DNA of 64,000 bases from Mobula birostris (lineage: Eukaryota): positions 95,992,062 through 96,056,061 of the forward strand of contig NC_092373.1 in NCBI RefSeq assembly GCF_030028105.1. The letters run 5' to 3'. The translations under genes were made by a program, and so were the position numbers. Below, piece by piece: positions 1-64,000 of the stretch (position 1 is its first letter; each line of letters begins with the position of its first letter). A model generated the notes under the pieces. It was given only the letters and a program-made list of their open reading frames with translations. It ran no database searches and was not told where the DNA came from.

Positions 1-145
1 TCAGGTTGGAGGCGATCGAAATGGAATATAAGGTGTTGTTCCTCCAACCTAAGTGTGGCCTCATCACCACAGTGGATATCAGAATGGGAATGTGAAGTGG
101 AATTAAAATAGTTGGCCACTGGGGGATCCCACTTTTTCTGGCTTT
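1..145 (-). mobile_element. Penelope-like element fragment (GIY-YIG C-terminal region)
   Basis: Reverse strand reads ...LRLEEQHLIFHFDRLQP, same as the Penelope end at 59450-59510. Confidence 0.65.
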
Positions 146-149
146 TTGG

Positions 150-1058
150 CAAAGTTTGCAGATATTATGAAGGTAGGTGGAGGGGTAGGTAGCGTTGAGG
201 AAGCAATGCAATTGTAGAAGGACTTGGCCAAATTGGAAGAATGGGCAAAAAAGTGGTAGATGGAATACAGTGTTGGGAAATGCATGATAATGTATTTTGG
301 TATAAGGAACAATAGTGCAGAGTATTATCTAAGTGGGGAGAAAATTCAAACATCAGAGCTGCAGAAGGACTTAGTCCTCATGCAAGATTCCTGGAGTCTG
401 TGGTAAAGAAGGCAAGTACAATGTTGGCATTTGTTTCAAGGGCAATAGAATATGAAAGCAAGAAGATACTGCTGAGGTTTTATAAGACACTAGTCTGCCA
501 CACTTGGAGTATTGTCAATAGTTTTGGGCCCCATATCTCTGTAAGGATGTGTTGTCATTGGAGAGAGTCCAGAGGAGGTTCACGAGAATGATCCCAACAA
601 TGAAGGGGTTAACATATGAGGAGCATTTGGCGGTTTTGGGCTTGTACTCACTGGAATTTAGAAGAATGCACAGAGATCTCATTGAAACCTACTGAATGTT
701 GAAAGGACTATCTAAGGTGGATGCGATGATGATGTTTCCTCTGGAGAGGGTATCCAGAACTAGAGGGCACAGCTTCAAAATTGAGGGGTGATCTTTTAGA
801 ACAGAGGTAAGGAGGAATTGTTTTAGCCAGAAAGTAGTGAATCTGTGGAATGCTCTACCACAGTCTGCAGTGCAGGCCAAGTCTGTGGGTATATTGAAGT
901 GGAAGTTGATCGTTTCCTGATTGGTCAAGGCATCAAAGGATATGCAAGAAGGCAGGTGCATGGGGTTGAGTGGGATCTGGGATCAGCCTTGATGAAATGG
1001 CAGAGCAGACTCAATGGGCTGAATGGCCTAATTCTGCTCCTGTGTCTCATGGTCTTGT
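150..1058 (+). mobile_element. CR1/HER1-type LINE 3' fragment
   Basis: Degenerate RT C-terminus (VVKKASTMLAFVSRAIEY...) and typical tail gggctgaatggcctaattctgctcctgtgtctcatggtct. Confidence 0.85.
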
Positions 1059-1345
1059 ACTGAAGTGCCAACACAATGGTTCTTTTAACCCTTTACTGTT
1101 TTATTTTAATTCTGCTTACTCAATGTTCAGAAGAGGCTTCCATAAAACCCAAGCATTCTCTTTGATTCTCAACTATTGATGCGTTTATAATTATGAAGCT
1201 TAGTCCTAATTAACCTGTCTTAAAATCCCATTTAAGTTGTTCTCAGAAATGTCAGTGGAACATTCAATGTTAAAGCTACTTTATAAACACAAGTTATTAT
1301 TTGTTGTGGGAATTATTTTGCTGATGATAGATTCTTCTTCCACAG

Positions 1346-1450
1346 CAAAAAGCTTACGGGCAGGCCCTGATGGATGAAATCTGCCAACGCCTCAACCTCG
1401 TTGAAAATGATTACTTCGGACTGGAGTTCCAGAACAATCGGGGGAATGAG
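1346..1450 (+). CDS. FARP2: FARP2 coding exon (FERM F1 lobe: QKAYGQALMDEICQRLNLVENDYFGLEFQNNRGNE); upstream exons lie outside the window
   Basis: ttcttcttccacag acceptor, GAG|gtatgt donor, 105 nt phase 0-0; LNLVExDYFGLEF FERM motif. Confidence 0.93.
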
Positions 1451-2470
1451 GTATGTAGATCGAAGGAGACAAGTCCCTTAGTTGGACGTAGTGTGCTAAT
1501 GGTGTTGGTGGGGTTTAATGATTATATGCAAGAACCTTGTGCTTAATTTTGTGATGGGTACCTTTGTGTGACTGCTATTTGATTTCTTTTGTTGGGGGTA
1601 TAGAGCATTGTTGTCATATGTGGTTTATTCTGTTAGTTTTTTTTTGTTTTCAAGTATCTTCCTGTGTCATTTTGCTAATTCCTTTTCCTCTGACATTAGA
1701 AAATGAGAAAGTGATCCACTATACTGCTTTAAAAAGGATCAGTACTCATTTGTGGTTATAACAATAGAATTATAGGAAACAGACAAAGTCAGGGCAATGG
1801 TCGTTAGTGGAATGCTGTTAGACTGCAAAGGGGCAAGAAGTTGACATCCATGAGAACCTGTGTATATTTTGAGTTGAATGGGGCTTTGGCTTCTAGCATG
1901 TTCTTTCTCTTAGACTTTGTGCCTACGATCTGACAATTTTTCTGTCATCTGTCTGCTCCAGTAGTGCAGAAGAGAGCACCAACTGCAACAAAATAATGTA
2001 ATAAATACTGAAGATTAATATACTGAAAGCTTGCCATAGGTTGGTCACAGGAATCTCTGGAACATTGATACAGAAAACATTGCAACCAGGAAATCAGTCA
2101 TGAAATTTTAAGTTTTACTGTACAGAATGGAGCACTGATTGTGTTGTAGCAGTGCTGGCCATTGTAGCACTACCATTAGCCCTTGTGCAAAACCCTGCAA
2201 AAGAGACTTGATGTCCTCGTTCCGAAGATGCATTGTTTTGTTCCAGACCCTTAAATACAAGTTATGGTAATCTTTTTATAACTTTCCCTATAGAAGTTAA
2301 AATACTAGAAAGGGGTGCTGAGGTATGGAATAGCTTAAACAGGGGAAGTTTGTAAAGGGAAAGTTCTTCACATTTATTCATCTTGTATTTTCCTGCATGA
2401 TCTGGACAGAGGCAGTTCTGTGTATGACAGCAATAAGACATGCAGCATGGGCAGTTATTTTAGATGTCAC

Positions 2471-2706
2471 TGTTGTGTAGTTAATATTTCAGTAGTATTT
2501 GAGTAATATTGTAAATGTATTGTTTAAGCATTCTTGTTTGTTTAAATAATTATGGGTTATATGCTGAAATAGATGAATTACATATGTCATGACACTACCA
2601 AGTCATGCATGTGCAGGTCACTTAAAGTAAAATGAAGTACACATTTATCTCCTGGCTGCTTGCTTTCCTTTCAATTAGTTTTATGTTTTGGAGTTCTAAA
2701 ACACAA
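2471..2706 (+). mobile_element. Probable degenerate solo LTR (Gypsy-like)
   Basis: Starts TGTTGT, ends ...AAAACACA(A); flanks gtcac/gtcag resemble a TSD; AT-rich. Confidence 0.45.
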
Positions 2707-3211
2707 GTCAGCAGTGCTAGATCAGTGTAAGATATATAAAGCATATTTCTTTAGACAATTAAACCATTTAATTTGAATTGCCTTAAATTTAGAAAGCAAG
2801 CCTAAAAGATATCTCATCTGTTAATAGTCTGAGATTTAATCAAAAATTGGATTAGTGACCTGTTAATTGAAAATAGTTCACTGCTATCATCTATCTTTAT
2901 CTGTGTACTTATGCACATTTTATTCCATATCCGTAATTTAACCTCTTTATTTTCATATTCTTTATAATGTGTATTGTTGAATGTTTTTGTTTCATGCCAC
3001 GCCAATACACCTCAGCAAATTTCTAATACATGAAATGTATATGGTGAATAAAGTTCATCTTTGAATACAATCTTTGAACATTATTCTACCTCATGCTGAT
3101 GTTGAGAATGCTTGGTAGTTTTCACTTGAATATCCTATGCTTTCACTGATGTACTGCCATGTTATTTAAAGGTGAAGTTGTGCTTTTTTAAACTAAGTCT
3201 AAAGTGGCATG

Positions 3212-3520
3212 TACAACGCATAAAATGCTGGAGGAACTCAGCAGGTCAGGCAGCATCAATGAGGGAATTGAAAACCCTTCATTAGGACTGGAAAGAAAGC
3301 GGGCAGAAACCTGAATGAAAACATGGGGTATGTGGAGGAGTAGGAGTTGATGGGTAATAGGTGAATCCAGGTGAGTGGAGAAGTAGGAATGATGTGAGAA
3401 GCAGGCAGGTGATAAGTAGAAGAGGCAAAGATGGAATATGATAGAGGACAGTGGACCATGGAGTAATAGGAAGGAGGTGGAGAATCATAGAAGGGGAAGC
3501 GTGGGTGATGGGAAGTGTCT
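3212..3520 (-). mobile_element. Penelope 3'/pseudo-LTR fragment with a deleted hammerhead remnant
   Basis: aaaatgctggaggaactcagcaggtcaggcagcatc arm, cccttcattaggactgg remnant and purine-rich tract shared with 58898-59300. Confidence 0.7.
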
Positions 3521-4129
3521 AAAGTCACCCAACTTGAAACACATGGGTGTTCACCACTTAATAAAAGCAGACGGGCTGAACAGTGCACTGAGTGCATCAG
3601 TGGCTCACCTTTCAAAAGAAGCTACTACAGAACTAACTGCACAGCCCTCACTTGCTGCACTAGGCTGTGGCGATGACTCACTATTGGACAATAGTCTGAG
3701 CTGCTGAGACAGGCAGAGTCAGTCTGAATGTGGACAAGACAGTCATCTGGAGAGTGATGGAGAATCTGGGAAGGTAGCAAGAAGAACTGGAGAAACAGTA
3801 ACAAATTGCAGAACACCATGGGCTCATGCTACAGCCAGAATCAGTGATCTCCAGGAAACCGAGCCAAGAACCTATTGACACTTCAGAAGAATTAGACCCA
3901 GATACAGCTGTACATTCAGGGCCAGCACCGTGGGCTGCTGGTTCCAGCACACCCACAACAGAGCACGGCAGGGACCCAGCTGAGCACTTACCAGATGTAG
4001 CTACTTCCCTGAACATCGAAAGACATGTTCTAGAAGAACAGAAGTTACTGGAAGCAGAGCCGGTGGATTTGTCGTGGAGTTAGTAGGAGGGGAAGTCAGC
4101 TTACCTGTGTAAACTCTTATTGACTGCGA

Positions 4130-4545
4130 TCATATTTCCAGCAACAGGAAATCCCAACTCCTGAAGGGACATACAGTTGTTCACATCTCAAGGACATTGC
4201 TGACAAAGTCCCCCCCCCCCCCACCTGACTTGCTGAGATTCTCCTGTTGCTTGGCAGAGACGCTGTCTGTGCATGTAAGTTATTTAGAGGAAGTGCAGTG
4301 CATTCCAAAGCAGGAACCACTTCTAATCCAAGGTTACTTAAGTGAACACTGTCCCTTTCGACATTGAGGGGCTACAGCAAGTTGGAGGACATAATAAGAA
4401 GGCACAACTCACTTCAGGGGTACCTCACACAGTCGTCATTCTGGATGAGCAATGTGTTACCAGACATGAACACAAAAAAAATGTCATCGAGGCTGACATT
4501 TTTGAAGCAAGAAAGGGTAAAGACTGCAGTAAGACTGGTTAAAGG
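4130..4545 (+). mobile_element. Degenerate LTR-retrotransposon internal fragment (BEL/Pao-like)
   Basis: Frameshifted translation QEIPTPE...SHLKDIADKVPP...AEILLLLGRD resembles BEL/Pao polyprotein. Confidence 0.5.
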
Positions 4546-6179
4546 AGAGTCTCTAAGACTCTCCGTTCTTTTGCCGAAGACTTAATGAAATGATCATTTG
4601 AATTTTAGTTTCAATAGTTAAGTTTGACATCATGGATGTCAGGCGTGGAGTATTCTGCTTCAAGAGGCGCTGTTTGATTTGTATGCAATTTGCTTTGTAC
4701 GAACATCACTTCCTGTTGGTAAGCTTTTTTTTTACATCATTTCCTGTGCGGATTAATTTGGATTTTGACTTGGAGCAAACGTGGGTAGAATGACATCCAT
4801 CTCCAACCACTTTTTATTTTCCCTTGAAACAGCAGTATCTGTGAGTCTTAAACTTTCTTAATATTGGTAAACATTTAACCATATAACAATTACAGCACGG
4901 AAACAGACCATCTCGGCCCTTCTAGTCCATGCCGAACGCTTACTCTCACCTAGTCCCACTGACCCGCACTCAGCCCATAACCCTCCATTCCTTTCCTGTC
5001 CCTATAGGTAATATATTTGATTGATGTGCAAGTAGTTTGAAGGAAGTACTACGTTTATCATTCATTGCTATTAAGCTATCGTTTCACCACAAGTTCGCTT
5101 TAGTCCATGGCATAACTACTGAATGTTGCATAATTGATGTCACTAGCCCTTTGAGGAGAGTACTCCAATGATATTCTCTGGGCCTGTTTTCTCTTGAGGA
5201 GTGAGAGGTGGTCTTATTGAAAATACTCGAAAAAAGCTTGATGCTATTCTGACATAGGCATTGAGAACCAGGTGTGTCTATCTGAAAACAAGGTCATTGA
5301 GAGGCCTGGGTGCCCTTGAAAGCAGTTATAGACCCAGTCTGCTTGTTGTCTCCTTATGACAAATCACCATGCCCAAGAATCAATGGTGAATCTTCACTGC
5401 ACTCCATTGTAAATATTTATTTCCTTGTGTATGGAGATCAGACGTAGCTAGTATAGCAGATGGGCACCTCACCAGAGCAACATAAAATTGGAGCAAGATG
5501 CCTCAAATTACATTTCAGTTTGAGCTAATGTACCATTTCAACTTCTTTTTCAATGTCTGCTGAGTTTGTGGCTTAGGCTTAATGTTTTAGGTTTGTTAGG
5601 ATGGGTTTTGGTATAATGTGGGAAGTTAGGGGTCAGGTTAGGGGTATGGAGTGTGAGGTTACATAAAGAATTAGGGAGGAGCGGGATGTTGGAGTTCAGG
5701 TCAGACTACTCTGAAGTCGGACGCCAGTGATCCCCAAGGGGTCCCCGAGACCTCTGACCTTGGCCTGAGAGCAAGGGCTGGTGATCCTTAAAGTCCTGAG
5801 TTTGGAGGCCTGTGATCAGCGAATCCTGGACTCGGAAGTCCAGAGGTTGATGAGTCCAGAGGTTGAAGACCCTTTCAGCAAGTCCAGAGGTTGGAGGCCC
5901 GATGTCTGAGAGTCTAGAGCGATTGTCTGGAGGTCAGAGGCCAGGAGGCAGCTTGTCCAAGGCTTGCATGCGTGGGTGAGGAGGGTGATGGAAAGGGGCT
6001 TGTTTTGTTGTAGCTTGTTGTAGCTGCGTGGGGAATTGTCATGTTGAGGCTGGAATGTGTGGTGAGATTTGTGTGCTGCACCCAGCATAGCCTCAAACTG
6101 TGGTTGTTAATGCAAATGATGCATTTTACTGTATGCTTTGATGTAATCTATCTCCTGGGCCTGAGGTTCTGACCTCCTT

Positions 6180-7060
6180 CAAAAAGATATCTGCTGTGTG
6201 GGTGCCCAAGAAGAGCATGGTTGGACTTGCATCACCCGTAATTAATTGCTATACACACATGACTGCATGGCTAAGCACAGCTTCAATGCCATATACAAAT
6301 TCACTGACTGTTGTTGGACAATTACTGGGTGATCAGTTGGTGTATGTGATCGAGATACTGTATGTTAGCTGGTTGAGTAGTACTACAACAACAATCCCTT
6401 AGTGTTAGTAAAACTAAATAAATGGTTGTTGACTACAGGAAGAAATTTATGCCGGCATCTTTGGTTTCATTGAATGTTAACGAAGTTTGCCATGTCACGC
6501 ACATGCCAACAGATTTCTACAGGTGTACAGTTGAAATTATCCTGATTGGTTGCATTGTGGCCTGGTACAAATCAAATGTGCAGGAACGCAACTAGCTGCA
6601 GACAGTACTGGGCTTGGCCAATTACATTACTGGCACATTCTTTCCCACGATAGATAGTGTCTACATGAGATCCTACCTCAAGAAGGCAACATTTTATTGA
6701 AGATTTCCACCACCTGGGCATGCCATCTCACTGTTACCAGGAGGCCTGAAGTTCCATAATAACAGGTTCAAAAGCAGCTATTTCCCTTCAATCATTAAAT
6801 TCTTAAATAAACCTTCACAATTCTAATCACTATCTCAGCAACACTATGACCACTTTGCACAAAGAATTTTGCTTTTTTTGTCTAATTGTATTCTTGTGTA
6901 ATTTTGTATATAATGTTTGTTCTGTACAAAATTAGAATGTAAATGTATAATGGATGCTTTTCTTATGAATATTGTCTGATGCTACGTGCAAATAAGTTTT
7001 CATTAGACCTATGTATGCATGTATTTGTTTACTGTCATATGCATAATTTTTAACTTGATT
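6180..7060 (+). mobile_element. Degenerate Rex1/Babar-type LINE 3' fragments
   Basis: Remnants of FYRCTVEIILIGCIVAW and RFKSSYFPS motifs; AT-rich 3' UTR. Confidence 0.6.
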
Positions 7061-7738
7061 TACCTTCCATATACTCAAACCTCAAGTACATACAGTGTCT
7101 TGAAAATTTCAAAAGTATTCCTCCCCCACAACTATTTTTACATTTTACTGTCTCATTTTCTAAATTTAAAACCTATTTTAAACCTATTGATGTAAGATTT
7201 TTTGAACTAATTATGTATCAGGTCAAATCAAAATAAAACTTCCAAATCCTGTCAACAATTTATTAAAAATTAAAAACCAAAATTGAGTCCAGATTTTGTA
7301 ATTACTCCGCTAACTCTCCTCAGGTACAATATACGTGCTACCTTACCAACTCACCCAATTTATTGATGCAGAAAATTGGAGAATCACCTGTTTTCATAAG
7401 ATTCATAAATTCATACTCCTTCACTCTGAGGTCGAACAGTCTGGTAGATTTTCAATAGACCAAAATGAAGGCTAAACAGCATTCAAGACGAGTCAGGGAA
7501 ATGATTAATAGAGAAGCACATCTGGAGAAGGGTACAAAGCCACAGAACACCGCTCAGAGTTCAGTGCAGTCCACCGGGAAACAGTGGAAAACATATGAAA
7601 CCACAGCAAAACTGCCTCGATCAGATAGTCTCTCTAAACTTAGTTGCTGGAGAAGAATGGCACTTGTAAGCAAGGCTAGTAACACACACAAAATGCTGGA
7701 GGAACTCAGCAGGCCAGGCAGCATCTATGGAAGAATAT

Positions 7739-7774
7739 AGTCGATGTTTCAGGCCGAGACCCTTCAGCAGGACT
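7739..7774 (-). ncRNA. Degenerate minimal hammerhead ribozyme (core CUGCUGA, AUC triplet) in a Penelope-derived insert at about 7680-7785
   Basis: Reverse strand AGTC CTGCTGA AGGGTCTCGGCCT GAAAC ATC GACT; A6 mutated. Confidence 0.6.
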
Positions 7775-8232
7775 CTTCTCTTTTTTTATAAGAGGGGCCA
7801 CTCTGAGTAAGCTGCAGAAGTCAGTGGCTGCAACTGGAGATGAAGTTCATGGCTCCACACTCCCTAAGACTTTGCACAAAAAGGGTATTTAAGGAAGGGT
7901 GGCAAGGAAGAAGTCCCGGCTTAAAAATAAGCATATCCTTGCCCATAAAGACCTTGCAAAGCATCACTTAGAAGATACTGTACGGAAGTGGAAGAAGGTC
8001 TTGTGGTCAGATGAGACTAAAGTGGAACTTTTGGTTCTCAACACTAAGTGGTATTATGTGTGGCATAAATTTAATCCTGCGCATCAGCCAGGTAACACCA
8101 TCCCTACAGTAAATGTATGGTGAAAGTAGCATCATGCTGTGGGGATGCTCTTCAGCAGCAGAGTCTGGAAATCTGATCAGGATTGATGGGAAGATGAGTG
8201 TGCTGCTAAATGCAGAACGATCTGGATAAAAC

Positions 8233-8590
8233 GCAAACACGAGGAAATCTGCAAATAACACACATCAAAGTTGCTGGTGAATGCAACTTACTCTCTTACT
8301 CTCTTACTCTTACTATCTCTTACTAGCTCTTCCTTCAGTTAGTCCTGACAAAGGGTCTTGGCCCGAAACGTCGACTGTACCTCTTCCTAGAGATGCTGCC
8401 TGGCCTCCAGCAACTTTGATGTGTGTTGCTTGAATTTCCAGCATCTGCAGAATTCCTCGTGTTTGCATTTTGAAATCTCCAAATGCTGGAAATTCAAGCA
8501 ACCCACACAAAATGCTGGTGGAATGCAGCAGGCCAGACAGCATCCACAGGAAGAAGCACAGTCGATGTTTCAGGGCGAAACCCTTCGTCA
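8233..8590. mobile_element. Composite Penelope-derived hammerhead repeat insertion with 14-bp TSD
   Basis: gatctggataaaac at 8219-8232 and 8591-8604; internal inverted arms; hammerhead motifs on both strands; short (tactctct)n tract at about 8288-8325. Confidence 0.8.
8341..8376 (+). ncRNA. Minimal type I hammerhead motif with a G8-to-A core change
   Basis: AGTC CTGACAA AGGGTCTTGGCCC GAAAC GTC GACT. Confidence 0.65.
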
Positions 8591-8591
8591 G
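8560..8591 (-). ncRNA. 5'-truncated hammerhead motif
   Basis: Reverse strand CTGACGA AGGGTTTCGCCCT GAAAC ATC GACT; helix I 5' strand lost at the insertion edge. Confidence 0.55.
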
Positions 8592-10149
8592 ATCTGGATA
8601 AAACCTGCTAGCCTCTGCCAGAAAGCTTAAGCTGCAGAGGAAGTCCGTCTTTCAGCAGGACAGTGAGCCAAAGCGTACTGCCAGATCAACCACGGACTGG
8701 CTTCAGATGAAGAAAATTGACGTCCTTGACAGGCCCAGTCCTGACCTTAACCCAACCAAACATCGCTGGCAAGCGTCAAGATCGCTGTCTACTGCTGCTC
8801 CCCATCTAACCAAGCACAGCTTGAGCAATTTTACAAGGAGGAATTGGCAAATCTTGCCCCATTATGCTGTGCAAAGCTAATACAGACTTATCCAAAAAGA
8901 CTACTGGCTGTAATAGCTGTGAGAAGTGGTTCAACTAAGCACTGAGCAAAGGAGGATAAACACTTGAACTGCTGACACTTTTGTTTTTGAATTTTTAGTT
9001 TTTCATGGTTTACAGTTTTCCCTTTTTTGGGCTCTACTGTGGGAATGAAGAGAACATGTGATTCACAAATAAAAAATCTTGGTTAAATTGATCAAAATTC
9101 CTGGGTTGTAATACTCATTCTTGTGAACAAAGGATTGAGACTGAATGCCTTGACAAGGCACTGTATATGCTTGCTGTGTTTCAGTGACGAGTGTATGGGT
9201 TGTCATTTTCCAACCTGTGGAAGATGACAGCCAGTTCATTCATTATCTCTGAAACTGCAACCTTAAATCCTTGAATGCAGGTCATCAGGTCCAAGGTATG
9301 CCTTTCAGATCCAGTAATTCTCAGTACTAGTAATCGATGATTTCTTTCCATTCCTTATTTACCTGTAAAATGTAGTCCTCCACTATTGCTGGGAAGTTTC
9401 CTGTGTCTTATTTCATGAAGGGAACTTCTCTGTCCCCAGTATTTCTACTTGTCACAAAAGGGCCCATATTAATTTTTTTTGTATATCTGGAGAAATCTTT
9501 GCCTGCTTGATTTTTTTTTTCAGGCTTCCCTTGCGTTCTTCTACTTATCAGTGCCTTGGACTTCTGAATTCGAAACTTTTTCAACCCTGTTAGCTGCTTT
9601 TGGTAGCATTTTAATCCTTTTTTTGTCAACTAGATACTACTTTTAACTTTAGGTCTAGATCAGGAGTTTTGACATGGAAGATTGATGGTCTCTGCCCTCC
9701 AACTCTTCCCCCCCACCCCCAGAAATGCTGCCTGACCCACTGTTCCTCTAGATTCCAGCATCTGCAGTCTCTCATGTCACTAGTTCTAACTTGATGGCCT
9801 TGTTTACTTTTTGGCTATGTATCTAACTTGTAAACAATGTTTTTAAAATGTAGTTTCCCATTATACCAAAGACAGTGTCTCATAGCTTCATAGTTTTGTT
9901 CAAATTTAGGACTGTATAAAAATAAGTAATTTTAGTATTATAAGTTTTAAACCAAAGTTCTATCACTTTGTTCCCTTGGCTGCATGATTGTTATTTACTT
10001 TGTTCTTGTATTTCTTGTAGCACAGAATCTATTCGGTATGTTGAGCTCCTGCCAGTTCCTAGCCAGACAAGCATTTCTCTACCTTTCCTATAACCTCTCA
10101 CAAGGCCATCAACTCCTGTTTGATTCCTTATGCTACTTACTTATTTCGC

Positions 10150-10345
10150 AGGTAATTTATGGTAGCTAATTAATGTATCAGCACATCGTTGTGGGAAATA
10201 ATGGGAACATCTGGGGGAGATCCGACATAGTCAGAGGGAGAATGTGCAAACAGAGCAGCAGTAGACACTACCAGGAGACGGTTGAATTCTGGTCCTTGGA
10301 GCTTTGAGACAGCAGCACTAACCGCTACACACTCTGCCTCCTTGT
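10150..10345 (-). mobile_element. Degenerate HE1-like tRNA-derived V-SINE
   Basis: Reverse strand has a tRNA-like head (gtgtagcggttagtgctgctgtctca) and V-domain remnant (tttgcacattctccctctgac). Confidence 0.6.
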
Positions 10346-11819
10346 GACCATATTGCTGGCAAGTGACTGCTGCAGTGGAAGAAGCTGCAGGTTGGTGGAC
10401 AGTAGTTTTGGTAGTTTGTATTGAAATGTGCAGTTGGAATGTGTGGCATACTCCTTATTGTGGTATGAGCTTTCTGCTCCAAACCTGTCGAAATTAGATT
10501 TTGAGGAAACTTGTTCTGCTTATTCTGAAACATTCAGCATTACACTTTAAATTTTATATAATTGTGCTTGTGCTGCCAACAAATTGGACTTTTGATATGG
10601 TAAGATTTGCATGTAATACCTGATGTATGGGCTAAGGATGTACAACTGAATATTTCCATACAATAACATTTGACTTAGAAAGTTGCATTCAGCTGATAGA
10701 GTCAGCTAAAGAACAAACCCTTTCTGGAGCAGGCAAGCTAGAATAATTGCAGTTAATCTGTTTTAAAAACAAAAGCACACAATATAGGAGAATTTATCAC
10801 TGAAGCTATGGAGGGAAGCAGGGCTTTGCATTTCAACTGCATGCTTCAAAGGAATTGAGATGACTTTCACAAGATTTGAATATCTTCAGCCAAGTTATAA
10901 TTGAAGATCTGAGAAAGTGACTTTCTAACAATACATTTCCGGAAGAATCTTGTTTAGTTTGGTATACAAATGTGAAAAACAATGGCACAGTTTGCAGCTG
11001 CCTCTTTTATTTGCAAATGGTCCATGATACCTTACACATTTCCTGATTGTTGTTCTTGTATGGCACTGAATATTGTCATGTTGCAATGACAGAGGTGACT
11101 AAAAGAACGTACCTGATTTCTGGCGTGTCTTGCTCCTTGATGTACAAAATCTTGTTTTAGCATCTGTTTTTGTTTACTAATCGTACTGAATTTTAGTATT
11201 GGAACAAGCCAATAAGGTGTTTTTGCCTAGTTAAGTGATTTTAGATTTTTTTAACTGACTCTGACCAATCCTGTTGTGATCAGTGATAGTGAAATGAATT
11301 AGCTAACTTGACCTTAAATGAGATGGCTTGGAGCCATGACCGTTGGCCAACTTTTATTTTTTGGGTCTTTGTAGAGGAGGCTGGAGTGCACAGAATGGTG
11401 CTGTGAGGTACGATGCAAGTGATCATAATGTTAATTGGTTGGTTCTGTTGTATTAACAGCAGACACTATCAGTACACTATTTTGTGCTGCAAATGTATTT
11501 TCTCTGGGTGAACTTCAGTATTTTGCCAAAATTATGATGTAGGTACATCTGATTGAGGTCTCTGGTGACCAGCAACAGTAATAATCAACCTTTCACAGTG
11601 AAGAATTGTCACACACAGCACCCTAGAAGTAACAAGCAGATTTTTTTCACATTTCTCCCAAACCAAGATAAAGGTTAAGAAATACAGATGAGATTTGGAT
11701 AGAAGTTGTAATAATCAAAGGGAGCATACAGCACTATTTTTAAAAAAATTCCTCTTCTCAAAGAAGGCTTTATTGTATGACTGCTTATACAGTGAAAGCA
11801 GTAGATAAAAAGATAATAA

Positions 11820-12240
11820 ACCAAAAGACACAAGCAGAAATAAGCTATTTGGAGTCTGCTGCACTATTCCATCTTGACTGATTTGTTATTCATCTCAACC
11901 CCATTTTCCTGCCTTCTCCCCATTACCTTTAATTCCCTTACTAATTAGGAACTTATCAACCTCATATTTAAATATACCAAATGATTCTGTTTCTACAGCT
12001 GTCTGTGGCAATGAATTCCACAGATTCACCACCCTCTGGCTAAAGAAATTCCTCCTCATCTCTGTTCTAAAGAGACATCTTTTTGTTCCAAGGCTGTGTT
12101 TTCTGGTCCTAGACTCCCCCCCACTATACAAACCATTCTCCCGACATTTGCTGTATCCAGGCCTTTCAATATTCATTAGGTTTCAATAAGATTCTCCCCT
12201 CATTCATCTAAACTCCAGCGTGTTCAGGCTAAGAGCCATC
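11820..12240 (-). mobile_element. CR1/HER1 LINE 3' fragment
   Basis: ORF 11895..12176 FRTEMRRNFFSQRVVNLWNSLPQ. Confidence 0.85.
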
Positions 12241-12249
12241 AGACCCAGT

Positions 12250-12915
12250 GGCCCAATGAGCAGCAGGAGCAGAGCAGAGCAAGGAGGTTTCTCACAGGTC
12301 ATTGATGCTTGTTTACAAGTGCTGAAGGGACAGGTGAGGCAGCCATTGTTGGAGCAGGCCAGTGGTGAGAGGAGTATTGGGTTTTGGCTTGAAAGAGGTG
12401 TTGGTTGTGGGTAAGTTTCTGTTAATGTTCCCATTTTTCCTCTTGCTGTACCTAGTGAAGTAAATGGTCATTGTGTGTTCTTCATGCTGGGTGTTGGAGT
12501 CCTGGGAGACCCAGAGTCTACCAGGGAACTACATCTGCATGAAGTGCATCCAGCTGCAGCTCCTTGAAGACCATGTTGGGCCAGTCTTTGTCCAAGTTAG
12601 TACCTATCCTTTACTAGCATGTTAAGCAGCCTCATTTGCCTCCTTTCTTAAGTAGTGGGCTGACATCCAACCCTCTTCTGAAACTATTCCAGATTCTGCC
12701 GATTCTTGAAAGATCTGTGGGGGCCAATATTTATGTATATTTAAGGCAGAGCTTGATAGGTTCTTGATTTGTCAGGGCACAAAGTGATATGGCAGGCGGG
12801 GAGCTGGAGGCAGGATATTGGGGCTGAGAGGGAAATTGGATCAGCCATGATGAAATGGCAAAGCAGACTCAATGGACCAAATGGACTAATTCTGCTCCTA
12901 TATCTTATGGTCTTA
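12250..12915 (+). mobile_element. CR1 fragments (ORF1 N-terminal CxxC region and a 3' tail)
   Basis: VCSSCW...YICMKCIQLQLLE zinc-finger remnant at about 12470-12570; CR1 tail at 12715-12915. Confidence 0.65.
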
Positions 12916-13461
12916 TCTCTACTAATGTTTACACAATCTCTTCAGCTACCTCTTTCAGAATCCTGGGGTGTAGTCCATCTGGTCCAGGTGACATCTACCT
13001 CCGGACCTTTCAGCTGTTAATGTTCTGATAAGTTTCTTTTGGCCAATGCTTTAACAGTGCAGGTTGTGGAGACTTCTGGTGTCATAGATGATGGCCTCTG
13101 GGTTTCACCATTTATGCATGCAGCAGAGTTAAAGCCCATTTTACTCAAATGATGGTAGGTGTTAAGTTTTGCCCTCATTATGATAATATAATGTGTCAGT
13201 GAGTCCATTGTGTATGTGCATATATGTACATGTGTGTATTTTCAGACATGGCTAAGGTAATGTTGCATGCAATTCCACTTATAATGTTTGTACATTTTCA
13301 ACATTTCATGGTACATGCAATACCATAAAGCACTAATAGGACAAAATTACATTAGATCATATGCTGTCCTCTAAATGGATAATGCAAAATTGGCATTTCA
13401 TTTTCATTTTTTTTATTTTGAATTTGCTTTTTAGTTCATTCCATGTTTTCTTTTCATTTAG

Positions 13462-13504
13462 ATTTGGCTTGAACCTGCAAAGCCTATTGTGAAACAAGTG
13501 CAAA
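13462..13504 (+). CDS. FARP2: FARP2 coding exon (IWLEPAKPIVKQVQ)
   Basis: ttttcatttag acceptor, A|gtaagt donor, 43 nt phase 0-1; WLEPxKPIxKQ FERM motif. Confidence 0.92.
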
Positions 13505-14999
13505 GTAAGTCTTTTCACTCATTATCTTCCATTCTTCATGTTGGCTGCAATCTTTCATCATGTCCATTTTATGTGTGATTTGTTCATTTTGTGTTCTAGC
13601 TTGGCTAATAGTGTTGGTCACAAAATTGTCTTGCAGCAAATTGTATTAAATGTGCCAGGGTTTAAGCATAAAGTTTTGCAGGTCGTAACCTCATAACAGT
13701 TTTTTGATATCAAAAGCTCAAAGTACATTTTTTTCTTGGTCTGTATGCAGTACACAAACACGAGATTTGTCTTCCCACAGACAGCCATGAAACAAAAAAG
13801 GAAGCATCAAATCCTCAAAGAAATAAAATTATGCAAATATCAAGGAAGATTTAAAAAAAAGCGAAAAACAATACAAAATACCAAATCACAAAGGCATGGG
13901 AAGAGTCCGGGCATATTTAGTTCAGCTCAGTTTAGTTCATTCCAGCACCATATCTCTTGCTGTCTGTAGGTTGCAGCACTAGTTTGCTTCAATTGTACAA
14001 AACAGTAACTAAAAAAGGAGAGACCAGAAACGCATTGTAACGTGAACTACAGAGTCCAGTTCACAAACGCATTGATCAAACCTTGCCCAAAATCTTTGCC
14101 ACATGTCCATATTCTTTATAGATTCTAGTTAATCTTGCTTGGTCATTGGTTTAGATTTTGGGCTTCTTAGGAAAGGGAAACCAGTAGATATTTTGTAGCA
14201 TCCAAGAGAACAATAAATCCGGTTTTAAATCTGAAGTCTACAGCCTCAATAACAGCAGTAATGAACAATGTTTTACACCATATAGATGCATTAGTCATCT
14301 TGGGATACACTAGACAGACATGGCAAAATAGTCCACCCAGAAAGTGAGTTCAGCACCTGGTAGTATCGGGAAGGCTTCCATTGCACCAGGAACCATGGAT
14401 GTTGGGGAGGATTTCAGGTAAGACTGAAGCTTTGAGATTTAGGAGCTTCCGCCTCAAAGCAAGACAGCTGTATCAGGGAGACATGAAGGACTGCTGTGCA
14501 CTATGTTTCACGGAGATGTAGTTGGCTCCCAGTTCTCTGGAAATGATGCTTCAGCTTGACGGTTTCACCATCCACTACACGGATTGGACCAGGTAAACGC
14601 AGAGGTAGCAGCATTTGCTTTTGGCCTAGGTCATCATGGGTGCTTGGACATGGCAGTTCCATCTCAGTCCTGCTGCTCTCCGACCTGGAGAGCTAGTGGT
14701 CAAGTGCCGTCTGTACTACATGCTAAAGGAGTTCTCTGCCCTTATCGGGTTCCATTATACGTCGCACTTCAGACATGCGTCAGGCTAGCACTAGAGGAAT
14801 TGAGGTGGAAGTTCCAGGACTCTGAAGGTTCAACAACAGCTTCTTCCCCACTGCCTTCAGGTTCTTGAATAGATAGGAAAAAGCTGTGTAAATTGTGTAT
14901 AAATTGTCAAATTGTTTGTACTGTGCTGCTGCATAAAGCTAATTTTCACATCATTTATATCCTATAAATGCCCATGAAAATAAATTTGAGTTGAACTTC

Positions 15000-15260
15000 T
15001 GTCCTTTGTTGCAGCCACCTATTACTTCCCAGTGATTCTATTGCTATTTCCATTTCCCCCTCTTCCATCTGCTATCTCCCCTCCTCGCCTGGATTCATCT
15101 ATTGCTTGCTCTGCTCCAATTCTACTGGCTATTTGCTCTTTCTTTGCAGATGAAGGGTCTTGACCCAAAACGTGACTTTGCTTCTACGATGCTGCCTGAC
15201 CCACTGAAATCCTCCAGCATCTCGTTTTTGATCCAGTTCCAGCACCTGCAGTATCTTGTT
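15000..15260 (+). mobile_element. Penelope 3' fragment with degenerate hammerhead
   Basis: Pyrimidine tract, then cagatgaagggtcttgacccaaaacgtgact and gatgctgcctgaccc...ctccagcat arm. Confidence 0.6.
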
Positions 15261-15633
15261 TCCTTAAGATTCGTGCATTGCTTTCCTGACAATGTTGGTC
15301 TGTAGTCTCTATTGCCCCTCTCCTCACTTTCATGAATAATAGTGTTGTCTTCTAATCTGTTGGAATTATTCCACAATTGAGAAAATAATCTAATTTTTCT
15401 AATGTTTCTGGAATATTTGTATAATCTCTTTATTATTCAGGGTAGAAACCTTACCACTTTTTTTGATTGCTTGTCATCCAACTGTTGTCTCTTTTGGAAA
15501 GGAGCTTTGACCGTTTATTATCATTTCCCTTTTCTTTGCTTCTTATGGGGCCTACATTTAGTCTTGCAACTTTTCATGTAATTCTAAAAGTTCTTGACAT
15601 CTGCTAATTTACACAATCTATCTTTTTAAATTA

Positions 15634-16417
15634 CAATGCATTCTGATTAATTTGGCCATTAGGTCAGTTGCATATTTGGAACAACTCTTAAAGAACAAAA
15701 ACTAATTGAGAAAATATCCTTGATTTCCTTTGTACATTTGGGACACTTTGCCGCTTGGGACAGAAGACTGTTACCGAGCAGTTTCTAACGAGTATCAGTT
15801 GTGTCCGCTTGTGTGGCCGTTAGACACTACATCATCCTTAGAGCAAACAGTTTTAAAATTTGTGTGTGTTTGTGTTGAAAAAGCAGTAATTTTTGTCACT
15901 GATAGTTGGTGAGAAATAAAATGTAATTCCAAACTGCTTAGCTCACTGAGGTTTCAAGTGTTCAGGAATGGTGATGCCAGAAACAGCCAGAAGTGAAAAT
16001 GAAACCATTTCACTACTTCAGGATATGAACTACAAAGAATTTGAAGGTATTAACAGTCTTCTTGAATGTTACAATAAAAATGAAAACTTGGAAGATACAG
16101 TCATCAACAGCGTTGTGTGAGGCAGTCCATTATCTGCACTAGGTGTCTGGGCTGATTTTGTTTACAGTCAATCAAAAGAACATGCCAGCGTACACTGGAT
16201 GGATTCCTCCACTGATAACTATTAACTAATACAGTTTTATAGTAATGTAGTAGTATTAGTTTTTTAACTTGTTTTGTATTTCATTTAAATACATAATTTA
16301 TCACAGTTAAACAGCAGTTCATCTTTTTCATATCTTTTTAACTATTTCCATTAAACTTCAGCTAATTGTGCCAAAATGTACTGGTCCCCATGTGTCCCAA
16401 TTAACTGGAATCCTCTG
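15634..16417. mobile_element. Non-autonomous Tigger/pogo-like DNA transposon
   Basis: TA-flanked imperfect TIRs (caatgcattctgattaatttggcc / gtcccaattaactggaatcctctg). Confidence 0.6.
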
Positions 16418-18480
16418 TACTTTGGTCATTTGCTGGCTGATGAAACTTCCAGTCCCTGGGGGATGTTGCAATTCCTTGTAGATTAATGCAGTACTTAACC
16501 TCTAGTTTCTTGTGGATGGATCACTTTTTCTGTGATTTATTTGCTAATAAACATTTCAGAATCAGGAAAATTACATTTACTGACAAGCTGTTTAATGTAA
16601 TTTTACAACTTTAGAATGGCCTTCATTATTTATTCAAATTTATCCAAGTTCAAATTGTAGTTTTTGATGTAAGTGCACCCCTCCAAAACTGAATTCAAGT
16701 TGTCATATCAGATTACTTTGCCACGTGGGTATGTATTACTGAGCACCGCAGTTTGCTCTCTTCATTGTTAGTATTGATAAGGTACCTGGAATTGCTTGCT
16801 ACTTGTTCTTATTAGCTACTTTACAGATTGTCATTGGATTTGTCCAGTTCCTAAGTATGGAGTAAACATTTATGTTGACCAGATTTTTACCACCTTAGGC
16901 AGTCCCATAGATAATTTCCACTTCAGTTCTGAGATGGCTAATGAAGCCGATGTAGAAATCAGAATTCTTCTGCAGGTGGGATGAGTTTCCTGATGGGTAC
17001 TGGGTAGATGGTGATGTGATTTGTTCTTTCTGTGTTGTTCTGTGCTCCCAACGTGCACAGGACAACATTGATTGTAGCCAGGTTAATTACGCTGAATGCA
17101 CATTTGTGGTCCTGGTGACTAGTTTGGAATCCACTTGTAATCATGCTTATTTTGCACAAGGTGATATCTGCCAGTGAACCGTCTATGGCAATTCAGTTTT
17201 GCTAGTAAGTTTGCAGTGATAATCACATTTTAACGCACTATAGCTCTGATTCTGGAAGGCTTAGGTGGCCCAGGGTCAGAAATTATCCCAAATAATGCAA
17301 TTAAAGGGACCTCTGTTACTGAAGAAAGTTTCTGGTCAACTCAACCTCGATTTTTGAATTTCCCAATTTGGAACTAGTTGGCAATGTGCACCGAATGGTC
17401 GGTGTGTGAATTAAAGCCAAGCTGTCTCAACCAGCTCAGAGTACTGTTTAGTTACCAAAATTAAATCTGACTTGGATGACATGAAATTTGTTGCTTTGCG
17501 CAGCAGTACGGTGCAAGAGCATAACATGACTATAAATTACAAAAATGAATAAACAGCAAAGAAAAGGGTTAATAAGGTGTGTTCATGAATCCATGGTCAA
17601 TTCAGGAATCTGGCAGAGGGGAAGAAGCTGTTTCTGAATTGTAGTAAGGAGAGAGGTAGTGATGCGAAGAAGGTTTGGTTGAAGAATAGAAGGAGCTGTT
17701 TTCTGCATCCAGCATAGAGCCAGAGAGTGATGTTAGCAGTGGGTGACCAAAATGGGAATTTTTCCAAGAATAAAATTCTTTAACAGAAGTAGGAATGTGT
17801 CTAAATGATTTAATCACGCCAGAATTCTTGTCTGCAACTAGGCTTTGTCTGCAATCCATAAATCCTGTAATGGCAAGGTATACCATTGTGGAGGATGACC
17901 TTCTCCATTATTCTATTGTGAATCCTGTTGTGTGACCCTGGCTGAGATTGTAATGGTTACACTCATTGCACTTTAAGAATACAAACTCAAGCTGTTTTGC
18001 TTGGAATGATTTGAAACATTTTGATAAATGCTGGCTTATTTCAAATCAAGAAACCAAGAGTCCATCAAAATTGTATTCATTCCACTTGAGCCTCTCTTAA
18101 TCTTTAGCTTTTAATTTGCATGGTGAATCACATTTGTTTTTATCGTTTGATTCTCTATCCTGGAATTAAGATCCAGTAAGCAAACAACAGAGCTGTTAAT
18201 ATTTCCTTTGAGTGTCAGACTATCTCAGCTGCATGACCTCTTTGTTTGCCATTCATATCCATTCTGTTCCTATAACCACAAACAAGTAATGAGTTTGTTA
18301 ATAAAGTTAAAAGATTCATTGTGATTAGGCAAAAAAATATTTTTGTATAGGATCCTGAATTTAGCTTTTGATTCAGATGTTGTGGTGTTATTTGTTTTAG
18401 TCTGATATCCTTCATTGAAATTGTGCCTTTGACATTAGAGTGACCTCAGTATGTGACTAAATATGTTTCATTCTTTACAG

Positions 18481-18559
18481 GACCAAAGAACACATTGTTC
18501 AGACTTTGTGTTAAGTTTTTCCCCCCAGATCCTGGTCAGCTGCTAGAGGAGTATACAAG
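18481..18559 (+). CDS. FARP2: FARP2 coding exon (RPKNTLFRLCVKFFPPDPGQLLEEYTR)
   Basis: ttctttacag acceptor, AG|gtaatg donor, 79 nt phase 1-2; VKFFPPDPGQLxEEYTR matches FARP2. Confidence 0.95.
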
Positions 18560-18639
18560 GTAATGAGTGACATTTGAATGCATTTTCAGTCACTGATTTC
18601 TACTGCTGCCATGATGCATGAGATGCAATTATTTCACGT

Positions 18640-19270
18640 TGTAAATTCAGGATGGTGGTTGCAACAGTCATTTCGGAGGCTGGTTGGGGTTGGCCATGGA
18701 TACTGCGTTCTAGCTGTCTTATGTGATAGCAAGCCAGGGTGGTACAATATGGAGAGCATGCTGTTTCCCATGTAGCAAGCTCCCTCTCTCCACGCAGCTG
18801 ATGAATCCAAAAGAATGGCAGAGACCAATAGTTTGGCAGCAGTGTTGTTGCAGGAATTGTCAGTCAGTGTTGAACTCAATGTAGGACTGCCTTAGGGGCT
18901 CCAGATCTGGACTTTTTCCTCTAGGTTTACTTCTGAAGCATTCCCCTTGAGTGGGTTTTGCTACAAGGCAACAGAGGTTTGAGATCGGAGTTTTCCTTTG
19001 AGATCGGAGTTTTCCTTTGAGATCAGCTGCTCACTATGGTTGCCGAGTTTCCCCTGCTTGAAGAGACTGGTTTTAAGGTGTCACCTTTGCCTCTTCTCCT
19101 GTCAGTAGAAACGGTTCCACCAAGCTTAGTAGCTAAGCCACACGCGAAGACCAGGAGCTGGACTTGGTTGTCAGGGGCTATTTGAGACACATGCCTTTGG
19201 GAGCATTTAATAGATGGTGGGAGCTTGTCCCCATTACCACTCCTGGCTATGACAACCTGAAGGAGCCAAT
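18640..19270 (-). repeat. Interspersed repeat, possibly RTE-related, with internal tandem duplication of tttgagatcggagttttcc
   Basis: Compositional shift from the flanks; 19-bp direct duplication at about 18978-19024. Confidence 0.4.
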
Positions 19271-20964
19271 TATTTAAATAATTACACTCTCTGGTACCGT
19301 AGGATATACATGTACTTCAGTATTTTATCACCTTTGGTCTATTTTTCCGGCATCTTTGTCACTAGAATAGCCAGTGTTTATTGTCCAACCTTAATTACCA
19401 TTGAGAAAGGAGAGGCAAGTTGCTGCTTTGATCAGCTGCAGTCTTTCTGGTGGAAATACTCCTGGACTGTTGTTCAATCAAGAATTCTTGGACTTGGTGA
19501 CAATGGACCAGTGATAGATTTCCAAGTCAGGATTGTGGGGGCAAATCTGTATGTGATGCTGTTTCCATGTACCTGTTCTCCTTAATGGAAAAGGTGATGG
19601 GTCTGGGAGTAAACTGGACAAGTAATTGAAATGCATACAAACCACACATTACTATTCTGATATTGAGAACTGGGAGACCAATGAACTGTCAGTTAATCAG
19701 GTTTCATTGTCTTGGATTATATAAAAGTTTCTTTGGCGTTGTGGAGCTGTACTCATTTCTGGCAAGTGGATTATGGATTGTTTACACCCAAAACATTATT
19801 ATCCTGAGTACTTAAAATTAGATTTTCTATTTTGGAACTACCACTAATCCAACCTTGGAGCTGCCTTCAATTAGGCTGGTGAGAAGATCAGAACAGACAA
19901 ATCCTATTAAAGATTAACATTTCTTTGCATGTTTTCATTCATGAGAGGTTTTATTAATTCCAGCATTTTCCTGAGTTTCCGGATCATTCTTGTTCTGTCA
20001 TGGATGCACTCTGCCAATTTATTCCCCCTTGAGGGACTCTAGCTAACTGAGAGAAGCCCAGGGACTTGAAAGTAAAATGCTGGATAAGAAAGTGGTTAGT
20101 GTTAGAAAGCAGAAGGTGGTAGATGAATATTTTTCCATCTGTAGGCTAGTTTGTAATAAGATCCCATGGGTCAAATTTTGTGGTCTTTAATTTTTTAAAG
20201 TCAAACCCTTGTGTTGGAAATAGCATAATGAAGCCAGACATGAAACTTGCTGGCATAATACACAATGTTGAGTAAAATTATAACCATGCGCTGGTGAAAT
20301 GGACAGGACTATGGTAGAGAAAGCACTGTGAATGTTGCATTGGAGTATGCAAATGGATTTTTCAGTCCAACTTGTCCATACCAACCTATTTGTCTATTTG
20401 ACCTCATCCTATTTCCTTGCAATTGGTCCATAATCCCTCTAACCCATTCAGATCAGTGTCCTGTCGTTATAACCCTTGAGCTTTGTGTTGTATCTGCTAC
20501 TACTTCCTCTGGCAGGTTGGTTCACATAGCCACCACTCTCTGTATGGAAAACTTTGCCCCTCAGGTCACTTTTAAATCTTTGCCCTCTCATCCATAATCT
20601 ATACCTTCAAGTTTAAAATTCATCTACTCTGGGAGGGGAAAAAAGATTGACCACCTTATCAGTGCCCCTCACGATTTTATAAACCTGCACTCCGTGGGGG
20701 GGGGGACTCTCCTTGTATGTCCTTGTGGATCTTTTGTGACAGTGGTGAGACAATATGCTGTAATTAGCACAAATTCAAAAGCCTTGCATAATTGTTTTAG
20801 TTGCATGTCTCGTTAGTGGTTTAAATTTTTTTTATTGATTTCATGAATTTCAAAATTGATTCTTCTTCATATGCCTTGTGCGTTACACGCTTTGGTGATC
20901 ATGGCTTTCCACATCGAACGATCCCATGCAGTGTCAATGACATCTCGCACACTTAGATTAAATT

Positions 20965-22072
20965 CTTTCTTTCTTTTCCATTCTTTTTATTGATATCAAA
21001 ATGTTAAACATAACATAATAATATAAAGCTATTGGATTACATTAATAATTAGCATATAAAAATGAAAACTCAGTTAACACACAGATATTAAACCTCCCAA
21101 AGTCTTGCAAAATACGAATACAAATATTATATAAATTTTAAAAAATGTAAAAATAGCATAGAAAAAGAAAAAAAATAAAATATCCCCCCAAAATAAACTA
21201 AACAGTACTAAGCAACTAAACTAATAAAAGAAAAAGACATGGGTTGTTATGTTACGTCAAAAAGGACCATTAGTGTCATTAACTCCGCACCTCTCTCCAT
21301 ATATTTGAAACTAATAGAATAGGTTTGGAAAAGGTCAAATTACATCAAATGGAAGTGTTGAATAAATGGCTTCCAAGTCTTTCGAATTTAATAGAAGAAT
21401 CATAAATGACACTTCTAATTTTTTCTAAATTTAAACACAACATAGTTTGAGAGAACCAATGAAATGTAGTGGGAGGATTAATCTCTTTCCACTTCAGCAA
21501 AATAGATCATCTAGCCATTAATGTAACAAATGCAATCATCCGAGCTGAAGAGGTTAGATGAATTGGTTCTATCATTGGTAAACCAATGAGGTTTACCAGT
21601 GAGGTTGTAAATCAATACTCAAAACAGTTGAAATAATATCAAAGATATCTTTCCAATATTTTTTCAAATAAGGACATGAGCAAAACATATGAGTTAAAGA
21701 AGCTATCTCAGAGTGACATCTATCACATATAAGATTTATATGAGAGTAATAATGAGCTAATTTATCTTTAAACATATGGGCCCTATGTACTACTTTAAAC
21801 TGTATCAGCATATGTTTAGCACATATAGAGGATGAATTAACTAATTGAAGAATTTGGTCCTATTTTTCAATAGGTAAAGCAAGCTTAAGTTCCCTTTCCC
21901 AATCATTCTTAATTTTATTAGATAAGTCTGGATGTATTTTCATAATATAAGTGGTTGCTATTGCACCTTTCTGAAAAGGATTTAAATCTAAAATTTTTTC
22001 CAAAATATCCGTTGGATATAGATTCGGAAAGGTAGGAAGAACAGTATTTAAAAAGTTTCTAATCTGTAAATA
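20965..22072 (-). mobile_element. 5'-truncated L1-clade LINE with 11-bp TSD
   Basis: tagattaaatt at 20954-20964 and 22073-22083; ORF 21593..21811 IQFKVVHRAH...CDRC...HMFCSC (L1 C-terminal Cys domain); AATAAA plus A-rich tail on - strand. Confidence 0.88.
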
Positions 22073-23535
22073 TAGATTAAATTGATTACAGATACAAAAA
22101 GGTTATGTTGTAAATTGTGTAAGTCATTGTTTGTCATAAGGGATGAAGTAATTTCGCTATATAGAGAAAAGTTGGAAAAGTTAGCCTTCTGTTCTAAAGG
22201 CAGCAGTCCTGAGAACTGACTCGAGGGTTTATGATTAGTTTTCTATTTTCTCTGGCAGGTGGATCAATCCAGATTTATTGACGAAAAGATTTTGAAATGG
22301 GCCAAGAGTTTTGTATTTCGCAATTCCAGTTGTGCAGAGGTCATAGGGCAATACAGCACGGATACAGCCCATTCAGCCCATCAAGTCTGTACTGACAATG
22401 GCCATCGAGCTATTCCCAATTTCCTGTGTTCAGCCCATAACCCTCCTGGCATATCCTGCCTGAGTGCATCTTAAATAATACTACTGTACCTGATTCAACC
22501 ACTTCCTCTGGTGACTCATTCCATGTAGTTACCATTCTCTGCGTGGAAAAAGTTGCCCTTGAGGTCCTTTTTAAATCTTTCCTTCACTCTTAACTCTTTG
22601 GCCCCAAGGTTTGAATTTATTTTTATATATCCATGAACGCTGTTCTTTCACTTGTTTATTATTTTCTTCATTCCTCTTTCCGTCAACCTTTTAATGTTCC
22701 ACAACTGGTTCTTAAAAAAATTCCCAAGCCTTCGGTAGCTTTTGCTGCTCTGTAATGTAATTTTCAACTTAATATTTTCTTCAGACTTTTTTTTGTTTAC
22801 CAAGGATTATTCTGATTAGGATAAATTCCTGCTGAATGCTATAAAATGGTTACTCAAATATCTGCCATTGTTCCATCTACCGACCTTCCCTTTATTCTGT
22901 TTTCCCAATCCACACTAGGCTATTTGTCATATCTCTAATGGGCCCTTTTTAAGTTGTGGGCATTGAATTTAGACCCAAGGATTTTGCCCTGGTCTGTATC
23001 TGGGTTTCTACCACCTGCTCACTCTGATATCCTTTTCTACCAGATCTCTTATTAATCTTAGTTCACTCAAAGTACATTTATTATCAAAGTATGTATACTT
23101 CATACAAACTTGAAAATTGTCTTCTTGCAGGCAGCCACAAAACTCAATAGAACCCATTAAAGCAAAAGACTGTAAAATGTCCAATGTGCAGAGGGGGGAG
23201 AAAATCAAATTGTAGAAACAATAAAAGTAAGCAAATGGCATTCAGAACTGAGGTTTACGAAAATGAGTTAGTTGCAGGCCACAGCCTCAGTTCAGCGCAG
23301 AGACTAGTACACCTTGCGGAGCAGCGAGCTGAACTGATCTGTCACTTGCCTTGGGCCCCGACACCCTGCTCTTTTCAATCTGACCCAACTCTTAACTTAC
23401 TATACAGAATGGGGGAGCTTAAAAAGTGAGGTTTAAAAAAAAAGCTAAACATGTAAGATTCAAGTACACCTGCTATTTCAGGCCGACTGATGACTTGTGC
23501 TGTAAATTTTGGCTTCAGTTTGTTGAAGTTTAGAT

Positions 23536-24476
23536 CAGGAGTCCCCAACATTTTTTGCACCACGGACCGGTTTATTATTGACAAAATTCTTGCGGGGCGG
23601 GGTGGAATTGCAAACGGACAAGAGTAACCGTCAAATACGTTGTTTTCACCCCGAGAAGACTACAGTGATCATGAAGCCTTGCGCGGGCATCTGTGCGCAT
23701 GTGTGTACGTGCCAATTTTTTTTCTGCAAATCGTTTTTGGCGATTCTGTTCGGGGGGGTGTTACTCACGACTGGAATATAGGTGATAAATGGTTAATACA
23801 CTCGATTTCATTTCTAAAAGGCTTTATCTAATGAATTTAATATTAAATACACAGCGCATATTTTCCTCGCATGACTATAATGATAAGTCAATTATAAGTC
23901 AATAGCATCATAACATTTTAAGTAACGTTTGGATATTAAGCACACAGCACATATTTTCCCCGTGTGAACATATAAAATCATTGGAACACACCAATATCAC
24001 TGAATCAGTGGGAGCCCTGGGCTTGTTCCCCTGCAACAAGGCGGTGCCATCGAGGGGTGATGGGAGACAGCGATACTCGAGGGGGGTTCCTTAGTCGATT
24101 CCGCAATTTAGCTTTCGTTGCATTCATTGCAGAATACTCTGCTTCGCAGCGATATGATGTTGGAAATAGAAGCAACGGTTTTCAGTGCTTTCGTGGCTAT
24201 CTCAGGATATTTAGCCTTGACTTTGATCTGGAATGCCGGCAGAGATGTTATGTCAAACATACTTTTCAGCCCGGCGTCATTTGCAAGCTCGAGGAGTTGA
24301 TCTCCTTCCCGCGCTGAAGTGGATGACGTGCGGGTAATGATCTCGTGTGCATTCAAACTCAGCAGAGTGCGTGACAGGGGATAAGGAAAGGTGCAGCTGA
24401 CTCATATCGCCAAATCATATCATTTCCTTGTGGACCGGTAGCACATGCTTTGCAGCCTGGTGGTTGGAGACCGCTG
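23536..24476 (-). mobile_element. hAT (Charlie/Buster; Charlie3/MER1-like) internally deleted DNA transposon
   Basis: TIRs caggagtccccaac / gttggagaccgctg; imperfect 8-bp TSD gtttagat/gcctagat; ORF 24108..24356 DQLLELANDAGLKSMF...YPEIATKALK (hAT dimerisation domain). Confidence 0.88.
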
Positions 24477-24785
24477 GCCTAGATGGTTCACGTTGTATGG
24501 CGGTATCTATATTTTCATACACACGTTATGGTCTTTGCTGAACTCCTGTACATTTTATTTACTTAAGATTACTCCGTGGTGGGTTTTCTTGCATTTACTG
24601 TGCCTAGCAGGCTATTTATTTGACTGTTTATAGATCATTGTGTTTGGTTACAGAATCCCGAAGTCCTCTGATGTCAGGTAGTAGAAGAGTGTTACTAGGA
24701 ATGAAGCACCTGCAATGCTGCATTTGTGGATGTGTTTTCAAACTGAAGGATAGAGCTTCCATTAATTGTCATTTTCTATTTCTAG

Positions 24786-24883
24786 GTACTTGTTTGCACT
24801 TCAGATTAAGCGGGACCTGGCAGAGAACAAAATAATATGCAGCGAGAACACATCTGCACTCCTCATCTCTCATATTTTGCAGT
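24786..24883 (+). CDS. FARP2: FARP2 coding exon (YLFALQIKRDLAENKIICSENTSALLISHILQ)
   Basis: ttttctattttctag acceptor, T|gtgagt donor, 98 nt phase 2-1; FERM F2 lobe. Confidence 0.95.
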
Positions 24884-26699
24884 GTGAGTATTGCAGATAA
24901 ACAACTTGGAGCTCATTAATGTCATGTGCTGATCACAGCCATGACAATATCAAACACTTGCTATAAATGAACATATAAAGCTCAATCTTGATTGTGGTAA
25001 GAGATTTCATCAAGGGCCTAATACATAAACAACTGGGGTTAAAGAACGAGTTGACTCTTAAAGGTGAATGAGGAATTGCTGGCAAAATAGGTGTTTGTGA
25101 TAAAGACCTCTGTTCCTATCTCTTCATCCAATGAATTGGAGAGAGAGGAGGTGTTGGGAGAGAAGTGTGTCATTCATGGCTTTGTTTGATATCACAAGAA
25201 GTAAATGTGAAATAGAGAAAGTGTGGGTTGTTCTTTGGGCAATTATGGATTGCATCAGGAAGGATGCTTGTTTAAGACTGAAACCAGAGCTATAGAGCAG
25301 AGGAGGGTGGTATAAGCACTTTTTTTAAAATTAAGGAATCTGAATAAGTAGTTGACTATCAGTAGCTGCTAATGCAACACAGGGATAATGAGAGGGCATT
25401 GTTAGGTAAAATGGTAGCCATGACATGGAGTTACGTGGTCAGAGGGTTAGGGTTATATTGTCTTCAAGCTCATGACACAAACCGAAGTAAAGTAACTGGA
25501 ACAGCAGTATTATAGAAATTCCAGTTGGGATATTGAGGTATAGGATATAACGAAACTGGATTTTTGAAAGGAAGGTGCACTGTTGGGCAATGAACAGGAG
25601 ATCGATTTCTGTCTGTGTTCCCCTGCCACCTCTGCTCTCTGACTGGCATCGGGTCTGGGGATGGCTCGTCCTTGTATTGGAAGCCCTCCATAGCTTCACA
25701 TTTCCCTATCTGAGTATTTTAGTCCTGACTGTGGCTTCAGAGCTCTCTGTTCATCGTATTCCAGGGACGGTGAACATTTTTGAGAGTGCGTACCCAAAAT
25801 GGTGATAATATGAAAAGTTCTCTCGCATGCCATGGTAATTTTAAGAAGAGATTATTGTTGATTAATGAGTTAGTAACAATAATTATGGACTTTTTGTTAA
25901 GGGATAAGGCTAAGTCCTGTTGTTAGATGTATTCATTGTTTTTTGTTACTAAAAATATAACATTTAAATATATGTACTTCAGAAAACCTGTTCAAAATTA
26001 TTATTAATTCTTTAAAAATTGAAAAATTACATTTCTAACTAATATTGTTATTGTACCTCATATAACTTAGGGAATGTGAAATTATAAGTTTTGCATATTC
26101 ATAAAAGATCAAGGAAAGCAAATTAAGTGCACTGTACTCTGAGACATTTGTTGCTTTACTAGTGATGGCAAATATCTTATATCTGGCTTGTATTTGGTTG
26201 TTTTGTGTGTGGCAATAGTCTCATCCGTAAATCTATTCTTATAGTTGGACGTGTCCAAGTTCATTGCTAAAAACAATGACTCATAGGAATTTGTCAATGA
26301 AAATACTGTAAATATTGCCATTGCAAGACTTTTCACAGTTACGTTTCATGAATGGGATTTCAGGGTTTCAGAACCAAATTGTCTGGATTTTTTATGCTTT
26401 GATCTAGTCACTAACTGATATCTTTCAGTAGATTCTAGTTCAGTTCTTGACAAATTTTTGCCCCCAAATTCAGCTGCATTGTAAATCAGTTAATTGCATT
26501 TCAAAATTATCCAAATCAGTCAATCTACTGCATCATTTCCAAATTCAGTTTGTCCAATGTGAGAATTTATGAATTTTTGCAGTTTCTTCAGGTGACTCGA
26601 ATTTAGTGAATTTTAAAATTGTTGTTGAACCAATGGTACTCAGAATTACATTGAAAAGCTCTGAATCTCTGACTTTGCAGGAATTTCAGTACTTTATTT

Positions 26700-26993
26700 A
26701 TTTAGCGATACAGCACAGAGTAGTCCCTTCTGGCCCTTCGAGCCACGGCATCACAGCAATCACCAGCAAACCTGATCACCCCTAACTTAATCATGGGACA
26801 ATTTACAATGACCAGTGAACCTACCTGGTATGTCATTGGACTGTTGGAGGTAACCGAAGGACATGGAGAAACCCATGCATTCCAAGCGTAGGACATACAG
26901 AGACTCCTTACAGAACAGCGCCAGAATTGAATTCCATTCTCTGGAATGCCCTGAGCTGTAATAGCATCATGCTAACCACCACTCTACTGTGGC
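26700..26993 (-). mobile_element. HE1-like tRNA-derived V-SINE
   Basis: Reverse strand: tRNA-like head, V-like core, ggtcattgtaaattgtccc, CR1-like tail gggccagaagggactactc. Confidence 0.75.
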
Positions 26994-28414
26994 ATATCTC
27001 TCATGTGTTTGTTAAGGCTTTTATATTATCAAACGTAGCATTGTGTTTTCTAGATTCCTGTTATTTGGTGTTCATGTCATTTCAATGTAAGGAGAAGTCT
27101 ATAAAATACATTAATCTACATATCCACATAATATCATATGATTCTTGAGAAGAACATTTTTCATTCATGTAAAACAGACGAATTTCATCCATTCAAACTG
27201 TTTAAGCACAGAATCTCTACTGAGCTAACAAACATTGTTGGACATAAGCATTCACGTACACTAAATTCACCTCACTCAGTAAATTCTGAAATTGTATTCC
27301 TAGAAATTAATTACCTTGGTTCCACTTTTCCTTCCTTCAAGTTCCTTAAGGCCAGTTTTTGTACACAAAGCCCCTCATTTACTATACAGTAAAAGCCTAT
27401 CAGGGGATGTCCAGCATATTTTGCAAACAGGTTGACAAAACCTGCCTCTTTACCAATCATGCTGGGTGTACCATCAGTTCCTTTACTACTGCCTTACAGA
27501 TTTCAACCCCTGTTGTGTTCAGCTAACATTACCAAGTTAACCGGTTCTTTGCATATTTCATCACAGTACAAAATAATAGCTAGCCTAGCTGATGATGTAA
27601 CATCAGTGCTCTTCAAGGCAAATAGAAAGAAATTTACTTGGGCTACTATCTAGTTTTTCTCCCATGTTTGTTCCCATCATTAACCTTATCTTTTGCTGTG
27701 AGTGTAATTTGTAATTTCTGCTCACTGACAAATCCTTAATGAGCTGGATGTTGTTTGCTTTTTCTGGAAAGCCATCAAAAGGGAAAGGAGCACACACTCT
27801 GATTCTTTAACATATTCTCCATCACTGCGTCCTTTTCCATGTTGAGCAATAATCTTTGAAATCTCAAAACTAGCAGCAACGAAATTAGAACTATCTGAAA
27901 TAAATGTCATCAAGATATTTGACCATTTATTTCGTTGCTGATTTCTTGAGAAATATGTTTCAGTTTGTTCTCACTTTTATCACAAAGCCTTTTATGAACA
28001 GTTTTATAATGGCACATTACTGAGGGAGTCTGCACACTTGGAACATAAAATGTGTAATATGTTATCACCATTTTAATCACGCTAAATCTTTCACTCCACT
28101 GCTCTTGAAAACCTTTGCTGCTTCTCCCATCATTTCAACATTTTTGACTTTTTGCTGGCGTATCTGACTTTCTGAACAAGCTGAAAAGGGTAAACACAAT
28201 TTAAAAACGTCTCGCCAATAAACTTAAATAAGTTTTTTTAATATTCAAATATGTTTATCATGAGAAAAATATTCAGAGCAGCTAAACTACATACAATATT
28301 TACTGTTATTGTAACTGAATATTTAGTGTTCATTTACAAATTACAGAAGGAAAATTATAAGAACGACGCTAATACCAACTATCTCAACCACTTACTATTC
28401 AAATACTGATGTAT

Positions 28415-28963
28415 ATTGTGGGCAGTTTTGGTCTCCTTATTTAAGAAAGGATGTGCTGACGTTGGAGAGGGTACAGAGAAGATTCACTAGAATGATTCCC
28501 GGAATGAGAGGGTTAACATATGAGGAACGTTTGTCTGCTCTTGGACTGTATTCCTTGGAGTTTAGAAGAATGAGGGGAGACCTCATAGAAACATTTCAAA
28601 TGTTAAAAGGCATGGACAGAGTGGATGTGGCAAAGTTGTTTCTCATGATGGGGGAGTCTAATACGCGAGGGCATGACTTAAAGATTGAAGGCGCCCTTTC
28701 AGAACAGAAATGCGAAGAAATTTTTTTAGTCAGAGGGTGGTGAATCTATGGAATTTGCTGCCATGGGCAGCAGTGGAGGCCAAGTCATTGGGTGTATTTA
28801 AGGCAGAGATTGATAGGTATCTGAGTAGCCAGGGCATCAAAGGTTATGGTGAGAAGGCAGGGGAGTGGGACTAAATAGGAGAAAATGGATCAGCTCATGA
28901 TAAAATGGCGGAGCAGACTCGATGGGCCGAATGGCCTACTTCTGCTCCTTTGTCTTATGGTCT
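28415..28963 (+). mobile_element. CR1/HER1 LINE 3' fragment
   Basis: ORF 28453..28743 LERVQRRFTRMIPGMRGLTYEERL; canonical tail. Confidence 0.9.
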
Positions 28964-29488
28964 ATATACCAGGTCTGCGAGGGTTTTAGAACATGCTATC
29001 CAACTCCATGTGTACTTGCAGTTGTCTAGCTGGCACCATCATCTCACTGCTCTTGGGTAGTGAAAAATCATTCACTGCTTCATTTGGCAGTAAAGATGAT
29101 CACTATATATGTTTTTATTATGGATATCCACTTCCGTTTACAGAATTGCTGCTAACTAAGTATTATGGATTCTATTCTGAATAATTGTAAATGTGAGTTG
29201 TTCATACAGAGTCCTTCAATTACTTTGATACAAAATATCCTGGATTTTGGATCAGTTTTGTTTCATTTATCACATATGCTTTGCTCTCCTTTGGTGTACT
29301 TAATTGTTGAATTTGGTTTGTCGTGTGTAACTTGCCATTGTCCTGCAGACCTTCAAATCCATGAGAATCTGTTGCATAATCTAACAAGGATTTGCATATT
29401 CATGAGGTATTTGTTTTTAGTGTAGCATTTTTGTCAATCTAGGTTGCTACCTCACAAAAGTGCATCACATTCCTCTTTTTCTTTTTAG

Positions 29489-29603
29489 CTGAAATTGGCG
29501 ATTGTGATGAAGCTGTGGATTTGGATTACCTTAAGAACCACACGCTCCTGCCAAACCAGCAAATGCTTCAGGAAAAGATTATGGCCTTTCATCGACAAAA
29601 CAT
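29489..29603 (+). CDS. FARP2: FARP2 coding exon (SEIGDCDEAVDLDYLKNHTLLPNQQMLQEKIMAFHRQN)
   Basis: ctttttctttttag acceptor, AT|gtgagt donor, 115 nt phase 1-2; SEIGD...KIxxFH motif. Confidence 0.94.
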
Positions 29604-29713
29604 GTGAGTGTACTTTGTTGACCTGAGTTATGAAGAGAAATTCTTTTCATATCTTTCCATCCCACCCCCACCCTCACAGCAATTTAGAACCAACTTATTT
29701 TCTTATTTTCCTC

Positions 29714-29748
29714 ATCCTGATGAAGGACAGTGTACCTGAAATGTTGAC
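29714..29748 (+). ncRNA. Diverged hammerhead-like motif
   Basis: CTGATGA AGG-acagtgta-CCT GAAA TGTT GAC; helix III damaged. Confidence 0.45.
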
Positions 29749-29899
29749 TGAATTGATATGCCTTTCTCCCCACAAACAGTGCCTCTGCTGTTTGGTTTTA
29801 TTTTCTATTTCGAGCAACTGCAGATTTTTGATATTTTTATGTGTTTATGAGATGGTGATTTTTAAGAATCTGGCTATGTTAGGTAGTAAAGAATGGAAA

Positions 29900-30075
29900 T
29901 AACTCTGAAAATGTGTGGCTTGGGTGGTTCATGGTTGGGTTGAGTTGTCCTCCAAGCTTGGCAATCTATATGCAAATGTTTTCTCACCATATGAGGAGAC
30001 ATCGTCAGTACGCTGTTAATTTGTGTAATGTTCTCCAAGTGCTTGGTCAACCTCAAGCCATTCTCAAACTCGTCA
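29900..30075 (-). mobile_element. Short fragment of a second Penelope-like family with a degenerate hammerhead (29971-30012)
   Basis: Reverse strand CTGACGA TGTCTCC-tcatat-GGTGAG AAAAC ATT TGC; weak inverted flanks. Confidence 0.45.
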
Positions 30076-32284
30076 AACTGGCTCGGCGTTCAGAACGTTC
30101 CAACCTTGCATCTGGGTTAGGTGGATGGGCAGTGATAGTCCTCCGCATCGACTCCTCTCCAAATCGCTCTCTCCATCTCTGGCAATGATACCACCAACGC
30201 TGTCTGCAACCCTGGCTTGAACATGTGGTAGCTCATAATGCCCAGCATGGCTCATCTCCTGAACCAGCCTCACCTCTGCATGCCTCATGATGCCCCAGCA
30301 TGATTCATTCCCCCAAACCAGCCTCGCCTCTGACTATCTCACAATATTTAATTCCGGATTTTGCTCCGGTGGCAGCACGTTACAGTAGCTCTGTGTGTTT
30401 GTTTGTCCTGACATTATTTAGTGCATTTCTTTTGTTTGTTTTTGTACTGGCTAGCAACACTGCGATGTAACAATGGACATCACTCTGTTTAAGAGCATTT
30501 TCATGATCCTTCTGGCTGTCGGATACTTTATTCCATCGAGTGCTGTGACTGCAGTAGTGGAGGCAATACTGTATAGACGAGGGAGCAGCTAATAGCAGCC
30601 TGCAAGCAGCCTTTGTTTGACCAACAGAAGTGCGATATTCCTAACGAACTGAGATGGAGATACTGAGGCAGCAGATTGTGTAAAAAGCGGCACAACAAGA
30701 GACGGAGATATGAACCATATCTCCTATCTATCATTGTGAGGAATGCAAGATCGCTGGCAAAAAAAATGGAGGAACTAGCAGTACTCATGAGGACACAGAA
30801 CGAGTACCGGGAATGCAGGGTTATGTGTTTCACTGAGACATGGCTACACGAAAAAATCCCAGATTCCAACGCTACTGTGAATGGGTTTACAACGATACGA
30901 GCAGGCAGAGTTAAGTTATAGTGCAGTAGGAGGAAGGGAGGTGGGCTTGCTGTGCTTGTGAACAATAGATGGTGTAATTCCAGTCACATTTCTGTGAAAG
31001 AACAAATCTGCGGTACGACGTTGGACTGCTTACTGTGAGTTTGTGTCCTTATTATCTACCGCGTGACTCAGATGCTCCATATTGCTTGTTGTCCGCATTC
31101 CACTTTCCCAACGCAGTCCCGATACTGTGTGTGACTTCACGCACACTACTATCGCGAGACTCCAGACTCAACACCCCAATGAGTTCACTGCAATATCGGG
31201 AAACTTTAACCTTCTTTCTCTCTCGAAAACCCTACCCTCCTTCAGTCAGTTTGACAAGTGTCGTACAAGAGAAAGTAAAACACTGGATCTCATGTAAGCA
31301 AAATGCTGAAGATGCATACAACTCCACAGCTCTCCCCCCACTTGGAAGATCAGGTCACAACCTGATTCACCTCACGCCCTTGTATGAGCCCAAAGTACAG
31401 CAACAGCTAGCTACCACCAAGATAGTAAAGAAATGTTCTCCAGAGGCCATTGAGGCTTTGAAGGGTTGCTTTGAGGTTACTGACTGGAATGTGCTTTGTG
31501 AACCATATGGGGAGGACATTAACAGACTTATCGATTGCATCACTGGCTACATCAAATCCTGTGTGGACATTGTAATACCATCAAGGACTGTTTGCTGCTT
31601 CTCTAGCAGCAAACCATGGGTCACCAGTGATCTGAAGGCTCTTCTCAAACACAAAAAGAGAGCTTTTAGATCTGGAGACAGAGGAATTGACACGTGCAGA
31701 GGGAGCTAAAGGAGAAGATCAAAGTGGCTAAAGAGGAATACAGGAGAGAGCTGGAGGACAAGCTTGGGCAGAGTAACACACGGGAGTTGTGGAGAGCGTG
31801 AAGAACATCTCTGGCTTCAATCAGCCTAGCTGTAGGGCCTCAGGAAACAGCCATGAACGGGCTAATGAGTAAACCAATTCTTCAGTAGGTTTGACAGTTG
31901 CCCTCAGCACACAGTCCAGGTGCTGAGGCACCCAATGTTCCCTCAACACCAATGCCTTCCTCCTTCCTCTTCCCTCCTCCCCCGTCCTATTCAACATGTG
32001 GGTGAACAACACAGGGTACCACTGTCTACATTCCTTCCTTGCTCTGAACCTACCATCAACACCTTCTCATACCAACTGCTATCATCTCGATCTTCACCTC
32101 CTCCAGCACCCATCTTCCACCAACTTCCCAGTCATCATGGACTCACCTTCACTACTGAGCAAGTGAGAAGGGCCCTGGGGAAACTCAAGACACAGCAAAG
32201 CAATGGGATCAGATGGTGTCAACCCCAATGTTCTGAAAGAGTGCACTGAGCAGCTGTGTGGAGTTCTCCAGCACGTTTTCAATC

Positions 32285-33096
32285 TGAGTACAGGGCTACC
32301 GTAGGAAACTTTGTCACATGGTGTGAGCAGAATTATCTGCAGCTTAATGTGAAAAAGACTAAGGAGCTGGTGCTGGACCTGAGGAGAGCTAAGGTACCGG
32401 TGACCCCTGTTTCCATCCAGGGGGTCAGTGTGGACATGGTGGAGGATTACAAGTACCTGGGGATACGAATTGACGATAAACTGGACTGGTCAAAGAACAC
32501 TGAGGCTGTCTACAAGAAGGGTCAGAGCCGTCTCTATTTCCGGAGGAGACTGAGGTCCTTTAACAACTGCCGGATGATGCTGAGGATGTTCTACGAGTCC
32601 GTGGTGGCCAGTGCTATCATGTTTGCTGTTGTGTGCTGGGGCAGCAGGCTGAGGGTAGCAGATACCAACAGAATCAACAAACTCATTTGTAAGGCCAGTG
32701 ATGTTGTGGGGATGGAACTGGACTCTCTCACGGTGGTGTCTGAAAAGAGGATGCTGTCTAAATTGCATGCCATCTTGGTCAACGTCTCCCATCCACTACG
32801 TAATGTACTGGGTAGGCACAGGAGTACATTCAGCCAGAGACTCATTCCACCGAGATGCAGCACAGAGTGTCATAGGAAGTCATTCCTGCCTGTGGCCATC
32901 AAACTTTACAACTCCTCCCTTGGAGGGTCAGACACCCTGAGCCAATAGGCTGGTCCTGGACTTATTTCATAATTTACTGGCATAATTTACATATTACTAT
33001 TTAACTATTTATGGTTCTATTACTGTTTATTATTTATGGTGCAACTGTAACGAAAACCAGTTTCCCCCGGGATCAATAGAGTATGACTATGACTAT
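32285..33096 (+). mobile_element. Nested younger 5'-truncated Rex1/Babar LINE
   Basis: Open ORF 32256..32948 (LQLNVKKTKELVLD, YKYLG, KKGQSRLYF); tail gtatgactatgactatg. Confidence 0.85.
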
Positions 33097-33148
33097 GTAA
33101 AGGGTCCCGACTCCGTGGAAAACATCATGTGTGTGGTCCCAGTACCCG

Positions 33149-33818
33149 CTCTCCGCTGAACATTGACGGCTCCTCTGTTGAGATCGCTAAGAGCACCAAA
33201 TTTCTTGGTGTTTACCTGACGGAGAATCTCACCTGGTCCCTCAACACCAGCTCCATAGCCAAGAAAGCACGGCAGCGTCTCTAGTTTCTGCGAAGGTTGA
33301 GAAAAGTCCATCTTCCACCTCCCCCCTCCCCATCCTCACCACATTCTACAGAGGTTGTACTGAGAGCATCCTGAGCAGCTGCTTCACTGCCTGGTTTGGA
33401 AATTGCACTGTCTCAAATCGCAAGACCCTGCAGTGGATAGTGAGGTCAGCTGAGAAGATCATCGGGGTCTCTCTTCCCGCCATTACAGACATTTACACTA
33501 TACACGCCATCAGACTCCTTAATACCCCGCCACTAGACTGACATCTGCATCATTAATTATATTGTAATTTGCCCTCTACTGTGCCTATTGTCTTGTTTAT
33601 TATTTATTGTACTGCCCTGCACTGTTTTGTGCACTTTATGTAGTCCTGTGTAGGTCTGTAGTCTAGTGTAGCCTTGTGTTGTCTCACTTAGTCTAGTGTA
33701 GTTTTGTGTTGTTTCATGTAGCATCATGGTCCTTCAGGAGCATTGTTTCAGTTTTACTGTGTACTGTACCAGCAGTTTATGGTCGAAATGACAATAAAAA
33801 GCGACCTGACTTGACCTG
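33149..33818 (+). mobile_element. Second nested 5'-truncated Rex1/Babar-type LINE
   Basis: KFLGVYLTENLTWS..T...AKKA.QRL remnant; tail aataaaaagcgacctgacttgacctg. Confidence 0.78.
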
Positions 33819-36599
33819 AAAGAATGGCCGACCCAAAAGTCTTGAATGACTACCGTCCAATGGCCCTGACCTCACACATCATGAAGACCCTAAAGAGGTT
33901 GGTCTTGGCTCACCTTTGACCCCTAGTCAGATCAGGCCTTGATCCCCTGCAGGTTGCCGACCAGGAACGTATTGAAGTTGATGATGTTGTCATCTACCTG
34001 CTGAACAAAGCCTACTCCCATTTGGATAAGCAGGCCAGCACGGTGAGGATCATATTTTTTTGATTTCTCAAGTGCCTTCGATACCTTGCAGCCCTCATTT
34101 CTGGGGGGAAGAATATTCAATGTAGGTTTGCACTTCCATTGTATCCTAGATAATGGACTACCTGATTGACAGACCATAGTTTGCGCGACTTCAGAGCTGT
34201 GTGTCAGGTATGGCTATAAGCAGCACTGGGGTCCCATAGGGGACTGTACTGGCTCCCTTCCTGTTTACCCTGCATACCTTGGACTTCATATACAAGACTG
34301 ATTCTCTGATGACACAGCAATAGTTGGGTGTATGAAGGGAGGGCAGGAGGATGAGTACAGGGCCCTAGTGGAGGACTTTGTCGAATGGTGCAAGCTGAAT
34401 CATCTGCAGCTCAACATCAGTAAGACAAAGGAGATGGTGATGTACTTCAGGCAGACCAAGCCTGCACTGCTTCCTGTTACTATTGATGGTGAGGACATGG
34501 ATGTGTGAGGACCTACAAATACCTGGGGATGCACCTGGACGACAGACTTGATTGGAGCACCAACACAGAAGCTATGTATAAGAAGGGCCAGAGTTGTCTC
34601 TACTTCCTAAGGAGACTGAGGTTCCTTGGAGTATGCAGGGCTCTCTTTCACTTGTTCTACCAGTCTGTTTGTTGCCAGTACTGTGGTGCACTGGGGCAAT
34701 GGCATCAACATGGATGCCAGCAGGCTCAATAAACCAATTAGAAAGGCTGGCTCTGTTGTAGGAGTCAAACTGGACACATTGGAGGCTGAGGTAGGACAAA
34801 GGACCCTACGGAAAATCCTGGCAATTCTGGACAATGTTTCTTACCCTCTGCGTGCCACCTTGGCTGAACAGAGGAGCACTTTCAGTAATAGACTATGATA
34901 ACTGCACTGCTCTAAAGAGCACTATACGAGGTCTTTCTTGCCCTTGGCCATTAGATTCTGTAATGAGTCAACCTATAGCTGGGGAAGTGATGACCTCCTC
35001 CTGGTAGACTGTTATTAACCTCTGTTTACCACACACTGCTATTGTGGACATCCTGTGCAATACCATCACTTATTATCTGGATGATGTGAACCCATTGCTA
35101 TATAATATGGTAATTCTTGCACTATCATCTTATCAGTGTGAATGTGTAAATCTTGTAATTTTGCAATTTCTGATGTGTAAATCTTGTACATCTTAAGGTA
35201 AATTATTTTATTTTTTTTTCTAATATTTGTATATCTGTGCACTTGTAATGCTATAGTAATCTCCCTTGGAGTCAATAAAGTATCTATCTCGTTATTATAG
35301 GGTGATCTCTGATATGTCTGCATTGCGTGGCTCAGCTGTGATAGTATCTTAATTTCTGCTGTATAATCCACCAATTACTTGGGACTGTCTATTTAGAAAC
35401 AGGTGATATAATACAAAGAGTTCTTCTGATATTTCTGTGAACCATGGTGTGTTAGATAATGTGCATGACATCACGTATCTCCTATTAGTATTGAATTACT
35501 CCATGAAAATTTTTGCAAATGAAAAGCCTTCAGTGTGGATCTAGAGGGTTAGGGTAGTTTTATTTCCTAATATCTATACACATTCAGGGAAAGAAGCATT
35601 AAATTGAAACCAATTTCATACTAAGTCATAGGGGATGTACTTCGCAAGCTCCAGGCTAACCTTTGTAATGAAATGGCAGTTGCAAACTAAACACTGTTGT
35701 AGTTTGTTTCATTTTTGAAATTCTTTCTATGACTCAAACTCTGGGTATTCACTTTTCTGAAAATTAAACTGAAGTCTAAATATTTAAAAAAGCGGAGCAA
35801 GGATTTCAGATGGTTCATTGAACTGGTGAATGGTGGGCCTAGGATTCACCATTTATGACTAGTTGGGCACTGAAATCACAAGTGCAGCTCCAAAATTTAC
35901 AACAGATGCCATATTGGCAGGGCATAATTAGCACAAAGACCAAATGCAGAAAGGCAATAATATTCTAGTAATTAAATTGGCAAATTAACTTCTCTAATAA
36001 AAATGTTTAATTGAGTAGAGGAAGAAGAATTTGGTTTATAGACAGGTAGATCATCTAAAAGTAGCAGTGTGTGTTAATAAGGCCAAAAAACTGTAGACTT
36101 TATTTTTGGAGGGACTGAAGTGGAAGAACCATTCATATTTGCAATCTGCCACACTTGAAATATTGTGAAAAGTTATGTTCTCCATGTTCTCCATGTTATG
36201 GAAACGATGAGAGATACTTGAGAAAATATTTACCAGGATTCAACAACTGAAATGTTATTCTTATGAGGAAAGATGGAATAAACCAGGATCATTTCTCTAG
36301 GAAAAGGAAGACCTGAGAGCAAAGCTTGGATTATGAAGTTATAAATGTTAACTATTTCTACTCATGAATCTAGCTGACATAAGGAGTTGTAATACTGAAT
36401 TTGCACGAAGCTGCTTGGTGCTGCTGAGGTAAGTAGCATAATTTAAGAAGAAGCTAGACAAACACAAAGGAGTGAGCTCAAAATTAAAAAAAAAATATGA
36501 GTAGGGCCTGTTAGGACTTTCAGTGGGCTTGGGATCATTTGGTTTATTAGGCAATTGATAAGGACCAATAAAAAAGAATTTTGTTTTAAATGGAGTGTC

Positions 36600-37350
36600 C
36601 AGTGTTTGACTGGATAAGGTTAGAGTGGGTCCTCTTGTAGGATGTGGACAGATGGAGATACCTGTATTGTCCTTGATGACTACACTTGCAAGAAGTGTAT
36701 CCAGCTGAAGGTTGATTAACCTGAGATATGGGGAGGTAGTTACATCTGAGGTGCAGGACAAAAGTAACTGGGTGACTTTCAGGAGCGGGAAAGGCGATAG
36801 TTGCAAGTGTGTGTAGCTGTTCCCTCAATAACAAGTATATAGTTTTCAGTACTTTGGAGGGGAGTGACCTAGCAGAAGAAAAGCACAGCAGTGAGGTCCC
36901 TGGCTCTATGCTTCGGAAGGGAAGGGAGGAGAGTGGAGAAGAAGCAGTCAGTATTGATAGGGGATTCATTGGTTTGGGACAGGAGGTTTTTTGTGCAAGA
37001 GAATGAGATTACTGTATGGTATGTTGCCTCCCCAGTGTGAGGATCAAGGTAATCTCAGATAGAGTCCGTACCATTCTTAAAATGGTAGGGTGAACAGCCA
37101 GAGGTTGTTGTTCATGGTGGCACTAGTGGCACAGGCAGAAAAGGTGAAGAGGCCCTGCAGAGTGAGTTCAGGGAGTTAGGAGTTAAAAGATAAGACCTCC
37201 AGGGTGGTGATCTCACTGTTGCTACATAGTAATGAAGCTAGAAATGGGAAGATAGTACAGTTTAACATGTGGCTGACCGATGTTGCTGGAGGGAGGGCTT
37301 CAGCTTTTTGGGTGATTGGACTCTCTTCCATGGAAGGTGGGACTTGTGTT
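36600..37350 (+). mobile_element. Degenerate CR1 ORF1 (zinc finger/esterase) fragment
   Basis: CRMW...DYTCKKCIQL and IGDS...VCCLP remnants. Confidence 0.65.
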
Positions 37351-37953
37351 GATGAATTTTCTAAAATGTGATGTGTGGATTACAGTGCCCTCAAGTGTTA
37401 CAAAGACAGGATGCTGCCTTAGAACAGCAAAATTGAAGGTCACAGATGGACGTCCCAGTAGGTTGTTTGAGTTATTTCCTGCTTATTGATGCTGGTCTTT
37501 GGATCACATCGTATACTATAATGATAGACAATATGGAGCTTGAAATCCCTCTGCTGCCAAAACATTTGTCATTGTAGCAGTGAAGTGTGAATAGTATGTC
37601 TTTGTGACTGGGTGCAAAGTTGAATTACAGGAGTCTTCTAATTTGGTATGTCGATCAGAAATCAAGAACGTGGCAGGTAAAACAAAACAAAATCTTTATC
37701 ACACATCAATCTGATTTGAAGGATGAAAACTAGTGATTTGTCTTGACATTGAGACCTGCCTTCTCTATATCCCTGGTTCAAGTTTCAGAGTAGCTGAACT
37801 CATGGTAAGTAACAAGGAATGGTTGAGTGTTTAGGGCTTTCCAAAGGCATTGTCAAAGTGACTGATAATTGTATTACTCAGTTAATATTGTAGTTTAAAG
37901 CTGCCTTGGAGGTTGAACCTATATTTACTGTGCTACAAAGTCCTGAGTAGTTA

Positions 37954-38114
37954 CACACATAAAAGTTGCTGGTGAACGCAGCAGGCCTGACGAAGGGTCT
38001 CGGCCCGAAACGTCGACTGTACCTCTTCCTAGAGATGCTGCCTGGCCTGTAATGTTCACCAGCAACTTTTATGTGTGTTGCTTGAAATTCCAGCATCTGC
38101 AGATTTCCTCGTGT
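37954..38114 (+). mobile_element. 161-bp Penelope-derived hammerhead repeat with inverted arms and 13-bp TSD (1 mismatch)
   Basis: tcctgagtagtta (37941-37953) / tcctgaatagtta (38115-38127); left arm is an inverted copy of the right arm. Confidence 0.82.
37983..38018 (+). ncRNA. Minimal type I hammerhead ribozyme, intact core; predicted cleavage after C38014
   Basis: AGGC CTGACGA A GGGT-CTCG-GCCC GAAAC GTC GACT; one mismatch in helix I. Confidence 0.75.
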
Positions 38115-38339
38115 TCCTGAATAGTTAATTGTTTTCGATTCGAGTTTATTTATTATGCACAAAGCTGCTCATGTCTAAATCGCTTGGTTAGTAGAGTCTG
38201 GATTACTAACCATAGCCCTCGTATCTGCATAGTTGATGCACTGAATTTTCCTATTTTCAGATGAAGAGGTGTGTGGTGTAGAGTGTGCTTACTGGCTGCG
38301 TTACGGCCTGGTAAGAGAACACTGAGTGGAAAGTCCAAC

Positions 38340-38745
38340 AAAAGGTAGTGGATTCAGCCTAGTACCCTCCCAACCATTGAACACATCTACATGAAATGGT
38401 GCTGTAGGAAAGCAGCATCTATCATCCAAAGATCTCACTACCCGGGCCATGCTCTTTTCTCGCTGCTGCCATCAGATAGAAGGTACAGAAGTCTCAGAAC
38501 TTGTACCACCAGGTTCAAGAACAGTTACTACCCTTTAACCATCACGCTCTTGAACAAAAGGGGATAACTACATGCATTTAAGGACTCTTATCTTGTTACT
38601 TCATGCTCATTTTTTTGCTATTTATTTATTATCTGCATTTGCAGAATTTGTTTACTGTTTGCAGTCACTGTTCTAGAGATGTGCAAAGTATGCCTGCAGA
38701 AAAAGAATCTCAGGGTTGTGTGTAGTGGTGTTTGTACTTTGAGTT
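38340..38745 (+). mobile_element. Rex1/Babar-type LINE 3' fragment
   Basis: RKAASII...HPGHALFSLLPSDRRYRSL.T.TTRFKNSYYP remnant. Confidence 0.7.
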
Positions 38746-38798
38746 TTGAAGACTTGTGGCACAAGTCTATACTGTCTCCTATCTGGTTTGTGTTCCAG

Positions 38799-38946
38799 AG
38801 GTCAGACTCCGAATGAGTCAGATTTCCAGGTTTTGGAGATAGCTCGGAAGCTCGAGATGTATGGAATTCGGTTTCATCCAGCCACTGACAAAGAAGGGAC
38901 GAAAATCAATCTGGCTGTGGCCCACATGGGGGTGCTGGTATTTCAG
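38799..38946 (+). CDS. FARP2: FARP2 coding exon ([49 protein letters not shown])
   Basis: tgttccag acceptor, CAG|gtagac donor, 148 nt phase 2-0; [21 protein letters not shown] fits FARP2 better than FARP1 or FRMD7. Confidence 0.96.
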
Positions 38947-39229
38947 GTAGACATGAACTTGAAACTAAGAAAATTCAGTATACTGATCCTTGTAATTCAT
39001 GCAGTTAGACATCAAAGTATAGGCTCAGGTAACTATTATTTATGTGTTGCAGAAATCTGTGTCAGATTACTGGATGCACCTTTGTAAAGTAATCCATTAT
39101 GCTTTCTCTAAAATTAATGGTATCCAGTTCTTGTTTTAATATTTTCTTTAATTCTCTCCTCTTTCCTGTGACACTCCAAACTTTTATTTAATGCTGATCA
39201 TTGGCACACTGCTATTAGAAATACTTCTG

Positions 39230-39540
39230 TGGTGGCATAGCTAGTAGAGTCATTGCCTAGTAGAGTTTGCACCGGCAGCAAACGTTCAAATCCTGATCCC
39301 TGAAGCTATCCAGAAGTCTGTATATTCTCTGGGTACCCCAGTTTCCAACTACATCCAAAAAAATTGCAGGTTGGTTAGCTACTGCCATTAATATGTAGGT
39401 TGAGTCTGGCAGGGAGCTGTTGGGAATGTGAGGAGAATGAAACTAGTTAAAGAGGATCAGTATAAAAATGGGTACTTGATGCTGTTGACTTGTTAGGCTG
39501 AAGTCTGTTTCCATGTTGTGTAACTCTGTATCTATGACTT
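39230..39540 (+). mobile_element. Degenerate HE1-like SINE
   Basis: A-box/B-box-like head (gtggcatagctag...gttcaaatcctga) and CR1-like tail. Confidence 0.5.
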
Positions 39541-39973
39541 CTCTCTTTAAATTACATGATCTTCCATTTTCATGAATACATTAACAAACACATCCAATAA
39601 TTTAATGTTACCTGGTTAACTCCTATTTTGTAGAGGTGGGGTATCACACAGAACCAGAGGTCCCAGGAGAGGGAGGAGCTGGAGGTGGGAAAGGATTGTC
39701 TATAGTCGGCCACATGCTAATGTGGTATTCAAGGTGCAACTCTCCTACGCAAGTCTATCTAGAATGCAGCAAGCTGCCTTGAAGGGTAGTTTTAGCAGAT
39801 TTTGCCAGTGGCTTGATACTCAGTGTGTGCCGTTAGTTAATGCTTTTTCATTGCCTGCTTCTGGAAGCTGCGCAATTAAATCCACTTATAGGTTTATTGA
39901 TTTAAGGGTTTAAGTTCATTTCATTGTTAATTTGCCTTTTTACTCTTTCCCTGCACTCTTCTCTCATCTCCAG

Positions 39974-40069
39974 GGTAATACAAAAATAAACACCTTTAAT
40001 TGGGCGAAGATCCGAAAGCTTAGTTTCAAGAGGAAAAGATTCCTCATCAAGCTCCACCCAGAGGTCCAA
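39974..40069 (+). CDS. FARP2: FARP2 coding exon ([32 protein letters not shown])
   Basis: ctctcatctccag acceptor, CAA|gtacgg donor, 96 nt phase 0-0; FERM C-lobe. Confidence 0.96.
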
Positions 40070-40586
40070 GTACGGTTTGATTTTAATTTTGCTGATATAA
40101 GATGTGAAATTACTATCAATAGTGTGCTTTGAAAGAAGTGAATGAAAGCTTTAACAAAAAGATGGTTTCTAAAATAAAATAGCTGTGCAGAGGAATTTGA
40201 GAATTTAGCCAAAGATGCTGCAAGTCATGAGGAATGCCAAGCTCTTGTGAATGTCAACCCCCTAAAATATGCAAACATTCTCAAGTTGAAGTTAAATAAC
40301 AGCATTCACATGCCACAGTTCAAAGGCAGACTGCTGGTGGAGCAGCTGTTTCACAGCATGTAAGAATATGCAGCTTGACATATTTTAATACAATCTTGCA
40401 CAATCCTTACACTTCACATTCTTTCAAAACATCCAGTTGCTCCCTCCTTCCTTCTGGCCCTTCCACTAAACTTGTGCCCCTCTTGTCTTCAGTAGTAGCA
40501 GCTGCCCCCGAGAGTCACAATGCCATGAGTGCAGCACTGATGATCCAGAGCAATGCTGACTTTTCAGGTGGAATACATTGTGTCTG

Positions 40587-40694
40587 TTAGTCCTGACGAA
40601 GGGTCTCGTCCTGAAACGTCGACTGTCTCTCTTCATAGAGATGCTGCCTGGCCTGCTGTGTTCACCAGCAACTTTGATGTGTATTGTCTCTTGT
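40587..40694 (+). mobile_element. 108-bp hammerhead-containing mini-insertion with 9-bp TSD
   Basis: ttgtgtctg at 40578-40586 and 40695-40703. Confidence 0.75.
40589..40624 (+). ncRNA. Minimal type I hammerhead ribozyme, intact core and helix I; predicted cleavage after C40620
   Basis: AGTC CTGACGA AGGG-TCTCG-TCCT GAAAC GTC GACT; AGUC/GACU helix I; palindromic ACGU helix III. Confidence 0.78.
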
Positions 40695-41186
40695 TTGTGT
40701 CTGCTTTTCTTTCTTTTGCTGGTTGTAAAAGAACTCAGTTCTTTTTGGTGTTTTAGCCGGAATTCATTTATAGCTCAGTTGACACCAATAAAATGGATTA
40801 CCTGGTGGACTGCATGCGTATTTATAGGAATTTGGATGCAACTTAACTACAATCTGAATTAGTAATTGGCTTATTTTTGACACATATATTCAGATACAGT
40901 GGAACGCTTTGTTTTCATGACTTCCAAACATATGTTGTCATACATATATCTGAACTGTTACTCGTCAAATTAGCCTCCTTGTATCTAAGTCTCTGTGACC
41001 TTTGCCACTATTTCCAGCCTCACATCGGAAAAGTACTCTCCTAAGCTTCCAGTTCCCCAGTACTTCATTCAGTTTGGAGCTTCCTTGTCCCTTTTTAAAT
41101 ACCTTGATTTTTATTCTGTAGAGTATCCAAACAGCAGTTTTTGGGGAACTTTTGAAACAAATGACTTGGTTCTGCTCTGATTACAG

Positions 41187-41350
41187 GATTCCTACCAAGA
41201 TACATTGGAATTTCTTCTGCCTGACCGTGACCTGTGTAAGATTTTCTGGAAGAACTGCGTTGAATATCATACTTTCTTCAGACTCCTGGACCAACCCAAG
41301 CCAAAGGCCAAGGCAATTTTATTCACCCGGGGATCCTCCTTTAGATACAG
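41187..41350 (+). CDS. FARP2: FARP2 coding exon ([54 protein letters not shown])
   Basis: ctctgattacag acceptor, AG|gtagtt donor, 164 nt phase 0-2; end of FERM and start of FERM-adjacent domain. Confidence 0.96.
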
Positions 41351-41999
41351 GTAGTTGGTAGCTATATTTTAAAATAATATTTGTATTTGTTTACAGTAGT
41401 TATGTTTTAATATTGATTTTGCAAAAATTACCAATATTTGGAATTTATCTACAAGTGAATTAAATGAGTAGATAATTGAGACCGCTGATGATATATAATA
41501 TTCCAAGCAGTCCTGTCTTTCACACTGAGACTAATGAGAAGCAATCACTTACCACATGTTGTCTTGAATAGTAAATACTGGAGCCACAGCATCTGCAACC
41601 CTGTGACATTCCCAAGGGACTCAGCAATTGAATTTCTATTGAATACCAATTAATCTTTGAATGACCTTGTTCTCAACTTTTGTAACAGTTAGAAAATATT
41701 ACAGAAAATCGTACTTTACAATAAATTGTTGGTACAGAAGTAGCTTTTCTGCAACACTATATCTTAATGTGAGCAGCACCATGAAAAATGTAAAATATTA
41801 ATATTTTGCATTAAAATGCATGCTCACAATTTTTGCCATTTGCTCTGTTTAGACTTCAGGTCTCTGGCTGTATGTAAACTAGATTGCTCCCCTGCTAATG
41901 AAGTAACTGCAACCAGAGTTTTATAGGGCCTAATGATATATGAGTTTTAAAATAATTTGAAATGCAGCAGGAGAATTGTTACTTCAAAGATCCTAATCA

Positions 42000-42390
42000 A
42001 TTTAGGCAGGAAAAGGGAGGCGGTCCTGAAGAGAGAATATAGGGAGTTAAATAGAAAGTTGAAAAACTGGACCTCTAGGGTTGTAATCTCTGGATTGCAG
42101 CCAGTGAGGGTAAAATAGGATAATTTGACAGATGAATGCAGGGTTGAGGAATTGGTGCAGGAGGCAGGTTTCAGTTTACTGGATCATTGAGATCTCTTCT
42201 GGGGAAGTGATGACCTGTACAAAAAGAACGGTTTACACCTGAACCCAAGGGGGAGCAGTATCTTTGCTGGCAGATTTGCTAGAGCTGTTGGGGAGGGTTT
42301 TAAGTCACTTTTCAGGGGATGAGAACTGGAGTTGGTCGGACTGAGGATGGGGCAGTTGGTATACAAGTAGATTTAGTGTGTAGTGAGACT
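42000..42390 (+). mobile_element. CR1 ORF1 (SGNH esterase) fragment
   Basis: RVVISGL...DLFWG..DLYKKNGLHLNP.G..I.AGRF remnant, homologous to 49364-49864. Confidence 0.7.
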
Positions 42391-42563
42391 GATGCAATTT
42401 TGCCCTATCATCTGCCTGTGCTTCATCAGTGGGATGAATTGAAGTGTAATTTAGGAGCAAAATTGAAAAGGGTGATGAATAGAGAACTGAAGGTGTTGTA
42501 ACTGAATGCATGTAATATACAGAATAATTTAGAATCAATATCGTTTAGTATCACTGCATACAG

Positions 42564-42905
42564 CAGTGGTCCCCAACCTCCGGGCCGTGGACTGATACAT
42601 TGCCGCGAAGAGTGCAACGGTAGCCGGGACGCACTCAGCACATCTTTAAGAAAAAAGCAGAAATAAACAAGCTAATTAACTAGGTGCTGCCGGGCATGTA
42701 AATGTCGACCCAGATCAGAAGTGATGCAATCGGCAATTGCCTCTGATCTGGGCCGACGTTTACATGCCGGGCAGCACCTAATTAATTAGCTTGTTTATTT
42801 CGGCTTTTTTCTTAAAGATGTGCTGGGTGCGTTCCGACTACCGCTGCGCCGCTGCATTCTTTGCAGCAATGTATCGGTCTGCTGCCCGGAGGTTGGGGAC
42901 CACTG
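42564..42905. mobile_element. 342-bp fold-back hAT (Charlie-type) MITE with perfect 8-bp TSD
   Basis: gcatacag at 42556-42563 and 42906-42913; TIR cagtggtccccaacctccggg; near-palindromic over its whole length. Confidence 0.92.
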
Positions 42906-42914
42906 GCATACAGT

Positions 42915-45650
42915 ACATTGTGGAATTTGTTGCTTTGCAGCAGTATAGTGCAATATATAACAAACTATAAACAACAATAACAAGTATATTTAAAAAAAAA
43001 TAATAATTAAATAAGTAGTGCAGAAAGGAAGTGGAAAAACAGTGAAGTAGTGTTCAAGGATTGATTGCCCATTCAGAATATGATGTCAGAAGGGAAGGAG
43101 CGGTTCCTGAAACATTGGGTGTGTGACTTCAGGCTTCTTGATAGTAGCAACAAGATGAGGGTATGTCCTGGTGATGGAGGGCCTTGATGATGGATGCCGC
43201 CTTTTTGAGACATTGCCTTTTGAAGATGCCCTTGATACTGAAGAGGCTCGTGCCCACAATGGAGCTGGCTGTGTTTACAACTTTCTGCGACTTTTTCCAA
43301 TGGGCCCTCCATATCAGACAGTGATGCAACCAGGTAGAATACTCCCCATGGTACATTTGTAGAAATTTGTATGTACCTTTTGTGAAATACAAGTTTCCTC
43401 AAACTGCTGATGAAATATAGCTGCTGTTGTGCCTTCTTCGTAATAACATCAATATGATAGATCTTCAGACGTGCTGACATCCAGAAACTGAACTGCTGAC
43501 CCGTTCCACTGCTGATCCCTCAATTAGGACTGGTGTGTTTTCCCTTGACTTCTCCTTCCAGAAGTCTACAATCAGTTCCTTGGTCTTACTGATGTTGAGA
43601 GCAAGGTTCTGGTTGCATCACCATTCAACCAGCTGATCTATCTCATTCCTGTATTACTCCTCCTCACCCTCTGAAATTGTGCCAAAAATAGTTGTGTCGT
43701 CGGCAAATTAATAGATGGCATCTGAGCTGCACTTAGCCACACAGTTGTGGGTGTAGGGAGAGTAGAGCAGGACTAAGTATGTATCCTTGAGGTGCACCTG
43801 TGTTGATTGTCAGCGATGAGGAGATGATATTTCCAGTCTGCCCAGACTGTGTTAGGTCCCTGTGAGGAAGTCAAGGCTTTAGTTGCAGAGGGAGGTACAG
43901 GGGTCCAGGATTTGGAGCTTGTTGATTAGAATTGAGAGTATGATTGTGTTGAATGCTGAGCTTTAATCTATTAACAGTAGCCTGAAATATTATTGTCCTA
44001 GTGAGCCAAAGTAGAGTAGAGAACTAGTGAGCTTGCATCTGCTAAGGATTATTGTGGTGATAGGCAAATTGCAGTGGGTCCAGCTCCTTCCTTAGGCAGG
44101 AGTTGATTCTGGCCAAGACCAACCTCCCAAGGTACTTCATCACAGTAGATGTGAGTGCCATTAGGTGATGGACGTTGAGGCAGCTCACCCTGCTCTTCTT
44201 GGGCACTGGTATGATTGTCAGGTGGGAACCTCTGACTGCAGCAGTGAGAGATTGAATATGTCCTTGCACACACCCACCATTTAGTTGACACAGGTTTTCA
44301 GAGCCCCATCAGGGCATTTTTCCTTGCTAGGGTTCGCTGTCTTGAAAGGTGTTCTGACGTTGGCTTTTGAGACAGAGTTCACAGGGTCACTAGATGGTGC
44401 AGGGACTCACATATGTGTATTCTCCCTCTCAAAGTGCATAAAAGGTGTTGAGCTCATCTGGGCATGAAACATCACAGCCACTCATGATGTTAGTCTTCAC
44501 CTTGCAGGAAGTAATAGCCTGCAACCCTTGCCAGAGCTGACGTGCATCTGATTTTTTATCACTAACCTCAATCAGAATTGTTTTTTTTGGCTCTTAAAAT
44601 AGCCTTCCATAGGTCGTACCTGGACTACTTGTATATTTCTGGATCATCGGCCTTAAATGCTCCAGATCTTGCCCTCAGCAGAGATTCATCTTGGGCTTTT
44701 AGTTTGGGTACGTCTGGTATGGTCTCAAAGGCACACACTCATCCGCACAGGTCTTGATGAAGTTGGTGACAGTTGTGGTAAATTCATTCAGCTTTGAAAA
44801 TGAATCTCAATGTTTTAGGAACGGCTCCTTTTCCTCTGCCATCATATTCTGAATGGGAAATGAATCCTTGACCGTATTTCTTGGTCCTCACCGCTGATGC
44901 TGCAGTTTTTAATCTCTGCCTATACTCTGGGAGTAGAGGTACAGCTAGGTAATTGAACTTTACAAAGTGTAGGTATGGGACAGCACGGTAAGCATTCTTG
45001 ACTGTGGTATAACAGTGGCCAAATGTGTTGGCTGTTCAGGTTCCATGAGTGACATGTTGCTGGTAGAAACTCCTTCGAGGTGACCTAGTTGAAATTCCCA
45101 GCAGTGATAGGAAAGGCACTTGGTGCACCGCATCGTGACTGCTAATCATGGTGTCTACTCCTCCAATGCTTGTCTGATGTTGGCCTGAGGTGGAATGTAC
45201 CAGGATGGTGACAGAAAACTGACATGGCAGATAAACTGCATGATATTTGACCCCTAAATGTTCCAGGTTGTTTAAGCAGGCTTGAGACAGATCCACCATT
45301 TTTCTGTACCATGCTGAGTTAATCATGAAGCATACTCCACTTCCTCCGCCTTTAAAAGACTGTGTTGTCCTGTCTTTGCAGAGAATGGTCAAGCCATGGG
45401 GTTGCAGCATTGCATCTGAAATGGCAGATGTTAACCACGTTTCTATGAAGCAAAGTACACAGCAGTCCCTGATGTCCCTCTGGTTCTGCAATCTTACTCT
45501 GAGGTGTTTAATTTTATTTCCCAGAGACTGTACATTCACCAGCACGATAGTTGAGAGTGTCTGGGGTGGGTATGGGGGTGATAAGGGAGCGGTGTCTAAA
45601 TCCTCTACATGAAAAGTGGGTTCAAGTCTCAGTCCAGCAACACGAGGATA
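42915..45650 (-). mobile_element. Degenerate Rex1/Babar-type LINE (APE plus RT remnants)
   Basis: ORFs 45036..45545 (NVQSLGNK...LCFIETWL), 44042..44269 (IIPVPKKS...ALTSTVMK...LDPLQFAY), 43073..43480 (KKAQQQLYF). Confidence 0.8.
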
Positions 45651-46279
45651 TAATGTTGCATCTTGTAGCTAAGACATCAAACTGAATCCTCGTCTGTTCT
45701 CTGCCAGGCAGGAAAACCCTTAATGGCACTAATTTTGATCATTATAGTGATTATATTGATGAAGAAATGCATCTTGGCAATCTTAAGTTTAGTATTAAGT
45801 GCATCACTTTGTATTTGATATTGTGATGAAGACAAAATGTAGCTGTACTATTCTACTGAAATTATTTTTCAAAAATCCTATGTTTGAACACTATAGTAAA
45901 CTGCATTCCCTTGTGGTTGACTGCTGTCATTTCCTTTATGTTGAAAAAATTGCCTCTAATGTAGTCTGCAACACAATCACAACTTCATTTTTTTTTTCTT
46001 GGCATACTCACCATGCCCAAGCTGATTGGTGTCAGCTTAAATAAATCATTAAATCCTAGTGTAGACATGGTCTTCACTAATAACCAAATACTTCATTCCC
46101 TTTTAAGCACCAGTGTGCGAGACAATGACCTTTATCGTTTATCGTCGTGACCTATGCAGTTGCAGTCTGATCCTTCTTGACAAATTACTTTGAATCACTT
46201 TTGTGGTGAGCTATAATGGTGCTGGGGATGGTTTCTTTTAGCGAATTGAGTGGGGTTAATCTCTTGTTTTCCTCCACAG

Positions 46280-46348
46280 TGGAAGGACGCAGAAACAACT
46301 GGTTGACTACATGCGTGAGAGTGTGACAAAGACACTCCCTTATCAGAG
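46280..46348 (+). CDS. FARP2: FARP2 coding exon (SGRTQKQLVDYMRESVTKTLPYQ)
   Basis: tttcctccacag acceptor, AG|gtaatt donor, 69 nt phase 2-2; FA-domain SGRTQKQLVDY. Confidence 0.95.
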
Positions 46349-46384
46349 GTAATTTTTGTTAATAATTTAGAAGACTGGCATATT

Positions 46385-49300
46385 TAGAAACCATAGAAAC
46401 TAGAGCACAGAAACAGGCCTCTTGGCCCTTCTTGGCTGTGCCGAACCATTTTCTGCCTAGTCCCACTGACCTGCACATGGACCATATCCCTCCATGCACC
46501 TCCCATCCATGTATCTGTCCAATTTATTCTTAAATGTTAAAAAAGAACCTGCATTTACCACCTCGTCTGGCAGCTCATTCCATACTCCCACCACTCTCTG
46601 TGTGAAGAAGCCCCCCCCAATGTTCCCTTCAAACTTTTCCCCCCTCACCCTTAACCCATGTCCTCTGGTTTTTTTCTCCCCTTGCCTCAGTGGAAAAAGC
46701 CTGCTTGCGTTCACTCTATCTACACCCATCATAATTTTATATACCTCCATCAAATCTCCCCTCATTCTTCTACGCTCCGGGGAATGAAGACCTAACCTAT
46801 TCAACCTCTCTCTGTAACTCAGTTTCACAAGTTTCGGCAACATCCTTGTAAACTTTTCTGCACGCTTTCAACCTTATTAATATCCTTCGTGTAATTTGGA
46901 GACCAAAACTGAACACATTACTCCAGATTCGGCCTCACCAATGCCTTATACAACCTCACCATAACAATCCAACTCTTATACTCAATACTTTGATTTATAA
47001 AGGCCAATGTACCAAAAGCTCTCTTTACGACCCTATCTACCTGTGACGCCACTTTTAAGGAATTTTGTATCTGTATTCCCAGAACCCTCTGTTCTACTGC
47101 ACTCCTCAGTGCCCTACCATTCACCTTGTATGTTCTACCTTAGTTTGTCCTTCCAAAGTGCAATACCTCTCACTTGTCTGTATTAAACTCCATATGCCAT
47201 TTTTCAGCCCATTTTTCCAGCTGGTCCAAATCCCTCTGCAAGCTTTGAAAACCTTCCTCACTGTCCACTACACTTCCAATCTTTGTATCATCAGCAAAAT
47301 TGCTGATCCAATTTACCACATTCTCATCCAGATCATTGATATAGATGACAAATAACAATGGACCCAGCACTGATCCCTGTGGCACACCACTAGTCACAGG
47401 CCTCCACTCGGAGAAGCAATTCTCTACTACCACTCTTTGGCTTCTTCCATTGAACCAATGTCTAATCCAGTTTACCACCTCTCCATGTATACCTAGCGAC
47501 TGAATTTTCCTAACTAACCTCCCATGTGGGACCTTGTCAAAGGCCTTACTGAAGTCCATGTAGACAATATCCACTGTCTTCCCTTCATCCACTTTCCTGG
47601 TAACCTCCTCGAAAAACTCCAATAGATTGGTCAAGCATGACCTACCACGCACAAAGCCATGTTGACTCTCCCTAATAAGTCCCTGTCTGTCCAAATGCTT
47701 GTAGATTCTGTCTCTTAGTACTCCCTCCAATAACTTACCTACTACCGACGTTAAATTTACTGGCCTATAATTTCCCGGATTTCTTTTCGATCCTTTTTTA
47801 AACAATAGAACAACATGAGCCACTCTCCAATCCTCCAGCACCTCACCTGTAGACAGCGATATTTTAAATATTTCTGCCAGGGCCCCTGCAATTTCAACAC
47901 TAGTCTCCTTTAAGATCCGAGGGAACACCCTGTCAGGTCCCAAGGATTTATCCACTTTAATTTTCCTCAAGGCAGCAAGCACCTCCTCCTTTTCGATCTG
48001 TTCAGTTTCCATGATCTCACTACTTGTTTCCCTTAATTCCAAAGACTTCATGCCAGTTTCCTTAGTAAATACAGACGCAAAAAACCTATTTAAGATCTCC
48101 CCCATTACCTTTGGTTCCGCACATAGCCGACCACTCTGATCTTCAAGAGGACCAATTTTATCCCCTACAATCCTTTTGCTCTTAATATACCTGTAAAAGC
48201 TCTTTGGATTATCCTTCACTTTGACTGTCAATGCAACCTCATGTCTTCTTTTAGCCCTCCTGATTTCATTAAGTATTTTCTTGCACTTCTTATACTCAAG
48301 CACCTTATTTACTCCGTTTCCTATACATGTCATACAACTCCCTCCTCTTCTTTATCAGAGTTGCAATATCCCTTGAGAACCAAGGTTCCTTATTCCTATT
48401 CACTTTGCCTTTAATCCTAACAGGAACATACAAATTCTGCACTCTCAAAATTTCTCCTTTGAAGGCTTCCCACCTACCGATCACATTCTTGCCAGAGAAC
48501 AACCTGTCCCAATCCACGCTTTTTAGATCCTTTCTCATTTCTTCAAATTTGGCCTTCTTCCAGTTAAGAACCTCAACCCTAGGACCAGATCTATCCTTGT
48601 CCATGATCAAATTGAAACTAATGGTGTTATGATCACTGGAACCAAAGTGCTCCCCTACACAGTCTTCTGTCACTTGTCCTAACTCGTTTCCTAACGGGAG
48701 ATCCAATATTGCATCCCCTCTAGTTGGTCCCTCTATATATTGATTTAGAAAACTTTCCTGAACACATTTTACAAACTCTAAACCATCTAGACCCCTAACA
48801 GTATGGGAGTCCCAATCAATATATGGAAAATTAAAATCCCCTACCACCACAACTTTATGTTTCCTGCAGTTGCCTGCTATCTCTCTGCAGATTTGCTCTT
48901 CCAATTCTCGTTGACTATTGGGTGGTCTGTAATGTGGCCATACCTTTCCTGTTTCTCAGCTCCACCCATGAGGACTCAGTAGACAAGCCCTCTAATCTGT
49001 CCTGCCTGAGCACTGCTGTAATATTTTCCCTAACAAGCAATGCTACTCCCCCACCTTTCATTCCTCTGCCTCGATCACATCTGAAACATTGGAACCCTGG
49101 AATATTAACCTGCCAGTCCTGCCGCTCTTGTGGCCAAGTTTCACTAATTGCTATAAGGTCATAATTCCACGTGTCAATCCACGCCCTCAACTCATCCGCC
49201 TTCCCCGCAATACTCCTCGTCTTGTAATATATACCCCTCAGAAGATTCTTACCACCACTCACAACCTTTCTATCAGCGGATTTGCTTGAACTTTTAACAT

Positions 49301-49890
49301 CATTTATTTTCACTCCAGCCACACTGTCAGCTCTGGCACTCTGGTTCCCATCCCCCTGCAAATCTAGTCTAAAGCCTCCCCAATAGCACTAACAAACCTC
49401 CCTGAAAGGATATTGGTCCCCCTGTAGTTCAAGTGTAACCCGTCGCTCTTGTACGGGTCCCACCTGCCCCAGAAGAGGTCCCAAGTATCCTGAAATCTGA
49501 AACCCTGCCCCCTACACCAGTTCCTCAGCCATTTGTTCATCCTCCAGAGCAACCTATTCCTACCCTCATTGGCACGTAGCACAGGTAGCAATCCTGAGAT
49601 TACCACCCTCGAGGTCCTGCTTTTCAACTTCCTACCAAGCTCTCTATACTCACTCTCCAGGACCTTCTCACTCTTCCTTGCTATGTCATTGGTACCGATG
49701 TGCACCATGACATCTGGCTGATCACCCTCCCACTTCAGAATGTCATGCAATCGATCAGAGGCATCCTTGACCCTGGCACCTGGGAGGCAACACACTATCC
49801 TGGATTCTCTGTCACGACCACAGAACCTCCTATCTGTACCTCTAACTATCGAGTCCCCTATCACTACCGCTCTCCTCTTTTTCCACCCTC
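46385..49890 (-). mobile_element. Long, relatively young 5'-truncated CR1 LINE (ORF1 SGNH esterase plus frameshifted APE-RT ORF2)
   Basis: ORF1 IGDSIVRG...VHIGTND...DGLHLN; ORF2 ISETW, VGDFN, SDH, NYRPV, MDFSKAFD, GVPQGSVLGP, FADD; CR1 tail (tctatggtttcta). Confidence 0.95.
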
Positions 49891-51669
49891 CCTATTTTTT
49901 CAGGGTTGTTCTGTTAAATAGCAAAATTTGTAAAATTTAGTGTTTTCCGCTGTGTAGTTAACACATGACCTATTTGGTTATATTTTGATCAATATATAGT
50001 AGAGATTGATATTAGAATGGAAGCCTCTCTGCGCCATGTAATGAAAGCATGGCTTCTTTCTGCTAAAATCTGCATTGTGTATAAACCAATAATACAGTGA
50101 AGTTGGACTGTTATGACTTTAACTTGTACATTGATAAATATCTTTGCAGTGACCCAGTGCTTTTCAATCACTATTCAAAAAAAAATTGACATGAATACCC
50201 CGCATCTGCCTTGTTTAACTGTGTGTGGTTAAAGAGTGAAACATCTGATGTATTTCATTTTGTATACCAGAACAGGCCACTGCAATCTATTATCAAAATA
50301 TTTACCATTTATAGCCATGTTCATTTTGTTTTCCACATTTGTTCTCAATATTTAGTTCAGCCTTGTTCATTGCCTGTAGTTCAGAATAATCTCTATTCCA
50401 TTTCACAGCCTCGTCATATTGTCTGCTTTATATGTTCACCACCCCCTTTATAAATTTAAACATTAAACCTGCGTATATCCCTCTTAGTATTTGAGATTGC
50501 ATAAAGTGCAAGAATTTGACTTGTCTTTTGCTGTCAGAATCTTGAGTACTTGCCCACACACTATGCACTCCCCGACCATCCCCAACATATTTTGTATTTT
50601 CTACTGTCTTTTAAAATTCAGTTTGTTGATTATTTACTAAATTAACACTCCCTTTAGTATCTCCCCTGTAAAACTAGTGTGAACACAGTACCTTGGGAAG
50701 CTAGAACTGTGTAACACTCCATACAAATTGACACATCCTGGGACGTAAGCTTTATTTCCTCAGCTGAGCTCCAGTAAGTTTTCTTGTATGGTAGTGATGT
50801 TTTAAGTAAACCATCTACTGATATGTCCACATAACGTTCTTTCTGCCTCTTACATTCTCATTGCTTAATACCAGTATTATTAAACCACATCTTTCTCAAC
50901 ATTTTGTTGGTTCTCACCAACTTTCCAATGTTTTTGAATCCCTTTTTTATTCTAGACATGTATTCTAGAATGGCAATTTCCACCTGTCCAGATTGCTGAG
51001 ATCAGAGAACATGAATGACTGTTTTCCTTCCAAATAACTTGTGCTTCTCAAATACCATACTGAGATATGAAGGCCACATGTCCTATCGTGTTGTAGAATA
51101 GGATGCTTGACTCATATTCAGGAAAGTACTTAGTCCATTGCCTTTGTCACATTCAAGCTGTGCAAATGTTTAAATGTTGAACCTATAAAAAGGTTAAGAC
51201 AACCTCAAACACCTAGCCATTATTTTGGTGACTAGCATCCTAGAGGGCTCATTTTTCCTCCTCCTTCCCCACGACTTATCCCACCACGCAACCTCCACTC
51301 TTCTCCCCCACCCTGAGCACCTTAAGTGTGGATTGAAGAATGGAATCTCAAACCTTTTTAGATTAAAATTCTGTGGCTGGTGATTGTGTTCATCTGATTA
51401 TCATCTTTCCACTTCCTATTTTTCATACCAGAACTGAATGCTTATTCAAGAAAATATTAAGCCCAGCTCCTCTGTAAAGTATTGGATCCTGAATCAGTTA
51501 GTTTTAGATGATGAATCCCTTACAGGTGTAAAATGAAAGGTAAAATTTCACCAGTTGTTTTTGTCTCTTTTTACTCTTTCTACCCATCTTGTCCCATTTT
51601 AAATGAAAAGTTCTGTCTTTTTCCACACCATATCTCTCAATAAAATATATTTATTTTTACTTTATTGTC

Positions 51670-51950
51670 TCGCGGCCTGGAATCTGCCCTTCTGGCCCTT
51701 GCAGCCATGCTGCCCAGTTACCCCTCTCCCCCTGCCCCGATTTAATCCTAGCTAACTATGGGACAATTTACAAAGACCAGTTAATCTACCAACCGTTGGA
51801 TCTTTGGACTGTGGGAGGAAACTGGAGCACCCAGAGGAAACTCACACAGTCACGGGGAAGACATACTAACTCCTTACAGGCAGCTGAGGGAATTGAACCT
51901 TGGTCGCTGGAACTGTGAAGCATTGTGCTAACCACTAAACTACTGTGGCA
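51670..51950 (-). mobile_element. HE1-like tRNA-derived V-SINE
   Basis: Reverse strand head gccacagtagtttagtggttagcac...ggttcaattcc; V domain gtcttccccgtgactgtgtgagtttcctctgggtgctccagtttcctcccaca. Confidence 0.78.
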
Positions 51951-53949
51951 TCATCTACCAGCGCTATATCAGGCTTCATCTCAGCACTGAGGATGGCTCT
52001 GTGGTGATGTAGTATGTGTACCGCTTAGGGTTGCAGATCAGAGGTTTCTTCATCCTGCCCTCTACTCATTGCAATAATCTTAGGTCTTCAGGTTCTCGTG
52101 CTCATAGTACACATGTCTAGATGAAGCAAGTATTCAAGTTTAATTGTCGTTCAACCATACATGAATACAGCCAAATGAAACAGCATTACTTGGGGGTCAA
52201 GGTACAAAACACAGTAGCAACAGTCACACAAAGCGCAAGGCACATACAGTGTACATAAAGATAGCAAGCACTAAAAGGTATCAGTAAAGTACAGTCACAC
52301 ACAAAAAAATTGTCCAACACCCCAAGTCCATGAATGTTGTGGCAGGCTGCAGGTGAACACAATACAGTTAGTCTTCTACTGAGCGAACAGTGGGGCAGCA
52401 CTGACTCCAGCTTGTGCTCCGCACTACACCACCTCCGATGCCTCTCGCCTGGGTGGCTTTAAACAGGCGACACTGCGGCTCAAGGCCTAGTCGTTGCTTT
52501 GACTGAGGCATGTAGCCCAACCTCTGTCCACCAATAAATCAGTAAATCGGACTTGCTGCATCCACATTAACAATGTCCAACAGGGTCTTGCCATCACAAG
52601 AACAGCGACTAAGACGATTGCTCACTGTTACACTGAACACTGCCTTCTCACCAGCTCCTCTTCTGCCTCTCAGATGCAGGCAGTAACATAATCTGCACTA
52701 AGTCCAGCTCCTTCAGTTTCTCCACCAATGAGCAACTCGCTGATGGGGTAGATCTACAGTTCTTAATGTTTAGCAGGGTCTTGTGGTTATAAACAATTAT
52801 GTTTAAAAGGGACAATAACACTTTGGGGTTGACCCTGTAGAAGTGATTACGATCGAACTACAATCCATATTACTGGAGGAGATGTGATGAAGAGAAACTA
52901 CTGCTGCTGGATATTAGAGATAAATACAAAAATTGCTGAGTACACCAGGAGATCAGGCAGCATTTGAAATTCTCATGCTTGGTGTTTAGTGATTTAGTAG
53001 AATTTATCTCCAAATAAATTTCAGTCTCAGAACAGCATTTTTTTCCTTGACATAATTAAACCTATTTAATTCGGTAAAACCTGTTTGGGTGCCCTGTGCA
53101 GATACAGTGACTCATTAATTCTTTTCCTGAGAGCTGTTCTTTTGTGGTTGACCTTGATCATAGTTGTGTTACAATGATCTTTCCTCTGGGTGACCAAGCA
53201 ATTCTATTGTTAGTTCAGCAGATTAGCCACCAAATTACCAAAACCTGGGCGAGTGAATTTAAAAAATACTCCAAAAGCAGCTCAGAACTTGCTGCTGATA
53301 AGAGCTTGCTACTGAGTGTGTTTGTTTTAGAGTTAGCTGCAGCAACTTACAATCTTCTGTGGAAGGATTGGTATACAGTTGCTACTTGATTAAAATGTAA
53401 GCTGTTCCTAATTTTAAAACTGCTGACTCTAAACAAAGTTGGTGCATTGGAAGGGCAAGTTAGGTGAGGATTTTATATTGAGGTTTGACTGATCCAAGAA
53501 GGGCTAGACTGGTTGTCTCCTGCAGTTGCTTTGAAAAGGTATTTGAACTGGATTCCTTGTAAAATTACCAGTCAATTCACTGTAATAGTCCACTGATAAG
53601 ATAATGTTTAACAAGATGTATGCTTTGTGGGTGTGACTGTGTCCTCTTCAGAAATTTGAACAAAGCACTGAAGATTTTATACAAAGGAACAAAATTAACC
53701 TTGTGTTCTGTGATGCCTATTGTTGTGCAGGTTAAAAATATCATTATCTTGAACTGTGTACTAAAATGTTAGATGCCTGATAAATTAGTGTTTGTTCTTT
53801 TCAATCATGGTTCCTGAGCCTGGATCTCAGATGAGGACAAATACTGCTTTCTGCCCCCTGCCTTTTTTTTTCAGGTAGTCCCTCATCCATGTTTGCTAAC
53901 TGGAAAGCCTCAATGATCTTTCTTAGTCATTTACTTTACTGGAGAGTGA

Positions 53950-54300
53950 ACATAGTCATACAGCATAGAAACAGGCCCTTTGGCCCAACTGATCTGTACT
54001 GACCAAGATTCCCATCTAAGCTAGTCCCATTTGGCCTATATCCCTACAAACACTTCCTGTTCATGTACCTGCTCAAGTACCTTTTTAATGTTAACATACC
54101 TGCCTCAACAACTTCCTCTGGCACCTCATTCCTTATACGGAGCATCCCCTGGGTGAAGAAAATTATCCCTCTCATCTTAAACACAAATCCTCTTTCTTGA
54201 TTCCTTAACCCTGGCAAAAGGACTGTGCATGTTCACCCTATCTATGCTCCTTGTGATTTTATACATGGCTAGAAGGTCAACTTTCATTCTACCATTCTCT
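53950..54300 (-). mobile_element. CR1 3' fragment
   Basis: Tail acagcatagaaacaggcccttt; homologous to 46400-46780. Confidence 0.75.
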
Positions 54301-54347
54301 ATCCTTGGAGGCTAGCACTACCCTAGGTAAGTGCCCGTTGTAGGTAA

Positions 54348-54445
54348 TACACACACAATACTGGAGGAACTCAAATCAGGCAGCAGCTATGGAGGGAAAT
54401 GAACAGTTGAAGCTTTGGGCTGAGGCCCTTTATCATTCCTGGAAT
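54348..54445 (-). repeat. Highly degenerate copy of the Penelope/hammerhead repeat
   Basis: acacacaatactggaggaactca...ggcagca arm; eroded core gataaagggcctcagcccaaagc on - strand. Confidence 0.55.
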
Positions 54446-55201
54446 GCCCTGGTAATCTTAGATACCTTGCAAAGTATAACAATATTTTTAGTGGAAATAA
54501 GTGATGTAGGGCAAAGTGATTTGAGCATGTTGTGCGTACATGGGATATAGTAGCTTTGTGATTGGTGGACTAGCAGCCAGAATTTTGTGCTGTAATGAGT
54601 TCAAATCTCCTTGAGACATTAAGTAAAAAAAATAAATATTTTGAAAATCAGTCTCAGTAATAGTAATTGTAAAAGCTTATCTGGTTCACTGATGTCTTTC
54701 CGTCTGCTCGGCATCTGACTGGTTTCAGACCTACTAATGTAATAGACTTTTTAGCCACCTTATTTTGGGGGTAATTAAGGATAGGCATTGTCAGCAGCAT
54801 TGATGTAACAATAAAAGTATAGTGTAATGTCAAATCCACTTAAAGGTAAACAAGTTAATATGTACATAGAAGTAATCTACTGCAGGAAGCAGATTATAAT
54901 AAGACTTGAAAAATGAGTTAAAAGATTAGATGGGCTTTGGTATTTATAAAAATGTAGCTGAAATCCATGTCTCATGCATTAGGTACCCGAACTTGTGTCA
55001 GCAGTGGAGCACACTGGCTGAGAGTGCATCGTACAATGTAGTTTGTGAGGAGATGAACATGGTATTGTTACTTCAGCATGTCTGCTTCACTACCTTGACT
55101 TTTACTTTCTCCTTGTACGTTACACAATTGTTTTTAAAAAAAAGCTTTTTGGTGTAGTTTTCTTCTCTTCGGGTCCTTACTGAATACTCTCTACTTCTCA
55201 G

Positions 55202-55259
55202 GCGGCACAGCAGAGCACGAGGCCCAGCGCAGATTTTGACCAAAGATGTGCCAAGACAG
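55202..55259 (+). CDS. FARP2: FARP2 coding exon (RRHSRARGPAQILTKDVPRQ)
   Basis: ctacttctcag acceptor, CAG|gtcagt donor, 58 nt phase 2-0; resembles FARP2 RRHSK...DLPKQ. Confidence 0.88.
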
Positions 55260-55345
55260 GTCAGTCCTATGATGCTCTAACATTGGTGGGGTGTTGGTGG
55301 CTGGGAGTGGGGGTAGTGTCTGCTGGGTGTTTACATGTTTACTAA

Positions 55346-55572
55346 AGACCAGCTGGTGGCGCAGTGACATCAGCGCCGGACTCCGGAGCGAAGGTTCCCG
55401 AGTTCGAATCCAGTCGGGCTGCTCCCAAGCATGCAACTTGGCCTCATTTTAAAAAAAACTGCACTGTGAGAAGGACGTGGGGGACCACTCACAGAATCTT
55501 TCCTCCAAGACAACCACTTGAAAAAGTGGTCGCCGAGACTTTGGCAGAGTATGGCACGCGCAAAAAAAAAGC
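55346..55572 (+). mobile_element. Young tRNA-derived SINE with poly(A) tail and 7-bp TSD
   Basis: A box TGGCGCAGTGAC, B box GTTCGAATCC, CpG-rich, oligo(A) tail, TSD ttactaa (55339-55345 / 55573-55579). Confidence 0.85.
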
Positions 55573-56779
55573 TTACTAACTGATTTCTCACAGAGTGTTG
55601 AACAATCGTTATGAGTCATACTGCTCAGAAAATGGCTTTTCAGCCCACCGTGTTACATTGACTATTGGTACTTGCTATGTAACTGTTCCTTCCACCTGTT
55701 GAGTTTGCCACTCAGATAGTAAGCAGTATTGACAATGACCTAAGTAGTGCTATAACATAAGAACAAAGCAAATGGAAGCAGGAGTTGACTTCCATTGTTC
55801 TTCTGTCATTCAGTAAGATAGTTTTACTACTCCCAACCCTATATCCCTTGATTCCAGTTGTATCCTAAAAATCTATCATTATCTGCTTTGAATATATTTG
55901 ACAACTAAACTTCTACAGTTGAGATCATTCCAAAGGTTCCAGTCTGATCTTTCTTCATCCTGAACAATTGACCACTAGTTTTGAGTCAACTTGTCCCAGC
56001 CAGTGAAATGTATCAATTCTGCATCTAATCTATTGAACCCGTTTTAACATTTCAATGAGATTATTTCTATATTGTTTTTTAATCTTAAACCTAGTCCTTG
56101 TATGCTTAATCTCACCTTTAGACAACTAGTGAAGTGGAAAACTTTGGCTGTATTCCCCTCTGATGCAAATTATCATTCCTTGGAGAGGACTGACTTGTAA
56201 ACCATAATCCAGGTGCAGTTTAGTGGGGCCCAGTGTAATTATCTATTTTTGAACTCAAGCCTTCTTGCATTAAAGACTAACATAGCACTTGCCTTCCTGA
56301 ATGGATATTGCAGCACCATAGAAGCCCCTGAGCACCGATCTTTTGTCTTTCTACTTTTCCTACCAAATGGATGAATCAGAATCAAAATCACCAGGTTTCG
56401 TATCACTGGCATCTGTCGTGAAGTTCGTTGTTTTGCAGCAGCAGTACAGTGCTACCCTTTTCTTGCCCATTCACTTAACCTTAATCTTTGAGTCTTGTGG
56501 CAGTCTTACACCTTTTGTATCGTCAGCAAATCTGATGTTGCTAAGTTTGATTCATTTCATTCAAATCATTGCTACAGATGATGAACAGCTGGGGCCCTAA
56601 CATAGAACTCTGAAGAATAACCTCCAGATACAGTAGTTGACTCACTTTATTCCTATTTTCAGTTTTCTATCCATTAACCAATTATCAGTTCATTCCTGTA
56701 CAGTACTCCAAATCTCGTGCTCCAATTTTAATGATCTTGTGTGCATCCTTATGGAAGACCTGAAATACCAGGTATACAA

Positions 56780-57616
56780 TGTGACAAAAGACCAAGTTAT
56801 CAGAAGATTGATGCCGATAAGGGAGACAATGGGGAAACATTCAAAATGCTAATATGAGAGACGAGAGAGAGATTAACAACGAAAAGAGACACAGTTCCGA
56901 GTATTGTCAGACCGGTTCCTTTGAACCTGAACTGTTTGACGTTTGATGGACAGGCGATACCCCAGCAGGGGGATAAAAGGAACAGGTTTGCTAAGGCAAG
57001 TGACACACCACGACACCACGAGATAACGAGACCCTGGAAGTGCGGTGTGCCCCCCCCCCCCCCCCAACAAGTTGGTGGAAGTTTTGGAGGTCTGGTCACA
57101 GGACCGACCATAGACGCACAGGGTGAGAAGGTACGATCGGCGGAAACCTGGTGTGTGTGTCGGCCCTTGCCTGGGTGCCAGGTTCACCCCGGAAGAACGA
57201 TCGTATCCGGAACAGAGGGGTCACAGTCGGTGATCTCAGAAGACATTATAAAGGGCTCGCCCGAAAGCTAACTGCGAGGAATATCAAAGGTCTGTTTGAA
57301 TCCGATTTGAATATCACCATTCGCTCTCTCTCTCCCCCCAACGGCACAACAGCGATTACTGTGAACTGAACTGAACTCTGCGTCACTTGAGACTGATCAT
57401 TTTACCCCGAAACTGCAATAGAGCTTGATTGATCCTATTATCCTAGTTCTGTGTACATGTGTGTTTTATCATTGCTAAACTGTTGCATTTATATCCTTAC
57501 TATTAGAGTACTGTTACTTATTTCTTTAATAAAACTTTCTTAGTTCCAGTAATCCAGGCTCCAACTAAGTGGTCCATTTCTGCTGGTTTGACAACCCAGT
57601 TACGGGGTACGTAACA
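56780..57616 (+). mobile_element. Solo LTR (837 bp, Gypsy-like) inserted in old CR1 debris
   Basis: TGTGAC...GTAACA termini, 4-bp TSD acaa (56776-56779 / 57617-57620), AATAAA at 57528, CpG retained. Confidence 0.85.
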
Positions 57617-58960
57617 ACAACATCAGCTAGTTGACCTTCATCTGTTCCACTAGTTATATCATTAAGAAACTTTATATTATTTGTAGAACTTGGTTTCCCT
57701 CTCAAGTCCGTGTAGGACCCATTTCTCCAATACAGATTGTTTTTTGTTGCTAATTTCTTTCAGCCCATTCATTGTGCATTTGAGCTTTGAAAGCTTTTTT
57801 CCCCTTAAGACAGATACAAAATGTTCATGTAGTTTCTCAGTCTGTAAGAGACCCAGATTTTGAAATTCTCCTGATCTTTGGGCTTGGTGCTTTAATAGCG
57901 ACAACACCTTTTAGGTTAGCTTGATAGCCATGACTAAACCACTTATTTTTTGTGACATTTGATTATATTTTTACTACCCTTCCATAAAGATACTTTCAGT
58001 TCCATAATCATCAAATAACTTTTTTAGTGCAATGTAGACTGATCTATTGTTCCAGAAAACTCTATTAATGCTGCATAAATTTTCATCAGTGGGTTCATCC
58101 TCCACATTATTGTCGTTCATTTGGGTTTCCCAGTCTTCATGTAGATTGAAATTCTCATAATTATTGATTTACCCTCATTACACTCTTATTCTCTTTGTAT
58201 CAGTAAGCCGATAATGGGACCAATTGATATTTCATCCAAAAACATCTCTCTTTTCCCAATAACATCATCTCTTTCCATGAACATGCGACTTGTATTCATG
58301 ACTTGAAAGTGCACGGGTCTTGTAAAGTTGAGGCAGTGGAAGATAATTGAACCCTTTGACCTTTTGTTTCAGTACTTTAGGGACATTATGGAGTCCAGTA
58401 CCTTGCTTGAGTGGCCCACTATCCATCACTTTAAGCATTCTGCCTTTACCAGCAGCCTTTTACCATTTCCGTGTATGCTGCAGCAGCATGTTAAGAATTT
58501 TTAGAAAGTGCCTTTAAAGCTTCCATTCTGTACAACCTAGAAGGACAAGGAGAGTAGTGGTGCATGGGAACGCCACTACTTTCCATATAGCACACTACCC
58601 AAGCTTGGGAATGGATCCCTGTTCTTTCACTACTGTCTGGATAATAATCTAGTAAACCTCCATCTAATATTAATTTGAGAGCACCAACTGTCTACTATTT
58701 TCCATAGATGATGCCTGACCTGCTTCATTCCTCCAGCATTTTGTGTATGTTGCTTTTACCGTTGGTACTGCAATGCTTGAAGACAACGACACTCTGCCAC
58801 CTTAGTACAAGCACTAAATACTGTTGTTTTTACCCATTAACAGCCGGTGTCATTTGGTTGGTTTCCCTTGTAATTATCTCGCAAAGATAATATATTGAAA
58901 CACACACAAAATGCTGCAGGAACCCAGCAGGTCAGGCAGCATCTATGGAGTGGAATAAAC

Positions 58961-58996
58961 AGTCGACGTTTCAGGCTGAAACCCTTCATCAGGACT
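58961..58996 (-). ncRNA. Minimal type I hammerhead ribozyme, intact core; predicted cleavage between 58965 and 58964
   Basis: Reverse strand AGTC CTGATGA A GGGT-TTCA-GCCT GAAAC GTC GACT. Confidence 0.78.
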
Positions 58997-59837
58997 GGAA
59001 AGGAAGGAGAAAGAAGCCAGAATAAGGTGGGGTGGGGAGGGGAAGGAGTACATTCTGGCAGCTGATAGATGTGGAGGTGAGGTGGGGGGGTTGTTGAAGT
59101 GAGAAGCTTGGAGAAGATGATGGATGGAAAAGGTAAAGGGATCTGATAGGAGAGGAGAAAGGGAAGGAGGAGGGGTATCAGAAGATGAGGAGAAGGGGAG
59201 GGTTAAGAGTGGAGGCCAGAGTAGGGAATTGAAAAAGAGAGAAGGGGCAGGGGAGAGAATTGGAGAAATCAGTGGTCAGGTTGGAGGCTACCCAGATGGA
59301 ATATGAGGTGTTGCTCCTCCAACCTGAGAATGGTCTCATTATGGCCATATGCAGCATATGGCCACACATTTCAATTCTGCTTCCCATTCCAATTCCATCA
59401 CTCTGGTCCCTGGCCTCCTCCTCTACTCTTTTGACATGATGAGGTCACTCTCAGGTTGGAAGGGCAACACATAATATTCCATCTTGGTAGTTTCCAACCT
59501 GATGACATGAACGTTAATTTCTTTAATTTCTGGTAATTTATCTCCCCCCCCCCCCACCGCCCCCATCCCTTCTCTCTTTTTCCATTTCTCATTCTGGTTT
59601 CCCTCTTACTGGTTTTCTTCTCTGGCTTATCTCTTTCCCTTTTTCCTGTGGTTCACTCTCCTCTCTCCTCTCTTATCAGATTCCTTCTTCAGGTCTTTAG
59701 CATTTCACTTCATTCTCCCCACCCACCTTCCCCCTCACCTGGCTTCACTGATCACCTGTCAGCTTGTACTGCTTCCCCACCCCTCCCCCTTCCCCTCCCC
59801 TCACCTCCTTAATCTGGCTTCTTCCCCCTTCCTTTCC

Positions 59838-59873
59838 AGTCCTGATGCAGAGTCTTGGCCTGAAACATTGGGA
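59838..59873 (+). ncRNA. Degenerate hammerhead in the right arm of the Penelope palindrome
   Basis: AGTC CTGATGC AGAGTCTTGGCCT GAAAC ATT GGGA; A9 and helix I/III mutated. Confidence 0.5.
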
Positions 59874-60086
59874 GTTTATTCATTTTCATAGGCACTACCT
59901 GACCTGCTGAGTTCCTTTTCTGTTTGTTATCTGTATGGTCTGTTTTACATGACAGCACACTGAAGTGAGAAGCAGGAAGTGTTTTCTTTTGTAAATAATT
60001 TTGATTGGTTTGAAAGTGGGGAAATGCTGATTGCCACGCATTCCAGTATAGTTGTTAGTTCTATTTTGTTTTCTTCACCCCACCAG

Positions 60087-61343
60087 AATTTATCGTTCAC
60101 TGGAGATGCAGAGGTTCCAGGCTCTCCCTTCTCGACTACTGCTGCTTCCTGTCAGTCCGTCCAGTCTGCATGCAAGGCCGCTACAGACAGCCAGTCCATC
60201 CACTGGGATGATGGCAACGTGTTCCTGATCAATAAGAATATTCCTCAGAAACCTCCAGTGGACATGAAGATGAGTCCAACGATGGAAGAAACATGGAAGA
60301 CTTCCAGTCAGCCTTCACCAATCTCCTTGCAAGGTTCTGTTGCTGAAGCTGCAGGCAGCTGCGGTCGCTCCTCGTCGGGTTATGATGAGGGTAGTGGTTT
60401 AACTAAAGAGAATGCTAGTAATTGGAAGCTCACTCAGAGAAATGACAATGATGAGGATGACTGTGCCAGAGCTGTATTTATTACTGAGAACAATATTAAC
60501 CAGCTTCAGGGAAGGGCAATGCCAGTTTTCACATTGACAAACACTCAGTTGCAGCTTACTGAAGAGTTCATTGATGATGACCCAGCTGAGATTTCTTTTT
60601 TTGCTGGTGGCTCAGAGGCATTTTCACCATGTTACCATGGGCTGGGGAATGGTGCAAAGGGATCCATTAGTTACAATCCGTTAGCAGCTTCACCTGTGGT
60701 AAACACTAGGTTGGGAAATCTAAGCTGTGAACACAAATCAAGTAACTATGTCAATGATAATATGTATCGGGGTTCAGAGGGTGACCTTGAATTTGAAGGT
60801 GAGAGTGATCTCAATGGCAATGGTCGACTGATTGACACAGTGGACTTCTTTGAGGTAAAGGCACAAGCCAATCGGCTGCATAGGTGCTACAGCAAATCTG
60901 AGACAAGCTCTCTACTGAACAATCAGTCGCAGAGTAGCTCACTGACCAACCTTGGGCTAAATGGCTTACCTGACTCAACATCGTTTAGGATGGCCAATTC
61001 AGGTAATCAGTCCGAAGCCAGTTCAATGGTGAATTTTCCCACGTACTCTGTACGCTCCGAGTCCAGTTCTGCTTTGCAGTTTGGTGATGTGATTGAGCAG
61101 CTTGAACAACTCAGTTACCCTCCCACCACAACAGAAGACTCAAGTAGTGAGTTTGGATCATGGGATTCAGATAGCGGAGCCCCTCTTGATGGCAATTTAT
61201 TTTACAGTAACCCCTTTGCACAGGTTGCCACAAGTAACTTCACATTCAATTTCAAGGATGAGGTTAATGGATGTACAGTAGGAGAGCAGGAGAAAAAAGG
61301 GCAGTCTGAATTAAATTGTTCCTCTACAATGATGCACATCTAG
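60087..61343 (+). CDS. FARP2: FARP2 next exon, read as an extended (alternative terminal) exon encoding a 418-aa Ser/acidic tail; possible internal phase-1 donor after 60333 for the canonical long isoform
   Basis: ttttcttcaccccaccag acceptor in phase 0 continues the frame (NLSFTGDAEVPGSP...); ORF track 59979..61343 open to TAG; no TE signature; AT-rich unique UTR-like sequence follows. Confidence 0.78.
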   Translation, partial: NLSFTGDAEVPGSPFSTTAASCQSVQSACKAATDSQSIHWDDGNVFLINKNIPQKPPVDMKMSPTMEETWKTSSQPSPISLQGSVAEAAGSCGRSSSGYDEGSGLTKENASNWKLTQRNDNDEDDCARAVFITENNINQLQGRAMPVFTLTNTQLQLTEEFIDDDPAEISFFAGGSEAFSPCYHGLGNGAKGSISYNPLAASPVVNTRLGNLSCEHKSSNYVNDNMYRGSEGDLEFEGESDLNGNGRLIDTVDFFEVKAQANRLHRCYSKSETSSLLNNQSQSSSLTNLGLNGLPDSTSFRMANSGNQSEASSMVNFPTYSVRSESSSALQFGDVIEQLEQLSYPPTTTEDSSSEFGSWDSDSGAPLDGNLFYSNPFAQVATSNFTFNFKDEVNGCTVGEQEKKGQSELNCSSTMMHI

Positions 61344-62000
61344 TGCATTACAGTGTAGGACATTACTGATTTGGTACTAGACACTAATTTCACTTTAATG
61401 GTTTGGATGACAACAACATTTAAAAAAATCATTATGAAAATCAAAAGAATGGTATTAAAATATAAACATTCCCATGCTAGTTTACTCTGCTAACTTTATG
61501 TTTGAAAGTTTTGAACACTTGGGCCAGCCTTTTGCACAAAATTTATAGAAGTATTCTGTTTATGTAAGGTTTTGGCAACAGGTCCAGCGGATTTTCCAGT
61601 GCTTTAGTAACTGGAACATTGACACTATGTAGATGCATTTATACTCTGAACCAAATGAGTTCTTTATATAATTATATATATATATATTTTATTTCTTTAA
61701 AGATGCCAACCAACACTGTTGCGTAGCTTTCTGTTAAAGTGCAGAATACATCCACAGTGCTGTGAAGTTGTCTGTGGGAAGTGCTGTATTGGTGGAGCTC
61801 AGGGGGCATACGGAACCTAATAGATGGTAGAAATAGGCTGTTGGATAGACTTCTGTAGAGCTGATGTACCTAAGCTAAACTATCTAAAAACAAAGTATTT
61901 TCCTGTTTATGTAATGATGCAACTGATGGGGAAACATTGGTAAAATCTGTGGAGTACTCTTACAAATCAAATGGGAAAATTAATATGTGATACAAGTAGA
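61344..62000 (+). other. FARP2: Putative 3' UTR of the short FARP2 isoform (end uncertain)
   Basis: Unique AT-rich sequence after the stop; ATTAAA at 61454-61459; (TA)n at about 61665-61687. Confidence 0.35.
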
Positions 62001-63134
62001 TGGGAATTCTAATGTGTAGAAAGCTTGATGGAAATATGAGTATCCCAAGGAAGTTAAATATTTTGTATGAGATGGAAGCTCGCTGTGTGATGGTGGCTTT
62101 TTTCCATGACTTCAGTCTAATGTCAGGTCATAGATACAAGGCAAAATGGTCCCCCTCTGGTTATCTATGGCAGTGAAGCAGTTGGTACCTCTAAACAAAT
62201 TCTGCACTTTTGCTACTTGTCTGGTTTATTCTTCCTGGCCTCTAACTTGGGTGTTTGAAATTCTCTGTAATTCACATTCTGTAGTGCTGATCCTTTTGCC
62301 ATTCATTCCTGATCACTAGTAAGCTTGGCATAGGAACCTTAGTATTTTATGCTACTGTCCCTTCTTGTATCCTTGCTGTTTGGACTCTATTTGTGCATTT
62401 ATGCTCTCTCCATTCCAGTATTGATGGCACTTATATAGCCATCTCTGCCCCATTCTGTCCATTGCTCTGGATTGATTTCTCTGTACATTTTAAAATCATT
62501 CGTGTTTCGGATTTTAGTTATCTTCTCTTCGGTACAGCTTCTGCTTTTTTCCCTTCATTATTTATCTTTAATATGGACCACTTTGATGTTTATTACATTA
62601 AAGGGACTTGCAAGTTCTTAGTTCTGCTGTTGTCATAAGGTACACTTGTTGGGTGATGCAATCCTCTAAGCACTAGTTAATTTTGGTTGTTAACTGGTTG
62701 AATGAAAATGCAGTTTTAGAAGGAGTCAGTGACTGCAAAAGATCATTTACCAGTCTTGTCAACTATGATTTTTGCATCACCTGTTCCTTAAGTGTCAGAA
62801 GTAAAAGATGTCCTTATTGACACCAACGTTTGAACCTATTTCCAAGGTATTGACAAGGATTGCAATCCCTACTGAAGTTTGTTCAGAGTTAATTGGAAAT
62901 GTAATGATGATAGAATGGTAACAATCCATTTGGGCTGTGTTCTTCTGAAAGGTTAACATAAAACCCTATCTGGTTCATTAACGATCTTCAGAGAAGGAAA
63001 CTTGTTGCCCTTCCCCAGTCTGCCCTTGACTTGGAGCCAACAATATGTTTCACCCAGGTTTTAGGTGCAATTGGAGGTGGATAAAAAATGCTGATATTAC
63101 CAACGATGGCCACATTCCAAAATAATGTGAAAAT

Positions 63135-63880
63135 TGTTGTTTTGCAGCAGCAGTACAGTGTAAGGACATAAAATTACTATAAATTACAAAATAAAAGTAT
63201 ACAAGAAAATACCAAGAGAATGTTCATGGGTTCAGAACTCTGATGGTGAAAGGGAAGAAGCTGTTCTTGAATTACTGAGTATAGGTCTTGGGCTCTTGTA
63301 CTGCCTACTGCTTCCCAATGGTAGTAATGAGAAGAGGGAATGTTTACGACAATGAGTGTCCTTGCTGATGGATGCCACCTACTTGAGGCACCGCTTCTTG
63401 ATGTCCTTAATATGGGGAGGGTTGTTCCCATGATGGAGCTAGCTGGATCCATAACCCTCTGAAGACTTTTTTGCTCCTGTCCATTGGAGGCTCCATACCA
63501 GGCTGTGATGCAACCAGTCCGAATATTCTCCGTGTATATCTGTAGAAATTTGTACGACCCTTTGACGTATCAAATCTCTTCTAACTTAATGAAGTGGAGC
63601 TTCTGTTATGCCGTGATTGGATCAATGTGTTGAGCCCAGGATTGATCCTTCGAGATGCTGACACCCAAGAACTTGAAGCTGCTCACTCAGTGAGGACTGA
63701 TGCATGATCCCCTGACTATCTTTCTTGAAGTCCACAATCAGTTCCTTGTTCTTGCTGATATGTGAAGTTGTTGTTACGACATCACTCAACTGGCTGATCT
63801 CACTCCTCATTGCCCTCTGAGATTTTACCAACCGTGGTGTCTTCTGTGAATTTAGATGGCACTTGAGCTGTGCTTATCCA
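63135..63880 (-). mobile_element. Degenerate Rex1/Babar-type LINE 3' fragment
   Basis: ORF 63622..63831 ISKNKELIVDFKK; homologous to 43000-43750. Confidence 0.7.
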
Positions 63881-64000
63881 TGAATGAATGTAAATCACAC
63901 TAAAGTTGTGTCATGGTAGTTGGTAACCAGGAAAGGAGATGCACTAAAAACTGTGGTGATATTAAGGACTTTTAAGAAGAAAGCTTCATCTGACTCATGA

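Follow-up and report, generated by a model that had tools for sequence, protein, structure and literature searches.

Minimal hammerhead motifs in the FARP2 introns of Mobula birostris very probably derive from the pseudo-LTR of a Neptune-like Penelope element

Introduction

Minimal hammerheads (min-HHR) were described in the pseudo-LTRs (pLTRs) of metazoan Penelope-like elements (PLEs) by Cervera and De la Pena (2014, PMC4209133), and a hammerhead in a Penelope pLTR has been a known arrangement since then. In PAc, the Poseidon element of Anolis carolinensis (Frangieh et al. 2024, PMC11167929), the hammerhead cleaved only in the presence of the element's protein. The role of the PLE hammerhead is of interest as the motif is conserved, yet dispensable for insertion in the sole in vitro system. 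Hammerheads are also carried by the non-LTR retrozymes (Cervera and de la Pena 2020, PMC7229834; Li et al. 2026, bioRxiv 10.64898/2026.07.22.740005).

The motif that we describe here in the ray Mobula birostris shares with the PLE min-HHR of PMC4209133 the type I order, a short helix I, an extra nucleotide after A9 and a palindromic 15.2-16.2 step without a loop III. Other features in common are the presence of one motif per pLTR, the predominance of dispersed, single, truncated copies and the occurrence of opposite-strand pairs 100-700 bp apart. In contrast, helix II is 3-4 bp in the ray and 7-8 bp in Schistosoma, the main young ray subfamily has G10.1-U11.1 where PLE min-HHRs have G-C, and the load in the ray is far above the approximately 4,000 (coelacanth) and 9,000 (Xenopus) motifs given there. 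In the parts of that paper covered here, searchable supplement included, no shark or ray is named.

With the Neptune clade as defined by Craig et al. (2021, PMC8557442), the ray element shares an RT followed by a C-terminal GIY-YIG domain with two internal cysteines, a CX2-5CxxC linker and the DKG motif. It also has the structural features by which Penelope elements are recognized: partial-tandem pLTRs, an inverted 5'-truncated partner, a 30-40 bp tail and target duplications of variable length. A linker motif occurs in Nematis as well; we call the element Neptune-like, an assignment that is based on motif comparison rather than on an RT tree. The Poseidon clade, on the other hand, has no linker Zn-finger, and the ORF of PAc starts inside the hammerhead whereas the ray ORF likely starts at an ATG at about +170. 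Non-LTR retrozymes likewise consist of type I hammerhead repeats related to pLTRs and reach up to 120,000 copies in the axolotl; however, they are arranged in head-to-tail arrays, in which the hammerhead is often canonical and from which circles are abundant. The ray copies, which bear a minimal motif, are instead scattered truncated termini of a protein-coding element.

We found no publication on PLE hammerheads in sharks or rays, although the supplements of Li et al., which cover one chondrichthyan genome, may list the family. What this genome may usefully add is scale (at least 56,000 exact cores in 4 Gb) and a record of insertion junctions.

Results

Hammerhead copies in the FARP2 introns

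We analysed a 64,000-nucleotide stretch of the ray genome (the window). The host gene is FARP2, on the forward strand: the exon found at 1343-1453 aligns with ray and shark proteins that bear the FARP2 name, and 10 further FARP2 exons were placed in the window by tblastn. An initial annotation of this DNA had listed 11 repeat copies between about 3270 and about 59838 and located them in FARP2 introns. A profile search recovered all 11, and every one is intronic. In a mismatch scan, six copies were found at ≤6 mismatches and eight at ≤7, compared to none at either cut-off in 20 Markov-shuffled windows. The profile search gave 13 matches, namely the 11 copies, an arm-only piece (58694-58759 on the forward strand) and an inverted arm piece (37947-37989 on the reverse strand). 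A search of the window against the Rfam covariance models gave no hammerhead match, even with the threshold relaxed to E ≤ 1; because these models miss every copy here, standard annotation undercounts these motifs. The features are the following.

1-142 (-): GIY-YIG coding-end fragment of a Penelope element with no hammerhead in the window; 77% against the L112 element, at -490 to -331 relative to its 3' hammerhead
3208-3355 (-): old subfamily C copy with the arm retained; 5' half of the hammerhead at 3272-3289, 3' half deleted
7673-7774 (-): short copy that begins at +1; its hammerhead, 7739-7774, carries the changes A6>C and G16.2>A
8219-8604 (both strands): composite insertion inside a transposase-like frame, which by eye we take to be Tc1-like; inverted tail 8222-8285 (-); copy 8308-8467 (+) with tail and hammerhead 8341-8376 (G8>A); copy 8463-8598 (-) with hammerhead from +5 and G16.2>A (8560, -); 14-bp target duplication at 8219-8232 and 8591-8604
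15126-15254 (+): degenerate old copy; hammerhead remnant about 15147-15177
29656-29827 (+): degenerate old copy; hammerhead remnant 29713-29749
37942-38126: inverted twin insertion; arm piece 37953-37987 (-) fused to 37983-38115 (+), the latter with tail; 11-bp target duplication with 1 mismatch at 37942-37952 and 38116-38126
40583-40687 (+): complete minimal hammerhead 40589-40624 in a short copy of the young subfamily A that is sense to FARP2; cleavage predicted after 40620
54340-54440 (-): degenerate old copy; hammerhead remnant 54405-54440
58694-58759 (+): arm-only fragment without a hammerhead
58892-59343 (-): longer subfamily C copy, antisense to FARP2; complete minimal hammerhead 58961-58996, with endonuclease C-terminus 59276-59343, pyrimidine-rich 3' UTR and arm
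59359-59942 (+): inverted partner of the preceding copy; degenerate hammerhead 59838-59873, with in-frame endonuclease C-terminus 59438-59533, 3' UTR and arm

The core boxes CUGANGA, GAAA and UH stand in type I order and are complete in 40589 (+) and 58996 (-), and the core is also present in 37983 (+). Three cores are thus intact, as the initial annotation had counted, but the whole 36-nt motif (core, palindrome, helices I and II) is kept in only two copies, 40589-40624 (+) and 58961-58996 (-). The third, 37983 (+), retains core and palindrome, but fusion to its inverted partner at about +4 has disrupted helix I. The copies at 15147, 29713, 54405 and 59838 are degenerate. Head-to-tail hammerhead units were not found in the window, where copies are single or inverted; rare short direct repeats occur at loci elsewhere in the genome. 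A 459-aa frame at 59964-61343 returned nothing from the ESM Atlas.

The parent element

The motif had initially been linked to Penelope-like elements and described as a ribozyme-bearing retroelement family. The link was borne out at two loci. In L004 the motif lies approximately 300 nt behind the stop of an RT and GIY-YIG frame, and the near-full element L112 carries it in both pLTRs, at 2821-2856 and 6337-6372, on either side of the ORF. The family is indeed a retroelement; however, it is not a stand-alone ribozyme family, and the repeats represent the 5'-truncated 3' end of a protein-coding element. We consider it very probable that the motif is the pLTR hammerhead of this Neptune-like element and that the window copies are 5'-truncated, decaying and likely inert in their introns. 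Two of them, 58892-59343 (-) and 59359-59942 (+), still contain the endonuclease C-terminus.

The element consists of a pLTR, a 35-40 nt tail to about +135, a single long frame and a second pLTR. Each pLTR comprises a pyrimidine-rich stretch, the hammerhead (+1 to +36) and an arm extending to about +99, and the frame encodes DKG, an RT with YIDD, a CX4CX2C linker and GIY-YIG, in that order. Copies end 3' at about +99 or +135, and insertions often lie within 8-15 bp target duplications, often with an inverted 5' partner. The 824-aa frame of L113 matched RVT_1 (E 9e-5) and GIY-YIG (E 1e-3) in Pfam, both below the curated cut-offs. As in Penelope EN+ elements, this frame has its GIY-YIG domain C-terminal to the RT, with cysteines inside the domain and histidines downstream; its linker, CKRNKCYTC, fits the Neptune pattern. 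The nearest named relatives are elasmobranch proteins at 59-76%, and no named PLE reference appeared among the 120 homologs listed. None of the 150 candidates scored, from 94,640, was fully open; the longest open frame was 913 aa where about 1,000 aa is expected, and L111 and L112 both lose the frame in a C-run.

Conservation, covariation and predicted folding

Helix I (4-5 bp), helix II and the additional nucleotide after A9 are present in the ray motif. Helix III is a palindromic stub without a loop, ACGU here and ACGU, AUAU, ACCGGU, AGCU or others in relatives. Position 10.1-11.1 is G-U in 115 of 145 subfamily A copies; subfamily B has G-C there, as do some of the A and C copies. Between the majority letters of the subfamilies (those of B from 6 copies only), 30-34 of 36 hammerhead positions are identical. 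Outside the hammerhead the figures are 20-23 of the 37 upstream positions and 7-8 of the 14 that follow immediately. This agrees with the excess of core conservation that had been anticipated; conservation between subfamilies likely reflects a requirement for the motif in the active element.

We also examined metagenome relatives, gathered with an alignment query after a single-protein query had returned nothing. The motif was present on the sense strand in 22 of 80 RT loci, with 25 sense matches and one antisense match, the latter an inverted pLTR copy; 20 shuffles gave no match. Covariation, which had been proposed as a check, was seen in helix I: although the search descriptor did not require this helix, ≥4 bp formed in 23 of 28 distinct sense motifs, whereas swapping the partners gave such pairing in 22 of 708 cases. 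Each position of the helix shows 4-5 pair types across these distant Penelope elements. The G10.1-C11.1 pair is kept in 20 of 22.

Secondary structure modelling predicts that a lone hammerhead likely folds into an inactive rod in which core G5-G8 pairs with C15.2-C17. The catalytic dimer is predicted to be 7-10 kcal/mol less stable than two rods, by nearest-neighbour energies that ignore tertiary contacts and protein. Cleavage would therefore likely need both a partner hammerhead and the element's protein. The initial annotation had proposed that failure of monomer or tandem-dimer RNA to cleave, together with a lack of excess core conservation, would refute the hammerhead. Failure to cleave in protein-free assays would not refute it, because of this predicted instability of the dimer and because the Anolis hammerhead needed its element's protein (PMC11167929).

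Insertion ends and the replication cycle

Among young copies, 35 of 89 end at the 5' edge of the hammerhead (-5 to +15). There was no pile-up at the cut site (+31 to +35). Of 94 arm-selected copies, 2 have their ends there, each at an inverted junction, and of 48 ORF-bearing copies none does. These data indicate that uncut RNA is copied, and the pile-up likely marks the 5' end of the RNA. PAc is similar in two respects, as its two 3' ends lie one tail apart and match two internal RT start sites, and its insertion apparently proceeds from uncut RNA (PMC11167929). A 5' pile-up of PLE copies at the hammerhead edge was not found in print. In ORF-bearing copies, 6 of 34 end at -3 to +2 and 27 of 34 reach upstream of the hammerhead; a single RNA start at +1 therefore cannot account for all templates. 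In old subfamily C the pile-up was not counted, as a local alignment between diverged copies will often break off at a conserved motif.

A cycle that could produce these ends is as follows. By comparison with the Anolis PLE in vitro, the element's protein would nick DNA and prime reverse transcription inside the RNA at two sites (about +99 and +135). For part of the RNA, the likely start is the first base of the hammerhead; this part would be copied uncut, giving the short copies of 100-135 nt. Two hammerheads on one full-length or tandem RNA could associate through their ACGU palindromes and cleave behind GUC at +32, a step in which the element's protein would likely assist. Copies running through the hammerhead into more than one unit would likely come from tandem RNA or from RNA cut and ligated into circles. 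We tentatively propose that the RNA begins at the first base of the hammerhead and that the genome records its two fates, uncut linear or tandem/cut-and-circularised. Uncut RNA primed at the first internal site may, with similar reservation, account for the approximately 40% of young insertions that are 100-135 nt of hammerhead plus arm. Tandem or circularised RNA is a possible, equally provisional source of the longer copies, which cross the hammerhead without a scar. If true, ray genomes, with young insertions in the tens of thousands and close to one motif per 6 kb, would offer the best natural view of how Penelope elements replicate and what the ribozyme is for. The junction record, with its insertion ends gathered at the 5' edge of the ribozyme and away from the cut site, leads to direct predictions for CAGE and circle RT-PCR.

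Another explanation for the pile-up is that two nascent cDNAs anneal, or one folds back, at the self-complementary hammerhead, with no RNA start involved. An inverted partner does accompany 25 of 35 copies ending at -5 to +15, compared to 17 of 44 longer copies, and a few junctions use AGTC/GACT homology (L298). However, the pile-up persists where no inverted partner is present (10 of 47 copies), and many of these insertions have clean target duplications; the DNA hairpin is weak (-3 to -4 kcal/mol) and helix I is not used; and only 3 of 27 junctions fit the partner start near +37 that fold-back predicts. A stall at an RNA helix would moreover be expected at its 3' foot and not at its 5' foot. 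We consider this explanation rather unlikely, and fold-back through helix I was dropped as the main cause of the pile-up on account of the weak hairpin and the few fitting junctions.

It could also be speculated that the short +1 to +135 copies are a separate non-autonomous family, SINE-like or retrozyme-like, descended from short master copies. Very many copies are 100-135 nt long, start at +1 or +2 and have their own target duplications, and animal retrozymes have been proposed to derive from PLE pLTRs (bioRxiv 10.64898/2026.07.22.740005). This is improbable, however, as short and long copies share variants at positions 24, 38, 50 and 88 in similar proportions, tails are about equally frequent (20 of 35 short and 28 of 54 long), the ORF-bearing copies show the matching pile-up, and the copies are dispersed or inverted twins, unlike the arrays of retrozymes.

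The scarcity of ends at the cut site, together with the predicted instability of the dimer, raises a further possibility: that the element's RNA retains the motif for protein binding or folding, as a rod hairpin or dimerisation element, and that cleavage in vivo is rare or absent. Consistent with this, Anolis hammerhead mutants inserted unchanged in vitro and no RNA-seq ends fell at the cut site (PMC11167929), and 8 of 9 Xenopus dimer elements showed no cleavage (bioRxiv 10.64898/2026.07.22.740005). On the other hand, the catalytic boxes, G10.1-C11.1, a non-G at position 17 (demanded by the search descriptor itself) and helix I covariation persist across distant elements, and a simple hairpin would not require so much; circles cut and then religated would be scarless; and the energy model omits tertiary contacts and protein. 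We therefore judge a pure signal role unlikely.

Three other observations were set aside. A cap-derived G before +1, seen in 4 of 5 copies at first, did not hold in a larger set (34 G, 46 C and 20 A in the first 100 listed). A spliced leader was suggested by the resemblance of the 5' edge to a 3' splice site (pyrimidine tract and AG), but short copies keep the AG and have no common upstream exon. The pairing of short with short and long with long twins (27/3/6/11, p=0.0002) was not used, as some twins were counted twice and synchronous growth could produce it.

Copy number and decay

Exact matches numbered 56,193 for the 28-nt core and 55,330 for the arm genome-wide, while reversed controls for both searches gave none. 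The very high copy number that had been supposed is thus confirmed, and the supposed density of about one per 6 kb is close to the measured 1 per 5.6 kb (31 core-covering copies in 174,000 unselected bases). These figures suggest about 700,000 motif copies in total. The same 174 kb contain 5 complete copies, and complete motifs in the 4 Gb genome likely number about 100,000. Contigs of four runs from four organisms, none recorded as RNA, covered the motif with matching variant letters, information on starts, ends and levels being absent from contigs.

Inserted copies decay neutrally at CpG sites, where changes in the core and outside it were 9.1% and 9.4% in subfamily A and 39.8% and 40.4% in subfamily C. 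Non-CpG changes were slightly fewer in the core, at 1.7% versus 3.5% in non-core hammerhead positions of subfamily A (p=0.0004; arm 1.8%) and 8.5% versus about 11% in subfamily C (p=0.03). We attribute this difference to variation among parent elements outside the core, and weak selection may act on some inserted copies.

It is conceivable that complete sense copies cut host pre-mRNA appreciably, or have been co-opted. The 5 complete copies in 174 kb are in its favour, and in FARP2 two sense copies with intact ACGU palindromes, 37983 and 40589, lie 2.6 kb apart, 37983 being upstream. We regard this as very improbable, however, given the neutral decay of core CpGs and the inactive rod predicted. 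Nor is there a shortage of sense copies across the FARP2 span: of the core-covering copies there, 15 lie in sense and 10 in antisense orientation, and three of the four complete copies are sense, although these numbers are small.

Hammerhead copies and their abundance

The initial annotation placed a repeated hammerhead motif at 11 positions in the FARP2 introns, and the motif was found at all of them. A mismatch scan of the window gave 8 copies with 7 or fewer mismatches and none in 20 shuffles. A profile search gave 13 matches, 2 of them arm-only pieces; an Rfam search of the window reported no hammerhead. Ray proteins are the nearest named ones to the host gene, FARP2 on the + strand, and every window copy lies in an intron. 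Three copies had been described as keeping an intact core. This holds for all three, but the whole motif is kept in two of them:

40589-40624 (+), complete hammerhead, whole motif kept
58961-58996 (-), complete hammerhead, whole motif kept
37983 (+), core and palindrome only, fused to an inverted partner with loss of helix I

The remaining window copies have core changes or deletions.

The proposed very high copy number was borne out in the 4.01-Gb assembly, where a 28-nt core pattern had 56,193 exact matches and a 33-nt arm stretch 55,330 (reversed controls, 0 each). Unselected DNA totalling 174 kb, of which the window's own region makes up 164 kb, contains 31 core-covering copies, five of them complete. 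Extrapolated from mostly this one region, the genome would hold roughly 700,000 core-covering and 100,000 complete copies. By comparison, coelacanth has been reported to carry about 4,000 minimal motifs and Xenopus 9,000 (PMC4209133), and axolotl as many as 120,000 copies of canonical retrozymes (PMC7229834).

The parent element

The suspected link to Penelope-like elements (PLEs) was upheld. Translation of 59438-59533 (+) gives a GIY-YIG C-terminus. This stretch aligns to the element's coding end, as does its inverted partner at 58892-59343 (-). Two ray loci join the motif to an RT/GIY-YIG frame. L004, among 60 genome loci, encodes RT, cysteine linker and GIY-YIG in a frame ending ~300 nt ahead of the motif; L112 is a near-complete element with two pseudo-LTRs (pLTRs):

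L112:2821-2856, 5' pLTR hammerhead, followed by arm, tail and frame
L112:6039, stop of the frame
L112:6337-6372, 3' pLTR hammerhead

Searching the genome at the protein level yielded 94,640 first-look candidates. Scores were computed for 150 of these, which were 92-100% identical and included the query; ten scored loci with long frames were retrieved and ORFs listed for three. At ray locus L113, a single 824-aa frame holds DKG, YIDD, CKRNKCYTC and a GIY-YIG with two internal cysteines. By its motifs, and following the definitions of Craig et al. (PMC8557442), we provisionally assign the element to the Neptune-like Penelopes with endonuclease. No fully open copy was seen among the 150 of 94,640 candidates scored. 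Target duplications and inverted partners are frequent among copies.

The long copies L111, L112 (~5525-5545) and L004 leave the frame at one common C-run between RT and linker, which might reflect a hot spot of mutation or misassembly, or else programmed frameshifting. A stingray "divergent protein kinase domain 1C isoform X2" (P0001) is 76% identical to Penelope RT/EN over 90% of the query, and is likely a mis-named gene model.

Conservation in elements and decay after insertion

We sorted 388 distinct copies (188 loci plus the window) by best natural reference into subfamilies A (young, 248), B (17) and C (old, 123). Majority letters of the hammerhead coincide between subfamilies at 30-34 of 36 positions; agreement drops to 20-23 of 37 positions upstream and to 7-8 of 14 immediately downstream. 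Excess conservation of this kind was what the initial annotation proposed to look for. Among 80 metagenome loci picked solely by an RT related to the element's, 22 show the motif architecture in coding orientation: the sense strand gave 25 hits and the antisense strand one, and shuffled sequence gave none. Covariation in helix I was likewise found: with a descriptor requiring core and palindrome only, at least 4 bp formed in 23 of 28 distinct sense motifs versus 22 of 708 swapped partners. Subfamily agreement, coding-strand hits and helix I pairing together indicate that selection maintains the fold in active elements.

After insertion, selection on the fold appears to cease, because CpG decay inside the core equals that outside (9% and 9% in A, 40% and 40% in C) and old C copies are rarely complete (3 of 89, versus 82 of 157 in A). 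In A, changes at non-CpG core sites are slightly less frequent than at non-core hammerhead sites (p = 0.0004), but as frequent as in the arm; in C they are slightly less frequent than at the remaining sites (p = 0.03). We read this as parent-element variation outside the core; weak selection on some inserted copies would be another explanation. Sense orientation is not underrepresented across the FARP2 span (15 sense versus 10 antisense copies; 3 of 4 complete ones sense).

At metagenome PLE locus L204, the motifs at 3582 (+) and 1087 (-) have a near-identical core, the ACGU palindrome and a GGG/CCC helix II; helix I is entirely different yet compensated, and an inverted 5' partner is also present.

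5' ends of insertions

Positions are counted from the first hammerhead base (+1), with the predicted cut after +32. From the first 100 of the 55,330 arm matches, picked regardless of hammerhead, 95 distinct copies were analysed. Ends at +1..+3 were seen in 15 of the 75 copies at risk, a rate of 0.067 per nt compared to 0.001-0.002 upstream. The interval -5..+15 holds the ends of 35 of 89 copies, and cut-site ends are rare (2 of 94 at +31..+35, both at inverted junctions). Genome-wide, 3,850 of 47,379 exact +2..+23 matches lack the A at +1 and another 3,770 the preceding T; ~25 of 30 loci inspected in each set were true junctions. Among 48 ORF-bearing copies none ends at the cut site; 7 of 34 end in -5..+15 and 27 extend further upstream (difference from the arm set, p = 0.06). 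We did not find this pile-up in the published literature.

Such ends could arise if twin cDNAs annealed through the motif, which is self-complementary. Inverted partners do accompany 25 of the 35 copies ending in -5..+15; however, 10 of 47 partnerless copies still belong to the pile-up, and we consider this origin rather unlikely. Reverse transcription running off the RNA 5' end near -3..+2 would fit both the sharp upstream edge and the downstream tail of the distribution. At about -3..+2 lies YCAGT, which we take to be an initiator-like sequence. In the D. virilis PLE the promoter is also within the pLTR, although the start there is upstream of an intron ending at the hammerhead (PMC2377424).

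Folding and comparison with known hammerheads

Complete monomers are predicted to fold into a rod, with core G5-G8 paired to C15.2-C17, that is not unusual by energy (z-scores -0.7 to -1.3). The double-hammerhead arrangement is predicted to be 7-10 kcal/mol less stable than two rods. These energies fit the low activity described for such minimal motifs (PMC4209133). They also fit the Anolis PLE hammerhead, for which cleavage required the protein of the element, whereas in vitro insertion did not depend on the hammerhead (PMC11167929). By likeness to Anolis, cutting by the ray motif may likewise need protein. Ray copies have 3' ends at ~+99 or ~+135, matching the two internal priming sites and tail of the Anolis PLE (PMC11167929).

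In all the sequence features tested, the ray motif agrees with the minimal hammerhead that Cervera and De la Pena described for PLEs, except for frequent G-U at 10.1-11.1; it would work in a similar way and belongs to that known kind. The copies are not a retrozyme array. Our literature search found no paper on elasmobranch PLE hammerheads; Li et al. (bioRxiv 10.64898/2026.07.22.740005) screened one chondrichthyan. The finding's weight lies mainly in the copy number and 5'-end record.

Gene models and neighboring repeats

The FARP2 exon at 60078 can extend to ~61301 as a long alternative last exon (59964-61343, +), which aligns with residues 388-794 of a stingray protein named FARP2 (P0130, 803 aa) in which the RhoGEF and PH domains are missing. 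The C-terminal residues 1011-1039 of a named ray FARP2 isoform X2 (P0121) match 38021-38092 (-), antisense to the repeat's arm; this model thus ends inside the repeat, by exonisation or annotation artefact. The stretch ahead of the hammerhead resembles a 3' splice site, with a pyrimidine tract, an AG and, in some copies, TACTAAC; copies inserted in sense might serve host introns as cryptic acceptors. No spliced leader was seen in short copies. Other features, with family names for the last three that are presumptive, are:

L023:1440-1500 (-, ray locus), other subfamily A copies and window 59812-59839, splice-site-like stretch
42564-42905, MITE-like structure whose long inverted repeats have 106-nt arms (92% complementary) flanked by 57-nt outer arms
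7800-8940 (+), transposase-like element split by a Penelope insertion
46457-49891 (-), CR1-like LINE with a 393-aa RT frame (Pfam RVT_1)
30978-32948 (+), further LINE-like element
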